The position numbers were made by a program, and so were the translations under genes. Under the pieces are notes generated by a model. The model ran no database searches, had not been told where the DNA came from, and was given only the letters and a program-made list of their open reading frames with translations. This document shows positions 1-64,000 of a stretch of DNA of 64,000 nt, in pieces. Each line of letters begins with the position of its first letter. Position 1 is the stretch's first letter. The DNA comes from a virus (Duplodnaviria > Heunggongvirae > Uroviricota > Caudoviricetes), in IMG/VR virus record IMGVR_UViG_3300031992_000010; one strand, given 5' to 3'.

Positions 1-241
1 ATTTGTTATCATTTATGTAACCACAAACGGTACCTGTAATACCGGCAACGGCGTTGTCGAACATGCAATTGCGGGCCTCCGCGATAAAACCATTGACGGT
101 TTTGTATGAGCATTCGTTCACAAGTAAAAATTGTTGATACTTTCTAATTAATGATTGACCGGCGGCCGTTTGAACGTCCTTCGATGCCTCGGTCAAAATG
201 CGGGCGAAATCCAGGTCCGCCAATAGTTTTAATCTTGACAT
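1..241 (-). CDS. hypothetical protein, 5' part only (runs off window)
   Basis: Manual translation from ATG at 241: MSRLKLLADLDFARILTEASKDVQ..., open to window edge; divergent from 335..1048. Confidence 0.6.
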   Translation of the reverse strand, partial: MSRLKLLADLDFARILTEASKDVQTAAGQSLIRKYQQFLLVNECSYKTVNGFIAEARNCMFDNAVAGITGTVCGYINDNK

Positions 242-334
242 AATTTTTTGGTATATTTTTTAATATAATAAATATTTTGGTTTTGTTATTAAATTTTTGT
301 CTACCACTTTATATTTTAGATAAAAAATTTATAT

Positions 335-1048
335 ATGAATATACTTATAATACCGGATGTCCACCAAACAGGGGGATGGAAATATGCCGTGGCAAATTAT
401 TATAATGATTACGACTACATTATACAGGTGGGTGATTGGTTCGATACGCACGATCCAAACTTTGATTGGGAGGCGAACGATCCTATTGCCAACTTCCGGT
501 CGGCATTGAAAACCACGAAGGAATATCCGAAATTTAAAATATGTTTTGGAAACCACGATTTTTCATACCTATTAAAATCCCATTGTAGCAACTTTCAGTG
601 GGATCATTATAAGGAGATACGTGATGTTCTTATGGAGGCCGTGCCGTATGTGAATATAGCATACGAGGTGGATGGGTGGGTAATTTCCCACGCCGGATTT
701 ACCAAAACGTGGATGAAGGATAATGGATTTGAAACCATCGAACAGGTCAACGAGGCATTTCACAAAATGAATTTTGATATATTCCAATTTTGCGGATGGG
801 ACATATATGGCGACGACCCCTCAAATGGACCTTGTTGGGTTCGCCCGGCATCATTATATCGGGATGCATATTTCAAATATCAGGTTGTGGGCCACACACC
901 GGTGGATAATGCACCACTTTACCTCGATTGTAAGGAGGAAATTACGAAGGTTTTGAAACCATCCATCGAAGGCCAAAAAATTATTTTAATTGATAACGAT
1001 AAACACGACATTATTTTTAGTCTCGATACCGTGGAGGATAAAAAATGA
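335..1048 (+). CDS. calcineurin-like metallophosphoesterase
   Basis: Motifs PDVH, GDWFD, GNHD, SHAG, GHT in canonical order. Confidence 0.85.
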   Translation: MNILIIPDVHQTGGWKYAVANYYNDYDYIIQVGDWFDTHDPNFDWEANDPIANFRSALKTTKEYPKFKICFGNHDFSYLLKSHCSNFQWDHYKEIRDVLMEAVPYVNIAYEVDGWVISHAGFTKTWMKDNGFETIEQVNEAFHKMNFDIFQFCGWDIYGDDPSNGPCWVRPASLYRDAYFKYQVVGHTPVDNAPLYLDCKEEITKVLKPSIEGQKIILIDNDKHDIIFSLDTVEDKK

Positions 1049-2727
1049 TTAAAATAACATATAACCCAAAGGATTTAAGATTTATATTTATATTGGGGGA
1101 CAATAGTGATGAATTAATTGAATTGGAAAAACACTTCAATAAAACCCCCTCATATATGTTCCTGCCTTCATTCAGGGGAACGCCTCGTCCGGAGGTGTTT
1201 ATCCATAGGGAGAAAATGAATGGAGGTACCATTTTTTGGACCTACTCCGGGTTATGGAAGAATGTATATGACTGGTGTAAGGATAACAATATACAGGTTA
1301 CCGGTATTGATGATAATTTTAAATATCGGGATTTTAACGTTCCGTTTGGCGACTTTAAAAAGGAGGTGCTTGGATGGAACCTGAACCCAACGCCACGTGA
1401 ATACCAAATTAAATCGGCGTGGTTAATACTTAAATATCGCAGGAGTTTATCACAACTTGCAACCCGTGCGGGTAAAACCCTATTGGCATATATGGTATTT
1501 AGATATTTGTTGGAACATAAAAAGGCCCATAATATTCTTATGATTGTTCCCTCCATTGGTCTTGTTAAACAAGGTGTGGATGATATGAATGGATATGCGC
1601 CGTTTTTTACAAGCGAATCAATATGGGCAAAGGGTGAATATTGTGAGGGGGCAAACCTTACAATCGGTACATTCCAATCGTTGGTAAACAGGCTGGATAA
1701 ACAATCCAAAAAATATAATCCCAAATTTTTTGATAAATTCGACGCCATATGTGTTGACGAGGCACATACCGCCACATGCAAATCCATTAATAATATATTA
1801 AGGCAACCATTTGTCCGGGATGCAACCATACATTTTGGTTTTAGTGGTTCATTGCCACAGGCGGAAACAATCGAATCGTATGGTTGTCAATCAATTATAG
1901 GACCTATGATTCAGGATATCCGGACGAAGGAATTGCAGGATGCGGGTTATATAGCGAAGGCCGAAATACACCAAATACGTATTCCATATACGGAGAAGGA
2001 AACAAAGGATGTATATATTAAATGTGCCGAGTATCTTTGTTCCAATGATGTGAAGGGAGCGGATGGCGAGCCGGAGAAACTCCCCGTGGATCGGCGGGAG
2101 TTTACAATCCAGCACGTTAAGAAACTTCCGCAGGCCTTGAAAAAATTAAAAAAGGTCTACACACCGGAACAATATAGGGATTACCTCATCGATTTGTGTA
2201 AGGCAAATGGGGCAAATTTACTCCTATTGGAACAAATGTTGGTACACCGGAGTAAACGTAGGTTAAAAATAATCGATGGCATTATATCCAAAATAAATAA
2301 AAATGTCATTGTATTTGCCCACCATACGGAGTATATTAATTTATTGGAAAGGCATTTCAAGGAAAATTTCCCCAATAAGCAGGTATATAAAATAAACGGG
2401 GCGACCAACGATAAACGCCGCGATAAAATCAAGGAGGCATTATTAAACACCAATGATGCCATACTTGTGGCAAGTTATAAATGTGTGGGTACCGGGTTGA
2501 CATTTAAGAACCTCGATTATGGTATTTTCGCCCAATCATTTAAATCACAAATTATAAACAAACAATCCCTCGGTAGAGGACTTTGCCTCGCCGAAGGTAA
2601 GGATAAATATGTTTTATATGATATAATTGATTGCCTGCCAACGGGTAAACTAAAACAACAAGGGGATGCGAAGGTGCGGTTATTCAAGGATGAGGAGATC
2701 CCAATCGATGTCACATATATGAAATAA
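1045..2727 (+). CDS. uvsW: SF2 DNA helicase, T4 UvsW-like
   Basis: ATRAGKT Walker A, DEAH, GFSGS, GTGL, QSLGRGL; size and T4-like context. Confidence 0.85.
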   Translation: MIKITYNPKDLRFIFILGDNSDELIELEKHFNKTPSYMFLPSFRGTPRPEVFIHREKMNGGTIFWTYSGLWKNVYDWCKDNNIQVTGIDDNFKYRDFNVPFGDFKKEVLGWNLNPTPREYQIKSAWLILKYRRSLSQLATRAGKTLLAYMVFRYLLEHKKAHNILMIVPSIGLVKQGVDDMNGYAPFFTSESIWAKGEYCEGANLTIGTFQSLVNRLDKQSKKYNPKFFDKFDAICVDEAHTATCKSINNILRQPFVRDATIHFGFSGSLPQAETIESYGCQSIIGPMIQDIRTKELQDAGYIAKAEIHQIRIPYTEKETKDVYIKCAEYLCSNDVKGADGEPEKLPVDRREFTIQHVKKLPQALKKLKKVYTPEQYRDYLIDLCKANGANLLLLEQMLVHRSKRRLKIIDGIISKINKNVIVFAHHTEYINLLERHFKENFPNKQVYKINGATNDKRRDKIKEALLNTNDAILVASYKCVGTGLTFKNLDYGIFAQSFKSQIINKQSLGRGLCLAEGKDKYVLYDIIDCLPTGKLKQQGDAKVRLFKDEEIPIDVTYMK

Positions 2728-2755
2728 AAATTTATTATATAAAAAAACATCAAAG

Positions 2756-3583
2756 GTGACAAATTTATACGAAAGTTTAATACGATTCTTTGGTCCGCGA
2801 TATGATGGACATATACATACATTTGACCACACCGGCCGGTTAAATATGCAAATACCGGATTATTTTAAGGGTGTGGTTGGCTTTTGCGATATTGATTTTG
2901 ACGCCATTCCGGAGTATGAGGATAGGGGGTTATTACATATATATGATTCGCATATTAAATACCTCAAAAACAATACATTAAAATACAAGGAAATATTATT
3001 GGCAACCGGCATATCACCAAAACAGGCCATTGAGGTATATGAAAAATATCCGGAGGAAATCCGTGGTTTCGGGGAATTAAAGTGTTATGCCACACATACA
3101 AAGGGGGATGAGTTGGTGGCGAATTTACCCTATGCAAATCTCGATTATTGGATGGAATTATTTAATTATAATATTGATAAACGACTACCAATATATATCC
3201 ATTATAATCTATCCACAAGGATACAAAAAAATCGATTTGAAAAATTATTAAAGGAATATACAATGTTCCCGATTATTCTTTGCCATTGCGGGATGAGTTA
3301 TAAAACCGGTGATAATGATGTGGTATTTGATTGGGTTGTTGATATGGCAAAGCAATATAATAATCTTTATCTCGACGTGTCATACGCCGCGATGGATTAT
3401 TTCCTGGCAAATCCAAACAAATTACTTATGTTACCACAAAATCGGACGTTTATTGGTTCGGATATAAACATCAAATACATAAACCTACAAAGGGATCCGC
3501 AGGTATGGTATAATAAATGTCTTAAAATTTATAAATATATACCGACAAGTGATGCCAATATAAAAAAATTATTCAATATATAA
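2756..3583 (+). CDS. amidohydrolase-family (TIM barrel) metallo-hydrolase
   Basis: DGHIH, IYIH, CHCG, LYLDVS, GSD motifs; GTG start; leader MTNLYESL. Confidence 0.7.
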   Translation: MTNLYESLIRFFGPRYDGHIHTFDHTGRLNMQIPDYFKGVVGFCDIDFDAIPEYEDRGLLHIYDSHIKYLKNNTLKYKEILLATGISPKQAIEVYEKYPEEIRGFGELKCYATHTKGDELVANLPYANLDYWMELFNYNIDKRLPIYIHYNLSTRIQKNRFEKLLKEYTMFPIILCHCGMSYKTGDNDVVFDWVVDMAKQYNNLYLDVSYAAMDYFLANPNKLLMLPQNRTFIGSDINIKYINLQRDPQVWYNKCLKIYKYIPTSDANIKKLFNI

Positions 3584-4749
3584 TGGATTCATTAAAAAAC
3601 TTTATAATGGAGAGTTTGGCTGATAATATGATGAAATTGTCACCATCAAATAAACGCAAACTAATTGAACTCGATAAGGAATTTAACCGGTTGGCAAAAC
3701 TCCGTAAGGACGATTACGGTGGCAATGATGTATTGAATGCCGATGCTGAATGGGAAAGGTTTATTGAAGCCAAAAAACACGGGGGAAAATATTTTCCGGT
3801 ATTAAAAGTGAATAAAAATCAATATGATACGGATGATATTATCCCGGACCTAAAAAAGTTATATAATGAATTTGCGGGGTTCCGTGAGTGTTTCCTTTCA
3901 AAATATTATATGGATGTAATTATGTGGATGCTGCATTATTGCCAATTCTTTATTGACAAGGAGAAAAATAAAAAATTAATATACCAGGACAAAACATTGG
4001 ATGAAAAAACATTCGACGAGGCATTAAAAATAATATCCTCCACAAAGGTTACACCAACAGGTGATTTGCATCGGGATAAGGATGCAAAATATGCCGCGGA
4101 TAAAATTAAAAAGGCGTTGGATGAACTGGGTTATGATTGGAAGGTGGTTATTAAAAATAATATGATGCCCCGGATGAGTGTTGACTCTTTTGGAAATATT
4201 AAAATCAGTAAGGATGCCAAGTTTAGTGATGTGGATATCGATAGTTTAATTGCCCACGAGGTAAAGGGACACGTTGCACGCCGTTATTATGGATACCAAA
4301 CAGGTCTATACCTTTTCGTACACGGCCTATATGGACGCAATATCCTTGATGAAGGCCTTGCCATTTGGAATTCATTGAACCTGACCAGGAAACAAAAACC
4401 CAACGTATTATTTACCATAGCGTTAAAATATGTAATTGTATACCTATTCAAAACACGAAATTTTTGCGATGTATATGATTACCTCGATGATTTGATTGAT
4501 AAAAATTATTCAAGAAAAATCCTATTTAAATCGATGATTCGTGCAAAACGGGAAAATAGGGACTGCTCCTTGTTAGGCGGCTTGGCGGACGATGCCGAAT
4601 ATTTTTACGGGTATAAATTGGTAAAACGCATGGATAAAACGGAGAGGGAAAATATATTAAAATATAACGTTGGTGTGGAGCAATTATATGATATTGATAA
4701 TATCAAAAAATTCCTCGATATTAATAAATTTGAACCATTAAAAATATAA
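3583..4749 (+). CDS. DUF1704 / MATCAP-like metallocarboxypeptidase
   Basis: HEVKGH (HExxxH) plus DEGLA motif and C-terminal Y..GY. Confidence 0.75.
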   Translation: MDSLKNFIMESLADNMMKLSPSNKRKLIELDKEFNRLAKLRKDDYGGNDVLNADAEWERFIEAKKHGGKYFPVLKVNKNQYDTDDIIPDLKKLYNEFAGFRECFLSKYYMDVIMWMLHYCQFFIDKEKNKKLIYQDKTLDEKTFDEALKIISSTKVTPTGDLHRDKDAKYAADKIKKALDELGYDWKVVIKNNMMPRMSVDSFGNIKISKDAKFSDVDIDSLIAHEVKGHVARRYYGYQTGLYLFVHGLYGRNILDEGLAIWNSLNLTRKQKPNVLFTIALKYVIVYLFKTRNFCDVYDYLDDLIDKNYSRKILFKSMIRAKRENRDCSLLGGLADDAEYFYGYKLVKRMDKTERENILKYNVGVEQLYDIDNIKKFLDINKFEPLKI

Positions 4750-4804
4750 AAAGTTTAATTTGGGTTATATATTAAATTATTATAAAATAAAATAATTTTT
4801 TGGA

Positions 4805-6142
4805 ATGAAAACAGGTAAATCTATATTTGACTATTGTGTTGATGAGGCCAAGAAGGAAACCGTTCCGGCCGGTAAGGAATTTTATTCGGCAAATGGGGAG
4901 GTTGTTATAGGCGATCCCGACAAACAGGCGAAAAAGGATGCGGAGGATAATGACTCCGATGGTATTTGGGAGGTTGAGGCGCCAACCGATGATGATTTGA
5001 TGGAGGATTTGGATATGGAACATGCCGACCATAACAAACGTAGAATTGTTATGAAATTGAAAACAAAACGTCCATTCTTTATCCAAGGCCGTGCCGGATG
5101 GGGTAAAACAACGGTTATCACAAAATTGGCCAAAAAATTCGGCCGTAGTGTAATTACCGTTTATTTGGATAAGGCGGAGGCAACCGACTTGGGTGGCATC
5201 CCTGTAACCGTTAAGGAAAAGGACGGAAGTGTGAGTTATCGTACCGCCATGCCGGGATGGGCGGCAATTATGGCAAAACACCCGGACCGTCAATATCTTC
5301 TTTTCTTTGATGAGTTAAACCACGCAAGCAATGAGGTACTTCGTTGTTTGATGCCTATCGTTGAAAAACACGTTATTTGTGGTCATAAATATGATAATTA
5401 TATTGTGGCCGCGGCCGGAAACCTTAATTCGGAGGAGGAACTGGAGGAGTTGCCTAACGCTTTGGAATCACGTTTCAAACCTATAATCCAATGGGAAACA
5501 AACACCACCGCAACCTGGAACTCCGCATTTAAGGAAATGCACAAAAAATGGGACAGTAAGGTTGGTGAGGACCTCGTAAATATGGTGGAAAATGTATGTA
5601 TCCTTTTTGAAAATCCACGTGAAATCGAACATAATATTATTGAATTTTGTTATGAGTTGGTTAATGAGGGCGATAATGAATGGATGACGGTTGACGATAT
5701 TAAGGAGCAAATTGAAGGTCTTGTTGCCGAGGAACACGAAGGTATTTCACACTATGAAGGTAAGACGAAGGAGGAGAATATTAATAAACTCGCATCGTAC
5801 GTACACTCATATATCCAATCCGGTGGTAAAAACGCATTCACAAAACCACAGGGTAGAATGGCAAAACAATCAGGGACATCAAAACAAAACGGTACAATTG
5901 ACGCCGAATTGTTGGAGGATATAAAGGACTACCTCGTACAAGGTTTCGTTCGTGATGGTGGAAAACGTTATGGTGTGGCAATTGAAAACATCCAAAAGAT
6001 AGTTGCCAACCCGGATGAAACACCATTAACGGCCGAACAGGTTACCTGGTTGAAAAACAACCTGAAAACATTAGGCATTAAACCAAAATTTCAAACCGTT
6101 GCCGAATTTAAGAAGGCCGGATATTTGGAGGAGGGTGAATAA
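4805..6142 (+). CDS. MoxR-like AAA+ ATPase
   Basis: GRAGWGKT, LFFDELN, AAGN, SRF; upstream of VWA gene. Confidence 0.85.
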   Translation: MKTGKSIFDYCVDEAKKETVPAGKEFYSANGEVVIGDPDKQAKKDAEDNDSDGIWEVEAPTDDDLMEDLDMEHADHNKRRIVMKLKTKRPFFIQGRAGWGKTTVITKLAKKFGRSVITVYLDKAEATDLGGIPVTVKEKDGSVSYRTAMPGWAAIMAKHPDRQYLLFFDELNHASNEVLRCLMPIVEKHVICGHKYDNYIVAAAGNLNSEEELEELPNALESRFKPIIQWETNTTATWNSAFKEMHKKWDSKVGEDLVNMVENVCILFENPREIEHNIIEFCYELVNEGDNEWMTVDDIKEQIEGLVAEEHEGISHYEGKTKEENINKLASYVHSYIQSGGKNAFTKPQGRMAKQSGTSKQNGTIDAELLEDIKDYLVQGFVRDGGKRYGVAIENIQKIVANPDETPLTAEQVTWLKNNLKTLGIKPKFQTVAEFKKAGYLEEGE

Positions 6143-6143
6143 T

Positions 6144-6422
6144 ATGGATATTAATAAGGAAAAAAAGATAATCCAATTCGCGGATGACGGTGAGTTCACA
6201 AAATGGGCCGTCATTCCGTCATTGGTATTAAGATGTACCGGTGAAAATAATGATATATATTATTCGGATTTTAATTTTTCCGACGAATATAAACAATACC
6301 TTTCGGATGGATATAAATTCCAAATAAAGGATAAAAATTCGCAGATATACAAACATCAGGCGGTTACATTTAGAACCATAACAAAAAAAGTTCAAAACCT
6401 AAAAGCATATTATGGACGCTAA
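6144..6422 (+). CDS. hypothetical protein
   Basis: ORF packed between AAA and VWA genes; start moved to MDINKEKK. Confidence 0.6.
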   Translation: MDINKEKKIIQFADDGEFTKWAVIPSLVLRCTGENNDIYYSDFNFSDEYKQYLSDGYKFQIKDKNSQIYKHQAVTFRTITKKVQNLKAYYGR

Positions 6423-8160
6423 TTTTTTCTCCGGGCCGGAAATGCAGGCCTTACGTCATAGTCTTTACTATCAGGTGGATGAAAATACCAACTTCCGTGA
6501 AAAGGTATTGAACCTTATTGATGCGGAATCGTTTAATCCACAGGATGCATATTTCTATGACATGATCCCGGCAATCCGGTTTCTATATAACGACAAAAAA
6601 CACGTCGCCTATACAACACCAAATAAACGTATATGGTTGAATGTACCGCACGAATATAACAAGGTTGATTGGTGGGTATTCATTTATTACCACGAATGTT
6701 TACACCAATTATGGGATACCTTCGGTGTTGAGGATGAAATCCGGAAATCCGGTGTAAAATGTTATCCTAAACTATTAAACCTCGCATCCGATTGTGTTAT
6801 CAACGATTTTCTTGCCAATATACGTAAGAAAAAGGAGCCACCAAATCTAATCAATCCTGAATGGGTTGAGAAGGAGTTTGGTGTGAAATATGACCGCTAT
6901 GTCGACAATCAATTATCCCTATATATGAAAATGCTCCAATCACCCAAAATGAAGGATCAGGAGGAAATTGAAAAGATGATTAAAAAAATGTTGGACGGAA
7001 TGGGTGATGCCAATAGTGATGAGGACGGTGAAGGTGAAAACCAATCCGGACAAGGCGATGACGAAGGACAAAATGGGGGAGGATCAAATGGTAACAATCC
7101 TGCCGATTCCGAAGGAGGTGAAGAAGGCGAAGGTGGAGGTAAAGGAGGGGAAAATACCGCCGGTGGAAAAGGTAAGAGTGGTAAAGGTAGTCACGGAAAC
7201 GAAGGTAAACGTGGTGAAGGGGGACAAGGTAGTGGCGAGGCGGCCGAAATTTCCGATACGGATGCACCCAATGCAGGTGCGCAAGGTGGAGGTAAGATGG
7301 ATAAAAGTAAGAAAACCACCGATGGTTTTAGTTACGATCCAAAATATGACGACCTTGCCGATAAATATATTCAGGATATTTCCAATCAATATAGAAATAG
7401 TCTTTCCGGCCAAGTTGGCGACTTCGTATCGAAATGTAAAGGTTCGGTAAAGGATATTTCCAAATTGAAGGATATGGGCAAGGAGGGTATTACGGCACAC
7501 GTCCACGAAGGTGGTTCCCGAAATTGGAATAAAAAATTCAATATGACGGTTGAACGTTTTATTGCCCAAAGATTCAATAAGGCAAGTCAACAAACCAAAA
7601 AGACGTATATGAAACCACCCCGTAGAGGAGGTATCACACAAATAGGTGCCCCGGTAATGCAGGGTAAAATGCGTATACGCGATGGTATAGTAATATCCAT
7701 GGCATTCTATGTGGATACATCAGGTTCGATGTCGGGTGCCCCAATAGCCAATGTATGTAAGGCCGTAAACAAAATTGCACAGGATGTTGAAGGCAAATAT
7801 AAAAGAAAACTTGCCGGAAAACAAGGTAGTGGATTCAATTTCGAAGCCTGGTCATTCGATGTTTGTTTCCATAAGGAGAAAATGCCGTTAGGCATACCTG
7901 CAAGACAGGCCGATAATATTGACCTTGATGAGTTATTGATTGGTATGCAGGAAAAGACCAAAACAAGTTGGATAAACGTTATCTTTACGGATGCGGGGTT
8001 CCCGGTTGATCCTTCCGTTTGTGTTCCAATTATTAAAAAATTTGAGGGTGTGATTATATATGTTATTAATGGTAATAAATATGAGAGTGAATATAACGAA
8101 ATAGCAAATAAATGTAAGAACTTTATTTACATACAGGCCGATAATGATTTTACGGTATAA
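6412..8160 (+). CDS. metallopeptidase-like (DUF2201-type) plus VWA domain protein
   Basis: YHECLH HExxH, Gly/Glu-rich linker, MIDAS DTSGSMS, FTDAG. Confidence 0.8.
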   Translation: MDANFFSGPEMQALRHSLYYQVDENTNFREKVLNLIDAESFNPQDAYFYDMIPAIRFLYNDKKHVAYTTPNKRIWLNVPHEYNKVDWWVFIYYHECLHQLWDTFGVEDEIRKSGVKCYPKLLNLASDCVINDFLANIRKKKEPPNLINPEWVEKEFGVKYDRYVDNQLSLYMKMLQSPKMKDQEEIEKMIKKMLDGMGDANSDEDGEGENQSGQGDDEGQNGGGSNGNNPADSEGGEEGEGGGKGGENTAGGKGKSGKGSHGNEGKRGEGGQGSGEAAEISDTDAPNAGAQGGGKMDKSKKTTDGFSYDPKYDDLADKYIQDISNQYRNSLSGQVGDFVSKCKGSVKDISKLKDMGKEGITAHVHEGGSRNWNKKFNMTVERFIAQRFNKASQQTKKTYMKPPRRGGITQIGAPVMQGKMRIRDGIVISMAFYVDTSGSMSGAPIANVCKAVNKIAQDVEGKYKRKLAGKQGSGFNFEAWSFDVCFHKEKMPLGIPARQADNIDLDELLIGMQEKTKTSWINVIFTDAGFPVDPSVCVPIIKKFEGVIIYVINGNKYESEYNEIANKCKNFIYIQADNDFTV

Positions 8161-8175
8161 AAAAATATATATTAT

Positions 8176-8382
8176 ATGAAACATATAAAAACAAAAATAA
8201 ATGAGGGTGTAAACCTCCTATATCGTGCGGCAATAAATGGTGTAAAGGACGACACCGGGATGGATATGGTAATAAATATTGAGTTGGGTTCACCTTCGGA
8301 TGTAAAGGCATTCGAAAAATGGATAAATAAAATGGAAGGTGATGTATTCTCCCACGCACAAGGTGGCAATATTGAATATTAA
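8176..8382 (+). CDS. small hypothetical protein
   Basis: Operon position; leader MKHIKTKINEG. Confidence 0.55.
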   Translation: MKHIKTKINEGVNLLYRAAINGVKDDTGMDMVINIELGSPSDVKAFEKWINKMEGDVFSHAQGGNIEY

Positions 8383-8404
8383 TTTTAAAAAAACCATAAT
8401 TATT

Positions 8405-8833
8405 ATGAAGGCAAAAAATATTGAGGAATTTTTCGGTACGCTTTTATATTCAAAAACGGAGGCACATAAAAGTCACCTTGAAACAGGTGTTCATCGTGAC
8501 CATGTAACATTAAATGAATTTTATGACGACATTGTCGACCTTGTCGATTCATTGATCGAGGCATATCAGGGTCTACACGGTAAGGTTGAGGATTACAAAA
8601 ACATATTGGTCACAAATGGACCTGATGCCGTGGGTTATTTTGAGGACCTCCGGGAAATGGTTGCGGATGGACGTGAAAAGTATTGTAAGGAAAGCGATTT
8701 ACAATCAATATGTGATTCCATTTTGGAACTAATTGATTCCACACTTTATAAATTGAAGGAATTTACGGAATCGAAAAAACCATCCAAAATGAGATCATTA
8801 TATGAGGTATTGGAGGAAAATATGAAAAAGTAA
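8405..8833 (+). CDS. ferritin-like four-helix protein (DUF5856-like)
   Basis: H..HL.T...H.TLNEFY...D..IEAYQG pattern; start moved to MKAKNIEE. Confidence 0.6.
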   Translation: MKAKNIEEFFGTLLYSKTEAHKSHLETGVHRDHVTLNEFYDDIVDLVDSLIEAYQGLHGKVEDYKNILVTNGPDAVGYFEDLREMVADGREKYCKESDLQSICDSILELIDSTLYKLKEFTESKKPSKMRSLYEVLEENMKK

Positions 8834-8856
8834 TAAAAATTACGTTCATTTATTTC

Positions 8857-8892
8857 GAGGGGTTTTAATGAAAATTAAAATCCCTTATTTTT
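8857..8892 (+). terminator. intrinsic terminator
   Basis: AGGGGTTTTAAT-GAAA-ATTAAAATCCCT followed by T tract, after 8833. Confidence 0.6.
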
Positions 8893-9006
8893 TGCCGTTT
8901 ATTTAAGCCCTACCGGGAGATTTCCAAAAAATAATATAATTATACATCCCGGAAAAGATCTCCTGTTAAAATCAAAATATTTATTAAAAAAATTTTTATA
9001 TTCCAT

Positions 9007-9035
9007 TAAATTTTTGGGCAAATCCTCATATATTA
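9007..9035 (+). promoter_or_regulatory. bipartite motif TAAATTTTT-N12-ATATATTA
   Basis: Exact motif upstream of 9067. Confidence 0.7.
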
Positions 9036-9066
9036 ATATGTAAGTTTAATTTGAAGGTTCAAGGAT

Positions 9067-9645
9067 ATGGAAATGCAATTCAAAATCACAAAAATTAATC
9101 ACGAGGAGTTAACCGATCTTCTTTCGCTTATGGAAGGTGCGCCCGAAATGCATTTGGGTATGGACGATGAGGTATACGAAAAATACCGTAAGGAAAACGA
9201 TTGTATCGAGGATGTTTGGGCTCGTGCACTACTTGCCGGTGAAAAAATGTATTTTTCGGATGATGCCTGTGACATTGAGGGTATCGAGGATGCAAACGAA
9301 CCGGCACCAGGGGTTGAAATGTCGGCCGCAATAACCGAATATGAGGAATTACGCGGAATGGTTATCGATGGAATGGTTCGTGACCATATTGCGAATAAAA
9401 TTGAAAGTGGTGAATATGTGGTAAAACCGGGATCCGTTATTAACGGTAAATATGTGGAACCGGTTGTTGAAATCATAAAACAAACATCAATCCGTTACTA
9501 CTTCGGTTTGGACGAAATCCTGAAAGGTATGTCGTCATCAAAATGTTCAAGGGATGTACAGGATTTCATTAATGAAAATGGCGATATGTGGACCGGATAT
9601 AACATTTTCCAAACAATTGCGTTTGGGGAACCAATCTACGGATAA
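9067..9645 (+). CDS. hypothetical acidic protein
   Basis: 192 aa ORF between promoter motif and terminator. Confidence 0.7.
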   Translation: MEMQFKITKINHEELTDLLSLMEGAPEMHLGMDDEVYEKYRKENDCIEDVWARALLAGEKMYFSDDACDIEGIEDANEPAPGVEMSAAITEYEELRGMVIDGMVRDHIANKIESGEYVVKPGSVINGKYVEPVVEIIKQTSIRYYFGLDEILKGMSSSKCSRDVQDFINENGDMWTGYNIFQTIAFGEPIYG

Positions 9646-9680
9646 GCCGCACTTTCCTTATCCTTTTAATTTACAAAAGA

Positions 9681-9708
9681 AAAAGGCCTGAAAATTTCAG
9701 GCCTTTTT
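9681..9708. terminator. bidirectional terminator
   Basis: AAAAGGCCTG-AAAATTT-CAGGCCTTTTT between convergent genes. Confidence 0.75.
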
Positions 9709-9731
9709 CAATATTTATATATGGTGTTATA

Positions 9732-11123
9732 TTATCCAAGACGGTTTCTAATGAATCCTCTACGAATGCCCTGTACCCACATATCATTTGATTCGGTTAC
9801 CGTATTTGAAGGTGCAACCTGCCAATTTACAGACTCCCAAAAATCCTGTATTGAATTATTTGCGAAGTTATAAACCTTTGCACGGCGTTTGATTGATTCC
9901 TTAACACCTTCACTCGCAAGGTTCCATTTTACTCTCGCATCCTCCGGCATTTCTGCGATAAATTTAGGTTCCTCCGTTTCAACAATACGTTTGTAAACAG
10001 GTTTCTTTCCGGCCCTTTCCTCAAGTAAATCCAATGTTGCATCGATATCACCTAACGTTGTTTTCTTTGACTCTGAAATTTGTTTATCCACATCGGTCTT
10101 AATCGATTCAACCAATGATTGTTTTTCACCTTCAAACCATTGATTTACACCATCACTATATTCCTCAACAACCCATTTTTCAATGTCGTTGGCAATTTCA
10201 GGTGTATAATCCTCAATAACCCATTTTTCGATTTCAGGGGCGAAGTCCTCAACAATCCATTTTTCAACTTCAGGTGAGTATTCCTCAATAACCCATTTTT
10301 CGATTTCAGGTGAGTATTGTTCGACAATCCATTTTTCAAAACCTTCGGAGATTTGTTTTGTATAATCCTCCATAATCCATTTTTGTATACCATCGGCCAA
10401 TGTTTTAAGATCGAAATCCGATTTACTTTCCTTTAATTGGGCAACCTCCGATTCCAATGCCTCAATTCTTTCCAATGCCTCATCAATATTCATATTGTTA
10501 TCGTTATTTTTATTATTTTCGTTATTTACATTTGTTTCCGGTGTTTTGTTCTCATCCGGGTCAGGATTTTTCTCCTCATCAACAACAATAAAACAATTAT
10601 CGTCGAGGGATTCACATACCTGTGATTCGTTTAGATGCAATTTCGCCTGTGAAAAACCCGGGGAACCCACAAGGTCATACGTTTTAAGCATTTCCAATGT
10701 TACGATTCCGTTTTTATCAACGTTACCCTGTGCGCGTGATGAAATGAATAATGGCAATCCACCACGGACAATTTCCTGTGCGATTTTTCCCTTTGGTGTA
10801 TTTAATAATGTAATCTCACCTGTTACAACACCATTTTCATCTATATCGATGGAATTAATTTTGTGTGAAATATTCTCCAATGTAATATTCATTGTTGCGG
10901 GGTGTTCCAATTCACCGGGGCATCCTTCGGCTTCAATACGTTTTTTCATTTCATCCACCATCGCCTTATAATTCTTGGTCTCATAAATACGGTGGTTGTT
11001 ATTCCGAACACCACAAACCCCAAATACACCGGATAACTTCATAAAATCGCCGTCCTCCTTAACTGTCATTGTTTTGACCTCGTTAAGGGTTTCAAATAAT
11101 AAACACTTTTTAGTTTTAGCCAT
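9732..11123 (-). CDS. prohead core protease (gp21-like) fused to scaffold-like domain
   Basis: GELEHP, ISSRAQG, YDLVGSPGFSQA; then coiled coil with 11-aa EKW..E.Y.PE repeats. Confidence 0.85.
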   Translation of the reverse strand: MAKTKKCLLFETLNEVKTMTVKEDGDFMKLSGVFGVCGVRNNNHRIYETKNYKAMVDEMKKRIEAEGCPGELEHPATMNITLENISHKINSIDIDENGVVTGEITLLNTPKGKIAQEIVRGGLPLFISSRAQGNVDKNGIVTLEMLKTYDLVGSPGFSQAKLHLNESQVCESLDDNCFIVVDEEKNPDPDENKTPETNVNNENNKNNDNNMNIDEALERIEALESEVAQLKESKSDFDLKTLADGIQKWIMEDYTKQISEGFEKWIVEQYSPEIEKWVIEEYSPEVEKWIVEDFAPEIEKWVIEDYTPEIANDIEKWVVEEYSDGVNQWFEGEKQSLVESIKTDVDKQISESKKTTLGDIDATLDLLEERAGKKPVYKRIVETEEPKFIAEMPEDARVKWNLASEGVKESIKRRAKVYNFANNSIQDFWESVNWQVAPSNTVTESNDMWVQGIRRGFIRNRLG

Positions 11124-11198
11124 TTTATAAATATATTTTTAATCTATAATAATGGTAAATTTACCCTTATTAAAATTTTTTTTCAATTCTAATTTATT

Positions 11199-11441
11199 TT
11201 ATCGATTTTTCCACACAATATCCTTATAATGTTTGATGATATCCACCTGTTTTAGGAGGAATATTAAGGATTTTTCATAAAACATATACATAGGGCGGAG
11301 CACCGGGCTTTTTGATTCCGATATCCTATGTGACATCAACCGGTTCAGTAACCCATAACGTTCATAATTATATGGCTTATTCAATTCGTGTGAATAATCC
11401 TCATAAATTTTATATCTATTATAATTGTCAAATACCAACAT
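11199..11441 (-). CDS. hypothetical protein
   Basis: Tightly packed in minus-strand structural operon. Confidence 0.55.
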   Translation of the reverse strand: MLVFDNYNRYKIYEDYSHELNKPYNYERYGLLNRLMSHRISESKSPVLRPMYMFYEKSLIFLLKQVDIIKHYKDIVWKNR

Positions 11442-11445
11442 ATCA

Positions 11446-12120
11446 TTAATCCAACGTCACGTATGACGAACATATTTTTTCTATTTTTTTATCAAGATTT
11501 GGTTTCATTGTATTAATAATCGTTGCGATAGGTACCGTATGTGGGACTTCATTCGCAATCGTTGCAATGGTATCAAACATTAGGGATATATAATCCAATA
11601 CATCCGTTAATTTATTACCTAACACGGCAGGTGCCGCGCTCGTCCCCTTCGATCCCAATGAAATACCATCCTTATTGATTTCAATCGTTTTATGATTACC
11701 CAATACCGAAAGCGTTATGTCACCATCCTTATTGATACCAATATAGGAACTATCGTTGCGTATAATCCATCCGGTTCCGTCGGAGAAAAATATTTCCGCC
11801 CACGATGCACCACTCTCCCTACGTGATAGGATTTCAAGGTTACCATTTACGGCCTTGTCCTCCATACCCATATCATAGTCGGGTTTGCGGATCCAAAATA
11901 ATTCCTGCGGATTATCCTGTACGGATAGCAGCCAAACCTCATCACCAACGACCAATTCGGAGAATGAATTTTTCGTCAATTCAAGGAATGGGTATACCGG
12001 AGGTAATAGATCCGGGTTGTCCGTGGTTGAAAATAAACCCGGGGCGCTGACCTTAATAATATTCCGGTCAAGGACCTTAACAACCCTCGCAGGACGCAAT
12101 ATACATTTTTGTAGTTCCAT
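11446..12120 (-). CDS. baseplate central spike / gp5-like protein (tentative)
   Basis: N-terminal OB-like GDEVW segment, beta-rich middle; structural context. Confidence 0.45.
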   Translation of the reverse strand: MELQKCILRPARVVKVLDRNIIKVSAPGLFSTTDNPDLLPPVYPFLELTKNSFSELVVGDEVWLLSVQDNPQELFWIRKPDYDMGMEDKAVNGNLEILSRRESGASWAEIFFSDGTGWIIRNDSSYIGINKDGDITLSVLGNHKTIEINKDGISLGSKGTSAAPAVLGNKLTDVLDYISLMFDTIATIANEVPHTVPIATIINTMKPNLDKKIEKICSSYVTLD

Positions 12121-12122
12121 AT

Positions 12123-12860
12123 TTATATATTTAATTCGACCCTATCCTTATTTGCAACAATTATTTCACTTTTCATTCCGGATATAATCAAATCATTTTC
12201 AACGGCCGTCGATCCATCATATACCGGGAAATTTGTTTCCAATTCAATATCCAATTCTATGGTTCTTGCCTTTTGTTCGGTGGTACCGCCATCAAATTCG
12301 ATATTCTTTTCCGGCGATGCGGATTCCGGTAATTTATAGGAGCAAAGTATATTTTGTCCCATATATGAAATACTAAACGTCCGGATAAAAATAAGTTTGG
12401 ATATTATTTGTTGTACCACCGAAAGACTATCCGTAAACGTATCGGTATAATATTTTAATGTTACCGATGTTTTTATAGGTATACGGCGGTATTCCGTTGT
12501 AAATGAAACAATTTTATTATCATATTCCACATTCAATGCACCCGTTGTAAAAGGATTGGTAAGTTGGTCCGTAAGGATATCGATTCCTCCGGGGTTTACC
12601 GCACAACGTGGAATCATACTATATACATATTTCTCATTCGACACCTCCTGCGGCTCGATGGAATGATCCTGTCCCTTAACCTCAAGATACATGGTATCAT
12701 CGCCGGTGTTTATAATATAATGTGGTATTGAAACACCGTGGAGGAAAATGGTTTTGTTCAGGTTGAATATGAGTCCCTTATATAAAAGGGAAAAGAAGTT
12801 CGACATATTATTTATGTCGATCTCCCCCCTGTTTATTTTATGTCGTAAATCCTTTTCCAT
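12123..12860 (-). CDS. tail sheath stabiliser/terminator gp15-like
   Basis: IPIK..VTLKYYTDTFTDSLSVVQQII resembles the gp15 VPY...D..QI.EQI segment. Confidence 0.6.
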   Translation of the reverse strand: MEKDLRHKINRGEIDINNMSNFFSLLYKGLIFNLNKTIFLHGVSIPHYIINTGDDTMYLEVKGQDHSIEPQEVSNEKYVYSMIPRCAVNPGGIDILTDQLTNPFTTGALNVEYDNKIVSFTTEYRRIPIKTSVTLKYYTDTFTDSLSVVQQIISKLIFIRTFSISYMGQNILCSYKLPESASPEKNIEFDGGTTEQKARTIELDIELETNFPVYDGSTAVENDLIISGMKSEIIVANKDRVELNI

Positions 12861-12865
12861 TTATA

Positions 12866-15800
12866 TTAGTTTGTTTTTATAGGTTGATATACGTTTCCGG
12901 CCGTCGTTAATTGAATTTCATCATTAACGTTGTAATCCTTGTTTGCCTTTACGGTGATCTCGAAATTGATTGGATCCTTGTAAAGTGACGTACGAATATC
13001 GATGGAAACCGTTTTTTCGATCGAATCCAATTCATTGGTATCAAGTTTATATTCAAATATCAAATCCAACGATAAGGATTCGTTTGGTGCCAACGATTTA
13101 TATTCAAACCCATCGCCGGTACCTTGAACCTGTATTGATGCAAAGTTATCAATCATTGGATATAAACTTGCCCCGGCTCCAACCTCCTGATCCGAACCGT
13201 GATCCGGCATTTGCATTATTTTCCTCATAACATCCCTCATAGATACCGGATAAATATTATTATTACCCTTTGTATATGCACCGCCGAGATTTAGATTATT
13301 TTTGTTATATATCCCATTATATTGCCCTTGGTCATATGCCTCCATACCACCATCACCAATCAATGTTGTCTCACGAGGAGACCCCCCACCTTCACGCACT
13401 ATCATATCCCCATACATTACCGGATTTCCCTCATCATATATTGGTAATTTACGAGCATCGTATTGCTCGGTGGTTGCATATGGATTATTATATGGTGTAT
13501 TTAAACGGAAATATAATAATTGGGAATAACGTTGGTTGAATACACTACCTTGTCCTTCACGTTGTCCACCGTCGGGGGTTGTTTGGATACCCTTATAATT
13601 TGTACACCACACCGGCACACCATAACCAAATCCGTGATGCCCATCACCATAAATTGTTGAATAATTTGATACATCCACCGCGCCACGTGATGAACCGGTA
13701 AGTTGTGTTTTGAAATTTCCCGGAAATATTGAATAAAGTTTTATTGTATGCGATGTTGGATTCAATATGTCCATATGAATGCGTTTTTGAACAATACCAT
13801 AATCCTCCTCCTTCAGTGAGCCCACCATATCATTATATGGCGTAACAAGGAATGTATTTTTGGTGTTTGAATTAATCGTCATTACCGTTGAATCGCACGA
13901 AAGTTTAATAACCGGTTGATCCAAATTGATACCAAAAACCTCATCATTTAATTTTACAATCATATTATTCAATTCCTGCAACTTATCATACAAAGGAACC
14001 ACACGGCGTGATTCGGTGTAGAAACCACTTGCGATTGATTGGGGTTTATGCAGGTATGTAATATCCTGATCGGTTACGGTATCATTTACGTGTTTTATGG
14101 TACCGTTCTTTTCGAGGATGTTATTTAATTGGTTGCGTTTGACCTCATTATTATTTTCCTCGATAATATCCAATACCTCAACATTTTTCTCAAATTCCTC
14201 CGGGAATAATACCTCCACATTATCCGACCATCCGGATGTACATTCAATGAATGGATATCCCAGGTCATAAACGACCTTCATACGAATTTCGACCTTTTCA
14301 CCTTGTGTAATAGGAATATCTATTTGATTAAATGAAATTTCATTATCCAACATTGTATCCGCGGGGTAATTGAAATGATATTGGTTATCGGCTGTACCAT
14401 ACTCCGGTAACTTAATTAAGCCCGGAACGGCCACCTCATTCCACTCGCTGAATACAAAGTTATTATCTATTGCCTTCAAACCGCCTACCGTTGAATCCTG
14501 ATTTCTATAACGGTATTGAACGTGCAGTTTTACAACCGTTGTAAAATCTATGGCATTATCCGCGAGAAATTTTTGATAGTCAAAATAACCACGGATTCTA
14601 TATTTTGCCCCCGAAATAGGTATTGTCGCATCGTTTGCATTTTGCGATATTTCATTCACCAACGATTTTATATATTCGGTGGTCTCCGTCTTTTGTGATT
14701 GGAGGGTTTGAAGTTGTGACTCATATATTTGACGATTTTGGTTTGTATCCTCAAATGAATTTGTTTGCAGGATGGTATTAATATCGTCAATTTGTTGTTG
14801 TATGGTCGAAAGTGTTTGTTGATATTCCTTCTTTTGTGAATATAATGACCTGATATTGTCCAACTTGGCCGAATCATTTAGGTGTTCATTTATATTTACC
14901 ACCTTTACAACCACATCATCCACCGCAGGTTTTATCCCCGTTATTTTTGTGAAGTTTTCGTACGATGTATTATTAATGGTATTATTAATCATCGTGGTGA
15001 TTCCATACAAGGTATCACCGATATTATTTACGAAATTTTTATAATAATCCAAATAATTATATGCCACACCATCAACAACACAGGTTAACAAATTGGTATC
15101 CACCGCCAGGCCATAACTATAATCCGATTGAATATTAAGTCCATTTATTGAGGCAATAAATATAATACAATTATCATCCTCCTCCAACGTAACCTTTGCA
15201 TATTTTTCCTTATCGAAATCAACGGTACTGCGGAATTTTAATTTACAAAATTCCTCCGCATCATTATCGTGATATGATGTCAATGATACATACATACCGG
15301 ATTTTACCTGCGCGGTAATCGTTTGTGTTGCATAATCCACATTCGTAACGGTTAGGAGTACCGTATCGGTATAGTTTGTCAACTCATCGCCAATTTGTAT
15401 ATAATGTTCTATTGTTCCATCATCGGTTGTATATGTTAACGGTCCGTCCACGGTGATAACATATGTTTCCTTAAAGTTATCATCAAGTTTATCCTCAACG
15501 ATTTCCTCTATAAGGTACTCACCATAACCTATCGCCCGGTGAAGCGGCAGACGCTGGATGGTATCATATTCAACATAATCCTTATCCTCCTCATACAAAT
15601 CCAATTTGGCGCGGACATCACCATATGCCATTGCCGTGGTTGGTTCCTCACCGGTAAAAATGGCCTGACGCAATTCGGAGTTTTTTATTATAATTTTTTT
15701 AATATTAATTTCCTTTATATCATTCGGTAAATCAACGAGATCCAATTTGATATATGGGCAAGGTGTAACCAAATCCTTCAATATATCATTTTGATCAATT

Positions 15801-16141
15801 TTAAATTCGGAAATGGAAAGGTTACCCAAATCGATGGCACCCGGTTTATTTGAAAATCCCTTAACATTTATTAATTGGGAATCGCCATCGAAAGAAAATG
15901 CGGCCTCGCCGGTACGCGGGGCATTTACAAGATTTTCAAAGTTGGCCTGTAATGTATTAATTTTATCCTCCAAACAAAGGAACGATGGTATGGCGAATAA
16001 TTGCTGATTATCGCCGGATCCAATCATGGCGCTTATATGTTCGGATTTGGTATAGAAACTTTCATTTAAAGCCTTCAATATTGAAAGGTTTTGTTCCGTA
16101 ATTTCCTGTAAACGATTCAGGTATTCGGTCATATTTGCCAT
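12866..16141 (-). CDS. large putative virion protein
   Basis: 1091 aa ORF with coiled coils in structural operon. Confidence 0.7.
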   Translation of the reverse strand: MANMTEYLNRLQEITEQNLSILKALNESFYTKSEHISAMIGSGDNQQLFAIPSFLCLEDKINTLQANFENLVNAPRTGEAAFSFDGDSQLINVKGFSNKPGAIDLGNLSISEFKIDQNDILKDLVTPCPYIKLDLVDLPNDIKEINIKKIIIKNSELRQAIFTGEEPTTAMAYGDVRAKLDLYEEDKDYVEYDTIQRLPLHRAIGYGEYLIEEIVEDKLDDNFKETYVITVDGPLTYTTDDGTIEHYIQIGDELTNYTDTVLLTVTNVDYATQTITAQVKSGMYVSLTSYHDNDAEEFCKLKFRSTVDFDKEKYAKVTLEEDDNCIIFIASINGLNIQSDYSYGLAVDTNLLTCVVDGVAYNYLDYYKNFVNNIGDTLYGITTMINNTINNTSYENFTKITGIKPAVDDVVVKVVNINEHLNDSAKLDNIRSLYSQKKEYQQTLSTIQQQIDDINTILQTNSFEDTNQNRQIYESQLQTLQSQKTETTEYIKSLVNEISQNANDATIPISGAKYRIRGYFDYQKFLADNAIDFTTVVKLHVQYRYRNQDSTVGGLKAIDNNFVFSEWNEVAVPGLIKLPEYGTADNQYHFNYPADTMLDNEISFNQIDIPITQGEKVEIRMKVVYDLGYPFIECTSGWSDNVEVLFPEEFEKNVEVLDIIEENNNEVKRNQLNNILEKNGTIKHVNDTVTDQDITYLHKPQSIASGFYTESRRVVPLYDKLQELNNMIVKLNDEVFGINLDQPVIKLSCDSTVMTINSNTKNTFLVTPYNDMVGSLKEEDYGIVQKRIHMDILNPTSHTIKLYSIFPGNFKTQLTGSSRGAVDVSNYSTIYGDGHHGFGYGVPVWCTNYKGIQTTPDGGQREGQGSVFNQRYSQLLYFRLNTPYNNPYATTEQYDARKLPIYDEGNPVMYGDMIVREGGGSPRETTLIGDGGMEAYDQGQYNGIYNKNNLNLGGAYTKGNNNIYPVSMRDVMRKIMQMPDHGSDQEVGAGASLYPMIDNFASIQVQGTGDGFEYKSLAPNESLSLDLIFEYKLDTNELDSIEKTVSIDIRTSLYKDPINFEITVKANKDYNVNDEIQLTTAGNVYQPIKTN

Positions 16142-16231
16142 ATACGAAAAACTATTTTTAATATATAATAAAATACGTTTACGTTTTAATAAAAAAATAT
16201 TAAGTTTATTTTTTATATAAAAACCACACCA

Positions 16232-18979
16232 ATGGCAGGGTTTAAAAACGTAAAGGAAAGTATAAATAATACATCATCCGGATTGAAGGATAGGGTTAAT
16301 AATTTCAAACAATCCGTAAATGATAACGTTGTTAGTCTCAACGGGGCCTCGAATATGCAAAAACAATCCCGTTCATATAATAAAATGTTCGGGGCGATTC
16401 CGAATAGAACCTCACTTGTAAACTCAAACAATCCGATGGGTTCGTGGGTGAAATATGGGCGTTATAATATACTCCCAAGAAGTGTGGCATTCGAATTTAA
16501 TACGTATAAAAACTGGGCTCCATTTTCCATTCTTATGGAACCCAACAATTATGAAAATGGGGAACCCGGGGAACATATAGATAGTTATACCGATGATCTT
16601 GGACGTAAAATTAATGAAATATATTACGATCCTCTCATTAAGGATTCCGGTATTATTGGTAGAAAATCATTATTTAATCCATTCGCGGCCGTAAATGAAA
16701 CCAATGCGGTGAGAATGTCAATTAATGCCCCCTTACTTGATAGTCCACAGGCAAGTATCGAACGGGCGGCCGCAAATGATTGTGGTATAAAGGCACTCGT
16801 GGATGCATCCACATCGGGTAGATTGGGTGTTGCCACCTATTCGTATGCCGATTTTATGTATTGTAAATATTTGGGCAAATGTAGTAATGAATATTTAATT
16901 ACATTGCGCCGATTTGCATATCCTCCAGGTGACCATATCAATACGGTTGATTATCAAAATACCGGCATGGAAAATGAAACCCAACATCACACAAACGATA
17001 TCGGTAGAATGGTGACCTGGATGGGAACCCCGGGAAATGAGATGGGAAACATCCTAAAATATTCGGTTAAAATTCCGTATAAGGAATTTACCGCAAAAAT
17101 GCAGGAGGTTGATGAAAATAAATCGACAAGCGATGGTATTCTTGCAAGTATAATGAATCTCGGTGACAAACGTAACCTTCAACTTATCGAGGAGGGTTCC
17201 GGTGGCGCCGGGTCAACAAAAATGCTTCAAAGTGCATTGGGATTAATACCTGGTCCAATTAGTAAAATGAGTGGATTTGTTGGTGATCCGCCATATACAT
17301 CCGATGATTGGAAAAAGAATTACGATCAAAATAAATCATATGGACCGTTGGATGTAATAACCAAGACGTGGAAGCGTGCCGGCGCGGACGATGGTGATGG
17401 CCTTGAATTTGATCAGGATATAACACTCCAATTTGATTATGAATTACGCTCATACGATGGAATAAATGGTAGGGCGGCAATGATGGATTTATTATCCAAT
17501 ATTCTTGCCACCTGTTATACAACCGGTAAATTTTGGGGCGGTTCCACCCGTTTTCTTGGTGCATCACAATCAAACGTATATGCCAACCTCCCTATATTTA
17601 TGAGGGATAATGGGGATCAAAAGCCCGGTGATTTTGCATCATATTCAAAACGTATAGCGGATTCATTTAATATGGCATTTAGAGGTGGAAATGACGAGGA
17701 TTCCGTTGAAAAACGACGTAATGCGGAGATACATACATATAAATCCGAAAATAAGAAAAAACAAAAGAATTCAAAGGGCTCCGGGGTGATCGAAAAGGTT
17801 ACATCCATATTTGGTGATATTGGTTCCTTAATACAAAATGCGGGCTCCGCATTGGGATCATTATTATACGGTGGTTTGATAAACAAATTAGGTCGTCCTG
17901 CGGTATTGGCAGTTAACTCCCTATTATCGGATGCACCAACCGGATTATGGCATTTAACCATTGGTAATCCAAAGGCACCGATAATGTCCATGGGTAATAT
18001 GATTATTGATAACTGTGAAATTGAGCATACCGGCCCGCTTGGTATTGATGGATTCCCAACAGGTCTTTCCGTAAAAATCAAATTAAAACACGGTAAACCG
18101 AGGGAAAATACCGCCATAGAGCGTATGTATATGCAGGGTGATTATCGTATATATAGCCCTATGGGTGATAAGGTATTAAAAATGTATTGGGGAGCCCCTT
18201 CGTTGGCCATGATGGCCGCATCCAACGTACGGCAAAATCAAATAAATGAAAGGAAAATCTCGGAGGAGGATTACCGTAAATCCCAATTTTATGTGGATGA
18301 TTATGTGGATGATTTTTCAAAGGTTGCCCCAAAGGATTCCACAACGGATACCATAAACCTTGCAAGATATTTTGGTACGGTTGCAACAATCAAGGCCGAT
18401 ACCGCCACATCACCAACCGTTTATTTGACAAATACCGGTAAGGAGGCATTATTTGGGTCAACCTCAACCAAACAGGCACAAAATAATGATAAACGTGATG
18501 AACTTTTGGAGAAAAGATATAAGGCATTGGGTGATCAGGTTGAGGAGGAAAAGAAGTTAACGGAGGCAACGAATAACTTAACGGCGGCTAATGAGGATTT
18601 AAATGCATTCAAGGAGGTACAATCGGAAGGAATTGGTGGCCATGATGTATATTTATGGAGTTGGGGTGTTAACAGGGATTCACTTAAAGTAACCTGGGAG
18701 GCCGCAATGGGTGACAGTGATTTGGGAACCAATTATTCATTTGAATTTACCGGGGATCCGTCAACCTGGATGGATCAATATAAGGAGATGGTAAGTAACA
18801 TCAAAGGACATAAAAATTATAATAACAGGAATGATGATGACAAATGGAAGAAAAATTTTGATAAACAAACCTCCGATTTTGAAAATACACTTGCGGGTAT
18901 AATTGCCGCAAAACAAAGTCAATTAAAATCACAGGAAACAATAAACGAGGTATCCGCCGCAAAATCAAACGCCGGATAA
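16232..18979 (+). CDS. large putative virion (baseplate/tail) protein
   Basis: 915 aa ORF divergent from structural operon; function not recognised. Confidence 0.7.
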   Translation: MAGFKNVKESINNTSSGLKDRVNNFKQSVNDNVVSLNGASNMQKQSRSYNKMFGAIPNRTSLVNSNNPMGSWVKYGRYNILPRSVAFEFNTYKNWAPFSILMEPNNYENGEPGEHIDSYTDDLGRKINEIYYDPLIKDSGIIGRKSLFNPFAAVNETNAVRMSINAPLLDSPQASIERAAANDCGIKALVDASTSGRLGVATYSYADFMYCKYLGKCSNEYLITLRRFAYPPGDHINTVDYQNTGMENETQHHTNDIGRMVTWMGTPGNEMGNILKYSVKIPYKEFTAKMQEVDENKSTSDGILASIMNLGDKRNLQLIEEGSGGAGSTKMLQSALGLIPGPISKMSGFVGDPPYTSDDWKKNYDQNKSYGPLDVITKTWKRAGADDGDGLEFDQDITLQFDYELRSYDGINGRAAMMDLLSNILATCYTTGKFWGGSTRFLGASQSNVYANLPIFMRDNGDQKPGDFASYSKRIADSFNMAFRGGNDEDSVEKRRNAEIHTYKSENKKKQKNSKGSGVIEKVTSIFGDIGSLIQNAGSALGSLLYGGLINKLGRPAVLAVNSLLSDAPTGLWHLTIGNPKAPIMSMGNMIIDNCEIEHTGPLGIDGFPTGLSVKIKLKHGKPRENTAIERMYMQGDYRIYSPMGDKVLKMYWGAPSLAMMAASNVRQNQINERKISEEDYRKSQFYVDDYVDDFSKVAPKDSTTDTINLARYFGTVATIKADTATSPTVYLTNTGKEALFGSTSTKQAQNNDKRDELLEKRYKALGDQVEEEKKLTEATNNLTAANEDLNAFKEVQSEGIGGHDVYLWSWGVNRDSLKVTWEAAMGDSDLGTNYSFEFTGDPSTWMDQYKEMVSNIKGHKNYNNRNDDDKWKKNFDKQTSDFENTLAGIIAAKQSQLKSQETINEVSAAKSNAG

Positions 18980-19190
18980 AAAAATTAATATAAAGTTAAA
19001 TTTTTGGATATACCATTTTATTATTAAAACAAATTAATGCAAAAATGCTAAACCTGAATTTACATATGATATCCTTTGGAGGCATTCAAACACCCAAACG
19101 TAATTGGGCGAATGAAAGCGTCTATGATATCCGGATATGAAGGTTTTGTACAATACCATGAACATTTTTAGAATTGGGATAAGCGCTGAA

Positions 19191-19230
19191 AAACCTTCAA
19201 ATAAAAAAAATTTGAAGGTTTTTTTATTTT
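19191..19230 (+). terminator. intrinsic terminator
   Basis: AAACCTTCAAA...TTTGAAGGTTT plus T tract. Confidence 0.65.
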
Positions 19231-19234
19231 TCGT

Positions 19235-19263
19235 TAAATTTTTTGAAAATTGTTTATATATTA
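19235..19263 (+). promoter_or_regulatory. bipartite motif, putative promoter of tRNA array
   Basis: TAAATTTTT-TGAAAATTGTTT-ATATATTA. Confidence 0.7.
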
Positions 19264-19412
19264 ATTTGTAAAATTTAGAAAGAGAACATTGACAGAGGTC
19301 GAAAGACCCAAACGGGAAATAGGAAATTGACGGAAGCATTTACGACAATGATGCTTGAGGTGAAATGGATATCGGTAAAACGAGCCATCCGTGACCAAAA
19401 AACCTCAAATTT

Positions 19413-19485
19413 GCCTCGTTAGTATAGCCGGTTATTATACCTGACTTGTAATCAGGGGACCGCGGTTCGAATCCGTGACGAGGCT
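19413..19485 (+). tRNA. tRNA-Thr(TGT)
   Basis: Cloverleaf; CCTGA-CT TGT AA-TCAGG. Confidence 0.9.
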
Positions 19486-19712
19486 CTCACGAGAAGATGG
19501 AATGATATCACACTTCCCCTGACAATCAAAAAGTGATATCAATTTACAATTTGTGCACACAATTGTAGGAATGGAGATCTTGAAGGATGGTACTCCACGT
19601 TAAATACTAAAAGACCTCCTGCCTATAACAATGAGTCATCCATTTAGTAGGATCCGGAAGTACAGGTTTGGATTCCGGAAAAGGTGTTGCAAATACATCC
19701 CATTGTATTCTT

Positions 19713-19784
19713 GGGCTTGTCGTATAAAGGTAATTACGGGTGCCTGTTAAGCACTTTATGGTGGTTCGAGTCCACCCGAGCCCG
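19713..19784 (+). tRNA. tRNA-Asn(GTT)
   Basis: GTGC-CT GTT AA-GCAC; acceptor GGGCTTG/CGAGCCC. Confidence 0.85.
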
Positions 19785-20067
19785 CACGGTTTACTGATCC
19801 TTCCATAAAAAGGATGTACATAAATTTGCGGTACGATAGATTGTCAACCGTGGGTGTGAGGGGTTCTACCGAAAATCCCCGTTTTAGTAGAGCAGCAGCT
19901 GATCAGGTTCTACGGAGTGAGGTCGAAAAACTCTTTTCTAAAATTGCGTTATGTGGGAATGGCTGACCAGCATCCACAATTTGCCGGACGTGGGGCGTGT
20001 GTGAATAATCCGGAAGAACAACACACAATGATTGGTACGAATCCCACTGACGTAATAAATTTAATTT

Positions 20068-20140
20068 GGGCCGGTAGCATAATTGGCTAATGCGCTTGAC
20101 TTGCAATCAGGAAGATAGGGTTCGAGCCCCTCCGTGTCCA
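20068..20140 (+). tRNA. tRNA-Ala(TGC), imperfect acceptor stem
   Basis: CT TGC AA loop; first 19 nt identical to tRNA-Arg(ACG) at 22563. Confidence 0.75.
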
Positions 20141-20200
20141 CAACAACAATGTAGTTATCATATAGACTCCGCCCCGCGTGAGGATTCCGTAGGGGCAAAT

Positions 20201-20283
20201 GGGCTTGTGGTGGAATTGGTAGAGCACGCCTGACTTAGGATCAGGTGCCGAAAGGCGTGAGGGTTCGAGTCCCTCCAAGCCCA
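20201..20283 (+). tRNA. tRNA-Leu(TAG)
   Basis: CCTGA-CT TAG GA-TCAGG, long variable arm. Confidence 0.9.
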
Positions 20284-20460
20284 CAAAATCAAATCCTAAC
20301 TCAAGATTGACACTTGAGGGTTGTGAAGTAAAGATACGGATATAAACCGCGCGGTGAAGACGGTGATACTTCGGAAAGATGGAATATAAAGCAATGGCCA
20401 TAAGTAAAATCCATCCCACGATGGGTAGTACCATACGGATAGTAAAGATTTGGTTTTAAT

Positions 20461-20537
20461 ACCGGGATATCCCCTCTATCTTATACATAGTGGAAAGGGT
20501 AGTTGGTCACAGGTGGGTTCGATCCCCTCGCCCGGTA
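20461..20537 (+). ncRNA. tRNA-like element lacking D-arm, possible TAT anticodon
   Basis: ACCGGG/CCCGGT acceptor, GGG-TTCGATC-CCC T-arm, CTAT-CT TAT AC-ATAG hairpin. Confidence 0.4.
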
Positions 20538-20553
20538 CAAAAATTGATATTTC

Positions 20554-20627
20554 GCCCCTTTGGCGTAGTGGTTTAGCGCGCCTGTTTTACACACAGTGGG
20601 TCGGTGGTTCAAATCCATCAAGGGGCA
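20554..20627 (+). tRNA. tRNA-Val(TAC)
   Basis: CTGT-TT TAC AC-ACAG. Confidence 0.9.
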
Positions 20628-20909
20628 CAAAACAATACAACAGGTGGATGACACAGGTTGAAGCCCTGTATGGTGATCCCATTAGTTAAGTTAGACTTTA
20701 ATATTCGCCTGTTTCAATACAAATCGGTCAATCTCCATTGTGATCCAACTGATAAGTGAAGGAGTGTACATTTACGAGGGACTTGAGGATGAGAATGGTT
20801 TATTAAGGGTTGATTTTTGAAGGGGTAAGTATTGGGAAGGTTGCAAACGAACCAATATGGATCCGGATGACTTGAGGATGTGAACGGCCTGCCGATTTTT
20901 TAGGATTAT

Positions 20910-20985
20910 AGCGGGATGGACTGGAGATGGTTACCAGCCCGGTCTCATAAGCCGGATGACGTGGGTTCGAATCCCACTCCCGCCA
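20910..20985 (+). tRNA. tRNA-Met(CAT), initiator-like
   Basis: CT CAT AA loop; A1:C72 mismatch. Confidence 0.85.
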
Positions 20986-21061
20986 CAAATAGGCTGGCAA
21001 CACATAAAATGTAGTGCCTGTTTACAAGTCACATTATCTGCAGTAATATGATTTGGTTTTC

Positions 21062-21174
21062 TTGATTGTAGTTTAATTCCATTGTGGAGGTAGAGCGACG
21101 GCTTTAATTCCATTGTGGAGGTAGAACGATGGCCAGTTAAGCCGAGGGTAATGGTTCGAGCCCATTCAATCAAG
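21062..21174 (+). pseudogene. tRNA-Asn(GTT)-like gene with internal 31-nt tandem duplication
   Basis: TTGATTG/CAATCAA acceptor; copies at 21072-21102 and 21103-21133 (2 mismatches); loop CA GTT AA. Confidence 0.6.
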
Positions 21175-21179
21175 CAAAT

Positions 21180-21253
21180 GGAGTTGGTAGTTCAGTTGGT
21201 AGAACACCGGTTTGTGGAACCGGTAGTCGCGGGTTCAAATCCCACCCAACTCC
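21180..21253 (+). tRNA. tRNA-His(GTG) copy 1
   Basis: TT GTG GA loop, encoded G-1:C73. Confidence 0.9.
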
Positions 21254-21258
21254 CTAAT

Positions 21259-21332
21259 GCCGTGGTAGCCCAAATGGTAGAGGCAATAGACTTGGAATCT
21301 ATGTAGTGAGAGTTCGAATCTCCCCGTTCCCA
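21259..21332 (+). pseudogene. chimeric tRNA-Pro(TGG)-like gene with unpaired acceptor
   Basis: 5' half GCCGTGG matches the Leu(CAA) gene at 21640 and cannot pair with 3' CGTTCCC. Confidence 0.6.
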
Positions 21333-21481
21333 CAAAGAAGTCTCCTTATTTGGAGCATTATATGATTTAGGTCTCACTAATTGTGTGAATTTACGGTGAG
21401 AGAAGTTAGGTGATCACACAACACCATGAACTTCCGTGGTATTCTAATTGAAACCCACAACGGTACGTGAAGCCGTTTTAT

Positions 21482-21555
21482 TGTTGCGTAATTCAATTGG
21501 TTAGAATGTCAGACTTTGATTCTGAAGGTTAGGGGTTCGAGTCCCTTCGCAACAA
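21482..21555 (+). tRNA. tRNA-Gln(TTG)
   Basis: TCAGA-CT TTG AT-TCTGA. Confidence 0.9.
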
Positions 21556-21560
21556 CACAT

Positions 21561-21634
21561 GGAGTTGGTAGTTTAGTTGGTAGAACACCGGTTTGTGGAA
21601 CCGGTAGTCGTGGGTTCGAATCCCACCCAACTCC
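21561..21634 (+). tRNA. tRNA-His(GTG) copy 2
   Basis: Near-identical to 21180 copy. Confidence 0.9.
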
Positions 21635-21639
21635 CTAAT

Positions 21640-21713
21640 GCCGTGGTAGCCCAATTGGTAGAGGCATTGGATTCAAAACCCAATCAGTGTAGGTTCGAGT
21701 CCTACCTACGGCA
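21640..21713 (+). tRNA. tRNA-Leu(CAA) with short variable loop
   Basis: TT CAA AA loop; 5-nt variable region. Confidence 0.75.
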
Positions 21714-21718
21714 CACAT

Positions 21719-21853
21719 GTCTGCGCGGATGGACTTTCTATCACGTGAGTGCGCATAGTTTGGTAGAAGGGAGCTTGGAAAGCCTTATCATCTATTTTTG
21801 TCAATATTCGCGATATTGTTGGCAAATATGAGGTTCGATTCCTTACGTAGGCA
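21719..21853 (+). ncRNA. oversized (135 nt) tRNA-like gene, possible GGA anticodon
   Basis: GTCTGCG/CGTAGGC acceptor, TGAGG-TTCGATT-CCTTA T-arm, long variable hairpin, expanded D region. Confidence 0.5.
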
Positions 21854-21860
21854 CAATTTT

Positions 21861-21945
21861 GGGGAAGCGGCTACGATGGTGGAGTGGCACCGGACTGTAA
21901 ATCCGGCACATAGAAACACAGGGGGTTCGAATCCCTCCTTCCCCA
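21861..21945 (+). tRNA. tRNA-Tyr(GTA)
   Basis: CCGGA-CT GTA AA-TCCGG. Confidence 0.9.
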
Positions 21946-21951
21946 CATTAT

Positions 21952-22023
21952 TCCCCGATCGTCTAACGGTTAGGACGCCAGGTTTTCAACCTGTAAATCC
22001 GGGTTCGATTCCCGGCCGGGGGA
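21952..22023 (+). tRNA. tRNA-Glu(TTC)
   Basis: CAGG-TT TTC AA-CCTG. Confidence 0.85.
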
Positions 22024-22027
22024 CTAT

Positions 22028-22100
22028 GACCTCGTAACTCAATTGGCAGAGTACCACCCTTTTAAGGTGGGAGTTCCGGGTTCAAATCCCGGCGGGGTCA
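22028..22100 (+). tRNA. tRNA-Lys(TTT)
   Basis: CCACC-CT TTT AA-GGTGG. Confidence 0.9.
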
Positions 22101-22109
22101 CAAAATTAT

Positions 22110-22182
22110 GGTCTTGTAACTTAATTGGTAGAGTACCTCACTCTTAATGAGGGAGTTAAGGGTTCGAGCCCCTTCGGGACCA
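22110..22182 (+). tRNA. tRNA-Lys(CTT)
   Basis: CCTCA-CT CTT AA-TGAGG. Confidence 0.9.
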
Positions 22183-22400
22183 CGAAAATCCATCGGACAA
22201 GGCTTTGGCGATGAGGATTATTAAAATGGTGGGAGGGCAAATGACAAACCTTTGGGTTTAAAGGTGAACCGGTGGCCCACAACCTTTATGGATAAAACCT
22301 ATAATGCCGGTACAGTGTGGACGAGGCTACCACACGGTCCATTTGAACCACATATAATAATCCAACAGGTCGGTGGGACGCGGGTGGATGGGTTTTTAAT

Positions 22401-22474
22401 GGGCATTTAGCGCAATTGGTTAGAGCATCCGCCTGATACGCGGAAGGTTGATGGTTCGAGTCCATCAGTGCCCA
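22401..22474 (+). tRNA. tRNA-Ile(GAT)
   Basis: TCCGC-CT GAT AC-GCGGA. Confidence 0.9.
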
Positions 22475-22481
22475 CAATATT

Positions 22482-22557
22482 GGTCCACGGGGATGCCTGG
22501 TGTGTCCGCCTGCCTGTCACGCAGGATATCAGTCCGGTTCGAATCCGGAGTGGACCG
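22482..22557 (+). tRNA. tRNA-Asp(GTC)
   Basis: CCTGC-CT GTC AC-GCAGG. Confidence 0.9.
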
Positions 22558-22562
22558 CAATT

Positions 22563-22638
22563 GGGCCGGTAGCATAATTGGAATTAATGTACCTGGCTAC
22601 GAACCAGGCGATTGGGGGTTCGAATCCCTCCCGGCCTA
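22563..22638 (+). tRNA. tRNA-Arg(ACG)
   Basis: CCTGG-CT ACG AA-CCAGG. Confidence 0.9.
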
Positions 22639-22655
22639 CAAAATTTTTATTAATT

Positions 22656-22823
22656 ATGGAGGAGAAATTATTTGAGTGGTTGAAATTTCGTTTTATACGG
22701 GACAATCATAAACGGTATCACAAATATTTTGATGAATGGATATCAAACATCACACAATCCCAAATTGAGGGATTTAAAAAATGTATGTTTTATGATACCG
22801 AAAAGGTTTTAATGCGGGGTTAG
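22656..22823 (+). CDS. small hypothetical protein inside tRNA array
   Basis: 55 aa AT-rich ORF MEEKLFEWLK..., AATTATG start context, stop overlaps tRNA-Gly. Confidence 0.45.
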   Translation: MEEKLFEWLKFRFIRDNHKRYHKYFDEWISNITQSQIEGFKKCMFYDTEKVLMRG

Positions 22824-22885
22824 CACAATGGTTAGTGCTCCGGTCTTCCAAACCGGAGATGAGGGTTCGATTCCCTTACCCCGCT
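22814..22885 (+). tRNA. tRNA-Gly(TCC)
   Basis: CCGGT-CT TCC AA-ACCGG, U73. Confidence 0.9.
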
Positions 22886-22959
22886 CGATAATGGAATAGT
22901 GCGGCACTTGGACGAGTTTCGGGGATCTCGTCCCAATGAAAATAATAAAACCCCGTCCC
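22886..22959 (+). repeat. inter-tRNA pseudoknot spacer, copy 1
   Basis: TTGGACGAG/CTCGTC stem, CGGGG loop, A-rich linker, CCCCG; second copy at 24464. Confidence 0.65.
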
Positions 22960-23050
22960 AGGGTAGTGGAGGAGTTAGGTCAACCTCGCTTGGTTTGGGA
23001 CCAAGAGGATGCTGTAATGGCTGGCGCCGGTTCGAATCCGGCCTACCCTA
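22960..23050 (+). tRNA. tRNA-Pro(TGG) with long variable region
   Basis: CTTGG-TT TGG GA-CCAAG; about 20 nt variable region. Confidence 0.75.
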
Positions 23051-23054
23051 CTAT

Positions 23055-23143
23055 GGAGGTGTGGCAGAATTGGTTGATGCACCGGTCTTGAAAACCGGCG
23101 GGTACATAATATGGCCTTGGGGGTTCGAGTCCCTCCACCTCCG
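23055..23143 (+). tRNA. tRNA-Ser(TGA)
   Basis: CCGGT-CT TGA AA-ACCGG, long arm, G73. Confidence 0.9.
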
Positions 23144-23235
23144 CAGAACTTGGGTATATGATTCCAACCACGAATTGGATGATTATATGAGGTTTATTCC
23201 AAATGGTGTGTTTCGTGGACATCTACATTTGGTTT

Positions 23236-23306
23236 GAATTGTTCGTCTAACGGGAGGACAGGGGCCGGGACGGCCCCGAATATTGGTTCGAATCCAATAC
23301 AATTCC
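23236..23306 (+). ncRNA. tRNA-like gene with non-canonical anticodon loop
   Basis: Intact acceptor, D and T arms; anticodon arm GGGGC-CGGGACG-GCCCC lacks U33 and a purine 37. Confidence 0.55.
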
Positions 23307-23313
23307 AATTTTT

Positions 23314-23428
23314 TGGGGGATAGGAGAATGGTATACCCACCCTATGTTGATTAGGGAGCCCACTAATAGTTATCGAGGGAATAAGTGGGGGTGGTAACAC
23401 CTTGATGGTTCGAATCCATCTCCTCCAA
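23314..23428 (+). ncRNA. oversized (115 nt) tRNA-Gln(TTG)-like gene
   Basis: TGGGGGA/TCCTCCA acceptor, CCCTA-TG TTG AT-TAGGG, two extra hairpins in the variable region, normal T-arm. Confidence 0.55.
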
Positions 23429-23640
23429 CGCAATTGCGGCCTAACGTGTTTAACACAGTAGGAGAAAGCAAGGTACACATAGTCGCATATAAATGCGGAG
23501 GTACACGGAGCCTTGCCAATCCTATTTGTTAGGAAAACGTGTCGGTGTATATGGCATATGGCCGGCGTATATTGGCTCATCAATATACAATCGACAAAGT
23601 CCGTGGAACGGGATGTGCGATGGCGCCGCCTTCCCTATTT

Positions 23641-23713
23641 GGACCTTTGGTGTAAGAGGTGTGCTCACCGGACTGAAAATCCGGAGGTTGTGGTTCGACT
23701 CCACGAGGGTCCA
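23641..23713 (+). tRNA. tRNA-Phe(GAA)
   Basis: CCGGA-CT GAA AA-TCCGG. Confidence 0.9.
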
Positions 23714-23842
23714 CGTGAAAGGGTGTAGTGTATGCTTTCCACCATTGGTCCCACGGGTAGATGGCTGGGGGTTCCTCATTATGCACCAACCAACCTTTGG
23801 GGCGGTATCGATTCTGAAAGGAGGACAAAAGGAACCAAATAT

Positions 23843-23928
23843 GGAGGGGTAACCCTAATTGGTAAGGGAGCGGTTTGCTAAACCGCCAGTAGTCGTAAGA
23901 CGTGCAGGTTCGAGTCCTGCCCTCTCCG
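23843..23928 (+). tRNA. tRNA-Ser(GCT)
   Basis: GCGGT-TT GCT AA-ACCGC, long arm. Confidence 0.9.
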
Positions 23929-23934
23929 CAACCT

Positions 23935-24019
23935 GGCCGGGTGACGTAATGGTAGGCGTAGGGGACTTAAAATCCCCTGAACAGCAATGTTCGTGTGGGT
24001 TCGAGTCCCACCTCGGCCA
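23935..24019 (+). tRNA. tRNA-Leu(TAA)
   Basis: GGGGA-CT TAA AA-TCCCC, long arm. Confidence 0.9.
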
Positions 24020-24315
24020 CAATACGGAGGAGCGGTTCAACCCCGCGTTCGTTGAATAGGCTGGCGCAATGCTCGCGGAAAAGGTCAGCAGTAAACACGA
24101 TAATGGTGTAACGCAAGCACGCCGTAGGACAACATTGAAAACACCTGGGAACAGGCGAGAAGAGAGGTAGTAAGTATCGTGGGACATCAAATGCGCAAAA
24201 AATCCACACGATTCTCTGCGAAATCCGCATAATTGAGGCCTTGAGAAGCGGATTCATAAGACCAAGGGAAATTGATGATTGAAGCTGGTCTACTCGTTTC
24301 AATGTTTTTTTATTT

Positions 24316-24387
24316 GGCCTTGTCGAATAAGGGTTAGTTCACAGGATTCTCAATCCTGTTATCCGGGTTCAAATCCCGGCGAGGCTA
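24316..24387 (+). tRNA. tRNA-Glu(CTC)
   Basis: CAGGA-TT CTC AA-TCCTG. Confidence 0.9.
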
Positions 24388-24391
24388 CTAT

Positions 24392-24463
24392 GTGTGGTGG
24401 CCGGGTCGGTTTACGGGCCGGTCTGCAAAACCGGTTAGGTTGGTTCAATTCCAACACCACACT
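24392..24463 (+). tRNA. tRNA-Cys(GCA)
   Basis: CCGGT-CT GCA AA-ACCGG, U73. Confidence 0.85.
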
Positions 24464-24543
24464 CGATGATGGGTCGCGCCCATCTTGGACGAGTATGAGT
24501 TCGGGGGACCTCGTCTCAACGAAAATAATAAAACCCCGTCCAT
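24464..24543 (+). repeat. inter-tRNA pseudoknot spacer, copy 2
   Basis: Same stem, G-rich loop, GAAAATAATAAAACCCCGTCC as the 22886 copy. Confidence 0.65.
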
Positions 24544-24615
24544 AGCCCTGTCGTATAACGGTTATTACATCGGGTTTTGGACCCGAGAATCGTGGTTCGA
24601 CTCCACGTGGGGCCA
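24544..24615 (+). tRNA. tRNA-Gln(TTG) second gene
   Basis: TCGGG-TT TTG GA-CCCGA; weak acceptor stem. Confidence 0.75.
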
Positions 24616-24620
24616 CACAT

Positions 24621-24693
24621 TGGTGCTTGGTGTTAGTGGTTAGCATCCCGGTCTCCAAAACCGGCGGGGAAGGTTCGAGTCCTTCAGCACCTG
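24621..24693 (+). tRNA. tRNA-Trp(CCA)
   Basis: CCGGT-CT CCA AA-ACCGG. Confidence 0.85.
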
Positions 24694-24822
24694 CTTTTCA
24701 TATCCTTTTACTTACATCGCCGGGATTTCCTTCCCGGTAGGAGGGTGTTACACTTATGGGCCGGGCCACCGGCCGGTCGCAATACACCCACAGGTATACA
24801 ATACGTGATGTTGCCCATTTTT

Positions 24823-24895
24823 ACCCTGTTAATTCAATTGGTTAGAATACAGGTCTTCTAAACCTGACATATAGGTTCGATTCCTATACGGGGTA
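24823..24895 (+). tRNA. tRNA-Arg(TCT)
   Basis: CAGGT-CT TCT AA-ACCTG. Confidence 0.9.
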
Positions 24896-25017
24896 CGAAA
24901 TTTCCTATTTCCCAAAATCCGTATCGTTCGGTGATGGTCGACTTATCCGAAATCGAAATACACCGGCCCATCGCAAGGTGGTCCAAATACCGGTCCAAAT
25001 CGTTGGTTGGCCTTTTT

Positions 25018-25053
25018 GGTGGTTTATGGGTAGATTTACAAAACCACCTTTTT
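25018..25053 (+). terminator. terminator ending tRNA array
   Basis: GGTGGTTT...AAAACCACC-TTTTTT. Confidence 0.6.
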
Positions 25054-25067
25054 TATATATAATATAT

Positions 25068-25406
25068 ATGAGGAAATTTAGGGTATTACAAAATAGGAAT
25101 TATGAGTGGCCGGTTACCCATATGTGGTATACCAAGAAAAAAGGTCAAACAATCGAGGAGATTATCGACACCGATCCCGAGTTCTTTATTTGGATGGTGG
25201 AAACGTTCCAAAACGTTACACCCAAACAGGCCTCACATTTTCGCCAACGTACCGGCATAATTGTTCCCGGTATATTCATTCAGGACGTGGAACCTTACGA
25301 CCATATACCTGCCGATCCTGATAAATTATATATGGAACTTTGTGATACACAGGACCTTCCCGGTACATTGAAAAAATATCGGGGTGTACAATTAAATTTA
25401 TTTTAA
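25068..25406 (+). CDS. hypothetical protein with ExoX C-terminal-like KG.TIEEI..DP.F.W motif
   Basis: KGQTIEEIIDTDPEFFIWM; start moved to MRKFRV. Confidence 0.5.
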   Translation: MRKFRVLQNRNYEWPVTHMWYTKKKGQTIEEIIDTDPEFFIWMVETFQNVTPKQASHFRQRTGIIVPGIFIQDVEPYDHIPADPDKLYMELCDTQDLPGTLKKYRGVQLNLF

Positions 25407-25437
25407 TTTGTGGTTATATTATAAAAAAATCAAAACT

Positions 25438-25692
25438 ATGATAGGAAATAAAAAATCGGCAATAATGATTATCCTTGAAAAGGTTCGGGATAACGTAATT
25501 TCGACGGAGGATGCATACACCATATTGGATGCATTGTTAAATGATAATACAAATTGGATTCCACCCACACAAGGTGGAGGTAATATTCCAATCGGCATTA
25601 ATCCAATATATACAATGACCGGGTCATCAAAAAAGTTCCAATACCCGGCGGATGAAATGGAACATACAACAACACAAATCATTAATAACTAA
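25438..25692 (+). CDS. hypothetical protein
   Basis: Operon packing, TAATG coupling to next gene. Confidence 0.55.
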   Translation: MIGNKKSAIMIILEKVRDNVISTEDAYTILDALLNDNTNWIPPTQGGGNIPIGINPIYTMTGSSKKFQYPADEMEHTTTQIINN

Positions 25693-25958
25693 TGGGAAAT
25701 CCAATAACGGTTCAGGAGGTACTCCAATTATTATTAAACATCCGGGTCGGCTACCCGAAATTTGCGCAGATGGTGGATGTGGATGGATTTATAGAGGTAT
25801 ATTCCGGTGTGGAGGGAAATGATATACCAATATGGTTGTGGGAGAGGACTATGTGGATAATGACCCGGTTCGCCCAATTCCTATATAAATTTCCAATACA
25901 AAGTGAAATGGATGCGCGACCGCATACATTTACTGGGAACCCAAACTGTCAATGTTAA
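25692..25958 (+). CDS. hypothetical protein
   Basis: Operon packing. Confidence 0.55.
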   Translation: MGNPITVQEVLQLLLNIRVGYPKFAQMVDVDGFIEVYSGVEGNDIPIWLWERTMWIMTRFAQFLYKFPIQSEMDARPHTFTGNPNCQC

Positions 25959-25975
25959 ATTAATATAATATAATT

Positions 25976-26275
25976 ATGAAAGGTGTAGACGAGGAATTTA
26001 AGAACATTTTATTCAAGGTATACGGTACCTTTGGATGTGGAAATTGTTTTAACCAATGGAGAATAATTCAGGAGGAATTTTTCGATTTCAAACGCGAAAA
26101 GGTTAACTGTAACGAATTGGATGAGGATGAGTTGAATAATTTAAAAATCCGTCAGGTTCCTGTTGTGATGATTTATGACGGCGATGCGTTGATAAAACGT
26201 TACAACGAGTATACCTCAACGGATGCCATAAGGGACTTTTTATATGAATACAAAAAAACAAAACAAGGCAGGTAA
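25976..26275 (+). CDS. thioredoxin/glutaredoxin-like protein
   Basis: CGNC and the IRQVPV cis-Pro segment. Confidence 0.7.
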   Translation: MKGVDEEFKNILFKVYGTFGCGNCFNQWRIIQEEFFDFKREKVNCNELDEDELNNLKIRQVPVVMIYDGDALIKRYNEYTSTDAIRDFLYEYKKTKQGR

Positions 26276-26621
26276 TTCCATTTGGGAAACATTCGATACC
26301 ATTACCGGCAAGTATAAACTTGGAAAACTTAAAACCGGGGGTTTTGAGGTGGTGAATTATAATGCCATAAAAAACTACCAACAAAAACGCATAGAGGTAA
26401 ATTTCGAGGTCCTTTATGAGGTGGAGAAAAAGAAGTGGGGTATATGTAAGGATATATCGTGTATATATAACAACGAAAATATCGACACACTCGAACCAAA
26501 TATCAAACAACTCATTAAAACGATGAAAACACAGGATGTCATCAAACCCGGAATGAAACGTGAGGAATGCCGTACCGGAAAAATTAAACAGGCCGGGTGG
26601 TATATTTATTACCTAAACTAA
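26244..26621 (+). CDS. hypothetical protein
   Basis: 125 aa ORF, operon packing. Confidence 0.55.
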   Translation: MNTKKQNKAGNSIWETFDTITGKYKLGKLKTGGFEVVNYNAIKNYQQKRIEVNFEVLYEVEKKKWGICKDISCIYNNENIDTLEPNIKQLIKTMKTQDVIKPGMKREECRTGKIKQAGWYIYYLN

Positions 26622-27059
26622 CCGGTTGATCGTATCCTCCGTGAAGATTTTAAAGGAGAGGTTGTGTTTATTGCAGTAATCCAATGCATAACGCCACTTC
26701 TCCTTATTTTTTAACCATTGTTCCCAAGCGTATGTGTTTTGATTTGACGGCTTGTGGGTTTGATTCTTCGGCTTGATTTCAACGACCCAAATTGTTCCGT
26801 CCGTCAATTCAACCACGAAATCCGGATAATATGTATGAAATGCGCCGCCCAACATATATGGTATCCTCATACATTCCGACCCCCACCGTTTTACCTTCGG
26901 GCTATGTTCCAGCCAATTAATGAACCTCCATTCATATGAGGAGCGATATATTATTGGTTTTCCCTTTTGGGATTCAAATAATTTATGGCAGGTATCCGGG
27001 TGTACCGCCCCTTGACGATAACGCGACTTTTTATCCGGCCGTAGTTTCTTTATATCCAT
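26613..27059 (-). CDS. head completion nuclease, gp4/TnsA-N-like
   Basis: YRSSYE, YYPDF, VEIKP, N..KW. Confidence 0.8.
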   Translation of the reverse strand: MDIKKLRPDKKSRYRQGAVHPDTCHKLFESQKGKPIIYRSSYEWRFINWLEHSPKVKRWGSECMRIPYMLGGAFHTYYPDFVVELTDGTIWVVEIKPKNQTHKPSNQNTYAWEQWLKNKEKWRYALDYCNKHNLSFKIFTEDTINRLV

Positions 27060-27140
27060 ATATAAAAAATCGGCGAAAACATAATAAAATTAAAAATTAA
27101 TTCCGTGGAATTTTATTATTTGTTAAATGAATGTGATTGA

Positions 27141-28787
27141 ATGTCCTGCGCAATAAAAAGAATAATAACATTGAATACCGCCTTTGTTTATGGGCCGATT
27201 TCGATATTTAATGAATTGAATATTGATATATCCAAAAACTGTTTTTATTCTTGGTCCGGTGATGGTGTTTGTTGGACGAATTGGGTAAATTACAATGACT
27301 ACCATCGGCTATGCTCCAATATTGGGACCGATATGTTTTGGCGTGTTATGATCGCCGATTCGTTGAAGGCCGTCGTGGTGGATGGAAAACCAACAACGTG
27401 TTATACGGTCACACTCGACGATACCAATCCATTTTTGCAGGAATTTTGCGGTGTTGAAACACTATTCAATCCTTATGCCAACCTCGACTGTGCATTGTTG
27501 ATGTATCAACAAATGTCGGATTCGATTATTTGTATGTTCGGTATTCCTATATATTACTTCAAGGTGGATCCAAATGCGGAAACCGCCGACTACACATTTA
27601 AGGAATACCTATTACATAACGTCACATCCGTAAAACAAATAAAACTAATGATTCCGGACGGTCAAATGCCAAGTTCGAAACCGGTGTTTATGGACGATGA
27701 CTTTAATTGGGAGGTTGATTGGGAGGTCGAGATAGGCAAGACCCAATTTGCGAGGGCATTTGGCGATAATGCCTTCCCAAACCAACGTGACATTATTTAT
27801 ATACCATTAATGAAACGTTTGTGGGAGGTTAACTCCGCCTGGGATGAGAAACAGGAGGGGTTTATGTGGCAATCGATGACGTGGAACCTTGCATTGATAA
27901 AATATAACGACAAGCCGAACGTGGATGAAGGCGAATTTTCAAATATAATTCAATCATTTATAGATAATTCCATGTTTGAAACATTCGGCAAACTTGAGGA
28001 CCTCGAACAGGAACGTAAATCAGGTACCACGCAGGCCACCGATTTAGGCCACGTACCTAACTCTTTATATAATATATCCATGCAGGATGCCATTCGTAAG
28101 GAGTTTACGAAATCGTTGGCAATCAAGGAAAACCAATACCATCAAAAAAGTGTAATAGCAAGTCACCATAAATATCAATTTATGGACGGTGATATGGTTA
28201 TATACCAACGCAAGGCCTGTACCGATTGCGGTGCCGTGTCAATATTGATGAACGATTCCATCGCCGTGGAACCAAACCTGACCTTGTTTGAAATGGGCAA
28301 TGTTAAGGTCGAATACCATTATGACGAGGAAAAACAATGTGGGGTAATAAAATTCGGCAACCTATCGCATCCACTATATTATGAATATAAATACCACGAC
28401 CAAAAACAATATGTATCGGATTTTGCCATATTAATACGTTGGAACAAGGCCAACTTCACAATCGACCTGAACGTTTATCCTTATGTACATCGATTGGACG
28501 TTCCGGAGGATAAATTAAAACCTCATATGTGGTATTTTGATTTCGATAACCCGGTTTGTACCTTGACCGGAACCTACGATACCGAATATGCGACCATATC
28601 GCCGGTTGAGATGGTATTGCGTGGATGTTATGGTATGTCGGTATCCGGATTGAAGGTTTTCAATCAGGCCATTGATTTGAAGGAACTTCAATGTGAGGCG
28701 ATTAAATACACCACAAATAATGCAAAATGTATGGTAAATGATTGTATCAAGCCGTGGGCTGATATTCTTGGATTCAGTTCAAAATAA
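27141..28787 (+). CDS. neck protein gp14-like with C-terminal extension
   Basis: FPNQRDIIYIPLMKRLWEV resembles the gp14 P.EGDLIY.P...LFEI motif. Confidence 0.6.
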   Translation: MSCAIKRIITLNTAFVYGPISIFNELNIDISKNCFYSWSGDGVCWTNWVNYNDYHRLCSNIGTDMFWRVMIADSLKAVVVDGKPTTCYTVTLDDTNPFLQEFCGVETLFNPYANLDCALLMYQQMSDSIICMFGIPIYYFKVDPNAETADYTFKEYLLHNVTSVKQIKLMIPDGQMPSSKPVFMDDDFNWEVDWEVEIGKTQFARAFGDNAFPNQRDIIYIPLMKRLWEVNSAWDEKQEGFMWQSMTWNLALIKYNDKPNVDEGEFSNIIQSFIDNSMFETFGKLEDLEQERKSGTTQATDLGHVPNSLYNISMQDAIRKEFTKSLAIKENQYHQKSVIASHHKYQFMDGDMVIYQRKACTDCGAVSILMNDSIAVEPNLTLFEMGNVKVEYHYDEEKQCGVIKFGNLSHPLYYEYKYHDQKQYVSDFAILIRWNKANFTIDLNVYPYVHRLDVPEDKLKPHMWYFDFDNPVCTLTGTYDTEYATISPVEMVLRGCYGMSVSGLKVFNQAIDLKELQCEAIKYTTNNAKCMVNDCIKPWADILGFSSK

Positions 28788-28894
28788 AAACCGCGCAAAT
28801 TTTTCATTTTAACGCGGTTTTAAAAGGTTTTTATTCAAAAATGATATAAATGTTCGTCTTCACGAAAAAAATTGTTTATATCGCATAAAAATCA

Positions 28895-29194
28895 TTAATT
28901 TATTTTCACATCGAATGGAGCAATATTAAGATTTCCGGTTATTGATCCCGAACCTGCAGGCGTACTGATAATTAATTGATCGGATGTGGGGTTGACATTG
29001 TGTTTGATTGATATGGACTGTGCCTTAATCATTTTTTCAATCTCATTGGTAATGACTTCGTCAAGCGCGCTTGCAAACGCGTTGGCAAACCTATCGGCAT
29101 CATCACCCGGTTTTGATGGTAATGTGGCCTTGTATGCCTTAACGAGGGCATTATGCAATGCCGTTTTTGTTTGTGGCTTTTGATTTGCCAACAT
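28895..29194 (-). CDS. hypothetical protein
   Basis: Last gene of minus-strand run. Confidence 0.55.
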   Translation of the reverse strand: MLANQKPQTKTALHNALVKAYKATLPSKPGDDADRFANAFASALDEVITNEIEKMIKAQSISIKHNVNPTSDQLIISTPAGSGSITGNLNIAPFDVKIN

Positions 29195-29206
29195 AATTTA
29201 TATATT

Positions 29207-29464
29207 TTATTTTTTAATTCTAACCCAAATTACATTGCCTTGACTGAAGAAATTTCCCGGCTTTAAGTTCAAAAGAATTCTTAACAAATTGTCCTGTTCA
29301 CTTTCCTGATACGTTTCAATGGCCTTTTCCTTCGAGTAGTAGCGGACCATTTTTGAATCCGTATTTATTATAATAAACTCCGAGTCGGACGTTTGATTGT
29401 CCATTGGCTGCACCGTGAAAGTTTTCAAGGCCTCATTCAATATTGTCTCATTAATATGCCTCAT
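29207..29464 (-). CDS. small protein with leader MRHINETILNE
   Basis: Shares leader type with the two neighbours. Confidence 0.65.
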   Translation of the reverse strand: MRHINETILNEALKTFTVQPMDNQTSDSEFIIINTDSKMVRYYSKEKAIETYQESEQDNLLRILLNLKPGNFFSQGNVIWVRIKK

Positions 29465-29474
29465 AATTATAAAA

Positions 29475-29759
29475 TTATTTTATTCTTACATAATATCTAT
29501 CCACATCCGAATTGGGAAGTATATCGGTTTCATTAATAATATCGCCAATATTGGATTTTTCGAATGCCTTTTTTACATCCTCAATATCATCAGTTAATGG
29601 ATTGAGATAATCGGCTATTTCATCCACCTTATTAAATGTCAATATTTCACCTTGGTTTACCCGCGGGAATATTGCGGCGAAGGTATATTTTTTATTACCT
29701 ATGCTAAAGTCGATCGTAGACAAAGATTCTTGTAGTATTGATTCGTTTATATGTTTCAT
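29475..29759 (-). CDS. small protein with leader MKHINESILQE
   Basis: Probable paralog of 29207..29464. Confidence 0.65.
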   Translation of the reverse strand: MKHINESILQESLSTIDFSIGNKKYTFAAIFPRVNQGEILTFNKVDEIADYLNPLTDDIEDVKKAFEKSNIGDIINETDILPNSDVDRYYVRIK

Positions 29760-29768
29760 ATTTCCAAA

Positions 29769-29981
29769 TTATTTTACCAAAAAATACTTATTAAAAAATT
29801 CCCTTTCTATTTTATAACCATCAACAATAATGAGGTTATCATTGGTCACTTCGGTAACCACATATGTTTTACCTTTACGGAACAAATTTCCCATATTCGG
29901 GTGGGAAAATGTTTTTATGCAAATTACCTCCTTGCCGATTAGGTCACGATTTTGTTTTAAGGTTTCATATAGGTGTTTCAT
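29769..29981 (-). CDS. small protein with leader MKHLYETL
   Basis: SH3-like beta content, F.KGK.Y.V. Confidence 0.6.
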   Translation of the reverse strand: MKHLYETLKQNRDLIGKEVICIKTFSHPNMGNLFRKGKTYVVTEVTNDNLIIVDGYKIEREFFNKYFLVK

Positions 29982-29994
29982 ACATTACAATTTT

Positions 29995-30366
29995 TTACAT
30001 CATAAATTCCGAAGGCGGTCTACGATTGGTACATCCACGCACCTCACATTTCATCCGGTCCAATTGTTCACAACGTACCTTTTCATCCATTAATTGGATT
30101 CTTAACTGTGCCTTTTCATCACGATGTTTGTTGAATAAATCCTCCAACTCATCCCGCTTACATTGTAGTTCCGCATACTTTTGTTCCCAATACAGTACCC
30201 GTTCCTTTTCCTCCTCATATAATTTTTTCCATTCTTCGCCTTCAAATGCCTCATTTTCAAGTACGGCCCTCCGCTTGTTTTGTTTATACATTAATATCGT
30301 GGACCCAAAGAATGCGGTCAGGGCCGTTACGATATAAGGTAATATCGATGTGATTATCTCCAACAC
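29995..30366 (-). CDS. membrane-anchored coiled-coil protein (holin-like, tentative)
   Basis: N-terminal TM helix, coiled coil, C-terminal CxxxxC. Confidence 0.5.
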   Translation of the reverse strand: MLEIITSILPYIVTALTAFFGSTILMYKQNKRRAVLENEAFEGEEWKKLYEEEKERVLYWEQKYAELQCKRDELEDLFNKHRDEKAQLRIQLMDEKVRCEQLDRMKCEVRGCTNRRPPSEFMM

Positions 30367-30412
30367 TTTTCCGTCTTTTTTATATTAAAATAAAAAAATC
30401 CGGGGGTTGTTG

Positions 30413-30982
30413 TTAATCAAATTCACATATTGCCAAAAAGTATGCGTCGGCGATATCATCCACCTTCACATTCAACGGGTTCCGGAATCCGGTGCAACGT
30501 TGGAAGGCATCAATGATGACATCCTTATCGGCGCCGCCGTTGCCCACCGCGGCCTTTTTTAATTGCATCGGCGATATAATATTGAAGGAAATATTATTTT
30601 CCAACAAAATATATCGCACCTGATAATTCAATCCCGCAAGACCAACCACGTCACCACTTGCCCCAAAGGCAACACCCTCAATTTGTACACATACATCATC
30701 CGCCTTATGGATTTTGTATATGGTAAAAAGAATGTCCTTAATGATTGTGGTTATTTCGTGGATATTATGTGTCTTGCACTGTTCCTTTTGAATATAGGTG
30801 GCATCCTCCGCGGGCGACCACTTATCATAACAGTGGTATGTGATATAATCACATTGTTCCTGTTTCCGGGTCAGTTTGCCGGTAATTATGTGATAATTGA
30901 TTTTATTACCCACAATAACGGTTACCCCCGTGGAATTAATTGACAGGTCCAATCCGACGCGTATGTTTTTGTTTTTTCCCAT
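30413..30982 (-). CDS. RuvC-like Holliday junction resolvase
   Basis: GLDLSINSTG, IEG, DDIADAY acidic tetrad. Confidence 0.8.
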   Translation of the reverse strand: MGKNKNIRVGLDLSINSTGVTVIVGNKINYHIITGKLTRKQEQCDYITYHCYDKWSPAEDATYIQKEQCKTHNIHEITTIIKDILFTIYKIHKADDVCVQIEGVAFGASGDVVGLAGLNYQVRYILLENNISFNIISPMQLKKAAVGNGGADKDVIIDAFQRCTGFRNPLNVKVDDIADAYFLAICEFD

Positions 30983-31010
30983 AATTATATATAAAAATCC
31001 GACAAATCAT

Positions 31011-31039
31011 TAAATTTTTAAGGAAATCCTAATATATTA
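31011..31039 (+). promoter_or_regulatory. bipartite motif
   Basis: TAAATTTTT-AAGGAAATCCTA-ATATATTA. Confidence 0.7.
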
Positions 31040-31099
31040 ATATGTAAAATTATTGTTAAACATTAAAAATATTGGAAAATGAAAAAATAGGAGGTTAAT

Positions 31100-31291
31100 A
31101 TGGAAACAGGGGAATTAAACCGATATTTGGTAAGAAACCGAAACGGTTGGGAATTGGAATCGTTTAATGAATTGGCGGATGCACTCGATTGTATCGATAA
31201 CTACGAAAGAATGGATATATATGAGGAGGCCTATGAACCGGGATTCTATGAAATTTATGATAATGAAAAAGGTAAGATTATTTGGCCATAA
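31100..31291 (+). CDS. small hypothetical protein
   Basis: Own promoter motif, GGAGG site and terminator. Confidence 0.65.
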   Translation: METGELNRYLVRNRNGWELESFNELADALDCIDNYERMDIYEEAYEPGFYEIYDNEKGKIIWP

Positions 31292-31293
31292 AT

Positions 31294-31323
31294 AAAAAAA
31301 GGAACCGTTTAGGTTCCTTTTTT
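31294..31323. terminator. bidirectional terminator
   Basis: A7-GGAACC-GTTTA-GGTTCC-T6. Confidence 0.75.
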
Positions 31324-31325
31324 GT

Positions 31326-33680
31326 TTATACAAAGTACCAAACATCAAACCAATAATGTCGGCCCGCTTTGGGTGTAACAAATATAATCCAATCCGATGT
31401 GGTTGACAAATATATCCAACCGTGTTTTTTCCAATCGCCATCATCATTTGGATACCACGCGGCCGGTACCTGGTTATTTCCATCACTGTATATAATTGGT
31501 GATGATCCCCAACCATTACCATCATTCGACATTAATCCACCAATAACCCACAAATCGCTAACGGCACCGGTTGTAATGGGTCTTTTATATACACCATTTA
31601 ATTTACTTAATTTACTAATATCAATCATATAATTGGTCTTGTCATTAATATAGGTTTTGATTTTTCCATATAAATGGGCAAATCTCCCATATTGTTGATA
31701 ATATATTTGAAATTCATCCCAGGTCGCGGCATTTACTCCGGTTCGCCATCCAAACGAACCATCGGTTGTCCAATTCATTAAATTGAGATTCCCGAGTTGA
31801 ATTTCCGATCCTGTGTGATATCTCAATACATATCCAAAAATATTTCCATACACCTCACTACCATATGATGACGCAAATTTAATACCCGTATAATTATATG
31901 TGGCATCCTTAATTTCCACCAATCCGTTATTTGAGATTAACGAAATTTTCCCTGTTCCATCGCCGGATAATGATAATTTCGCACCATTTGCTTCAGCGGA
32001 TATACCGGTTGATTCAAGTATATTAACATTTTTGCCATTTATATTTATTGTGGTTTTACCCGATTTACCAATATTAATTTCATTATCAAAATTTATATCC
32101 GTATTAATATTTATTGCTTTAATTTTTGCTCCAAGTGAAGTATAATTATTTGAATCCAGCGATATTTTAAATACGGTAATTGAATTTAAGTCCACCGAAA
32201 AATCACCTTTTGATTGTAATCCCCCAATTACCGTGGTCCCGGTACCATCAATCTTAATGCCATTTGTTATTAATGGGTTAATGTTAACATTACCGGTAAT
32301 TGAACCATATGCCAATACAATACTATTTCCGATCATTAATTCGGTTCCTGGTGTATGAAACATAATATGATTTACCGACTCATTCTCATTATTTCTAAAA
32401 ATTATATGGGAATTTCCATTTCCCATTTTAAAATCCTTTGTTCCACCATCGTTGTTTATCCACATATAACCACACTCCTCATTATTTTGTTTGAAATTAA
32501 TGGTTTGGTAGTTATGGATATTAAGTGTGGTTACACCATCATTAATGCCAATACCGATATCATTCTTTTTTGCATACCCAAAATTGGCCTCCGTACAGGT
32601 TGATTGGTCCGTTGTTCTCCATAATGCGTGGATATTGGTTACGGTTTCATTACCAACCCCATCCGCAGGAATATATAATCCGGCCGGAATTGTTTCCCGA
32701 ATGGATGCCTCCATTGCAGGTCGAATTTCATCCATCATGGTGTCGAGGGTTTTTGCCTCTATTGATGCACCCTGATAATATAAATGAACGTATGGAGGAT
32801 TGGCGGCTTTATCAAATCGCTGTATTGTTGTTATTTCAATACCGATTGGTGTTGTGTTTTCATCAACCCCATTCTCATCCGGGATTATATACACAATACT
32901 TGTCATACCCTCCTGCAATTCATCCATATATATTGGATTCAATGATTGCCACCCACCACCGGAATAAATGGCAACCGCATTCCATATATTACCCGAATAA
33001 AACGCCTTAAACATAGGGATATAAAAATGGGCATCCGCACCTTTTAATCCTTTTACGATGATATTGGTCAACTGACCATTAATCTTCCATACATAATCAC
33101 CCATGGCGGTACTCCACGCTATTGTTGGGAATTGTTCCGCCTTGACATATGTATATGTTTTATTTTCGGCATCCCATTCGAATGATACAAAACAGGTCAT
33201 ATCCTCAAATCCTTCGGTCGTATCGGTAATATCCCCGACACGTTCGTCCTGAAATATATATAATTGTGCAGGTGCCAATAACGTTTCCTCCACATTGTCG
33301 AGATAAAACATTAAAATTTTATCATTGGCCGTAAAATAATCGACCGCGGATTTGGAACCTATTGGTTTGTATTTATTGATACCGGCAAGAATCGTTTTTA
33401 ATGATTCAAAACTGCCATCCCATTCATCCAAATTGGCATCCTCGAATATTACCTTAACGATTTTTTTACCTTCGTCCGTAAATTGGTTTCCATCCAAAAT
33501 CGCAACCTCCTTTATTTTGGTATTCTCACCTTGTTGACCACGATAGATAGGGGCGGAAACAATTTTTTTGAAGTTATCGTTTATTAATGCAAACGCCTCG
33601 TTAAGGGAGTCGGAGAACCGTTCGTCGGTTAAATCCGGAGCCACTATTTCATTTATTATCTTTAATGGATTATCACTCAT
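31326..33680 (-). CDS. tail fibre / receptor-binding protein candidate
   Basis: N-terminal F..INDNF anchor, short collagen-like G-X-X, Gly/Asn/Ile beta-rich C-terminal half. Confidence 0.55.
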   Translation of the reverse strand: MSDNPLKIINEIVAPDLTDERFSDSLNEAFALINDNFKKIVSAPIYRGQQGENTKIKEVAILDGNQFTDEGKKIVKVIFEDANLDEWDGSFESLKTILAGINKYKPIGSKSAVDYFTANDKILMFYLDNVEETLLAPAQLYIFQDERVGDITDTTEGFEDMTCFVSFEWDAENKTYTYVKAEQFPTIAWSTAMGDYVWKINGQLTNIIVKGLKGADAHFYIPMFKAFYSGNIWNAVAIYSGGGWQSLNPIYMDELQEGMTSIVYIIPDENGVDENTTPIGIEITTIQRFDKAANPPYVHLYYQGASIEAKTLDTMMDEIRPAMEASIRETIPAGLYIPADGVGNETVTNIHALWRTTDQSTCTEANFGYAKKNDIGIGINDGVTTLNIHNYQTINFKQNNEECGYMWINNDGGTKDFKMGNGNSHIIFRNNENESVNHIMFHTPGTELMIGNSIVLAYGSITGNVNINPLITNGIKIDGTGTTVIGGLQSKGDFSVDLNSITVFKISLDSNNYTSLGAKIKAININTDINFDNEINIGKSGKTTININGKNVNILESTGISAEANGAKLSLSGDGTGKISLISNNGLVEIKDATYNYTGIKFASSYGSEVYGNIFGYVLRYHTGSEIQLGNLNLMNWTTDGSFGWRTGVNAATWDEFQIYYQQYGRFAHLYGKIKTYINDKTNYMIDISKLSKLNGVYKRPITTGAVSDLWVIGGLMSNDGNGWGSSPIIYSDGNNQVPAAWYPNDDGDWKKHGWIYLSTTSDWIIFVTPKAGRHYWFDVWYFV

Positions 33681-33690
33681 CGTTATATTG

Positions 33691-36153
33691 TTATTTTAAC
33701 GTATATGTTATGGTGTAGTTGTTAACTATTTTTATTTTATTGCCGGTCTTTTCCGGGATGCTTTCCAAAGTAATTTTTTTATTATATAATTTTATAATAT
33801 ATTGCCTTACAAAATTCTTCAAATTATCATCAGGATTATCCTCACCATACATTTGAATACAAAAATCCTCCAACAATATATCCTCATTATTTATGTCATC
33901 ATCCTGTTCGGTTATGGTAATTGAAGGTTTTAATTTCCTTAACATTGAGGCCTCATACCATTGATATTCAGGCACATAATCATATGTTTCGTTTGTTGAA
34001 CGTTTTTTATCCGCCATTTTTGCATCATAATCATAATAATTTATATGGCCGTCCTCCTTATTCAACGAATCGTACCCGATACTTGGATATGTGGGCTTAT
34101 ATTTCGATGGGAGATTGTCAATAAATACACGTCCCAATTCCTCTCCATAATAGTCCGTATATTGTTTTACCCAATAACGAAAGTTGTAATATGTTTTATC
34201 CGCACCATCCTCCGGCCGTGTAGGAATAAACATAGGGTAAAGGTTTCCACCATAACGATATAATTGAACACAAAAGTCGTTTCGTTTTATATATTCAAAC
34301 TCGGTAACATCAACCGTTGGCCCCCCAATCGTTTTATAATTTAATGATTTATTAATCGTAACCTTTGTTGGCCGCACCACCGATTTGGATAATGCAACCA
34401 TTAATTTTCCAATCTTATCCTCATCGGTTTCAGGGCTACCGGTTGGGAAAAGTTCATCGGCGTGTGATATAAAATAGTTTAGGGATAATCGTTCGGATGT
34501 TTTACCTACATTTATAATGATGTATTTATCCTTATATGTTTTAATAACACAACTATCCTCCCTATATTTACATAAAATATTAACCATATATATTTCAACA
34601 TCACCACCAAGTTTTTCAATGGATCCGGTAAATTCCCTTGAATCGGATACATCATATTTAATTAAATTTTGCCAAAAAACCTTTGTATCCTTATTAATTA
34701 TAAATTTACTATAATATGGCTCCACATATTGGGCAAACCATACATCATCCGGTATTACCTCCTGTTCATTATTTGAATTTGTCAAAAATGAAACCAATTG
34801 ATCATTTGTATTACAATCATAAAAATTTACCCAATCATTGGCAAACATGCCCGGTGACGAGGACGTTGTCGACATTATTGGCGTGGCATCAAACATACCG
34901 TCATTATTTCCGACCAGTTCACCTGATTTATATACATCATAATTCAATCCCTTATAAAAGTTGAATATTTGATCCGGATTGTCATACAAACGCCAATAAC
35001 AGGTTTGTTGATTTATCTTGTTTTCGTGGATGACATCAATACATTCGTAATCACGGAGATAATCCAACGCATTGGTATTATAGTCCCCGTGCGGCGTTGC
35101 CATGGAGGTGCGGTATTTACCCCCAATAACATTATCAATATCAATACGTTTCTTTCCAATAAAATCGAAATTGGTAAGGAAATCATATAACTTAATATTG
35201 GAGCATTTCATCCTAACATCAAAATCCGGCGCATTCGACATAAATACACTATAAATCATCGGTGTATTTATAAGTGTTTTCCGTGCGGATTCATCCAATA
35301 TTAGATCATCAACGTCAAAAAAGAAACGAAAATTAAACAACTGCTTACAAATGATATGGTTATCCGAAAATAACTTCATTATCATATTCATTTGCTCCAA
35401 CATTGGGCGCTCCCTATATTGCAGGTCGGCAATAATATTATTTACACCTTTCGTTACCACATCGCCACTTTCACAATCGATACCGCTTATGGTCGCCGTG
35501 CGTTCGGATAGGTTTATGTTTATGAGGTCTGTATTAAGATTTATGGCCTCGATATATTCCTTTATGTAATTATATATTTTTGTATTATGCCCCTCGCCTA
35601 TCCTTAACACCATTTTAATACCATCATTATTAGGCGAAAGAAGATCCTCCGTCGAGCCGTGTGTATATTTTACCTCCGGTGAACCGGGAATGGTTGCCGT
35701 ATCCGGGCGCGTCATACAAAAAACGAAACGTAGGCCATTTTCGGTGAAATCCTTGATGGAGTCCATCCAAAAGGGACAAAAGAATGAGAATTGTTTCCCA
35801 TAAAGACCCACGTTCTCCCTACGGGCACCCATTTCATATTGTTGTTCCATGGTTGCCGTTTGAGGTGATTTGGTTACATCATCCACGTGGATGGGGTAAT
35901 CCGTTTTAAGTATTGGCGTGGTCTTTTTAAGGAAAAATTCACCCGCGATTTTTTTATATAGTTTTAATATATTATCCCGGTGCGGGTAATTAAGGGTATT
36001 TTCACTTACAAAATTATTATAAATAATATTCCGCGATATGGGGGCAATGTGGAGGTCCTTTACAACCAATTCACCGTTACGATATCCAAGTATGAAACGC
36101 CACTCAAGTTGTCCGCCGAGAACCACGTTGGTTTTTGCAAGTTGAAGTATCAT
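33691..36153 (-). CDS. large putative baseplate/tail protein
   Basis: Start moved to MILQLAKT; structural context. Confidence 0.65.
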   Translation of the reverse strand: MILQLAKTNVVLGGQLEWRFILGYRNGELVVKDLHIAPISRNIIYNNFVSENTLNYPHRDNILKLYKKIAGEFFLKKTTPILKTDYPIHVDDVTKSPQTATMEQQYEMGARRENVGLYGKQFSFFCPFWMDSIKDFTENGLRFVFCMTRPDTATIPGSPEVKYTHGSTEDLLSPNNDGIKMVLRIGEGHNTKIYNYIKEYIEAINLNTDLININLSERTATISGIDCESGDVVTKGVNNIIADLQYRERPMLEQMNMIMKLFSDNHIICKQLFNFRFFFDVDDLILDESARKTLINTPMIYSVFMSNAPDFDVRMKCSNIKLYDFLTNFDFIGKKRIDIDNVIGGKYRTSMATPHGDYNTNALDYLRDYECIDVIHENKINQQTCYWRLYDNPDQIFNFYKGLNYDVYKSGELVGNNDGMFDATPIMSTTSSSPGMFANDWVNFYDCNTNDQLVSFLTNSNNEQEVIPDDVWFAQYVEPYYSKFIINKDTKVFWQNLIKYDVSDSREFTGSIEKLGGDVEIYMVNILCKYREDSCVIKTYKDKYIIINVGKTSERLSLNYFISHADELFPTGSPETDEDKIGKLMVALSKSVVRPTKVTINKSLNYKTIGGPTVDVTEFEYIKRNDFCVQLYRYGGNLYPMFIPTRPEDGADKTYYNFRYWVKQYTDYYGEELGRVFIDNLPSKYKPTYPSIGYDSLNKEDGHINYYDYDAKMADKKRSTNETYDYVPEYQWYEASMLRKLKPSITITEQDDDINNEDILLEDFCIQMYGEDNPDDNLKNFVRQYIIKLYNKKITLESIPEKTGNKIKIVNNYTITYTLK

Positions 36154-36239
36154 CCAATTATTTTTTAATATATAATAACAAATCCGGCCGAAATTAAAAA
36201 GAATATTAAGGGATGTTATTATTTCAAAAAAGGTTTTTT

Positions 36240-36635
36240 GTGGAGCATATATATGAATATTTAATAGGCGGGAGGAAAATGGGACGGAAAAAATCCGCTG
36301 AAACATTCGGTGAGATTGAAAAGGGTTCCGCCATATATGTTTATACCTTCGATGGTAGTTGGGGTAATTTGAACAAATCCGAAGGTGTAATTACCAAAAT
36401 AAATTTATTACATAACGCCGCCAAACAATTTGAGTCCGAATTATCGGATGGGATAATTGATTCACCCACACCGAAAAAGTTCGATTTCTCAATGTATGAA
36501 ACGATGTTTAATAAAGATATTTATGTAATGAGTCAATATCAACGATGGTATAAATATATAGTTGTATCATTATGTAAATTGAATGTGGATAATGCCATTG
36601 AAAATAAAAGAAAATACGGGGGTATTTCCCAATAG
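36240..36635 (+). CDS. YLIGG-leader protein (small beta-barrel family)
   Basis: GTG start, (M)EHIYEYLIGGRK, TFGEIEKGSAIYVY domain shared with the 58-59.9 kb array. Confidence 0.7.
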   Translation: MEHIYEYLIGGRKMGRKKSAETFGEIEKGSAIYVYTFDGSWGNLNKSEGVITKINLLHNAAKQFESELSDGIIDSPTPKKFDFSMYETMFNKDIYVMSQYQRWYKYIVVSLCKLNVDNAIENKRKYGGISQ

Positions 36636-36638
36636 AAT

Positions 36639-36667
36639 TAAATTTTTATAAAAAACCTAATATATTA
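36639..36667 (+). promoter_or_regulatory. bipartite motif
   Basis: TAAATTTTT-ATAAAAAACCTA-ATATATTA. Confidence 0.6.
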
Positions 36668-36686
36668 ATAAAAAAAAACAATTGGA

Positions 36687-37430
36687 ATGAGACATTTAAC
36701 GGAGTCAATAAAAGGCAATTGGAAACCAACACTTTCCCAACCTATAAATCCAAAGGGATTATATTTATTTTGGCGGGCAAAAATCGATACTGATAATGGT
36801 ATTGAATGGGAAAGCGGCTATGCGAAGGATTATATAGTGGTTAATGGGTGGACACAAAAATACCTGCCTTCGATTACGTTACTTAAAACAAAACTTACCA
36901 ACGAGTTCCAAAAGAATCATTATACGGAAATAAATAACCTCGTTATTCAATCACATCCAAACTTTAACAATATCGATATTCAATTTATCCCGGTATTTGG
37001 ATATGAAATACACAACAATAAAGGTTATGAGGTTACATACAATAAATGTTTTGGTACCAAAAAAGGTGCGGTCAATTTGATCGGATTCGATTGGTCCGGG
37101 TATAAAAAATTGGAGGCAAAAGGATTCGAGGACGAGGCGGAGGATGCCGAACGTAAGCGTGAGGAGAAATACCAACGTGAAATGGAGGAAAAGACCAAAA
37201 ATGAACGTGAGCGTAAGGAAATGGAGGAACGCCGGGAACTTGAAAAGTCCTACACCGACGCCGGTTGTATGAACGGATGGAGTGATACCTACCCGGATGA
37301 AAAAACGAAGGAACTTGTCCGCAAGGCACAAAATGGGAATGCATATTTTGTCCGTAGTTTAGGCCGCGGATATAATGAATATGTTTCCGATAAGTATAAG
37401 GTTATTTGGAGAGTTGATTCAACGGATTAA
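36687..37430 (+). CDS. hypothetical protein, leader MRHLTESI
   Basis: 247 aa ORF with charged coiled coil. Confidence 0.7.
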   Translation: MRHLTESIKGNWKPTLSQPINPKGLYLFWRAKIDTDNGIEWESGYAKDYIVVNGWTQKYLPSITLLKTKLTNEFQKNHYTEINNLVIQSHPNFNNIDIQFIPVFGYEIHNNKGYEVTYNKCFGTKKGAVNLIGFDWSGYKKLEAKGFEDEAEDAERKREEKYQREMEEKTKNERERKEMEERRELEKSYTDAGCMNGWSDTYPDEKTKELVRKAQNGNAYFVRSLGRGYNEYVSDKYKVIWRVDSTD

Positions 37431-37440
37431 TTAATATATT

Positions 37441-38442
37441 ATGAAACTTGACGATAGATTAAAGGAATTGGATGGCCAATGGTCGGTGACACGGCTCATA
37501 ACACCTATAAATATACAGGACTCGTATGAGGATCGTATGCTTGTAAATTGGGTACCCCAATATAAGGAGGTTGAGTTCGATAGATTATTGGATGCCTATA
37601 ATGAGGTGTTGGAAAACATCGACTCATATGAATTTGATGAAAAATTGAGGATACATTATGTGGCAAAAATAAACGAATGCCTTGAATACCTTACCGCATT
37701 TAAGGACCGCGACCCGATGGCGATAACAAATATCCACGGAATTACCGATCTTGGGTTTCTATTAAAACATAAAAAACGGTTGGATGAAATTTGTGAACAA
37801 ACCATAAATTATACATATCCGACAAATACATATGCACCGGAATATGCGACCGGTTACCTTCAATCGGTTCTTGACCAACGCCACCTGCCATATAGTTGTG
37901 AAACACGTGATATAATAGCAAAGGTTACGGTACAGCATAGTACCAATAAGGTGTATATAAATGGTTCCGCAACGTATGGACGTAATGAACTCCGCCGTCT
38001 TACGGAACACGAAATAGGTACACATATAGTACGTGCCATGGCCGGGAGTGAAAAGGGGTACCTATTCAAAAAAGGTTTTGCCAAGTATATCGAGTTGGAG
38101 GAGGGTCTTGCCATTTATAGTGAGGTGGCGGCGGGCTATCCGGAGGGGTTGGTTAGAACATACCTACGATTGGTTGCCACAAACCTTTGTATGGAAAACA
38201 CGTTCGAGGATATGTATAAAAAAATGTGTGACCAATTCCCAAATATTGACAAACAGCAAATTTACGATATATGTTTCCGTATAAAACGAGGTCTTGCCAA
38301 TTTCAATGACTTTGGGGGATATACGAAGGATCGGCTTTACATTACCGGATACCTCAAACTTTGCGATATGACAAGGAGTAAACGTAAAATAGAGAAAATC
38401 CGATTGGATGGAAAGACAAATTTTGATTATTATAAAAAATAA
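37441..38442 (+). CDS. DUF1704 / MATCAP-like metallocarboxypeptidase, second copy
   Basis: EHEIGTH, EEGLA, TKDRLYITGY. Confidence 0.8.
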   Translation: MKLDDRLKELDGQWSVTRLITPINIQDSYEDRMLVNWVPQYKEVEFDRLLDAYNEVLENIDSYEFDEKLRIHYVAKINECLEYLTAFKDRDPMAITNIHGITDLGFLLKHKKRLDEICEQTINYTYPTNTYAPEYATGYLQSVLDQRHLPYSCETRDIIAKVTVQHSTNKVYINGSATYGRNELRRLTEHEIGTHIVRAMAGSEKGYLFKKGFAKYIELEEGLAIYSEVAAGYPEGLVRTYLRLVATNLCMENTFEDMYKKMCDQFPNIDKQQIYDICFRIKRGLANFNDFGGYTKDRLYITGYLKLCDMTRSKRKIEKIRLDGKTNFDYYKK

Positions 38443-38445
38443 ACC

Positions 38446-38652
38446 GTGAGAACAAAATTCGAATTAAACGAGGTGGAGAAAAAACGGGCGGAGAAGTTTA
38501 TAAAAAAACATCTCCATCCGGAAACAAACCACGGCGCCATTGGCGGCCATATCTCATACACATTTATTCCAACCGGAATAGGCAATGCCGTTACAATAAA
38601 ATGTGGCGATTGTGATAAGGAGGAAAATATAACCGACTACGATTGTTGGTAA
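38446..38652 (+). CDS. small hypothetical protein (CxxC)
   Basis: GTG start, CGDC. Confidence 0.55.
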   Translation: MRTKFELNEVEKKRAEKFIKKHLHPETNHGAIGGHISYTFIPTGIGNAVTIKCGDCDKEENITDYDCW

Positions 38653-38847
38653 AAAACGTTAGGAAATATACCCTAACGTTTATTATATAAATATAGGAAC
38701 ATTTCAACGCCCGCCGCGAAAGGCCCCTAACACGGTGTGATGTTTTTTGAATGGACCGCCGTAAATTTAATTTTTTGGAAATGTTTTCTTGTAAAAGGTT
38801 GGAAAAACTTCCAACCTTTTTTATTTTATATAAAATATATATTCAAT

Positions 38848-39486
38848 ATGCCCGGAAAAGTAAAACGTAAGCCATCGATGATTTTGACACCAAGTGAGAA
38901 AACCAAAAACTTCAACCTATACGAGGACATCAAAAAATCCCCGTTATATAAGAAGCCGGTCACCAAACGCGATGACATCGCACGTGATTTCCTTGAAAAG
39001 GCCGCCGACCGGATTAAGCCGGGCTCAAGGATTGTTCCGGGTCAATTACTTATGTTTCAATACTTCAATCCAAAAACAAAGGAGGAACTTGAATATTATG
39101 ATGCCGCACCGGTAACCATTTTCTTCGGTATATACACGGCAAAGGAGGGCAAACGTATAATTGGATTCAATATCCACTATATACCGCCACGTACCCGCTG
39201 GCGTGTTATGGATGCAATCTTTAGATTATATCGGCCAATATTCCTCAAATATTTTGATTCGGGTATTTATAAGGAAATTGACGCCTTTGATTATCAATAT
39301 CTTATGGAGGAACTTGAAAGGGCAAAATTAAAATTTTGCGTCCGCCAATATGACCCACAGCGTATGGCAAACGTATTCAATATCCAGCCACAATGTTATA
39401 CGGCGGCCTGTTATACGGAGGGATGGTTTAAGAAACAAACGCGTCAGCAAATTTTAAACCATTGGTCGAAATTGAAAATGAAATAG
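38848..39486 (+). CDS. DNA end-protector protein gp2-like
   Basis: GQLLMFQY.NPKTKEELEYYD..P and GFNIHYIPP; start moved to MPGKVK. Confidence 0.75.
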   Translation: MPGKVKRKPSMILTPSEKTKNFNLYEDIKKSPLYKKPVTKRDDIARDFLEKAADRIKPGSRIVPGQLLMFQYFNPKTKEELEYYDAAPVTIFFGIYTAKEGKRIIGFNIHYIPPRTRWRVMDAIFRLYRPIFLKYFDSGIYKEIDAFDYQYLMEELERAKLKFCVRQYDPQRMANVFNIQPQCYTAACYTEGWFKKQTRQQILNHWSKLKMK

Positions 39487-39516
39487 ACAAAATTTATTAT
39501 ATAAAAAAATATTTTT

Positions 39517-40122
39517 ATGGAACATTTATTTGAGTATTTAATAGGTGGAAAAAAGATGGAGAAATCAAAATATAATTATTTCCCAAAGAATGTCGAGGAA
39601 CTAAAAACCTTGATTAAGGAATTGATTAAGGAGAGGGGGAATAATGCCGATCTAAATGATATTGACACCAGTGAAATCACAAATATGTACGCATTATTCA
39701 AGGGTATGGATAAATTCAATGGTGACATATCCCGTTGGGATACCGGTAAGGTAACCAATATGAGTTATATATTTAGTGGGGCAAGTAGTTTTAACCAGGA
39801 CATATCAAAGTGGAATACTGGTAATGTGGAAAGTATGAGTAATATGTTTATGGCAGCAAGTAGTTTTAACCAGGACATATCAAAGTGGAATACTGGTAAT
39901 GTGGAAAGTATGAGTTATATGTTCTGTGGGGCAAGTAGTTTTAACCAGGACATATCAAAGTGGAATACTGGCAGGGTAGTCAATATGCGTTATATGTTCT
40001 ACGATGCCAAGAATTTTGATCGGGATATTTCAAAATGGAATATAAGTAAGGTAATCAATACGAAATCAATGTTTGAGGGATGCCCAATAAAGGAGAAAAA
40101 TAAACCTACATTTAAACGATGA
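39517..40122 (+). CDS. YLIGG-leader BspA/DUF285 repeat protein
   Basis: MEHLFEYLIGG; 25-aa FNQDISKWNTGNVESMS.MF repeats. Confidence 0.85.
   Translation: MEHLFEYLIGGKKMEKSKYNYFPKNVEELKTLIKELIKERGNNADLNDIDTSEITNMYALFKGMDKFNGDISRWDTGKVTNMSYIFSGASSFNQDISKWNTGNVESMSNMFMAASSFNQDISKWNTGNVESMSYMFCGASSFNQDISKWNTGRVVNMRYMFYDAKNFDRDISKWNISKVINTKSMFEGCPIKEKNKPTFKR
39781..39971 (+). repeat. 75-nt period coding tandem repeat
   Basis: 41-nt identical core at 39781, 39856 and 39931. Confidence 0.9.
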
Positions 40123-40970
40123 AACAGTTATATGAATATTTAATAGGTGGATCCAAAAAGGGTCGGGCATCGGGTTATAAATTTCACCCCCAAACAAAGG
40201 AGGAGTTAAGCGATCTTTTAGAGGAACTTATAAAGGAACGCGGAATGGAAGGTGATTATAATGATATCGATACCTCACAAATTGAGGATATGACAAATCT
40301 TTTTGCAACAATGGATTTATCCGGGTTTAACGGCGATATTTCGAAATGGAATACCTCAAAGGTAAAATCAATGCACGGTATATTTTCCGGCTGTGAAAAA
40401 TTTAATTGTGATATATCCGATTGGGATGTATCAGGGGTTGAGGATTTTGATACCATGTTTTGGGGTTGTAATAAATTCAATCAGCCGATAGGACGGTGGG
40501 ATACCTCGAGGGCAAAAAAAATGCACGGTATGTTTTGGAACTGCACCAAATTTGATCAGGATTTATCACATTGGGATGTTTCAATTGTTGAGGATATGTC
40601 AAATATGTTTTACAATGCCATAAATTTCGGTAAAACCGGTGGTAATATAACCAATTGGGATGTAAGTAAGGTGACCAATATGACCGAAATGTTCAAAATG
40701 GCCTACAAATTCAATCAGGACCTGAATTGGGATTTAAAATCGTGTAAAAGCACGTCTATGATGTTCCAATCGGCGAAAGGATTTAATGGTGACATTTCAA
40801 AATGGAAGAATACCCTACACATTAAAACTATGGAGAGAATGTTTTATGATGCGAAATCATTTTATCAGGATTTATCCGGATGGAAAATACAGGATAAGGC
40901 ACCAAAAAGTGAAATGTTTGGAAAAACACCAATGGAATTTGAGAAAAATATGCAGCCTCAACGGGTATAA
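40119..40970 (+). CDS. YLIGG-leader BspA/DUF285 repeat protein
   Basis: MKQLYEYLIGG; FN.DIS.WD.S.V..M..MF repeats. Confidence 0.85.
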   Translation: MKQLYEYLIGGSKKGRASGYKFHPQTKEELSDLLEELIKERGMEGDYNDIDTSQIEDMTNLFATMDLSGFNGDISKWNTSKVKSMHGIFSGCEKFNCDISDWDVSGVEDFDTMFWGCNKFNQPIGRWDTSRAKKMHGMFWNCTKFDQDLSHWDVSIVEDMSNMFYNAINFGKTGGNITNWDVSKVTNMTEMFKMAYKFNQDLNWDLKSCKSTSMMFQSAKGFNGDISKWKNTLHIKTMERMFYDAKSFYQDLSGWKIQDKAPKSEMFGKTPMEFEKNMQPQRV

Positions 40971-41089
40971 TGAAATAATGACCAAAAAGTACCGTTATTT
41001 TTCATTTTAACGCGGATTTAAAAGGAGATTTGGTAATTTGTATATAAATCTACATAAAAACCAAAATCTCCTTTTATATTTAATATAAA

Positions 41090-44056
41090 TTATATTTTAT
41101 GGAATGCGTGTGTAAGTGTGGATGAATTTATTACCTTTCCATCCAATGAATAATCCAATTTTATCGAATAATACCCACGAGGCAGGGGTGTACCTTTTTC
41201 GACGTGGTCGCCTATTGTATAAATTATTGGCTGATTTACCGGCAAATCATCCTCGATATATTCATCCAATGTATCGAATGTCATATCATCCACGACATAA
41301 TGCTTTGGTTTGAATGAAATGGTTTTCCCGGTACTTTCGTTTACAAATGTCCACGTTGCGGTTATATCCTTGTTTTTTAATGTCATTGGGATATTTGGCA
41401 CGGCAACGACCAATTCATTATCCGACACCTCCATTTTACCCTCCAATTTTTCCAGCGTATGGAATATTGGGAAAATTCTATATTCGGAGATATAAAAACC
41501 ATCCTTTTCCTTTCCGATTGGCGTGCCTTGGGGGGTTACCGGGACGATTTCAATCCGACCGGTATCCAATTCGCCGGAGGATGTTATGTTTTGGATGTAT
41601 AAATCCTCATCCATTAGATTGAATACACTTTTTGAAGGTGAATATAATAATTTAAAATGAAGTTTTATATCATTCGTTTTATAAAGGTTTAGCGTTGGTT
41701 GTAGGTTTATTGTGGCCTTGCCGGATTCATCCAACTCAACCGGTATGGTTCTTGACTTTCCTACCACGGAACATTCAACACCCACCCATTCGATACCAAT
41801 ACCTTCCACCGAAAATTCCAACAGGTATGGGTCGGCCTGAATGACCGATATATGTGCGGTTTCACCGGTTTGTTTGATGAATATTTCATTATTATAATAT
41901 GGGATAAAACCTACATCGTTTTTAAACGTTGGATTCACCGCAATTAAATAATGGGCGGGAGGTGTACAACAATCCTCATATTCATCCACCTTATAACCGG
42001 AATTTATAAGTATTGATTTTAATTCCGGAATGGAGGCCATACGTCCATTTACATTCACATATTCAATCTCATCCGTATTAATTTTAATCATATGGTTTAC
42101 ACCAAATGAGTTACGTAACGGATTTGTGGTATATGGAAGGAATTGTGAATATTTGGATAATTCCATCGTTCCCCCTGTTCCGTAACGGTTTGATTTATCC
42201 TGTTGGGAATAAACGAAGTTATTGAATGTGAATATGCCATAAAGTTCGTTTGTATCCGTATTGGCAAGTATATTGTTTTCAATACGTTTAACCTTATATA
42301 GCTCAATAGGCTGCCAGGAATCATCCACAATGTTTAACATCAACCGTTTGATTAGCATTTCACCTCCATTGGTGAAGAATACAAAACGTAATTGATGTGG
42401 ACCCGGTGTTTTAATTAATATCGTTGCCGATATATTTATATCGCCTGTTTCCGAAGGGGTATATATATTATAATTATCAACCGGCTCCTTCGAATCATTA
42501 TCATACAATAATGTATGGATGACCATACGTTGGGAATCCTTGTTTGATATGGTAAAATTGATTGGAACCACGGCACCTATGCCACCAAACATATTTGCCA
42601 CGTACGTTTTTACATCGGCCTTTTTACCCGGTGTCAAATCAATACCAATAACATCGATATTTTCATCCTCGCCATATTTATCCCAATTACCCCCATCATA
42701 TTGATGTGAAAAAGGCGTATCCGGATAGGTATATGCAATAACATCCTGTAACCTATATATTGAATTATCCAACACATCACAATAAACACCGGTTGTTTGG
42801 TCGATGGTGTCTATGCGGGAAAGGTCGCAGGCGTGGAGAACCTTCAACGCGTTGGTATATACCTTATTTTCCAGGGCGGCGTGGATGAGGTCGAGGTGTA
42901 TTGGCATAAAATATGTCTCATAATAACGACCCAAAAGGGCCATCTTTAAGGCAAGGTCGCGGAATCCCCACATAAATGAAACCTTTTCAAGTTTTGGGTT
43001 TTGTTCATCAATAATATGAACACCCGGACGTCTTATTCTATGGAACCAGGCACCGGAGGTTTCACCTCCCTCATATTCATTTTCGTCACTAATATAATTA
43101 TATCGGTTTGTATTTTCATAACCGCCTATTTGCAACACACGGTGTTCGGGTGCGGTCTCATTATTAAGGGCACCGTTTGTAAACGCCGAATGAGGTGCAT
43201 TCTCCCCGCCTTCCAAATATGCCTCGTTTGCATTAAAATGGTCCTCATATTCAATATCACCATCCTCAATCTTTAGTTTATCCAAGGCGGCAAAGAGGCC
43301 TATATATGTGGTTTTAATATAATTTTTCAATTCGGTTTGGATTTCCTTTCCGGTGACACCCATTAAATCGAATGCCCTATACCAATCCTTGTCGTAATTT
43401 ACATATTTCCAATATTCCTGCAAATAAACGAGGTCACCCCACTCAAACCATTCCAATGAATTTATGAGCGAGTTGTAGGAACCTTTGTTGGCGATTATGT
43501 TTATATATTCCAATAATAATTCCTTCCATTTACGGTTCATAAGGATATTATCTATCGCAGGCTCCTTGACATTGCTTTCATATATGGCACGTTGGACGTA
43601 TGCGGGAATTTCCACACCGAAGTTTTTAAGGTTATCCAATAACCGTTCGTCCTCGATATAAAAATCGGCACCAATGGAATACGATTCGCCATTAATGTTT
43701 ACTGTTCCAATAAATTCACCGGCATCCGCGGACGAGGCAATAATATAAATCATATGGACGTAACCCATACCTTCATAGTCATAACCTGTTGAGGTTAATT
43801 TGTTGGTCCTCAATGTGTCGAGGTCGAGTTCCTTGCGGGTGTTGTTTATGTTTATTTTGGATACATCCAATAACATAAACACCGGAAGGTCCTCGTCCGG
43901 GATATTAACCTTTACATTTTGTTTCCTGGTGATAAAACAAATTTGTTTAACGTATTGAATGTTAACACTTTGCCCCTCATCAAACCAAAATACATAGGGG
44001 CGGCTTCCATCAAAAACGTTACTTGAATTAATATCTATAAACTTCAACTTTGCCAT
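41090..44056 (-). CDS. baseplate wedge subunit (gp7-like, tentative)
   Basis: Follows gp6-like gene; NKGSY...L.WF motif. Confidence 0.55.
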   Translation of the reverse strand: MAKLKFIDINSSNVFDGSRPYVFWFDEGQSVNIQYVKQICFITRKQNVKVNIPDEDLPVFMLLDVSKININNTRKELDLDTLRTNKLTSTGYDYEGMGYVHMIYIIASSADAGEFIGTVNINGESYSIGADFYIEDERLLDNLKNFGVEIPAYVQRAIYESNVKEPAIDNILMNRKWKELLLEYINIIANKGSYNSLINSLEWFEWGDLVYLQEYWKYVNYDKDWYRAFDLMGVTGKEIQTELKNYIKTTYIGLFAALDKLKIEDGDIEYEDHFNANEAYLEGGENAPHSAFTNGALNNETAPEHRVLQIGGYENTNRYNYISDENEYEGGETSGAWFHRIRRPGVHIIDEQNPKLEKVSFMWGFRDLALKMALLGRYYETYFMPIHLDLIHAALENKVYTNALKVLHACDLSRIDTIDQTTGVYCDVLDNSIYRLQDVIAYTYPDTPFSHQYDGGNWDKYGEDENIDVIGIDLTPGKKADVKTYVANMFGGIGAVVPINFTISNKDSQRMVIHTLLYDNDSKEPVDNYNIYTPSETGDINISATILIKTPGPHQLRFVFFTNGGEMLIKRLMLNIVDDSWQPIELYKVKRIENNILANTDTNELYGIFTFNNFVYSQQDKSNRYGTGGTMELSKYSQFLPYTTNPLRNSFGVNHMIKINTDEIEYVNVNGRMASIPELKSILINSGYKVDEYEDCCTPPAHYLIAVNPTFKNDVGFIPYYNNEIFIKQTGETAHISVIQADPYLLEFSVEGIGIEWVGVECSVVGKSRTIPVELDESGKATINLQPTLNLYKTNDIKLHFKLLYSPSKSVFNLMDEDLYIQNITSSGELDTGRIEIVPVTPQGTPIGKEKDGFYISEYRIFPIFHTLEKLEGKMEVSDNELVVAVPNIPMTLKNKDITATWTFVNESTGKTISFKPKHYVVDDMTFDTLDEYIEDDLPVNQPIIYTIGDHVEKGTPLPRGYYSIKLDYSLDGKVINSSTLTHAFHKI

Positions 44057-44071
44057 ACGTATAAATAATAA

Positions 44072-45766
44072 TTACTTAAATACAATTATTAATGGATCCG
44101 AAATGGAACCTTCGGTTTTTTCCCAGGCAAGATTATCATCCTTTGAAAGGTATGTCCAACCTCCCTTTAGAATAGGGAACTCATTGTCATTGTCGAGGTA
44201 TATATTACCGTGTTCGTCCATACCTAAACCGGGATCCTCGCCGGGATATAAATAAACAACCTCCTCCGATTTTTCGTATTTTTGTGTGCGGTAATTATAT
44301 GTTTTGGTTGGTATTTTATAATAACCATTCTTCAACGCACGCTCATTTTTCTCACTTAAAAAGTATGCATCCACGGAATCAATTTCCGGAATATTATTTT
44401 TAATAAGTTGGATTATATCGGATTTTGGAATGAATATATCACTATTCACATCGCTGAAAAATTCACCCACAAGGTTCCGGATATTTGCCTCGATGGATGC
44501 CTGATCGTATGCGGAATCCTTTAGCGTTATATATAAATATAAGGCATACCTGCATAATATCGGGTCAAAGATATTAAATACCGACCCCGCAAGTTGTTGA
44601 CCTGAATTTGTTATGGAGTCTATAATGGATTGTTTTTGGGCGTCCGTTAAAATAAAATCGGACTCATCAAGGTTGAAGTAATCCGAACCATTTTTAACCT
44701 TCGTCCTATAATTTTCCATTATAAGTGAATTTACAACGAGTGATCCCTCCTCACACCACGTTCTATTATAACCGCAAAATGAGAAACGATTTATATATAC
44801 CTTATAATTTTTTGGGTCACTCAAACATAATGAACGGGAATTATAGCCGATCATTTCCTTAACCTGTAATAAACTCTCCGCGTTGGTACCACAATATAGG
44901 TGGTTGGTTTTATCCAATTCGATTGTAAATAAATCGGCTCCATTAATTTCATCACCCACATTATTAATCAACTTATCCTTAAATACAAATCCACAAGGCT
45001 GGTCTATATCGATATTTCCGGCCGAACCGGTATGGATAAGGTATTCCACCACCATATAATCACCATCACGTATTACGCGGCCGTGCTGTCCATTACCAAA
45101 TACAATATCGATACCACCTGATATTCCGGCGCGGACTATATATTGATTTCCATTTGCCTCCATGTCATAAATGGATTCCACACGTTCCCACATTTCACCG
45201 TTTACGAATAAGGTAAAATAATCCAGGTCAATATTACCAATAATATTCAAATTCTTGGACCAAAGTTGTCCGCCGGTTGCCGTAAACGATTGTGATTCAA
45301 AACGTCCTTCCACAACATATAGGTATTTATCACTCACATCCTTATCGGTTGAAAGGTGGAGTGTTTCCTGCGGTAGAATAAGATTATATATCATACTATT
45401 TTGACTACACATCAATTTGGAATGGTCCGGTATATTTATTGATGTATTTCGGATATTGGTTGGCTGAAATTTGAGTATGACATTACACCCGGCCGCCTTT
45501 CCAAATGAGGGTGCATATCCTGTTAGTTGTGCAAGGCCGTTTATTGATGTCTTGCGTTGTGCCGTGGTTTTATTTTGTTCCGTAAGCGCATCCTCCAAAT
45601 AAAGAAGCACGTTTTGTACGGCGGAAATCATTACGTTTACCAACTGGCCAAAAATGGTATTATTCCCGAATGTTATATTATATTCGGAAAGTACCTGTGA
45701 AATCTTATCCTTAACAATATTGGCGAACTCACCATATTTTACCTGTACCAAATCAAAATATTTCAT
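44072..45766 (-). CDS. baseplate wedge gp6-like
   Basis: TAQRKTSI..LAQLTGY.P...AA motif. Confidence 0.7.
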   Translation of the reverse strand: MKYFDLVQVKYGEFANIVKDKISQVLSEYNITFGNNTIFGQLVNVMISAVQNVLLYLEDALTEQNKTTAQRKTSINGLAQLTGYAPSFGKAAGCNVILKFQPTNIRNTSINIPDHSKLMCSQNSMIYNLILPQETLHLSTDKDVSDKYLYVVEGRFESQSFTATGGQLWSKNLNIIGNIDLDYFTLFVNGEMWERVESIYDMEANGNQYIVRAGISGGIDIVFGNGQHGRVIRDGDYMVVEYLIHTGSAGNIDIDQPCGFVFKDKLINNVGDEINGADLFTIELDKTNHLYCGTNAESLLQVKEMIGYNSRSLCLSDPKNYKVYINRFSFCGYNRTWCEEGSLVVNSLIMENYRTKVKNGSDYFNLDESDFILTDAQKQSIIDSITNSGQQLAGSVFNIFDPILCRYALYLYITLKDSAYDQASIEANIRNLVGEFFSDVNSDIFIPKSDIIQLIKNNIPEIDSVDAYFLSEKNERALKNGYYKIPTKTYNYRTQKYEKSEEVVYLYPGEDPGLGMDEHGNIYLDNDNEFPILKGGWTYLSKDDNLAWEKTEGSISDPLIIVFK

Positions 45767-45772
45767 ATATCG

Positions 45773-46114
45773 TTATTCTATTTTAAATACCCTATTATAC
45801 ATTCTATTTCCACTAAACAATGCTATATTAACCAATATAATATCGCGTTGGGTTCCCGGTATGATATCCACACCTACATTCATTGTGACACCCATAAGGT
45901 CGACATTATTTCTAATGGTACTTTCGATATAGGCCTGTATTGATGCATTCGATTGGTTCAATTCATATAGGAACTTTTCAAAATCGTGTCCATAATCCGG
46001 ATCACCAAGAACGGTACATTTATGGGTACACAAAAGCATATCCAATTGTTCGAGTACGATATCAATGTTACTCGTCAATACAACACCATCATCGTTATAA
46101 TTAAAATCCATCAT
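45773..46114 (-). CDS. baseplate wedge gp25-like
   Basis: GDPDYG.DFEKFLYE; upstream of gp6-like gene. Confidence 0.7.
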   Translation of the reverse strand: MMDFNYNDDGVVLTSNIDIVLEQLDMLLCTHKCTVLGDPDYGHDFEKFLYELNQSNASIQAYIESTIRNNVDLMGVTMNVGVDIIPGTQRDIILVNIALFSGNRMYNRVFKIE

Positions 46115-46116
46115 AA

Positions 46117-47667
46117 TTATATATAATAATAATTTCCTGACGTTACCAATTCATTATTGCCATCGATAATATAATATTCACCTTCGGTCTCCTCCTGTGG
46201 AAGTTTGGAAGGAATGATTTTAAATATTACACCGCTATTATTTCTACCAACCTCAACAAAATCAATACCTTCAATACGCAACCTAAACGCATCCACCTTT
46301 GATTTGTATGCATCGAGGTTGATTGCCACATTTTCACTTACATCCGTGTGGATTTGGATACTGCCGGATTGCTGTGAGCGGAAGAATACCGGCCGGATAA
46401 TATTGGATTTATAGTTATCACTACGTTCCACATTAATAATTTTCTTTTCGATCCGGTTCACCGCCGAAATATTAAATACGTTCATATCGTCTATATTTTT
46501 ATAATTTATCTTTTCATTCCAATCCTCATCGATAATAAAAAATTTGAATACCTCCGGGGTTATAAACAGGCCTTCCGAGATAAGGTATAATGATAATACA
46601 TATTCATCCTCACGTTCCTCCGGCACCCAATTTTCCAACGATGCATTTTTTGGAATATCGTTTTTATTAAAATAAATATTCAACGTAACCTTAAATTCAA
46701 GTCCGGGTGTAAATTCCTCCCAACCGGTAAAATTGATATCCTTCCGGCTAAATTTACGCACCGGTTTCCAATCACCGGTAATAACCTCCATATCGGTTTT
46801 CACCTGTTTCCAAATATTCTCCTTATCCTTGACAACAATTTCAAATTGGGCATATAGTTTCGTTTCATTACAGTCCAATCCATATGTTTCCAAAAGGTAT
46901 TCCGAAAAGGTGTCATATACCTGATTATATTGTGTGTTGACATCTATGCAAGGTTTATATTTATAATTATTTATAAACGAAATTTCCAATTTCATTTTGT
47001 CATCCGGATTATTATCCAACATAACACTATTTATACCGCCGATATTATTTATCGACCGGGTCCAATTACCATTCACATCGAGGGTGACCGGTGTTAGGGA
47101 GAATGTAAGGAGGGAACCGGTATTATTCAACCTATCCGGTTCACATAGTATTGTCTGACGGAATCCCTTCCATTCATCCCCATAACAAAACAGAAATGGA
47201 TCCACAATCCAAATATCCTTATATTCATAATATTCATTGGCAAGGCGTTTGATACATTTATGTGTGAGTGCATCCTTTTGATTTATAAGTTGCGTGGATA
47301 ATATTACCTTTACCCCATTTATATATGTGAAAATTTCAAGAACAAAATTCTCCTGTTGTTCGGAATCGCTTTCAAGCGAATATACCGGGAATTGCACCCG
47401 TATCTTTTTTAATTTGACGGTTGACTCCGTATAATATTTATCGAATGGAATATATTCCTGTGGATTGATTGCCTTCCACGTATTATTATCCATTTGCTCC
47501 AATTCATTAAAATCCTGATGGATTATTTTCCCGACACATTCGCCGAAATATTTATACCTCAACTCAAACGCCTCGTCAAACCTGGTTTCATCCATATAAT
47601 CGACATAGTATTTATATGACGAATTATATTCCTGTGAGATTACATTGATATTGGCGTTTAGTTCCAT
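46117..47667 (-). CDS. putative structural protein
   Basis: 516 aa, first gene of baseplate operon. Confidence 0.65.
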   Translation of the reverse strand: MELNANINVISQEYNSSYKYYVDYMDETRFDEAFELRYKYFGECVGKIIHQDFNELEQMDNNTWKAINPQEYIPFDKYYTESTVKLKKIRVQFPVYSLESDSEQQENFVLEIFTYINGVKVILSTQLINQKDALTHKCIKRLANEYYEYKDIWIVDPFLFCYGDEWKGFRQTILCEPDRLNNTGSLLTFSLTPVTLDVNGNWTRSINNIGGINSVMLDNNPDDKMKLEISFINNYKYKPCIDVNTQYNQVYDTFSEYLLETYGLDCNETKLYAQFEIVVKDKENIWKQVKTDMEVITGDWKPVRKFSRKDINFTGWEEFTPGLEFKVTLNIYFNKNDIPKNASLENWVPEEREDEYVLSLYLISEGLFITPEVFKFFIIDEDWNEKINYKNIDDMNVFNISAVNRIEKKIINVERSDNYKSNIIRPVFFRSQQSGSIQIHTDVSENVAINLDAYKSKVDAFRLRIEGIDFVEVGRNNSGVIFKIIPSKLPQEETEGEYYIIDGNNELVTSGNYYYI

Positions 47668-47721
47668 TTGTTTGAATTTTATAAAAAAATAATATCAATA
47701 TAAAAATTTTATAAGAAGGAT

Positions 47722-47750
47722 TAAATTTTTTCCGGCTGTATGATATATTA
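47722..47750 (+). promoter_or_regulatory. bipartite motif
   Basis: TAAATTTTT-TCCGGCTGTATG-ATATATTA. Confidence 0.7.
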
Positions 47751-47771
47751 TAAAAAATTTGGAATCAAATT

Positions 47772-48854
47772 ATGTTAAGAAATAAATGTACCTTAATTGT
47801 TGACGGCAATTGGCTATTAATGTCGAGGGTGTGGGTGTTAAGGGATCGTTTCCTAAAAACCAACGATGAGGACCAAAATAGGGGTGCCGTCGAGGAACTA
47901 AAATCATTACTTGCGAGGTCCATATCGGTAACGCTGCAGCGTTTTGGTACCTGCGTGGATAATATTGTGGTCGTATCCGATGGAGGTACGTGGAGAAAGA
48001 AAATTAAAAAGCCAAAATCGTTGGAGGATGTGATTTACAAGGGAAACCGAACATCCGACGATACCATTAATTGGAACCTTATATGGAATACCGCCCACGA
48101 TTTTTATGAAAATTGCAAATCACTTGGGATAACATATTCGGTAATACCGGGATTTGAAGGCGACGACCTTGTATACTATTGGTCGAGAAGATTGAATAAT
48201 AATGGAATAAATTGTATTATATGGACCACAGATCAGGATTTGATGCAGTTGGTACAATATAAGGATTGTGTATTCACCGGCTGGTATGAAACCAAAAAAG
48301 GTCTATACATTCATGAATCCGCGCAGGAAAAACCTATTGATCCCATCGATTTCTTTATGTCCGGGCCGGTATGTGATACCCGCCTGTTGAAGGAATTAAA
48401 ATCACGGGTGCAAATCAATTATATAAATCCCGACCTGATTGTGATGAAAAAGATTATTTGCGGTGACGATGGCGATAATATTTATTCCATCATACGTCAA
48501 AGGATGGGTAACAAAATCTATAAGGTAGGTGAAAAACAATGGGATTCCATCCGAAAGGAATTGAATCTCACCACCGTCAAGGAATTTTTTAGGAAACGTG
48601 ATGAAATATGCGAATCCTTATGTGAAATGAAAAAATTCCAAAACATCGAACAGGTCAAGGAGGAGTTTGATTATAACCGGAAATTGGTTTGGCTTAATAG
48701 TGAGGTCATACCGGAGGATTTAATTAAAAAAGGCGACCAATTTGATTATTCTATATATGATGTAAACGTAATAAAAAACAACTTCAAGGTTCTTTCCGGT
48801 GATCCGGACTCGGACGTGGTTAAGGAGGTCTTTGCGGGTGCATTGCCATTTTAA
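47772..48854 (+). CDS. rnh: 5'-3' exonuclease / RNase H (T4 rnh, FEN family)
   Basis: IVDGNW, YKGNR, EGDDL, TDQDLMQL, GDDGDNI. Confidence 0.85.
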   Translation: MLRNKCTLIVDGNWLLMSRVWVLRDRFLKTNDEDQNRGAVEELKSLLARSISVTLQRFGTCVDNIVVVSDGGTWRKKIKKPKSLEDVIYKGNRTSDDTINWNLIWNTAHDFYENCKSLGITYSVIPGFEGDDLVYYWSRRLNNNGINCIIWTTDQDLMQLVQYKDCVFTGWYETKKGLYIHESAQEKPIDPIDFFMSGPVCDTRLLKELKSRVQINYINPDLIVMKKIICGDDGDNIYSIIRQRMGNKIYKVGEKQWDSIRKELNLTTVKEFFRKRDEICESLCEMKKFQNIEQVKEEFDYNRKLVWLNSEVIPEDLIKKGDQFDYSIYDVNVIKNNFKVLSGDPDSDVVKEVFAGALPF

Positions 48855-48869
48855 AAAAATTAAATATTT

Positions 48870-49196
48870 ATGAAAGGATCGGCACATATTAGTGGAATAC
48901 AGGTTATGTTGATGGAAAACGAAAGACGTGAAAAACTTGCCAAATATTTTGAATCATTTTGTAATAAATATTCCGGCGTCGAGGCCGTATTTGGAAGCAA
49001 CCGTGCGGAGATAACAAACGGTTTCCTTGACGAAACAAAGGAGTATGACAACCTACGCGAGGCGGTGATGAATTGGGAACAAAATCAGGCGCTGCATATA
49101 ACATTGGAAGGCAAATATATTTTAGGACAGGTAAAACCATTCAACGAATGTTCAAATAAAATTTTTGATATTTCCGCCTTAAAATACTTCAACTAA
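48870..49196 (+). CDS. hypothetical protein
   Basis: Operon packing. Confidence 0.6.
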   Translation: MKGSAHISGIQVMLMENERREKLAKYFESFCNKYSGVEAVFGSNRAEITNGFLDETKEYDNLREAVMNWEQNQALHITLEGKYILGQVKPFNECSNKIFDISALKYFN

Positions 49197-49291
49197 AAAT
49201 AATTTACATATTATATTATTTTTGTGGGTTCGTGGATTAAATTTCGCGGACCTTTTTTATATTTTAAAACCAAATTATAAAAATCAATATT

Positions 49292-49801
49292 ATGAGCAAA
49301 TATTCAGGCAAATGTGATTTCTATGATGTGGTCAATATTTGGGGGCCGGAGATTATTTTGAATTGTAATATCAAAATCGGCGAACACAAAACGTTGGTGG
49401 CGACACGATACGACGACCTCAAACCATACTTCAACCACATCATTTCATCCATGGGTATTTCGAAGGAAAAGGATCCCGATACCGGCAAGTATGGAACCAT
49501 TTTTATTTGTGAAAAAAGTTATTGGGAACAACGCAAGGATGAAATCCGCAAAATTTATGCCGATAACCCAAAAATGATACAGGAACGCATTGAACAAATT
49601 GACGAGTTCTATTCCAAATATTCCGACATCGAGGAATTAAAGGTTCCACGTTATGAGGTGCATTACAATGATTACGATGAACCCGATGAGGAATATATCC
49701 AATGTTTTAAAACCAAATATGACGCGGAGGAATGTATTAAACACCTCGAACGTGCAAAAAACGTATATATGGAGGCAAAGGATGTCGATTTCAAGGGATA
49801 A
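49292..49801 (+). CDS. hypothetical protein
   Basis: 169 aa ORF, SGKCDFYD N-terminus. Confidence 0.65.
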   Translation: MSKYSGKCDFYDVVNIWGPEIILNCNIKIGEHKTLVATRYDDLKPYFNHIISSMGISKEKDPDTGKYGTIFICEKSYWEQRKDEIRKIYADNPKMIQERIEQIDEFYSKYSDIEELKVPRYEVHYNDYDEPDEEYIQCFKTKYDAEECIKHLERAKNVYMEAKDVDFKG

Positions 49802-50324
49802 AATAACGGTGGAAGGTGATACCTTCCAGCAGGTATGGCGCGATGATATTGTAAATAGCGTCGTATTCACCACCACGTTGGATTTATGCGGGTATAGGGG
49901 TCTTGACGATGCCATACTTATGTGTATGGCAAATGGAGGAAATTGGTTCTTCCACAGGATTATCAGCCGGTTCGGCAAACGGCCGCTCCATATTGAATAC
50001 ATCCGGCCACGTTCCTACGAGAAGGAGGAATATGTAGGCGTCGAGTTGGTGGAAGGCCCGGATGCGGAGAAAATAAAGGGGAAGGTAATATTTTTATTTG
50101 ACGATATTATTGATACCGGTATGACCATTAAATACGTCAAGGACCAACTATTAAAAATGGGCGCGAAGGAGGTGAATATATGTGTGTTATGCAAACGTGA
50201 TGGAAACCCCGCCAAAACGTGGAACTCACCCCTATTAATATCCGGAAACAAATGGTTGGTGGGATGTGGTATGGACCATAAAGGTGCAGGTAGAAATTTG
50301 GATGCGATATATGAAAAAATATAA
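49782..50324 (+). CDS. type I phosphoribosyltransferase (HPRT-like)
   Basis: FDDIIDTGMT PRPP loop, RSY, WLVGCGMD; start moved to MSISRD. Confidence 0.8.
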   Translation: MSISRDKITVEGDTFQQVWRDDIVNSVVFTTTLDLCGYRGLDDAILMCMANGGNWFFHRIISRFGKRPLHIEYIRPRSYEKEEYVGVELVEGPDAEKIKGKVIFLFDDIIDTGMTIKYVKDQLLKMGAKEVNICVLCKRDGNPAKTWNSPLLISGNKWLVGCGMDHKGAGRNLDAIYEKI

Positions 50325-50559
50325 GGTTGTAGGCATACGGAATTTTGTCGACGAGGATGATTTCATTTATGTTATGAAACTACTTGAGTCCACCGGATAT
50401 ACATTCCTATATCCGGTCAACCATATCATATCCAAAATCGATTGGAAAACTGCACGGATATTTTCCTCACCATCAAACCAGCAACAACTATTTGTCGTGG
50501 ATGGGGATGACATTGGTTATGAGGTCGATAAGGAATTTGATATGAAAACCTATTTTTAA
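50311..50559 (+). CDS. hypothetical protein
   Basis: Overlap coupling. Confidence 0.55.
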   Translation: MKKYKVVGIRNFVDEDDFIYVMKLLESTGYTFLYPVNHIISKIDWKTARIFSSPSNQQQLFVVDGDDIGYEVDKEFDMKTYF

Positions 50560-50562
50560 TAT

Positions 50563-50591
50563 TAAATTTTTGGATATTCCAAAATATATTA
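50563..50591 (+). promoter_or_regulatory. bipartite motif
   Basis: TAAATTTTT-GGATATTCCAAA-ATATATTA. Confidence 0.7.
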
Positions 50592-50607
50592 TACAAAAAC
50601 TAAACGA

Positions 50608-50979
50608 ATGGATTGTATCTTTTGTAATAAAAATGACGGAGGCGTCATACTCAACACCCGTTTCTTTATTGCCAGGTATGATGAATACCCGGTTTCACCC
50701 GGCCATATCATTATTATACCCAAACGTCACGTGGAGGATTATTTTCTCCTGACACGATATGAACGTGAGGAATTATTCAACGAATGTATTCTACAATGTT
50801 ATCAACTATTGGAGGCAAAATATAAACCGGATGGGTACAATATAGGCATAAACTGCGGCGAGGCCGCAGGTCAAAGTATTATGCATTGTCATATACATAT
50901 TATCCCCCGGTATAAAGGCGATGTGGAAAATCCACGCGGGGGTGTTAGAGGTGTTATTCCATCAAAACAAAATTATTAA
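50608..50979 (+). CDS. HIT family nucleotide hydrolase
   Basis: CIFC, SPGH, HCHIHII. Confidence 0.9.
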   Translation: MDCIFCNKNDGGVILNTRFFIARYDEYPVSPGHIIIIPKRHVEDYFLLTRYEREELFNECILQCYQLLEAKYKPDGYNIGINCGEAAGQSIMHCHIHIIPRYKGDVENPRGGVRGVIPSKQNY

Positions 50980-50983
50980 TATT

Positions 50984-51832
50984 ATGAAGTTTATGAAATT
51001 TAATTTTTTCGACAAGGTCAAACTTATCCGAATGATAATCGAAAGTATCCGGAGAATACGGGCGTATGCTGATAAAAATAACGTTACCTTGACGGTATCA
51101 ACCGATTCACCGCAAATATGCAAGGCGTTAACAAATGCATTGCGCCGTAAGGGGTTTATAACGGAGGATGAAATGGATATATTGTTTTCCGGTTCATTGG
51201 GTATCCAATTGAAATATATAAAAATTATTACCGAAGGCCTAAAACGTTTTTATGAGGGCGACTGCATCAAAAATGGCTGGCCTGTATGGCGTGGTCCGGA
51301 AACCATCGTGGATGTATTTGAGTCATATTGTAAAACAAGGATACATAATATTTCCTTCGATAAGACTATGCGGCAAACCATAAATAAAAACTATAAATGT
51401 GATTTTGAAACGGATGAATATACCCTCCTAATGGATGGATTCGCCACATACAGAAATAGTACCGAATGTATCAACCTTATCGGTATGAAAATGTATATCC
51501 AATACCTTCGCTCGGCCGCAATATTGGATAAGGAATCCATCGATGCGCTCGAAAGAAGTTGGATATATGAATTTTCAAACAACACCCACGGATATACGGA
51601 GACCGAGGCGGTAAACTATCTTTATAATGGAGGAACACCACCATTTGACGTATATGAAAAGATAACCGTTCCTGAAATATTTGGGGCGATTGATGATGAC
51701 AAACGTAGACGGAAAAAGAAGGACGAGCGCGAAAGGATGGAGAAAATTAGGGGGATACAGGAGAAACAATGTGCCGAATATTACGGCAAAATTATTAGAC
51801 AAAAATATCAATTGGAGGATAAAAAAATATGA
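50984..51832 (+). CDS. hypothetical protein
   Basis: Start moved to MKFMKFN. Confidence 0.65.
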   Translation: MKFMKFNFFDKVKLIRMIIESIRRIRAYADKNNVTLTVSTDSPQICKALTNALRRKGFITEDEMDILFSGSLGIQLKYIKIITEGLKRFYEGDCIKNGWPVWRGPETIVDVFESYCKTRIHNISFDKTMRQTINKNYKCDFETDEYTLLMDGFATYRNSTECINLIGMKMYIQYLRSAAILDKESIDALERSWIYEFSNNTHGYTETEAVNYLYNGGTPPFDVYEKITVPEIFGAIDDDKRRRKKKDERERMEKIRGIQEKQCAEYYGKIIRQKYQLEDKKI

Positions 51833-52806
51833 AAAAAACCATAGTTTTAAATCTTTTTGCAGGACCAGGTGCGGGGAAATCCACCGGCGCCTGCTATATT
51901 TTTTCACAATTAAAGATGAAAGGTATTGATTGTGAATATGTTAGTGAGTTTGCGAAGGATAAGGTGTGGGAACATAACGAGGAGGTATTAAAATGTCAAT
52001 TTTATATTTCCGGAAAACAATCATATAAAATATCGCGGGTATATGGCAAGGTCGATGTCATTATAACCGATAGCCCCATACTTGTAGGTGCCATATATGG
52101 CGATTATGACAATCCAAAATTGGTTCCCGCCATCGAATATGAATTTAAAAAATATAATAACCTAAACATATTCATCGAACGGGACAAGCCATACAATACC
52201 AACGGACGTATGCAAACGGAGGAGGAGGCGAAGGAAAAGGATGAACAATTGCTGGAACTAATGAAAAAATATGACGTACCTTATTCAACAATAAAAGGCA
52301 ACAAGGATGGTTACGACCTGATTGTGAATGAGTTACTACACATCATCAGTAATGGGAACCAGGAGAAATGTGAAATGAAACCAAAGGAGGACCATTATTT
52401 CACACCGGGAACACCCGGCCGCATAACGTCGGATTTTCTTGAGGCGTTGGGACTTAAATTGATACCGGCCGGAAACGAACGCTGCTACCGAATGGTATTT
52501 AAAGGGGATGATATAAGATACAATTTCAGCCTGACCCGAAACAATTATGACGACAAATGGATTTACTCCGATTACCGTAATAGGATTTTTGGTGTGGAGA
52601 CCATAATGGATTTGGAGGACATACTCCGATTGGCCGGCATTATTGATAAAATTGGCAAGGAAAGATTCCTTAACATTGCAGGCAAATATATTTATGAGGT
52701 GGAGTTTCCAAGCGAGGAGGACATACAACAACTAATCCAATTGCAATCACAACCGGAATGGTTGCAAACCGACAATTCAAAACCTATTTTTATATCAAAT
52801 AAATAA
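51829..52806 (+). CDS. NadR/Ttd14-like (AAA_28) P-loop kinase with extra C-terminal domain
   Basis: NLFAGPGAGKST, SEFAK, ITDSP, GRMQ. Confidence 0.75.
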   Translation: MKKTIVLNLFAGPGAGKSTGACYIFSQLKMKGIDCEYVSEFAKDKVWEHNEEVLKCQFYISGKQSYKISRVYGKVDVIITDSPILVGAIYGDYDNPKLVPAIEYEFKKYNNLNIFIERDKPYNTNGRMQTEEEAKEKDEQLLELMKKYDVPYSTIKGNKDGYDLIVNELLHIISNGNQEKCEMKPKEDHYFTPGTPGRITSDFLEALGLKLIPAGNERCYRMVFKGDDIRYNFSLTRNNYDDKWIYSDYRNRIFGVETIMDLEDILRLAGIIDKIGKERFLNIAGKYIYEVEFPSEEDIQQLIQLQSQPEWLQTDNSKPIFISNK

Positions 52807-53115
52807 TTGGAAAATGGGGAGGTTAAACTAACATTTTGGCAATGGGTGCGTATTTGGTTCAAATTACGCAAGGAATTGAAACAAATGGATGGTCCGGAGG
52901 AACGTCGTATAATGAAGTTCCTTAAAATTGGAATGCGTGCATGGGAGAAGGAGACCCATCCGGTTCCCGGTCCGGAGATAACATCAACGACGTTGGTGGT
53001 ATTGAAAATGTTAAATATCATCGACCGCCCGGTTGAAACTTCGGACGAACGAATCGAAACCGTAAGACAATTATTAAATTTAAACCATACCTTAAATAAA
53101 CGGACAAGAAAATGA
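52807..53115 (+). CDS. hypothetical protein
   Basis: TTG start, operon packing. Confidence 0.5.
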   Translation: MENGEVKLTFWQWVRIWFKLRKELKQMDGPEERRIMKFLKIGMRAWEKETHPVPGPEITSTTLVVLKMLNIIDRPVETSDERIETVRQLLNLNHTLNKRTRK

Positions 53116-55028
53116 AAAATAAGGGGATTTTATTTATATTTTTATTACTTATAATTCTATTCCTCGTCAATATTTTTGAGGCGAGCGGGCAAACTATTAC
53201 CGATTATGAAAATATGTCGGTTTTAAAGGATTTTTATTATTGTAATTCGGACGAAAGTTATTATGCATATGTTTCCAGCAGTCAATACAATTCCGGGGCA
53301 TTTAAGATTAATGGGGGATCAACTTATAATGAAGGTGAAAATGTCAATAAAAGGGATTATGACCAAAAATATACAATAAGTGCCAATAAAACAGGTTATT
53401 TAAAAATTAATGGCACAACATTATCATTTATTGATAATGCAGGTTGCCCTATTTCTTATTTGGATTTTATTGCCAATAATGTTATGACTATCCCCCCAAA
53501 TATCACGGTCAATATACCTCCAAATGCCGAGGTTGCATTGTCTAATATAATTTTTCAGGGGGAAAGTGGGATTAATTATGGTAGACTTATAAATAATGGT
53601 CATTTAGAAATAACCGAAAGTTTTAATTTTTTAAATGGGACATTTGAAAATAATGGCATACTCGATTTTTATGGGGATGTGAATTTTATATGCCCATACT
53701 CTTATTGTAATGGTGAACAGGCACATCCTTGGCATTTTATAAATAAGGCACATGGATATATATTTTTGAATGGTGATAAGAATTTTCAACATCATTTTAA
53801 TGTTGGAAACCCTACCTGTGGTCAAATATCTTTTGGACCAAATGATTATAATCTTTTGTATTTTGAAGAAGGTAGCTCCTTGGAATCAAATTATTATGAT
53901 ATATCCATAAATACAAATAATGGAGAAACAAATTTACAAACATTTACGGTTAAAAACGGTGATGTGGAAATTCATATAGATTCTAATGCTGGTGTCGAGG
54001 CTGAAACACTTATAGTTGATGGGACAATAACATTTAGTGGAGGCCAATATCAAAGTGTTAATATTGAAAAATTTGGAATGTTTGATTTTGTAAATAATAG
54101 TAGTGCGAGTCAATATTTGAATATAAATGCTGCTGAAGGAGCTAATATTTTTGTAAAACAAATAACATATGGAACACCAATATTTACCATAAAAAATAAA
54201 GCTTCTATGACATTATGTCAAAATCCAACAAAAGGAGTTGCTGATTGGGAGAACAGCAATCTCGCCACTCTTGAAGCTGGTGGAACATTTAATTACATAA
54301 TAGATGAATATACTATAAATGGTAAGGAATACAATCCAACAAATAAAAAATTATTTAGTTCATTAGATGGTGAGGGTGATATTAATACACCGGATAATAT
54401 AACAATAGAATTACAAAGATATGGAAAAACGATAGATGAAAATAGCGGTATAAGAATAACAAGTTTTGTGCAATTTATAAGATATATTATTAGTTTATTA
54501 TCAACAAGAGATGGGCAAAAAGTATATTTAAATGGTGCATTTACCGATATGGAGGAATGTGAAGATACGTATAATAACCATAAATCGGAAATACTCCCAA
54601 TCGAACTAACCTATTTCAAAATCACCGACGGCAACTTCGAATGGGAAACAAAAAGTGAAACGAATAATGATTACTTTATAATCGAATATTCGAAGAACGG
54701 GACCGATTGGACGGAATGCACCGACCATATCCAATCCCAATCAAATACCGGTTGGATATATTCCTACCCGGTACCGGAAACAACCAAGGGATCGGTGTTC
54801 TCATACTACCGGCTTAAACAGGTGGACCTCGATGGTACATTCTCATATTCCGACATACTTTCGACATCGTGGAAGGTTCCTACACCTCCACAGCCAAAGG
54901 CCGGATATACGAAGGCATTTATCGGTATTGATGGTAAAATTATATATGATAACTATAACCAATTACCATCCGGTGTGTATATTGAAAAGTCCGAAAATGG
55001 AACACGGCGAATTGTGAAACTAAAATAA
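53112..55028 (+). CDS. secreted Bacteroidota-type protein with LPIEL Ig-like module and T9SS CTD-like tail
   Basis: Signal peptide; LPIELTYF, W.T.SE.NNDYF.IE.S.NG, YYRLKQVD.DG; tail LPSGVYI...IVK. Confidence 0.7.
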   Translation: MKNKGILFIFLLLIILFLVNIFEASGQTITDYENMSVLKDFYYCNSDESYYAYVSSSQYNSGAFKINGGSTYNEGENVNKRDYDQKYTISANKTGYLKINGTTLSFIDNAGCPISYLDFIANNVMTIPPNITVNIPPNAEVALSNIIFQGESGINYGRLINNGHLEITESFNFLNGTFENNGILDFYGDVNFICPYSYCNGEQAHPWHFINKAHGYIFLNGDKNFQHHFNVGNPTCGQISFGPNDYNLLYFEEGSSLESNYYDISINTNNGETNLQTFTVKNGDVEIHIDSNAGVEAETLIVDGTITFSGGQYQSVNIEKFGMFDFVNNSSASQYLNINAAEGANIFVKQITYGTPIFTIKNKASMTLCQNPTKGVADWENSNLATLEAGGTFNYIIDEYTINGKEYNPTNKKLFSSLDGEGDINTPDNITIELQRYGKTIDENSGIRITSFVQFIRYIISLLSTRDGQKVYLNGAFTDMEECEDTYNNHKSEILPIELTYFKITDGNFEWETKSETNNDYFIIEYSKNGTDWTECTDHIQSQSNTGWIYSYPVPETTKGSVFSYYRLKQVDLDGTFSYSDILSTSWKVPTPPQPKAGYTKAFIGIDGKIIYDNYNQLPSGVYIEKSENGTRRIVKLK

Positions 55029-55037
55029 TTATATATA

Positions 55038-55133
55038 ATGGATACAATATGCGGTATTTTATTGGCCGCAACCGCGATTATGCTTGTGGTCGTGGTGTGC
55101 GTCGGCTACGATGGAGATGATGAAGTAAAGTAA
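55038..55133 (+). CDS. 31-aa hydrophobic microprotein
   Basis: MDTICGILLAATAIMLVVVVCVGYDGDDEVK; fills intergenic gap. Confidence 0.45.
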   Translation: MDTICGILLAATAIMLVVVVCVGYDGDDEVK

Positions 55134-55160
55134 TCACCTCCATTTTTTTATCCATATTGT

Positions 55161-55189
55161 TAAATTTTTCCCGGATTCTTTATATATTA
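55161..55189 (+). promoter_or_regulatory. bipartite motif
   Basis: TAAATTTTT-CCCGGATTCTTT-ATATATTA. Confidence 0.7.
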
Positions 55190-55229
55190 ATATGTAAGTT
55201 AAATTTAAAGGATATAGGAGGATAAGGAT

Positions 55230-55502
55230 ATGACACAGGATCAGGCATTAAATACATTAAAAAAATATGTAAGGGATGAGGTGGATTCATTTACATCATA
55301 TCCTATAAAAGCAACTTTTCCGGATGTACCTATAAGTGTGAGGGTTGATTACCAGCATATCAATAATGAAAATATATATGGTATTGTATTCTGCACATCC
55401 ACATATGATAGGTGGGGTGAAAGTGAATCGTATGATGTTTGTTTCTGCGATACCGAAGAAACGGCGGATGTTGTATACGGAACAATAAAATACAAAGGGT
55501 AA
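55230..55502 (+). CDS. hypothetical protein
   Basis: Downstream of promoter motif. Confidence 0.65.
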   Translation: MTQDQALNTLKKYVRDEVDSFTSYPIKATFPDVPISVRVDYQHINNENIYGIVFCTSTYDRWGESESYDVCFCDTEETADVVYGTIKYKG

Positions 55503-55542
55503 TCAAAGGATATAAAAATGTAATTTAAATTGATAGGAAATT

Positions 55543-55872
55543 ATGGGTATCAAAAACATAAAATCGGCAATAATAAATCAGGCGAGGAAATATTTATTAA
55601 AGGATCATTCCTCGCCATTAACAAACATCCTGCATCAATGTTCACTACAGGTGGAGATGCAATATCATCGGGATATTGAGACCGCATATCAGGAGGGTGC
55701 CAAGTGGGGAATGGAACAAGGCGATCGGGAACAAAAACGTATGAATGAGGTCATTATCGAATGGCTCGAAACCAACGTAAAGGATTATGTATTCGATTTC
55801 GAAGGTAACCGGGCATTTATTGATATGCCATCATTTATTGAGGATATACGTAAATTTTTGAAAACAAAATAA
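55543..55872 (+). CDS. hypothetical protein
   Basis: AYQEGAKW segment. Confidence 0.6.
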   Translation: MGIKNIKSAIINQARKYLLKDHSSPLTNILHQCSLQVEMQYHRDIETAYQEGAKWGMEQGDREQKRMNEVIIEWLETNVKDYVFDFEGNRAFIDMPSFIEDIRKFLKTK

Positions 55873-55876
55873 GAAT

Positions 55877-56953
55877 ATGAGAAAACGATTTACACAAACC
55901 GAATTGGATAAAATGGTTGAGGGCCATTTTAAGGCACAAATGGAGTGGCAGGACCACGGTGGACCCAAACCTACATTGGACCTGGGGGATGCCGATTTGA
56001 TTGGTGTGCGATTTAATGCATCATTACTCCAAAATATTAACTTCACAAACTCATATTTGAGTGAAGTGGTATTCCCCGACGGGTGTAGATTGGATGAATC
56101 CGATTTTACAAATACAAGTATTGCCGACATCGAATTTATGGACGGAAGTGTATCAAGATGTAAATTTGTTGGAGCCCATATGGTGAGGGTAAAAATCACC
56201 GACACATATTTTTCCGATTCAAATTTTGAACACACGGTCATAAAGGAATGTAATTTTAAAAATTCCACATTTTACGGTGCAAATTTTTATACCTGTGATA
56301 TTGATGGTACAATATTTGAGCGGGCAAATCTAATCCGTGCCGATTTTGAATCGGCAATAATTAGTAACACGTCATTTAAATTGGCATCGGCAAACAGCGC
56401 GATATTCACATCCGGTTCCTTTTATAATGTCGATTTTACCGATTCATATTTGCAACGTGCCCATTTTAATAATGTTTCGATGCAGAGTAGTTGTAAATTT
56501 AAAGGGGCATTATTGGATAATGCAAACTTCCACGAGGCAAAAATCGACATCGAGGACCTCAATAAGGTCAGAATCCCCTATACGGTAAACGGACTGAATA
56601 TGGCCTGTCCGGAGGAGGGTGCATTCGTCGGGTGGAAATATGTGAGAAATAATCGGGATTATTACCTCATAAAACTATTAATCCCGGAGGATGCAAAACG
56701 TAGTTCGGCCACCACACGTAAGTGTCGCTGTGAAAGGGCGTTTGTATTGGATATTGTTGACCTATTTAATGAGGATATACACTTCGAGAAATGTGAAAAT
56801 CCCAACTCAATAACATATACAGGTAGGAAAACCGTATACAAGGTTGGCGAGACGGTATACCCGGATAGTTGGGATGAGGATAGATGGGACGAATGCTCAC
56901 ACGGTATCCACTTCTTTATCACAAAACAGGAGGCGATAAATTACGCACTTTAA
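55877..56953 (+). CDS. pentapeptide-repeat protein with DUF5758-like C-terminus
   Basis: A.F..A.L repeats; CPEEGAF.GWK, KRSSATTRKCRC, ECSHGIHFFIT. Confidence 0.85.
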   Translation: MRKRFTQTELDKMVEGHFKAQMEWQDHGGPKPTLDLGDADLIGVRFNASLLQNINFTNSYLSEVVFPDGCRLDESDFTNTSIADIEFMDGSVSRCKFVGAHMVRVKITDTYFSDSNFEHTVIKECNFKNSTFYGANFYTCDIDGTIFERANLIRADFESAIISNTSFKLASANSAIFTSGSFYNVDFTDSYLQRAHFNNVSMQSSCKFKGALLDNANFHEAKIDIEDLNKVRIPYTVNGLNMACPEEGAFVGWKYVRNNRDYYLIKLLIPEDAKRSSATTRKCRCERAFVLDIVDLFNEDIHFEKCENPNSITYTGRKTVYKVGETVYPDSWDEDRWDECSHGIHFFITKQEAINYAL

Positions 56954-56965
56954 AAAATATATAAT

Positions 56966-57040
56966 ATGTTTTGGATTTGGCTTGGGACATCGGTTATTTT
57001 AACAACATCAATAATAGTAATAACCAATTTAAATAAGTAA
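56966..57040 (+). CDS. 24-aa hydrophobic microprotein
   Basis: MFWIWLGTSVILTTSIIVITNLNK; exactly fills gap. Confidence 0.45.
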   Translation: MFWIWLGTSVILTTSIIVITNLNK

Positions 57041-57042
57041 TT

Positions 57043-57525
57043 ATGACAAAAGGAAAGGCAATACGCCTTATTAAGGAGGCGATCGAAAAACACGGTAAGG
57101 ATTTTACCTTATATGGATTTCGCGACGTATGGAAACACGACCTTGATGAATTGAAGGATGAGATCGGGGGCGGTAGTGGAAGAATATGTTACGATCAGCC
57201 CAAATATATTTGTGGTACATTCACACTTGGCAATCTCCTTGATGAATTAAATAAGGATGATGTCACCTTAACGGATCGGCCACCATTCACTACCGGCGAC
57301 CTGCCTTGTTATCGTCAGGTAATGGGAATGATTGAACGTAATATTGAGGAATTTACCCATATGGCCGCCATAAGAATGTATGTAGGCGAATCCCAAGTCG
57401 AATATGAATCGTATGTAAAGGACCACGCGGAGGAGGTTAAGGGAATCCAACAAAAGCATAAGGATGAATTGGCCGCACTTTTGGGTATGGCAAAACAATT
57501 TAACGTATCACCGCTATATGTATAA
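57043..57525 (+). CDS. hypothetical protein
   Basis: 160 aa ORF. Confidence 0.65.
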   Translation: MTKGKAIRLIKEAIEKHGKDFTLYGFRDVWKHDLDELKDEIGGGSGRICYDQPKYICGTFTLGNLLDELNKDDVTLTDRPPFTTGDLPCYRQVMGMIERNIEEFTHMAAIRMYVGESQVEYESYVKDHAEEVKGIQQKHKDELAALLGMAKQFNVSPLYV

Positions 57526-57790
57526 CAATACCTTACATCTTGTACTCAAACATCGGTGGTACGATATGATTGCCTCCGGTATTAAACGTGAGGAATACCG
57601 GGATATGAAACCGTGTTGGGAAAAACAAATTTGGAACAAACGTGAGGAAATCCGGTACGTAACCTTCCATCGGGGGTACACAAACACCACGATAACAAAG
57701 GCCGTGGAGGATATCGTCGAATCCACGGGACGGACCGAATGGGGTGCCGAGAAAAATAAAAAATATTACACCATAAAATTATTGGATTAG
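57508..57790 (+). CDS. ASCH/PUA-like domain protein
   Basis: L.LK..WYDMI.SGIK.EEYR. Confidence 0.8.
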
Positions 57791-57868
57791 TATCGGATAA
57801 AAAATATACCGTTATTTTCGATTTTTATGCGGTTATTTTCAATTTTCTTCCCAAAATAATATAATTAA

Positions 57869-58025
57869 TCATCTTTTAAAAGATCTCTCCGTAGGGTTGA
57901 GATAAATGGAAAATAAAATGACGGACAAATCGGGTTTTAGGTCGCAAAATAATGGATATCTTGTAACGTGTTTATCCTTTCCAATCTTTTTTACCTCCGA
58001 TTAGATATTCATATGGTTGTCCCAT
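57869..58025 (-). pseudogene. frameshifted, truncated YLIGG-leader paralog
   Basis: MGQPYEYLIGGKK then one extra A gives a stop at 57972; the corrected frame reads IGKDKH...LFCDLKPD. Confidence 0.7.
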
Positions 58026-58029
58026 ATGA

Positions 58030-58389
58030 CTATTTTATTTTATGTTTTATGTCACCAAAATCAATTTCGTGTGTGGAATATGCATTATATGTAAATTTGT
58101 ATTTAGGGAAGGCACCACCACTTGATTTTTGTTTAATTACCATAACGGATTCCTTCGGATGTTTACAATAAATATTCCTTGCATCGTTCCCCTCACCACA
58201 ATATATCGTTACACTATCCTTCTCAATAAATGGCGCATCCGTCACCGGTAGTTCACGTTTATCCAACTCCTCGCCATCGGGTGAGAAGGTATAACAATAT
58301 ATTTTATCGCCTTCGACCAGGCCGTCGAAAGGTAATCCCTTTTTACCTATCTTTTTTCCACCTATTAAATATTCATATAAATTTTCCAT
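58030..58389 (-). CDS. YLIGG-leader array protein
   Basis: MENLYEYLIGGKKIGKK, FDGLVEGDKIY. Confidence 0.8.
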   Translation of the reverse strand: MENLYEYLIGGKKIGKKGLPFDGLVEGDKIYCYTFSPDGEELDKRELPVTDAPFIEKDSVTIYCGEGNDARNIYCKHPKESVMVIKQKSSGGAFPKYKFTYNAYSTHEIDFGDIKHKIK

Positions 58390-58760
58390 TATACCTCAAT
58401 TTTTATATTTTTATTTTCGATATTATCCAATATTTCGTCCAACGTTGTCGCATAATATTCCTTTATTTTTTGGGTATTGGTGCCTTTATAAAATGATTTT
58501 TCCACCGCATCGCCATATTGGATTACCACCAGCCCCTCATCGAATTGTATCAAATAACAAAATTGTTTATATCCGCCTTTTGTGATGGTATCCTTCGCCA
58601 CCGCATATTCAATGATATATTTGTTAATATATCCTCGATCGTTACCCATCTTTACATACTTATATATGGTATCGCCCTTTTTTAATTCGGCGAACTTTTT
58701 TATGATGGATTTTTTACCGATCTTTTTTCCTCCTATTAAATATTCATATAATTGTTCCAT
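58389..58760 (-). CDS. YLIGG-leader array protein
   Basis: MEQLYEYLIGGKKIGKK, FAELKKGDTIY. Confidence 0.8.
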   Translation of the reverse strand: MEQLYEYLIGGKKIGKKSIIKKFAELKKGDTIYKYVKMGNDRGYINKYIIEYAVAKDTITKGGYKQFCYLIQFDEGLVVIQYGDAVEKSFYKGTNTQKIKEYYATTLDEILDNIENKNIKIEV

Positions 58761-58771
58761 TTGGATTATGG

Positions 58772-59134
58772 TTATTTTATTTTGAAATACACCTTAATCT
58801 CATTGATTAAATCCTTTTGATCCCATGGCTCGGTCGTTGCCGCGCAATAGTATGCGCCCGCAATATCGGTTGTCCACATACTTATATACTTATCCATCGG
58901 CCAAGAGGATCGACCACTTCCCCCTTTGGAACCGGTCGAATCAAAATGGATTTTTCCACCTGATCGTTTGATAACCTTATCAATCCTCCGATGATCGGAC
59001 CTTGTCATATTTAATTTTTCATCAAAATTATATATGTAAAATACATCCCCTTCCCGAAGGTCGCCAAACGTGGACGCCTCCTTTTTTTGTCCTATTTTCT
59101 TTCCGCCTATTAGATATTCATATAATTGTTCCAT
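58772..59134 (-). CDS. YLIGG-leader array protein
   Basis: MEQLYEYLIGGKKIG, FGDLREGDVFY. Confidence 0.8.
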   Translation of the reverse strand: MEQLYEYLIGGKKIGQKKEASTFGDLREGDVFYIYNFDEKLNMTRSDHRRIDKVIKRSGGKIHFDSTGSKGGSGRSSWPMDKYISMWTTDIAGAYYCAATTEPWDQKDLINEIKVYFKIK

Positions 59135-59145
59135 TTGAATTATGG

Positions 59146-59505
59146 TTATTTTGTTTTATAACGTGCATTAATCGCATTGGCCAACGCCTTTTGATCCCAC
59201 TGCTCGGTCGTCGCCGCACAATAATTTGCACCCGTCTCATTGGTTTTCCATATACTTATAACATCATCCATTTTCCACGATGATCTACCATTTCCCCCCC
59301 TGCGGGTTGAATCAAAAACGATTCTTCCACCTGATCTTTCGACGACCTTTTCCACCTTCCATTCGTAGGACAATGTCATATTTAATTTTTTATCAAAATT
59401 ATATACGTAAAATACATCCCCCTCCCGAAGATCACCAAATGTGGGGGCCTCCTTTTTTCGCCCTATTTTCTTTCCGCCTATTAGATATTCATATAAATTC
59501 CCCAT
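59146..59505 (-). CDS. YLIGG-leader array protein
   Basis: MGNLYEYLIGGKKIG; close paralog of 58772..59134. Confidence 0.8.
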   Translation of the reverse strand: MGNLYEYLIGGKKIGRKKEAPTFGDLREGDVFYVYNFDKKLNMTLSYEWKVEKVVERSGGRIVFDSTRRGGNGRSSWKMDDVISIWKTNETGANYCAATTEQWDQKALANAINARYKTK

Positions 59506-59873
59506 TATCCAAAATATTTTTTCCTAATTAATTCAACGGCATCATCATCCGGGTATTTCTCCGTGGACATCATACAATACGTTTTTCCACCGTTATCCAC
59601 AACACTCCATATATATTCACTGCCCTCCTTGCTTGGTGTTGGATTACTTTTTTTACCGGTTTCCGCATTAATGGCCGGAAACGATATTGCATTAGGACCG
59701 TTCGAATAATATGGCTCCTCGATTATAAAATCAATAAAATTGGTACGTTTCCAACGAGGATTGAAGTTATATAAATATAAATGGTCACCGGGAACCAACT
59801 CCTTAAATTGCTTCGGTTTGTTTCGCGTACCGGTTTTTCTCCCGCCTATTAAATATTCATATAGGTTCCCCAT
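59505..59873 (-). CDS. YLIGG-leader array protein
   Basis: MGNLYEYLIGGRK, FKELVPGDHLY. Confidence 0.8.
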   Translation of the reverse strand: MGNLYEYLIGGRKTGTRNKPKQFKELVPGDHLYLYNFNPRWKRTNFIDFIIEEPYYSNGPNAISFPAINAETGKKSNPTPSKEGSEYIWSVVDNGGKTYCMMSTEKYPDDDAVELIRKKYFG

Positions 59874-60445
59874 TATGCGTTCATTGAAATATATTTTTGT
59901 ATGGCCTTAACGTGCAGATCCACAATTTTATTGAATCCATCCTCCGTATTTAAAAGGTCATAATCCTTTTTAAAATCCATAAAAAAGTTTTCGGTAATCA
60001 CACAGGGGCAATTCGCCTTATATAAAAGTGTATAATTTTTCTCCTTCGCCCCTCTTAATTTCTCCCCCGGAAATATTTTTGGAAACTCCTCACAAAAACA
60101 GGCCGCCAACTTATCACTATTATTTTTCGAGGTGGTCGACCATACCTCCCACCCGGTACCTCCTCCGGCATTGAGATGTACGGAGATGAGGATACAAGGT
60201 TGTTTAAGGCATAATTCATTTACCCTCCGGGCACGTTCCGTTAGGGGAACATCATTTGTTTCAGGTACCAACTTATATGAAGGTATATTGAGTTGAATGA
60301 GTTTATTTTGAATGGTCATTACCAACCTACGCGTATAGTCGTATTCATACAACACGCCACTCTCCCATAGAGGGGAACGTTTACCGGGGGTGTCCACCCC
60401 GTGTCCATTGTCAAGTATTATCGTTATCGGTTGTTTGTATTGCAT
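59873..60445 (-). CDS. N-acetylmuramoyl-L-alanine amidase (Amidase_3), probable endolysin
   Basis: LDNGHG, E, SVHLNA, TENFFMD. Confidence 0.9.
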   Translation of the reverse strand: MQYKQPITIILDNGHGVDTPGKRSPLWESGVLYEYDYTRRLVMTIQNKLIQLNIPSYKLVPETNDVPLTERARRVNELCLKQPCILISVHLNAGGGTGWEVWSTTSKNNSDKLAACFCEEFPKIFPGEKLRGAKEKNYTLLYKANCPCVITENFFMDFKKDYDLLNTEDGFNKIVDLHVKAIQKYISMNA

Positions 60446-60452
60446 TTCCTCA

Positions 60453-61082
60453 TTATTTTTTTACCGTATATGTATTAACCTTTACACTTGTATTGGGACA
60501 GGATGATACCGCCGTGGTATGCCATACCTTCTCCCTCGGCCACAACCAAAATTGCCACCATTTGCCTACCTTGTCATAGGAGATAAAAACATCTATTTCG
60601 TCGTTGGAATTAAGTGCGAACGCCGCGGTGTCATCATTTATTTCAAAATCCACGGTAAGACATCCATCAGAATAAATACCGGTTTTATATAATTTATTAT
60701 CAATAACCGTATCGTATAATGTAATGGTGTCGTGTATTGTTTTGGTGATAACCCCTTTTTGATATGATTCGAGGTCCTTGATTTTTATATTTAGTTCCTT
60801 GATCCTATCCTTCGCACCGTCATATAATGCATTCAATTCATCCATGGTAACCTCCATATTACGGGTTTGGGTAACAAGCGCACCTGTTTTTGTTTTCCAC
60901 ATCGAGGCGGAATCACACATGGCATAATAATTATTCGATAGACGCCTTGTTTCGGTTTTTAGGTCACGTATGTCCGAACATTGGATGAAAAATAATAGGC
61001 CCAATATAATAATTAGAACCTCCTTCCAATTCCCCTTTATAAACCCCCAAATGGCCATCAAAACACCTAAAATAGGTTCCAT
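60453..61082 (-). CDS. membrane-anchored coiled-coil protein, spanin-like
   Basis: N-terminal TM, coiled coil, WWQFWLW near C-terminus, upstream of amidase; start moved to MEPILG. Confidence 0.55.
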   Translation of the reverse strand: MEPILGVLMAIWGFIKGNWKEVLIIILGLLFFIQCSDIRDLKTETRRLSNNYYAMCDSASMWKTKTGALVTQTRNMEVTMDELNALYDGAKDRIKELNIKIKDLESYQKGVITKTIHDTITLYDTVIDNKLYKTGIYSDGCLTVDFEINDDTAAFALNSNDEIDVFISYDKVGKWWQFWLWPREKVWHTTAVSSCPNTSVKVNTYTVKK

Positions 61083-61123
61083 AATTATTCCGATAATTTT
61101 TATAAAAAATAATGGTTTCCGAT

Positions 61124-61152
61124 TAAATTTTTTAGGGACGGTCAATATATTA
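61124..61152 (+). promoter_or_regulatory. bipartite motif
   Basis: TAAATTTTT-TAGGGACGGTCA-ATATATTA. Confidence 0.7.
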
Positions 61153-61182
61153 AATTGTAAAATAATATAAAATACGAAGGAT

Positions 61183-61452
61183 ATGAAATACGAGGAAAAA
61201 TTTAGAAACTTTTGTATTGAGGTTGATAAGGATTGTAATTGGGTATTAAAGGTAATTGATTCATGCCGCACCCAACGGCATTTCCGCAATGTTAGAAATC
61301 TGACGAACAACTTTTTCAGTAAGTGGATGAATAGGATCGGCCGGTTGGAATTTGCGAAGGAAAAATATGTCTTCGCCTTATACAATCACCTTATATCAAT
61401 TGAAATGTTGGCAATGAAACAATTAAATATAAAAGATTATGGCGAGTTATAA
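61183..61452 (+). CDS. hypothetical protein
   Basis: First gene after promoter motif. Confidence 0.65.
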   Translation: MKYEEKFRNFCIEVDKDCNWVLKVIDSCRTQRHFRNVRNLTNNFFSKWMNRIGRLEFAKEKYVFALYNHLISIEMLAMKQLNIKDYGEL

Positions 61453-61630
61453 AATTATGAAAATCAAGACGTTTAGGGCGGATACGCCAACGGATCTTGA
61501 AAGACAAATTAATGAATGGATCGATGTCAAGGGACAATCCCCCACATTCGAGGTTGTATCAATTGATTTCAAACCATTGGATAACCTCAACACGGTATCA
61601 TTTTATGGTAATGTAATTTATAAATCATAA
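61439..61630 (+). CDS. small hypothetical protein
   Basis: KIKTF.......LE.QINEW pattern. Confidence 0.55.
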   Translation: MASYKIMKIKTFRADTPTDLERQINEWIDVKGQSPTFEVVSIDFKPLDNLNTVSFYGNVIYKS

Positions 61631-61634
61631 TATT

Positions 61635-61877
61635 ATGAAAAAAATAATTATGGTCCTGCTCGGACTTATGCTTATGACTACCTCCATTAATTGTTATTCA
61701 CAAATAACGGCGGGGGTCAAAACAGGCCGGTATGCGGGTAAGAAACAATTCAAAAACAAGGCGACATACGGTCACAGCCGCGGTACCTACAGTCTAAAAC
61801 CGTTTTACGCCGGGCGTAAGGCACCAAGAACAAAGTCAGGTAAAAATATGCCTTCGGCAATCCGAAGAAAAAATTAA
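61635..61877 (+). CDS. small basic protein with signal peptide/lipoprotein-like N-terminus
   Basis: MKKIIMVLLGLMLMTTSINC then Lys/Arg-rich tail. Confidence 0.55.
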   Translation: MKKIIMVLLGLMLMTTSINCYSQITAGVKTGRYAGKKQFKNKATYGHSRGTYSLKPFYAGRKAPRTKSGKNMPSAIRRKN

Positions 61878-61887
61878 TAAATAAATT

Positions 61888-62817
61888 ATGAAAACGTGTA
61901 CAATTAAAATTTGTGGAATACCAAAGAATTCCACTTTCTTGAGTGACATCCGGGTATTGGATACCACGGTTATTGAATTGAAAGGTAAATTTTTTAAAAA
62001 CCTTTTACCCGAATATAAAACCAATATAGTAAAAAGTGAGGTTGCAAATATTCCGGCAATAATGGATTTCATCACAAAGGGGACATCCGGCTGGGATATC
62101 GTTGATTATGGATTTATCCACGCAACACCCGATTTGATTACCGAAATACATAAATATCTCGGGGATACGATCGATGCGTTGGAGTTAAAGGATAACCCGG
62201 CGGATTACGAGGAAATGCTTACCTTCGTGGAGGTATTGAATGGACTTCAAATAATCCAACTGAAAAATCCGGATGGATACCGTGCCTGGACGTTAATGTT
62301 TAAAATCGAAACCGATGAGGCGGCGGGAAAACCATCAAAACCGGCACATAAAACTGTGGAGGAAAAAATCCGTGAATATACGGATAGAAGAATTAATGAC
62401 CTTATCGGTCCCGATAGTGTGATTAATTTCAAGCAAATCGCATTGATGAATAAATTGATGGATACCATTTGCAACGATGGGAGTTATGGTATTTGTAAAT
62501 ATGACGATGATATGGCCTATTTTTTTCCACAGGATGAGGTTGACGTGGAGGCCATTAAGAATGATCTTGTTAATATCGTTAAGGAGGTTCGTGATTGTTT
62601 AATTGAACATTATAATTACGATGAGCCATCATATCACGAAATATATGATATCGATGACGATTGTCATGAAATGGATACCTTCCATCATTGGATTCAGGTA
62701 GGCCGTTGGTTTGTTAAAGGGGAATTGATGGTAAAAACCAATCGTGACGGCGACGAGTCAATAAATTATTTATGCATTTCGGCATATTATTTAATGGATA
62801 GTGATACCGACGATTGA
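61888..62817 (+). CDS. hypothetical protein
   Basis: 309 aa acidic ORF. Confidence 0.7.
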   Translation: MKTCTIKICGIPKNSTFLSDIRVLDTTVIELKGKFFKNLLPEYKTNIVKSEVANIPAIMDFITKGTSGWDIVDYGFIHATPDLITEIHKYLGDTIDALELKDNPADYEEMLTFVEVLNGLQIIQLKNPDGYRAWTLMFKIETDEAAGKPSKPAHKTVEEKIREYTDRRINDLIGPDSVINFKQIALMNKLMDTICNDGSYGICKYDDDMAYFFPQDEVDVEAIKNDLVNIVKEVRDCLIEHYNYDEPSYHEIYDIDDDCHEMDTFHHWIQVGRWFVKGELMVKTNRDGDESINYLCISAYYLMDSDTDD

Positions 62818-62835
62818 TAAAAAAAATTTACAACT

Positions 62836-62913
62836 ATGGGTTTAGGAGCGATTTGTTTACTGGAGGCCGCAATACTTTTTGCCGTATCGGTGGCCATAAC
62901 GTCAAATTTATAG
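62836..62913 (+). CDS. 25-aa hydrophobic microprotein
   Basis: MGLGAICLLEAAILFAVSVAITSNL; TAG in frame with next gene. Confidence 0.4.
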   Translation: MGLGAICLLEAAILFAVSVAITSNL

Positions 62914-62916
62914 TAC

Positions 62917-63528
62917 ATGAATATTGATTTCTTAAAAAACACGCAGGATGGTAAATGTGTGGTTATGGGTTGTGGACCAAGTGTCCTCAACCTACAACCT
63001 TATTTGGGTCAATGTTTTACAATAGGTGTGAACGATATTGGCGACTTTTGTGATCCCGATATGTTGGTAATCCTTGATGAGCCGCGCGCATTTACACCAA
63101 CACGACTGGAAACAATTATCCACACAAGGCCCACAATGCTCGCCTCACAGGTATTATATTGGGATACACATATAACCGCCCCGCACGACTTTTTCCATCT
63201 TGATTTGGGTTCCCGTGGTGTGGGTAAATTCGATGATGACATTTCCCGAAATAAAATACCTATTGCCAATACGTCAACATATGTGGGTGTTGTCCTTGCG
63301 TATTATATGGGCTTCCGGAAGATCGGAATGATAGGTGTTGATTTTACAAAGGATCATTATAATAACGCCGATGGCGTTCATAAACTTAATAGTCGAATAA
63401 AGGACGTAAATGATTCATATATAAACATTTACAATAAGTTAAAGGAAAAGGGTGTCGAGTTTTGGAACCTTTCGAAGGAGTCCATCATCGATGTGCCTAA
63501 AATGGATTTGAAGGAATTTTTTAAATAA
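62917..63528 (+). CDS. DUF115/MptE-like, sialyltransferase-like fold protein
   Basis: CVVMGCGPS, IGVND, GFRKIGMIGVDF. Confidence 0.65.
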   Translation: MNIDFLKNTQDGKCVVMGCGPSVLNLQPYLGQCFTIGVNDIGDFCDPDMLVILDEPRAFTPTRLETIIHTRPTMLASQVLYWDTHITAPHDFFHLDLGSRGVGKFDDDISRNKIPIANTSTYVGVVLAYYMGFRKIGMIGVDFTKDHYNNADGVHKLNSRIKDVNDSYINIYNKLKEKGVEFWNLSKESIIDVPKMDLKEFFK

Positions 63529-63535
63529 TATAATT

Positions 63536-63928
63536 ATGGGGGTTTATTGCAGATATTCATTCCCAATAAAGGGGGATTATGTGGTGGATATGTTCCAACT
63601 TAATAGTATTGTTGTGGGTGAATTTATTGACACCTATGGTGTGATGTATAAAAAAACCGAAACGGGTGATTTTGTCGATTGTTTCGGAAATAAATTTGAG
63701 CGCACCGACCTTTCACCTGCGGTGGCACCCAACAGCGATGCCATAATCGAAATCTATGTGGATAGGTATATAATCGACGCCATATATGAGGAGATTATTG
63801 AGGGTATATCCGCGTTGGGGTTCCATTATGATGAAACAACCGAACCGGATTTCATATCGGATTTAAAACAATTAAAAAATGCGTTGTGGAAAGGTTTTGG
63901 CCACAGAATGTATTTCGCCGTGGATTAA
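63536..63928 (+). CDS. hypothetical protein
   Basis: 130 aa ORF in operon. Confidence 0.6.
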   Translation: MGVYCRYSFPIKGDYVVDMFQLNSIVVGEFIDTYGVMYKKTETGDFVDCFGNKFERTDLSPAVAPNSDAIIEIYVDRYIIDAIYEEIIEGISALGFHYDETTEPDFISDLKQLKNALWKGFGHRMYFAVD

Positions 63929-64000
63929 TCATTATAGTGACTCCAAACATCGGCTTTCCATTTATACATGGCCGGATATCCAATCATATTATCATATACC

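What the first reader, a model, noticed from the sequence alone, without database searches (positions are those of the whole stretch)
19413..24895. tRNA genes encode C74 almost without exception but never CCA
Seen: reading past the discriminator of all 34 tRNA or tRNA-like genes, 33 have C next, and the following base is A, G or T, never C (e.g. A-CA, G-CA, T-CG, A-CT). The only exception is the aberrant 23236 gene. Such uniformity is not expected in an AT-rich genome. Known: CCA-less tRNAs need 3' trimming plus nucleotidyltransferase, and a C after the discriminator inhibits B. subtilis RNase Z. Inference: a specific 3' maturation route, trimming to C74 then CA addition, possibly phage-controlled.
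Basis: partly seen in the sequence, partly recalled or inferred. Interest (0 to 1): 0.75.

Follow-up and report, generated by a model that had tools for sequence, protein, structure and literature searches.

The report
Host-style one-C tRNA gene ends
This phage's tRNA genes encode only the first C of the CCA tail, which is the near-universal habit of its Bacteroidota hosts and their other phages, so it is not a phage trick, although the host enzyme that needs that C is still unidentified.

Summary
Observation confirmed: with the register fixed on the T-arm, 33 of 34 tRNA or tRNA-like genes have C74 and none has C75. The exception is the aberrant 23236 gene. The window is a T4-like jumbo phage, very probably of Bacteroidota. 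Bacteroidota genomes show the same rule: 165/166 genes read directly, and 1894 C74 versus 70 mostly chance non-C matches in 101 genomes. So do related phages (280/285), unrelated Bacteroidota phages (22/22, 23/24) and most Actinomycetota with a Streptomyces phage (19/20). An Enterococcus phage has T74 in 19/19, and cyanobacteria and a Clostridium mostly T74. Four near-complete relatives encode no CCA enzyme or RNase Z. 'Never CC' is largely A/T-rich spacer. Best mechanism: a host nuclease leaves the 3' end at C74 and the host CCA enzyme adds CA. Such cuts between the Cs are published for Streptomyces and Propionibacterium. RNase PH was not found in Bacteroidota, and RNase Z in only about half. 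The scan noted this pattern before on other genomes. I found no paper stating the phylum-wide C74 rule.

The parts
19413..24895 (+). Array of 34 tRNA and tRNA-like genes, none with encoded CCA; 33 have C directly after the discriminator
19413..20283 (+). Thr(TGT), Asn(GTT), Ala(TGC), Leu(TAG); trailers begin CT, CA, CA, CA
   Evidence: in the near-identical strain G001 the Ala trailer is CT, so base 75 drifts while C74 stays
20461..20537 (+). D-armless tRNA-like element, A73 then CA
   Evidence: T-arm and 6/7 acceptor pairs
20554..20985 (+). Val(TAC) and Met(CAT), both A73 then CA
21062..21332 (+). Asn-like gene with a 31-nt internal duplication (G73, CA), His(GTG) (C73, CT) and a decayed Leu copy (A73, CA)
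21482..22182 (+). Tight run Gln, His, Leu(CAA), oversized tRNA-like gene (21719-21853), Tyr, Glu, Lys, Lys; spacers of 4-9 nt, each starting with C74 and ending in T or, before His, G
22401..23143 (+). Ile, Asp, Arg(ACG), Gly, Pro, Ser(TGA); trailers CA, CA, CA, CG, CT, CA
23236..23306 (+). Aberrant tRNA-like gene, C73 followed by AA: the only gene without C74
   Evidence: 7/7 acceptor pairs, T-arm register; not found by Rfam
23314..23428 (+). 115-nt tRNA-like gene, A73 then CG
23641..24895 (+). Phe, Ser(GCT), Leu(TAA), Glu(CTC), Cys, Gln, Trp, Arg(TCT); trailers CG, CA, CA, CT, CG, CA, CT, CG

Best explanation
The encoded C74 is a host-lineage convention that the phage follows because host enzymes mature its tRNAs (shown comparatively, about 0.9). 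Host RNase P makes the 5' ends and, in the tight clusters, also leaves the upstream tRNA a 4-9 nt trailer (inferred). A host 3' nuclease then leaves the end just after the templated C74, and the host's single CCA-adding enzyme adds C75 and A76 (inferred). Base 75 onward is discarded, so it drifts to the A/T-rich spacer composition.
For: C74 in 165/166 host genes from nine Bacteroidota genomes. In 101 genomes, 1558 C-nonC plus 336 CC against 70 non-C matches, with 27 in the reversed control. Related phages 280/285, unrelated Bacteroidota phages 22/22 and 23/24, a Streptomyces phage 19/20, an Enterococcus phage T74 19/19, a T5-like phage CCA 19/20. Host call: prohead protease closest to Tenacibaculum phages, DUF6549 protein hits only Bacteroides and Phocaeicola phages, no Shine-Dalgarno enrichment (3/44). 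No class II CCA enzyme or RNase Z fold in four near-complete relatives; one CCA-type enzyme in each host tested. In S. coelicolor and P. acnes, RNA-seq maps endonucleolytic cuts between the two Cs of CCA, and P. acnes lacks an obvious tRNase Z (PMC4681348, PMC3848588). Actinomycetota share the C74 rule.
Against: No RNA end-mapping for Bacteroidota or this phage was available. The nuclease is unnamed: RNase PH is over the cut-off in 0/101, RNase Z is found in 52/101 and not at all in two genomes that are 63/63 C74. The published cut sites are for CCA-encoding genes of another phylum. The phage record is only about 31% complete and its complete relatives are distant (33-43% identity in one protein).
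Confidence: 0.55

Rival explanations
1. Also host-imposed, but the selecting enzyme is RNase P: C74 in the precursor pairs with G293 of the L15 GGU loop and speeds 5' cleavage. The 3' pathway merely tolerates the C. This can hold together with the best explanation.
For: Three Bacteroidota and one Streptomyces RNase P RNAs keep GGU in L15. Trichodesmium and Prochlorococcus have an altered loop and use T74. A G74 substrate is cut over 100-fold slower by B. subtilis RNase P (PMC1874595). A Bacteroidota tmRNA-type end also shows C74 only (one row, read by eye).
Against: A Clostridium keeps GGU yet has T74 in 15/17 genes. G75 is as damaging as G74 in the same assay, but C75 is not enriched and G75 occurs in 6/33 phage and 24/166 host genes.
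Confidence: 0.27
2. The host CCA enzyme adds the first C poorly and works as a CA-adding enzyme, so C74 must be templated.
For: The near-absolute conservation fits a hard enzymatic limit.
Against: Bacteroidota enzymes are classed as canonical CCA adders by sequence (bioRxiv 10.64898/2026.05.29.728689). The head motifs look ordinary in the four I read. I know of no described CA-only natural enzyme (own knowledge).
Confidence: 0.12
3. A phage-encoded nuclease or nucleotidyltransferase sets a private 3' maturation route.
For: About two thirds of this genome is unseen, and many window proteins have no family.
Against: The pattern is the same in uninfected hosts and in unrelated phages. No such enzyme was found in the window or in four near-complete relatives; the single PF01909 hit is a short stretch interrupted by stops.
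Confidence: 0.05
4. Register artefact or chance.
For: Several genes have a 1:72 mismatch, and one His-Leu pair is a duplication.
Against: The register came from the T-arm, discriminators match the isotypes (His C, Gly/Cys/Thr T, Asp/Asn/Ser/Trp G), and the same script returns CCA for a T5-like phage and T74 for an Enterococcus phage.
Confidence: 0.01

Closest known systems
CCA-less tRNA genes of Bacteroidetes/Chlorobi (Ardell and Hou 2016, PMC5143459)
   Same: Most genes do not template CCA, so the host nucleotidyltransferase must finish the end.
   Different: That survey scored full CCA only; it has no mention of C74 or partial templating.
Cleavage between the Cs of tRNA CCA in S. coelicolor and P. 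acnes (PMC4681348, PMC3848588)
   Same: Leaves a C74 end that needs CA addition; same C74-conserving gene pattern in the phylum; enzyme unidentified.
   Different: Seen on CCA-encoding genes of Actinomycetota; not tested in Bacteroidota or phages.
B. subtilis RNase Z pathway for CCA-less tRNAs (described in PMC1874595)
   Same: CCA not encoded; nuclease plus CCA enzyme required.
   Different: Cuts after N73 and, in the lineages sampled here, goes with T74, not C74; half of Bacteroidota genomes gave no RNase Z match.
Phage T4 dimeric precursors such as Pro-Ser (reviewed in PMC11143913)
   Same: Phage tRNAs without CCA, very short spacers, matured wholly by host RNase P and 3' enzymes.
   Different: In T4 these are exceptions in a CCA-encoding host; here the whole array follows the host's own rule.

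Membership tests
Bacteroidota-type CCA-less tRNA genes | Full CCA not encoded in most genes | tested here: met
   0/34 in the window; 26/166 in hosts
Bacteroidota-type CCA-less tRNA genes | C74 templated, base 75 near background | tested here: met
   33/34 and 0/33 here; 165/166 and 32/165 in hosts
Bacteroidota-type CCA-less tRNA genes | Phage infects a Bacteroidota host | tested here: inconclusive
   Indirect but concordant; no CRISPR spacer or culture link
B. subtilis-type RNase Z substrates | Non-C (usually T) at position 74 | tested here: not met
   33/34 have C; contrast Enterococcus phage 19/19 T
Cut-after-C74 pathway of Actinomycetota | Endonucleolytic cut between positions 74 and 75 in vivo | not testable with these tools
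   Needs RNA end mapping
Phage-encoded tRNA 3' repair kits | Phage gene for a CCA-adding enzyme or RNase Z | tested here: inconclusive
   None in window or four near-complete relatives, but this genome is about 31% complete
RNase P RCCA-L15 interaction | GGU motif in host RNase P RNA L15 | tested here: met
   Present in three Bacteroidota RNAs; also present in a T74 Clostridium, so not sufficient

The most novel reading that the evidence does not exclude
Bacteroidota and most Actinomycetota use a tRNA 3' maturation route that depends on a templated C74 and on a nuclease other than RNase Z or RNase PH, cutting after C74; their phages keep the signature, so base 74 of phage tRNA genes marks the host lineage.
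Probability: 0.35. Interest if true: 0.6.

Novelty: new member of a known kind. Interest (0 to 1): 0.3.

Why it matters
For this phage it is ordinary: one more array written in host style. The value lies in the host rule it exposed. C74 is near-invariant across a major gut and environmental phylum whose tRNA 3' nuclease is not obvious, and a one-base reporter (C74T) makes the question testable in Bacteroides. Base 74 could also help assign hosts to uncultured phages: CCA, C-only or T. That rests on eight control phages here, so it is a lead only.

Tried and rejected
No whole genome was held. BLAST of the array against named phages gave only scattered tRNA matches. Register shift was rejected. 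AT-richness explains the lack of C75 but not C74. RNase Z as sole cause was rejected because C74 is complete in genomes without a match, with the caveat that these are assemblies and divergent homologues score weakly in others. RNase PH trimming was rejected: all hits are weak matches in 640-820 aa frames, the size of PNPase. Bacteroidota RNase Z motif I looks standard (GEGTQxQ-like) and gave no clue. A loose T-arm pattern had too much background and was replaced by a stricter one. Ten literature searches found no statement of the C74 rule; the primary papers on B. subtilis and Synechocystis RNase Z, RNase BN and tRNA trailer co-evolution were not held, so prior description cannot be excluded.

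Full report
Observation. ARAGORN tRNA genes at 19413-24895, all on the plus strand, and Rfam 28. After the discriminator come CA 20 times, CT 7, CG 6, AA once and CC never. The exception is 23236-23306. C74 in 33 of 34 has P about 3e-19 even at 25% C. The absence of C75 is much weaker: P 0.017 to 0.09 against the C content of the trailers and 0.38 against related phages, though 0.003 against hosts. A near-identical strain changes the Ala trailer from CA to CT and keeps C74.

Context. The window holds T4-like genes: prohead protease, tail sheath stabiliser, UvsW-like helicase, head closure and DNA end protector. The nearest record is a 64-kb viral contig estimated 31% complete. The protease is closest to Tenacibaculum phages, with Lak phages further down. 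A DUF6549 protein matches only Bacteroides and Phocaeicola phages. Start regions are A-rich with no Shine-Dalgarno enrichment, as Bacteroidota genes are (own knowledge). A Bacteroidota host is therefore likely but inferred.

Related and unrelated phages. Ten related phage records give C74 in 280 of 285 genes and C75 in 15 of those, no more than at positions 76-79. Unrelated Bacteroidota phages agree: Cellulophaga phi17:2 22/22 and crAss cr111 23/24. Streptomyces phage SparkleGoddess has 19/20. Enterococcus phage EfV12 has T74 in 19/19, a T5-like phage CCA in 19/20, and Bacillus phage TsarBomba a mix of CCA and T. These controls also show that the script does not manufacture C74.

Hosts. Genes read directly from nine Bacteroidota genomes have C74 in 165 of 166, with C75 in 32. 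A strict tRNA pattern over 101 Bacteroidota genomes gave 1558 C-nonC, 336 CC and 70 non-C matches. Most of the 70 do not look like tRNAs by eye, and the reversed control gave 27. Streptomyces tritici has 26/26 C74, 4 with CC. In 41 Actinomycetota there are 424 C-nonC against 31 non-C matches, 12 of these from one T74 genome. That tally includes 18 matches from G198, an unpublished genome; without it the count is 406 in 40 and nothing else here rests on it. Cyanobacteria give 362 non-C matches in 31 genomes, nearly all T among those listed, and a Clostridium has T74 in 15/17. So the trait follows host lineage.

Enzymes. No class II CCA enzyme or RNase Z-type fold was found in four near-complete relatives or the nearest record, nor a motif in the window. 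Each host tested has one CCA-type enzyme, which a 2026 preprint classes as canonical. RNase PH passes its cut-off in 0 of 101 Bacteroidota. RNase Z is found in 52, and two genomes with no match at all are 63/63 C74.

Mechanism. Shown: the pattern, its spread and its match to host lineage. Inferred: RNase P makes 5' ends, helped by T at -1 in 25/28 genes, and in 17 tight junctions leaves a short trailer (4-9 nt in 16 of them) on the upstream gene. A host nuclease then leaves the end at C74 and CA is added. The best outside support is RNA-seq from S. coelicolor and P. acnes, where CCA-encoding tRNAs are cut between the Cs by an unidentified endonuclease, and P. acnes lacks an obvious tRNase Z. 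The main rival is selection by the RNase P G293-C74 pair. Bacteroidota keep the GGU loop and two cyanobacteria do not, but a GGU-bearing Clostridium uses T74, and G75 is as harmful as G74 in B. subtilis assays while base 75 here is free. The two may act together.

Comparison and novelty. That Bacteroidetes do not template CCA is published, without mention of C74. Phage tRNAs finished by host enzymes are known from T4. This array is thus a new member of a known kind. I did not find the phylum-wide C74 rule in the papers searched, but several primary papers were not held. Earlier notes of this scan report the same pattern on other genomes, and one follow-up reached the same host-rule verdict for an actinobacterial phage; I read these after my own tests and do not count them as evidence.

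Verdict. Real, host-imposed, not phage-controlled. Interest 0.3, carried by the open question of which host enzyme needs C74.

Noticed in passing
window 22905-22958 and 24487-24541: Two 89% alike non-tRNA elements after tRNA-Gly and tRNA-Cys with the anatomy of an H-type pseudoknot and an A-rich linker; no Rfam match.
   Followed up: no
window 21145-21320 and 21526-21701: His-Leu tandem duplicated at 82% identity; the first Leu copy has a broken acceptor stem and a changed anticodon loop.
   Followed up: partly
window 21640-21713 and 22960-23050: tRNA-Leu(CAA) is short (74 nt) and tRNA-Pro(TGG) is long (91 nt), the reverse of the usual variable-arm classes.
   Followed up: no
window 21062-21174, 21719-21853, 23314-23428, 20461-20537: Four oversized or rearranged tRNA-like genes that still keep C74, which suggests they pass through tRNA processing.
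   Followed up: partly
L298 (Enterococcus phage EfV12) and cyanobacterial genomes: Where C74 is not used, position 74 is almost always T, not A or G, so it is constrained there too.
   Followed up: partly
G090 (Streptomyces tritici, L093): Only 4 of 26 C74 genes have C75 in a GC-rich genome, hinting at avoidance of C75 in streptomycetes.
   Followed up: no
G212 (Actinomycetota): One genome has 12 T74 genes against 6 C-nonC: a natural switch of convention, useful for finding the responsible enzyme.
   Followed up: no
L188 and L189 (related phages G003, G005): ARAGORN calls a tRNA with a CUA anticodon (labelled Pyl) in two relatives, a possible amber suppressor.
   Followed up: no
window 3583-4749 and 37441-38442: Two MATCAP-family metallopeptidase genes in one phage.
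   Followed up: no

What the first reader, a model, noticed from the sequence alone, without database searches (positions are those of the whole stretch)
22886..24543. Duplicated H-type pseudoknot spacer bridging tRNA pairs
Seen: both spacers (22886-22959 Gly to Pro; 24464-24543 Cys to Gln) start CGAT(A/G)ATGG right after a U73 tRNA. Each then forms a 9-bp bulged stem whose CGGGG loop can pair with CCCCG after GAAAATAATAAAA, ending within 5 nt of the next tRNA 5' end. Known: A-rich linkers stabilise H-type pseudoknots, as in type III antitoxin RNAs, and some gut-phage tRNAs are flanked by ribozymes. Inference: a processing signal, nuclease block, or released small RNA such as an antitoxin mimic.
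Basis: partly seen in the sequence, partly recalled or inferred. Interest (0 to 1): 0.7.

Follow-up and report, generated by a model that had tools for sequence, protein, structure and literature searches.

The report
Knotted small RNA among phage tRNAs
A group of rumen phages carries, slotted between its tRNA genes like one more gene, an undescribed 70-80-base folded RNA whose end looks like the end of a tRNA; it is probably cut out and used as a decoy, but its job is untested.

Summary
Observation confirmed; interpretation partly. The two spacers are copies of one structured RNA, found 8 times in this phage and five related lineages. It has a 5' hairpin (covarying in four lineages: 23/24 cells paired, 5 of 6 pairs changed on both sides; weak in copy 1), stem S1 (one compensatory change), an invariant CGGGG/CCCCG pairing (conserved, no covariation) and an A-rich linker. 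It does not 'bridge tRNA pairs': three copies have no upstream tRNA, and CGA is a generic tRNA trailer. The constant feature is that the knot ends 4-5 nt before a tRNA (Pro, Gln or Gly), with an N-CCA-like tail. Those tRNAs occur without it in relatives, so it is not a required processing signal. The array is abundant in rumen RNA. Rfam has no match; theta/HDV ribozyme and type III antitoxin membership tests failed; no bacterial counterpart was found. Best reading: a small RNA gene released by host tRNA processing (like T4 RNAC/RNAD) that acts in trans, possibly as a TYMV-style tRNA-end decoy. Function is inferred only. This scan noted similar, non-homologous tRNA-spacer pseudoknots on other genomes.

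The parts
22814..22885 (+). tRNA-Gly(UCC), U73, no encoded CCA; upstream neighbour of copy 1 (not part of the element)
22886..22889 (+). Ordinary tRNA trailer (C74-G-A-U), not specific to the element
   Evidence: C74 in 110/114 tRNA genes; CGA also follows tRNAs without the element
22898..22908 (+). Copy 1, weak 5' hairpin (4 bp, 3-nt loop), same type as in L232
   Evidence: -0.7 kcal/mol; inference
22908..22936 (+). Copy 1, stem S1 (22908-22916 with 22927-22936) enclosing L1 (22917-22919), the S2 5' strand CGGGG (22920-22924) and L2
22937..22950 (+). Copy 1, A-rich linker L3 (inferred minor-groove A-minor strand along S1)
   Evidence: near-invariant in 8 copies; triples inferred
22951..22959 (+). 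Copy 1, S2 3' strand CCCCG (22951-22955) and 4-nt tail UCCC
22960..23050 (+). tRNA-Pro(UGG), downstream neighbour; atypical (A1-U72, about 20-nt variable arm)
24392..24463 (+). tRNA-Cys(GCA), U73; upstream neighbour of copy 2
24468..24484 (+). Copy 2, 5' hairpin P0 (6 bp, loop UCGCG), strongly covarying
24485..24519 (+). Copy 2, stem S1 (24485-24493 with 24510-24519) enclosing L1 (24494-24501), CGGGG (24502-24506) and L2
24520..24533 (+). Copy 2, A-rich linker L3
24534..24543 (+). Copy 2, S2 3' strand CCCCG (24534-24538) and tail U-CCA-U
24544..24615 (+). tRNA-Gln(UUG), downstream neighbour of copy 2

Best explanation
The element is a free-standing small non-coding RNA gene (5' hairpin + H-type pseudoknot + 4-5-nt tail), tiled into the phage tRNA operon like a tRNA gene. 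It is transcribed with the array. Host RNase P, cutting at +1 of the next tRNA, makes its 3' end; 3' processing of the upstream tRNA (or a transcript start) makes its 5' end. The released RNA resists 3'-to-5' decay because the knot sits 4-5 nt from the end. It most likely acts in trans as a decoy for a host RNA-binding protein. The leading candidate is one that reads tRNA acceptor ends, because the terminal 5-bp helix plus N-CCA-like overhang has the geometry of the pseudoknotted acceptor of tymovirus tRNA-like structures. SHOWN: sequence conservation, P0 and S1 pairing, position, mobility among tRNA neighbours, presence of the array in RNA libraries. INFERRED: the S2 pseudoknot and triples, excision, stability, decoy role.
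For: 8 copies in 6 lineages, kept even in the reduced array of L234/L289. P0: 23/24 cells paired, 5 of 6 pairs changed on both sides, 0/500 shuffles as high. S1: A-U to U-A change in L234, and a G-U/G-C switch that fits the + strand. L1 varies from 3 to 11 nt and L2 from 2 to 8 nt while S2 and L3 stay fixed. Neighbours change (Pro, Gln, Gly downstream; Gly, Cys or no tRNA upstream), and the other spacers are also cassettes shuffled between relatives. Gaps to neighbouring tRNAs are as short as tRNA-tRNA gaps. Tails: U-CCA x3, G-CCA, U-CUA, U-ACA x2, U-CCC, against mostly AU-rich ordinary leaders. S2 equals the top five pairs of tRNA-Pro(UGG) in 4 of 5 Bacteroidota genomes checked. RNA contigs at depth about 120-690 over the array against 1-9 over flanking genes in sheep-rumen run X1. 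Pseudoknots with a 3' RCCA are RNase P substrates (PMC12710915); defence enzymes attack tRNA CCA ends (PMC11559606, PMC12851939).
Against: No read-level data show a discrete RNA or its ends; only assembled contigs were available. S2 has no compensatory change and loses or bulges one pair in L234/L289. A full N-CCA is present in only 4 of 8 copies, three of them near-identical, and the discriminator is U or G, not the A of tRNA-Pro. A GC-rich 5-bp helix matches some tRNA acceptor fairly easily. There is no T-loop or anticodon arm. No partner protein was identified. A competing nested fold is predicted for copy 2 and L227. The sample is small and related.
Confidence: 0.45

Rival explanations
1. 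Cis-acting boundary element: the knot organises processing or stability of the tRNA precursor (keeps the 5' leader of the next tRNA single-stranded for RNase P, insulates G/C-rich acceptor strands from mispairing, or stops 3'-to-5' decay) and has no role after release.
For: The distance to the downstream tRNA is fixed at 4-5 nt in all 8 copies. In L289 it follows an RNA ligase gene and a small ORF, whose mRNA end it could cap.
Against: The same tRNAs occur without it in relatives. In five copies the only upstream RNA is a tRNA, which needs no cap. In L234 it follows a terminator-like inverted repeat. A 5'-to-3' block has no obvious target: RNase J passed its cut-off in 0 of 101 Bacteroidota genomes. 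The covarying hairpin P0 with its conserved loop is more than a barrier needs.
Confidence: 0.25
2. Orphan RNA antitoxin mimic: the released pseudoknot binds and neutralises a host toxic RNase of the type III kind.
For: Like CptI and TenpI it has an H-type core with a long A-rich loop along S1 (PMC13682666). Phage antitoxin mimics are known (own knowledge: PhiTE pseudo-ToxI).
Against: CptI/TenpI have a 1-nt L1 and single-stranded ends that bind the toxin; here L1 is 3-11 nt, the 5' end is a hairpin and the 3' end is 4-5 nt and not A-rich. No Rfam match at E<=10. ToxN over cut-off in 0 of 401 Bacteroidota genomes. No match near 29 AbiF loci. No counterpart in GTDB pattern scans or in 151 genomes searched with the model. 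CptN and TenpN families were not searched.
Confidence: 0.12
3. A new self-cleaving ribozyme or ligand-binding aptamer that controls tRNA release.
For: Theta ribozymes sit beside gut-phage tRNAs (PMC10879173). Several unpaired positions are invariant. Compact pseudoknots with A-rich tails bind ligands in preQ1 and SAM-II riboswitches (own knowledge).
Against: HDV/theta descriptor: the control is recovered, the element is not. No hammerhead core. No ribozyme or riboswitch family in Rfam at E<=10. The 5' junction with a tRNA, where theta ribozymes cut, is absent in 3 of 8 copies. There is no expression platform.
Confidence: 0.08
4. Neutral remnant, for example a decayed tRNA-Pro fragment or a duplicated spacer that hitchhikes during array shuffling.
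For: S2 resembles a tRNA-Pro acceptor; the array contains duplications and degenerate tRNA-like pieces (D6).
Against: Compensatory changes in P0 and S1, and retention across lineages with 61-78% protein identity, including a much-reduced array.
Confidence: 0.04

Closest known systems
Phage T4 RNAC and RNAD (species 1 and 2), small RNAs of the T4 tRNA region (PMC3014915, PMC9697503)
   Same: Small non-tRNA RNA genes inside a phage tRNA cluster, transcribed with it, function unknown.
   Different: No sequence or structural relation shown; this RNA is shorter (70-80 nt), has no T-arm, and is pseudoknotted.
Tymovirus tRNA-like structure (TYMV TLS; Rfam RF00233)
   Same: H-type pseudoknot whose terminal helix carries a short N-CCA-type overhang; such ends are RNase P substrates (PMC12710915).
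   Different: No T-arm, D-arm or anticodon arm; long A-rich L3; CCA complete in only half of the copies; DNA phage of bacteria. The RF00233 hits in the array fall on real tRNA-Gly genes, not on the element.
Type III antitoxin RNAs CptI / TenpI / ToxI (PMC13682666, PMC12283969)
   Same: H-type pseudoknot with a long A-rich loop along S1.
   Different: Variable 3-11-nt L1, extra covarying 5' hairpin, no single-stranded toxin-binding flanks, no tandem array, no toxin gene, no sequence match.
Theta (minimal HDV-like) ribozymes of gut phages (PMC10879173)
   Same: Small structured RNA adjacent to CCA-less tRNAs in a gut phage with a probable Bacteroidota host.
   Different: Single H-type knot rather than a nested double pseudoknot; tied to the tRNA 5' side, not the 3' side; fails the descriptor.

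Membership tests
Theta / HDV-like ribozyme | Nested double pseudoknot: 6-7-bp P1 starting at +1, P2, 3-bp P3, catalytic C in J4/2 | tested here: not met
   the published theta sequence is recovered (7-bp P1, 7-bp P2); four copies give nothing, four give only lowest-stringency, inconsistent matches
Theta / HDV-like ribozyme | Cleavage site at a tRNA 3' end | tested here: not met
   3 of 8 copies have no upstream tRNA
Theta / HDV-like ribozyme | Self-cleavage in vitro | not testable with these tools
   needs an assay
Type III antitoxin (ToxI/CptI/TenpI) | H-type pseudoknot with A-rich loop along S1 | tested here: inconclusive
   S1 covaries; S2 complementarity is conserved but shows no paired change
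Type III antitoxin (ToxI/CptI/TenpI) | Single-stranded 5' and 3' flanks that bind the toxin; 1-nt L1 in CptI/TenpI | tested here: not met
   5' hairpin P0, 4-5-nt tail, L1 3-11 nt (features from PMC13682666)
Type III antitoxin (ToxI/CptI/TenpI) | Tandem repeats upstream of a toxin gene, or a matching host locus for a mimic | tested here: not met
   Single dispersed copies; no bacterial counterpart found in those searched; CptN and TenpN loci not searched
Type III antitoxin (ToxI/CptI/TenpI) | Neutralises a toxin | not testable with these tools
   needs an assay
Tymovirus-type tRNA-like structure | Pseudoknotted terminal helix followed by N-CCA | tested here: inconclusive
   Geometry fits; full N-CCA in 4 of 8 copies, CCA-like in the rest
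Tymovirus-type tRNA-like structure | T-, D- and anticodon-like arms; match to RF00233 | tested here: not met
   Only one extra hairpin; no RF00233 hit on the element
Tymovirus-type tRNA-like structure | CCA addition and aminoacylation | not testable with these tools
   needs an assay
Small stable RNAs of phage tRNA clusters (T4 RNAC/RNAD kind) | Non-tRNA structured gene inside a transcribed phage tRNA cluster | tested here: met
Small stable RNAs of phage tRNA clusters (T4 RNAC/RNAD kind) | Accumulates as a discrete processed RNA | not testable with these tools
   Only contigs were available
Any Rfam 15 family | Covariance-model match | tested here: not met
   No meaningful hit on either copy at E<=10 (one E=6.9 chance overlap) or on the L234 copy at E<=5

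The most novel reading that the evidence does not exclude
A bacteriophage-encoded, pseudoknotted mimic of the tRNA acceptor end (tRNA-Pro-like top five pairs, non-cognate discriminator, no anticodon). It is matured by RNase P and the CCA-adding enzyme and absorbs host defence enzymes that attack tRNA CCA ends (toxSAS, MenT-type nucleotidyltransferases, Cas12a3-like nucleases): a plant-virus-style tRNA-like structure used as anti-defence by a DNA phage.
Probability: 0.2. Interest if true: 0.85.

Novelty: new variant of a known kind. Interest (0 to 1): 0.52.

Why it matters
Small RNAs in phage tRNA clusters have been known since T4 and still have no assigned function. This one is short, has a defined fold and natural variants, and moves between array positions, so it is easy to synthesise and test. 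If it is a tRNA-end decoy, it would link phage tRNA arrays to defence systems that attack tRNA CCA ends. Limits: it was found only in one uncultured rumen phage clade, and the function is inference.

Tried and rejected
Pattern scans of viral contigs found only a 97-99% identical relative; all other hits lacked S1 or S2. Two GTDB pattern scans gave nothing real. BLAST of cultured phages gave nothing. The RNA model found nothing in 22 more distant phage records of up to 410 kb, in loci of distant relatives, or in 151 Bacteroidota genomes (best hits lack the stems). The relative L228 (61% protein identity) has a protein gene and no model match at this position. Alternative pairing of the S1 5' strand with the 3' tail works in five copies and partly in copy 1, but is broken in L232, L234 and L289: rejected as the conserved fold. 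Antisense terminator (T-run on the minus strand): the hairpin is not conserved and G-U pairs point to the + strand. RNA contigs of two studies begin at 22908 (X3) and 22913 (X2), at the S1 5' arm, but X1 has one contig across the site, so this is a weak hint only. Runs with small word shares (X4-X8) were not used as evidence. In one search my S2 columns were off by one on an inconsistent alignment, so S2 counts come from the curated parse. Two tRNA-Pro patterns written from memory or with wrong spacing failed; the corrected one worked. Literature searches found no description of this RNA; most subscription journals are not in the library.

Full report
Setting. The window is part of a large uncultured phage (head protease, neck, helicase and T4-like genes). 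Contigs carrying near-identical proteins reach 162-210 kb. Its RNA is found in sheep-rumen metatranscriptomes. A Bacteroidota host is inferred, not shown: the nearest cultured relatives of the neck protein are Tenacibaculum, Chryseobacterium and PAU phages, and only 6 of 56 start regions carry a Shine-Dalgarno-like word, with A enriched at -3 and -11 to -17 (typical of Bacteroidota, own knowledge). Positions 19413-24896 hold 29 tRNA genes on the + strand. None encodes CCA; across related arrays C74 is present in 110 of 114 genes and C75 in none.

Observation. Both spacers are as described, and the duplication is beyond chance. Rfam has no family for them, even at E<=10.

Homologues. Through neighbouring proteins I fetched arrays of related phages and found six more copies: L222 and L226 (Cys to Gln), L227 (Gly to Pro), L232 (another non-coding cassette to Pro), L234 and L289 (ORF region to Gly). 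A model built from six copies found the diverged L234 copy unaided (E 3.9e-5). L222/L226 and L234/L289 are near-identical pairs, so there are about six independent sequences. L226 is otherwise close to the window (92% identity in the 915-aa protein) yet carries the L222-type copy and lacks the Gly-Pro copy, which points to exchange and loss of the element as a unit.

Structure. (a) 5' hairpin P0, six pairs around a UCGC(G/U) loop: 23 of 24 cells pair and five of six pairs change on both sides; 0 of 500 shuffles reach this and slid controls give 38-58% (the four rows were cut to 17 nt around the loop, and relatedness is not corrected). Copy 1 and L232 carry only a 4-bp version. (b) S1: core GACGWG/CWCGUC pairs in all copies, with one A-U to U-A change in L234/L289 and a G-U/G-C switch that identifies the + strand; on its own this is not significant against shuffles (76/500). 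The three outer pairs are absent in L234/L289 by the curated parse. (c) S2: CGGGG/CCCCG in six copies; four pairs, or five with a bulged A, in L234/L289. There is no paired change, so the knot is supported only by conserved complementarity while L1 (3-11 nt) and L2 (2-8 nt) vary freely. (d) L3: GAAAAYAAUAAA(A) is nearly invariant, with the length and composition expected of a strand running along the S1 minor groove (inference from CptI/TenpI, PMC13682666). Nested folding predicts a competing rod for copy 2 and L227.

Position. The upstream tRNA is not needed, and CGA after the discriminator also follows tRNAs without the element. The constant is the 3' side: S2 ends 4 or 5 nt before +1 of a tRNA in all eight copies. 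Ordinary leaders in these arrays are mostly AU-rich; these tails read U-CCA (three), G-CCA, U-CUA, U-ACA (two) and U-CCC. The gaps on both sides are as short as tRNA-tRNA gaps, so the element is tiled like a gene. The other long spacers of the array are also conserved cassettes that change neighbours between relatives.

Expression. In run X1, contigs over the array have depth about 120-690 (some stretches 24-50) against 1-9 over flanking protein genes; X2 (same sample) and X3 (another study, lower depth) agree in pattern. This shows that the array is transcribed. It does not show a discrete RNA.

Mechanism. RNase P cleavage at the next tRNA would leave a knot with a 4-5-nt overhang. RNase Z, present over cut-off in 45 of 101 Bacteroidota genomes, or another tRNA 3' pathway would free the 5' end. 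The product has the end geometry of the tymovirus pseudoknotted acceptor; small H-type pseudoknots with a 3' RCCA are cut by RNase P in loop 1 (PMC12710915). S2 equals the top five pairs of tRNA-Pro(UGG) in four of five Bacteroidota genomes, but the discriminator is U or G instead of A, so charging with proline is not expected. Defence enzymes that attack CCA ends exist (PMC11559606, PMC12851939). I therefore favour a released RNA acting as a decoy (0.45), with the specific tRNA-end-mimic reading at about 0.2. The tail and acceptor matches are modest evidence, because the sequences are few, related and C-rich.

Rivals. A cis boundary element (0.25) explains the fixed spacing but not the dispensability or P0, and RNase J was not found over cut-off in 101 Bacteroidota genomes. 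A type III antitoxin mimic (0.12) shares the core fold but fails on flanks and L1, and no host counterpart was found. A ribozyme or aptamer (0.08) fails the theta descriptor, which recovers its positive control. A neutral remnant (0.04) is contradicted by covariation.

Comparison and novelty. It works most plausibly like T4 RNAC/RNAD (small RNAs of the tRNA region with unknown roles; PMC3014915, PMC9697503), and its end looks like a TYMV tRNA-like structure, but it is a member of neither family, nor of the theta or type III antitoxin families. No paper in the library describes it. This scan has noted several other tRNA-spacer pseudoknots, including a 46-nt ACCA-ended one in gut or rumen phages; none matched this sequence. 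They are unchecked AI notes and are not counted as support. Verdict: a real, undescribed RNA motif of narrow distribution; new variant of a known kind; interest 0.52.

Noticed in passing
window 22960-23050: tRNA-Pro(UGG) is atypical: A1-U72 instead of C1-G72 and a variable arm of about 20 nt; the Pro genes of L222, L226, L227 and L232 have normal length.
   Followed up: partly
window 21715-21860: About 140-nt tRNA-like RNA with an acceptor-like stem and a T-arm but an enlarged body; conserved in L222 (91%) and L226 (81%); reminiscent of T4 species 1. No Rfam hit.
   Followed up: partly
window 22184-22400: About 215-nt non-coding cassette after tRNA-Lys, 87% conserved with indels in L222 and L226; no Rfam hit.
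   Followed up: no
window 24021-24130: Conserved cassette (L220, L222, L226, part in L232) with a possible loop pairing near its 5' end; nested folding is poor (z +1.6), as expected for a pseudoknot.
   Followed up: partly
window 23307-23640: tRNA-like piece plus a long structured stretch, 89-95% conserved in L226 and L227; a part is kept even in the reduced arrays of L234 and L289.
   Followed up: no
window 19230-19412: Leader at the head of the array, after a strong inverted repeat (19188-19224); conserved in five relatives, including the reduced arrays. Candidate structured RNA or promoter region.
   Followed up: no
window 23145-23235, 24131-24315, 24695-24822: Further conserved non-coding cassettes that sit beside different tRNAs in relatives; 24700-24815 folds better than all 200 shuffles (z -3.0).
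   Followed up: partly
window 19413-24896 and related arrays: tRNA genes keep C74 (110/114) but never C75 (0/114): CCA is avoided while the first C is kept, which suggests a specific 3' maturation route.
   Followed up: partly
window 21145-21320 and 21526-21701: Direct duplication (82% identical) covering tRNA-His and the following tRNA-Leu-like gene; the first copy of the latter is degenerate.
   Followed up: no
L289:10452-11330: An RNA ligase gene (PF09414) lies inside the reduced tRNA array, about 190 nt upstream of the element; the near-identical L234 lacks it.
   Followed up: partly
window 19798-20274: Highest RNA depth of the array in run X1 (about 690) covers the non-tRNA stretch between tRNA-Asn and tRNA-Ala plus the Ala and Leu genes; possibly an abundant unannotated RNA.
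   Followed up: no
window 3583-4749 and 37441-38442: Two phage genes match the MATCAP peptidase family (PF08014).
   Followed up: no

Follow-up and report, generated by a model that had tools for sequence, protein, structure and literature searches.

Tagged genes and their cargo

The window, that is, the whole stretch of 64,000 nucleotides that was analysed (IMG/VR record IMGVR_UViG_3300031992_000010), carries eight intact open reading frames (ORFs) and one frameshifted remnant that begin with the consensus M-x-x-(L/I)-(Y/F)-E-Y-L-I-G-G-(K/R)-K at residues 1-13 (hereafter, the YLIGG tag). The nine N-termini claimed in the original prediction (eight intact ORFs and one pseudogene) were all located where it had placed them. 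The tagged genes, their neighbours and the prohead protease gene are the following:

9732..11123 (-), prohead protease, 463 aa (phrog_207, E 4.7e-37; Pfam S77 and S80)
36240..36635 (+), YLIGG-tagged small barrel protein, 131 aa, GTG start (payload-only HMM, E 1.7e-13)
38848..39486 (+), gp2-like DNA end protector (phrog_429, E 1.8e-21), immediately 5' of the DUF285 pair and on the same strand
39517..40122 (+), YLIGG-tagged DUF285 repeat protein, 201 aa (Pfam DUF285, E 7.8e-69)
40119..40970 (+), YLIGG-tagged DUF285 repeat protein, 283 aa (Pfam DUF285, E 3.1e-75)
57790..58025 (-), decayed sixth array member, tag intact and cargo frameshifted
58030..58389 (-), YLIGG-tagged small barrel protein, 119 aa (payload-only HMM)
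58389..58760 (-), YLIGG-tagged small barrel protein, 123 aa (payload-only HMM)
58772..59134 (-), YLIGG-tagged small barrel protein, 120 aa, the one modelled with AF2 (mean pLDDT 86)
59146..59505 (-), YLIGG-tagged small barrel protein, 119 aa (payload-only HMM)
59505..59873 (-), YLIGG-tagged small barrel protein, 122 aa (payload-only HMM)
59873..60445 (-), Amidase_3 endolysin heading the tandem array (PF01520, E 1.5e-21; phrog_435 endolysin, E 2.5e-39)
60453..61082 (-), DUF6549 membrane protein encoded 5' of the endolysin gene (hydrophobic N-terminus; phrog_14010)

The leader had been described as fused to unrelated payloads and as moving independently of them. Two unrelated folds do carry it, but "nine unrelated payloads" is overstated because the payloads fall into just two families, namely a small SH3/KOW-like barrel in six genes and the remnant, and DUF285 repeats in two genes. 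The payload-only HMM joined the 36240 gene to the five tandem genes, while the 39517 and 40119 genes (229 and 250 bits against PF03382, DUF285; cut-off 25) are adjacent paralogues, the start of the second overlapping the stop of the first by 4 nt. With the tag on two cargo families only, shared descent and one recombination account for much of the pattern, and the proposed mobility of the module comes down, in effect, to one transfer. The start of the 36240 gene is uncertain because an in-frame ATG at 36213 would lengthen its product by nine residues. The remnant at 58025 (-) reads MGQPYEYLIGGKK and then reaches a stop after 17 codons; its +1 frame goes on with a stretch identical to the product of L004:11505-11882 in a relative, matching where the cargo of that product begins, which is why we regard it as a frameshifted, decayed array member.

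The cargo ranges from 14 to 33 kDa, the barrel family being 14-kDa and fast-evolving, and its pI without the tag is mixed (4.7 to 9.0). In the AF2 model of the 58772 barrel protein, residues 21-120 reached a pLDDT of about 95 and adopted an SH3/KOW/Tudor-like fold whose top fold-search match was EF-P domain I (Z 7.1), while the 39517 product (201 aa) was modelled as a repeat solenoid (mean pLDDT 88; confident beyond residue 16). In both models the pLDDT exceeded 90 except at the N-terminus (residues 1-17 in the barrel protein, 1-16 in the DUF285 protein), where it dropped below 50, and the tag is predicted to be a disordered N-terminal extension outside the folded domain on both payload types.

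Sequence and conservation of the YLIGG tag

A search of the window with a degenerate DNA pattern for E-Y-L-I-G-G returned nine matches compared with a mean of 0.01 expected from 100 dinucleotide-preserving shuffles, and all nine correspond to codons 6-11 after a start codon. The shared block exists as predicted, but its length had been understated, since K13 and G15 likewise show almost no variation. Every intact copy has L/I-(Y/F)-E at residues 4-6, and the conserved block runs seven residues further. Residues E6-G11 do not vary across 18 genes from two phages, with 2-4 synonymous codons used per position. E-Y-L-I-G-G is likewise unchanged in 50 of 50 cluster representatives, which between them use all four codons for Gly and four for Leu. 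Pairwise identity among these 50 representatives is 90% for the tag against 21% for the cargo. Lys replaces Glu6 in one family member (P0033), and the residues up to G-G number 11 in the YLIGG leader and 10 in 19 of the 50 relatives. Altogether, the tag is under selection at the protein level.

Prohead protease and related N-termini

The claim of a gp21-type protease at 9732..11123 was borne out by Pfam models S77 (T4 gp21; 33.4 bits, cut-off 27) and S80 (32.4 bits, cut-off 23.4). GELEHP and SSRAQG, motifs of the catalytic domain, do not vary among 38 homologues, whose N-termini read (L/I)(I/L)(Y/F)-E-T-L-N with an invariant Glu; the N-terminus of the protease itself contains L-L-F-E-T-L-N-E, and its C-terminal repeats are of the type K-W-(I/V)-(I/V/M)-E-(E/D/Q)-(Y/F). 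A tblastn search with the protease matched 671 phage records, mostly T4-like and annotated as prohead core scaffold or protease, while a search of solved structures gave no direct sequence match. The phage, which is uncultivated, is a T4-related giant phage.

A second, looser leader, M-K-H-(I/L)-x-E-(S/T)-(I/L)-L-N-E, occurs in the clade (in the window and in L050), and its pattern agrees with that of the YLIGG tag over the first six residues. N-termini in the window that belong to this class, or that match the tag in part, are:

2756..3583 (+), amidohydrolase with a probable GTG start giving M-T-N-L-Y-E-S-L-I (placed by its HxH motif)
8176..8382 (+), 68-aa ORF starting M-K-H-I-K-T-K-I-N-E (looser leader class)
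29207..29464 and 29475..29759 (-), two small genes with the leader M-(R/K)-H-I-N-E-(T/S)-I-L-(N/Q)-E (looser leader class)
36687..37430 (+), 247-aa gene starting M-R-H-L-T-E-S-I (looser leader class), adjoining the 36240 gene

The leader of the two genes at 29207..29759 also occurs in L050, at the head of a small-gene array. The amidohydrolase needs its GTG start because translation from the first ATG would leave out the HxH metal motif, and the N-terminus obtained with GTG matches nine tag residues and lacks GG-KK. In total, 32 of 168 ORFs start with M-x(1-2)-(LIVM)-x-E, compared with 6.4 expected from the internal frequency of the pattern. Both leaders stand at the N-terminus of small array-type genes in the same genomes. 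The looser one is more variable and retains a second Glu (L-N-E), where the YLIGG form has G-G-K-K for N-E; the YLIGG tag has an invariant Tyr after Glu6 and occurs on two cargo families only.

Genomic context and promoter-like elements

The endolysin consists of the catalytic domain only and is joined to the tandem array through 1-nt overlaps, its stop overlapping the start of 59505..59873 by 1 nt. This order is comparable to e-ipIII-ipII of T4, in which ipIII and ipII likewise lie directly downstream of the endolysin gene. The array of the relative L004 comprises ten barrel genes and one DUF285 gene, and its orthologue of the DUF6549 gene at 60453..61082, which is probably part of the lysis cassette, carries PF20186. 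In L050 and L051 the tagged gene comes after a gp13-like neck gene, beside the terminase and Portal_T4.

A TATATAW element lies 9-26 nt 5' of the start of baseplate-type genes, the gp2-like gene (at -21 and -12) and the 39517 gene (TATATAA at -19), and is also present at -20 of the amidohydrolase gene. The 36240 gene has TATATAA at -71 (about 70 nt), in common with a divergent 821-aa tail-region gene. A different site, TTAAAT-N17-TATAWT, precedes non-structural genes, and a promoter-like site of the type TTAAAT-N17-TATATT precedes the 36687 gene. Comparison of promoter elements within the window revealed no late-type element belonging to the tandem array itself. Overall, the context of the tagged genes seems to fit that of late or virion genes.

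Discussion

The internal proteins of T-even phages are diverse and have only the capsid-targeting sequence (CTS) in common (PMC3012670; PMC9026906), which in T4 is found on IPI, IPII, IPIII and Alt (Mullaney and Black 1996, reviewed in PMC9026906 and PMC3012670). LIE-9 of T4 gp21, the counterpart of the motif at the N-terminus of the clade protease, is noted in PMC9026906. The YLIGG tag is likewise a short N-terminal peptide on dissimilar, fast-evolving small proteins, and a protease of the gp21 type, which in T4 cuts after Glu in (L/I)-x-E, is encoded here too. In the T4 record, the N-termini are MKTYQEFIAE (IPII/III), MKTFKEF (IPI), MAKINELLRE (gp24), MEGLIE (gp67) and MLLIPE (gp68), and residues 6-10 of gp21 are LLIET. 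M1, (L/I)4 and E6 of the tag and the looser leader recur among these head-protein N-termini; gp24, gp67 and gp68 have (L/I)-x-E at residues 4-6, as both leaders do, and L-L-I-E-T of gp21 parallels (L/I)(I/L)(Y/F)-E-T of the clade protease. Set against MKT(Y/F)xEF, the tag agrees at M1 and E6 and in having an aromatic residue 7 and an aliphatic residue 8, a likeness of three or four positions that is too short for a statistical test. The looser leader also resembles the propeptides of gp24, gp67 and the internal proteins.

The differences from T4 are considerable. The conserved block of 13-15 residues is longer and stricter than the T4 CTS, and (L/I)-x-E stands in the middle of the block (residues 4-6) rather than at its end. 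The T4 cut position, Glu10 (aligned position 10-11), is occupied by Gly in the YLIGG tag, and whereas the conserved tag of T4 is removed whole, the best-conserved residues here, Y7-K13, sit after the proposed cut. In addition, the internal proteins of T4 are basic, whereas the YLIGG cargo is not all basic and belongs to two families, one of which is a repeat protein of 201-283 aa. Similarly, gp24, gp67, gp68 and gp21 of T4 are single-copy structural or core proteins, whereas here the motif heads arrayed accessory genes. A further parallel is provided by giant phages, in which inner-head paralogues (gp53/gp54 of SPN3US and gp93 of phiKZ) carry conserved propeptides (PMC5694885). Like the YLIGG proteins, these paralogues have strongly diverged and kept an identical N-terminus with a protease motif (PMC5694885), and their protease is of the same clan, the Pfam S80 model matching the 9732 protease as well. 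However, those propeptides often exceed 100 residues, have the motif (A/S/G)-x-E and were demonstrated by mass spectrometry (PMC5694885).

The tag could instead be a docking peptide for another common partner outside the head interior, the tagged proteins being either interchangeable small binding modules attached to the neck, baseplate or capsid surface, or detachable wall-binding subunits of the single-domain amidase endolysin. This is unlikely, even though the amidase has a catalytic domain only and is followed by the array through 1-nt overlaps, the cargo folds (SH3/KOW/Tudor-like barrel and DUF285 repeats) are of the binding type, and other tagged copies adjoin tail-region or neck genes. 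The tagged gene of L050 and L051 is not near an endolysin, fold searches gave no match to known wall-binding SH3b domains (which is weak evidence), and docking elsewhere leaves unexplained why the first six residues match the N-termini of the protease and head-core proteins. Distinctly unlikely, in our view, is that the tag has no trafficking role, being no more than an N-terminus that one paralogue family inherited and that a DUF285 gene acquired in a single copying event, and is maintained for translation initiation in a host that does not use Shine-Dalgarno sequences or for protein stability in the producing cell. The restriction of the tag to two cargo families agrees with such an origin, as do codons 2-9 of the tagged genes, which are almost purely A/T in genes devoid of Shine-Dalgarno sequences. 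Nevertheless, selection for A/T alone would let F, L, I, Y, N and K interchange, whereas E-Y-L-I-G-G does not vary, its G-rich GG codons are retained, and the tag persists while the cargo drops to 21% identity.

The invariant G10-G11 followed by K/R-K, with L8 at -4 from the putative cut, also raised the question of an 11-residue propeptide cleaved after the double glycine by an enzyme other than the prohead serine protease. Several cysteine proteases follow an L-x-G-G rule with which L-I-G-G-K agrees, and bacteriocin double-glycine export leaders are, as the tag, short and N-terminal, end in G-G and have a hydrophobic residue at -4. Known double-glycine leaders, however, have about 15-30 residues, and the features considered diagnostic were this length, hydrophobic residues at -4, -7, -12 and -15, and a C39 peptidase or transporter. 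The tag is shorter, its hydrophobic spacing departs from the leader consensus, and no C39-type peptidase or transporter was found among the roughly 40 window proteins scanned; a C39-processed leader was rejected on the basis of the 11 residues and the lack of that family among these proteins. Unlike that of bacteriocin leaders, the cargo here is folded protein of 14-33 kDa in a lytic phage, and cleavage after the double glycine is very improbable.

Taken together, these comparisons lead us to favour, with a probability of about 0.5, the explanation that the YLIGG peptide is a lineage-specific variant of the T4-type CTS, carried by SH3/KOW-like barrels and DUF285 proteins, and the interpretation put forward in the original prediction is partly supported. 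As a capsid-targeting variant, the flexible N-terminal tag would dock newly made proteins onto the prohead core in late infection, and the 9732-11123 protease would cut after Glu6, which is plausible because the first six residues fit the (L/I)-x-E rule and copy the N-terminus of the clade protease. The second Glu of the looser leader, which corresponds in the alignment to the T4 cut site, has been lost from the YLIGG form, and cleavage may therefore take place only at Glu6 or nowhere. Following a cut at Glu6, the mature protein would retain the invariant Y-L-I-G-G-K-K as a flexible, basic extension at its N-terminus. We infer prohead targeting, cleavage and its position, injection and any anti-defence role of the cargo; if so, the tagged proteins would end up inside the head and enter the next host with the phage DNA.

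Tagged genes and their cargo

Six-frame translation placed E-Y-L-I-G-G nine times in the window, each time at codons 6-11 after a start codon, and a degenerate DNA pattern for these six residues matched nine times, compared with 0.01 times on average over 100 shuffles. The nine shared-leader sites of the original prediction, eight intact ORFs and one remnant, are thus present. The leader, hereafter the YLIGG tag, reads M-x-x-(L/I)-(Y/F)-E-Y-L-I-G-G-(K/R)-K.

Tagged sites in the window
36240, + strand, intact ORF, barrel cargo
39517, + strand, intact ORF, DUF285 cargo
40119, + strand, intact ORF, DUF285 cargo
58030 to 59873, - strand, five intact ORFs in tandem, barrel cargo
58025, ninth tagged site, stop after 17 codons

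The gene at 36240 requires a GTG start, the alternative being an upstream ATG at 36213. The remnant at 58025 continues in the +1 frame as the first cargo residues of L004:11505-11882 (L004 is a 204-kb relative), and is therefore a dead copy produced by a frameshift.

The original prediction described the payloads as unrelated. Pfam detected DUF285 in the products of 39517 and 40119 and returned no match for the other six intact tagged genes, and a cargo-only HMM, built from 50 relatives with the tag removed, matched 36240 and all five tandem genes but none of the other ORFs, whether of the window or of three related loci. The nine sites therefore reduce to two cargo families, a small barrel and the DUF285 repeats. 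Tag-weighted profile searches (30 and 40 columns) yielded 35 clusters when grouped at 50% identity and 44 proteins when clustered at 90%, and recovered only barrel and DUF285 proteins, although tag-only matches on other cargo would score near the threshold, so that their absence is weak evidence. Among the proteins recovered, P0022 is a variant with the DUF285-type N-terminal helix and no repeats, and P0033 (196 aa) joins the barrel to an extra C-terminal domain and carries Lys in place of Glu6 (M-E-G-I-Y-K-Y-L-I-G-G), which makes it a natural test of whether Glu6 is required. This extra domain, of about 70 residues, resembles a small DNA-binding module of homing endonucleases. In L004, the array that follows the endolysin gene holds ten barrel genes and then one DUF285 gene, all of them tagged.

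Among deposited phages, neither megablast nor tblastn found a sequence related to the region or to a barrel protein. Besides, the back-translated tag pattern retrieved only unrelated proteins from the viral contigs (3 loci) and the metagenome contigs (41 loci), sets from which near relatives may have been excluded. The matches were of two kinds: very long ORFs carried M-W-Y-(L/M)-F-E-Y-F-I-G-G internally, and bacterial proteins carried ...LYEYLIGG(D/E)R at the C-terminus. The latter was seen in the metagenome loci L012, L013, L016 and L019 and in about 20 others, many of soil-type bacterial origin, where proteins end in ...A-D-E-N-M-(D/G)-A-L-Y-E-Y-L-I-G-G-(D/E)-R-stop. The eight residues held in common with the phage tag are probably a coincidence.

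Conservation and predicted disorder of the tag

The residues E6, Y7, L8, I9, G10 and G11 were invariant in 18 genes from two phages, and were encoded in these genes by several synonymous codons (four each for Gly10, Gly11 and Leu8, three for Ile9, and two each for Tyr7 and Glu6). Spacing from Met1 is variable, since 19 of 50 cluster representatives had one residue fewer before the Leu, and the DNA upstream of the tagged genes showed no conservation except in one recent tandem duplicate. This pattern indicates that the tag acts as a protein signal and not as a nucleic-acid signal. In two genes AGGTGG is followed by an ATG at codon 14, and its reading as the ribosome-binding site of a downstream start was rejected on two grounds: a start codon is missing at that place from seven of the nine sites, and the conservation of the upstream frame is at the protein level.

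AlphaFold2 models from family alignments were confident for the barrel and DUF285 cargo (mean pLDDT 86 and 88), with pLDDT below 50 for residues 1-17 and 1-16, respectively; the models thus place the tag outside the folded domain and predict it to be disordered. The proposal that the leader moves as a module apart from its payload stands insofar as the tag is predicted to be disordered on two folds and its ten residues L-Y-E-Y-L-I-G-G-K-K share 90% pairwise identity compared with 21% for the cargo (50 cluster representatives), but it is weakened by the restriction to two cargo families. In the model, the barrel consists of six strands in an SH3/KOW/Tudor-like arrangement, followed by a C-terminal helix. 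Foldseek gave no match to it in the PDB at E up to 0.001 and two uncharacterised phage proteins in BFVD (E 1.7e-4 and 4.1e-4), while the structural matches aligned with VIA-align were generic small barrels, the best being EF-P domain I (Z 7.1).

Genome type and gene context

Protein tables assign the window's proteins to a contig of 210,240 bases. The window encodes a prohead protease (phrog_207), gp6- and gp25-type baseplate wedge genes, a gp2-like DNA end protector and 29 tRNA genes, and more distant tag-bearing relatives carry Portal_T4, a gp13-like neck protein and the large terminase side by side; by gene content the genome is that of an uncultivated giant phage related to T4. The 29 tRNA genes form one cluster (19413-24896, all on the + strand) within a stretch of raised G+C (0.475 compared with about 0.37).

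The five tandem genes lie downstream of an Amidase_3 endolysin gene, itself preceded by a gene for a DUF6549 membrane protein. Of the five junctions from the endolysin gene through the array, three are overlaps of 1 nt and two are gaps of 11 nt. The DUF285 pair, whose members overlap by 4 nt, starts 30 nt after the gp2-like gene, and 36240 lies at a divergent promoter region in common with a large tail-region gene. In T4, gp2 associates with the head and is carried into the cell on the end of the DNA.

Two mutually exclusive classes of promoter-like motif were found, the first preceding non-structural genes, among them exonuclease and HIT, by about 46-70 nt and the second lying 9-26 nt before the ATG of baseplate-type genes, the gp2-like gene, 39517 and 2756.

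Examples of the two promoter-like classes
TTAAAT-N15-19-TATAWT (class 1): 335, 9067, 36687, 47772, 50608, 55230, 61183
TATATAW (class 2): 11446, 12866, 16232, 28895, 30413, 33691, 38848, 39517, 45773

Counts of these motifs suggest late expression for part of the tagged set. Genes in the window have no Shine-Dalgarno sequence, and AATT often stands directly before the ATG. Additionally, the window contains two MATCAP/DUF1704 metallopeptidase paralogues (3583-4749 and 37441-38442; Pfam PF08014, E 3e-15 and 2e-24), and in L004 genes of the TupA-like ATP-grasp and TOD1/MUCI70 types lie nearby; such a combination could amount to a peptide ligation and trimming pair.

The prohead protease

The presence of a gp21-type protease was borne out, as the 463-aa product of 9732-11123 (- strand) passed both Pfam S77 (T4 gp21 family) and S80 (phiKZ type). 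GELEHP and SSRAQG, motifs of the catalytic domain, were invariant among 38 aligned homologues (identity down to about 50%), and so was the Glu of the N-terminus M-A-K-K-x-(L/I)-(I/L)-(Y/F)-E-T-L-N, with T-L-N nearly so. This N-terminus is very close to the (L/I)-(Y/F)-E-Y-L-I of the tag, and the T4 record gives L-L-I-E-T at residues 6-10 of gp21. The C-terminal half contains three to seven copies of K-W-(I/V)-(I/V)-E-(E/D/H)-(Y/F), each with a hydrophobic-x-Glu triplet (two to seven matches to the repeat core per protease in 60 homologues, with an extra copy in the homologue P0182 by alignment). In the window these copies belong to a tandem 12-residue repeat, x-K-W-(I/V)-(I/V)-E-(E/D/H)-(Y/F)-x-P-E-(I/V), at 9732-10500 (- strand). 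The repeats may form a scaffold-like extension, perhaps cut by the enzyme itself.

No meaningful match to the protease was found among PDB sequences. With an E-value limit of 1e-5 its family comprises 2582 proteins, and many of these come from contigs of about 190-245 kb. By tblastn it was detected in 671 deposited phages, mostly T4-like; the nearest cultured ones are the Tenacibaculum jumbo phages PTm1, PTm5 and pT24 (35-37% identity). No shared leader was seen in the first 50 kb of PTm1.

A second, looser leader class

A looser leader, of the M-K-H-I-x-E-S-I-L-N-E kind, begins several other genes of the window.

Genes with looser or related starts
29207 and 29475, M-(K/R)-H-I-N-E-(S/T)-I-L-(N/Q)-E
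36687, M-R-H-L-T-E-S-I
8176, M-K-H-I-K-T-K-I-N-E
2756, amidohydrolase, probable GTG start giving M-T-N-L-Y-E-S-L-I

In the more distant relative L050 (14599-18900), ten small, co-oriented genes lie behind a 476-aa gene whose match to sigma-70 region 2 is faint; seven of the ten open with M-(K/R)-H-(I/L)-x-E or something close to it. Over four loci, M-x(1-2)-(LIVM)-x-E starts were found in 32 of 168 ORFs compared with 6.4 expected. The two leaders follow the same pattern at positions 1-6 and then diverge, with Y-L-I-G-G-K-K in the tag and S-I-L-N-E-(A/S)-L in the looser form. T4 gp24, with I-N-E at positions 4-6 and a second Glu at 10-11, is closer to the looser leader, and it is for this reason that the YLIGG tag looks, from sequence, like a specialised derivative in which the first Glu is retained and the second is gone. 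An exchange of the two tag classes on one cargo family was considered and dropped, as hhalign gave 31% probability over 33 columns between the barrel family and a small M-K-H-tagged protein of L051, another distant relative. A 1091-aa protein encoded beside baseplate-type genes (12866-16141, - strand; phrog_29329, E 1e-72) starts with M-A-N-M-T-E-Y-L, like the first eight tag residues, which may be due to chance or may mark a further protease substrate.

Comparison with T4

N-termini of T4 head proteins (T4 record)
IPII and IPIII, MKTYQEFIAE
IPI, MKTFKEF
gp24, MAKINELLRE
gp67, MEGLIE
gp68, MLLIPE

Set against these N-termini, the YLIGG tag matches at M1, position 4 (aliphatic), E6, position 7 (aromatic) and position 8 (aliphatic), whereas in place of Glu10, the T4 cut residue, it has Gly. 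Propeptides of the T4 type are 10-19 residues long, and in the T4 capsid targeting sequence (CTS) residues 4 and 7 mainly govern targeting and residues 8 and 10 processing, Asp at position 10 blocking processing and not targeting (PMC9026906). The T-even internal proteins are diverse and have only the CTS in common (PMC3012670). The co-oriented T4 genes e, ipIII and ipII present the same layout as the amidase and array described here, even though T4 lysozyme is unrelated to the amidase. Moreover, the array varies in size (five genes and one dead copy here and ten genes in the close relative) with cargo identity near 21%, a fast turnover of the kind expected from an arms race and described for the T-even internal protein genes.

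Function of the tag

We give about even odds (roughly 0.5) to the reading that the YLIGG tag targets proteins to the phage head. Capsid targeting explains the position of the tag, its disorder and extreme conservation, the turnover of the array and the neighbourhood of the tagged genes, as well as the resemblance of the tag to the start of the protease and to the T4 head proteins. It leaves unexplained that conservation is strongest downstream of the putative cut. The tag could instead dock proteins to another virion site or to the amidase, whose gene stands upstream of the tandem array; it could be simply an inherited N-terminus that matters for expression or stability; or it could be a propeptide cut after its double glycine, both residues of which are invariant.

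A cut after Glu6 is a tentative proposal that we hold to be somewhat doubtful, and it would leave Y-L-I-G-G-K-K on the protein as a flexible basic tail. Otherwise the whole tag would be kept, giving targeting without processing as in the T4 E10D mutant, or the cut would fall at another position. A far less probable elaboration, which we regard as a long shot, is a two-part device in which residues 1-6 would serve as prohead targeting and cut site and Y-L-I-G-G-K-K as a latent N-degron exposed by the Glu6 cut. An N-terminal Tyr-Leu-Ile on a flexible, basic, acid-free linker would be a near-optimal signal for the bacterial ClpS/ClpAP N-end rule pathway, as judged by model substrates. Such a device would account for the invariant Tyr7, compared with Ser, Thr or Ala at that place in the looser leader; it would give the injected proteins a built-in timer, so that they are degraded shortly after acting in the next host, or, alternatively, they would swamp the ClpS/ClpAP protease system.

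Implications

The mechanism proposed is that of T4, and the general idea is not new; a full-text literature search found no description of such tags in metagenomic phages. What is new here comprises the two cargo families, the protein-level selection, the disorder and the clade-wide link to the protease N-terminus, together with the relation of the YLIGG tag to the looser leader through loss of the second Glu and the endolysin and gp2 contexts. As the tag keeps the first (L/I)-x-E and not the T4 cut residue, it could help to separate the targeting part of such tags from the cutting part, and a 13-residue tag found on two folds might serve to package foreign proteins in phages of Bacteroidota-type hosts. 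The protease clade, with its 2582 homologues, is large and uncultivated. If the tag loads head cargo, it would provide a sequence rule to list the proteins that the rumen and gut giant phages of this clade deliver into their hosts, and these delivered proteins would be the likeliest place for new anti-defence factors.
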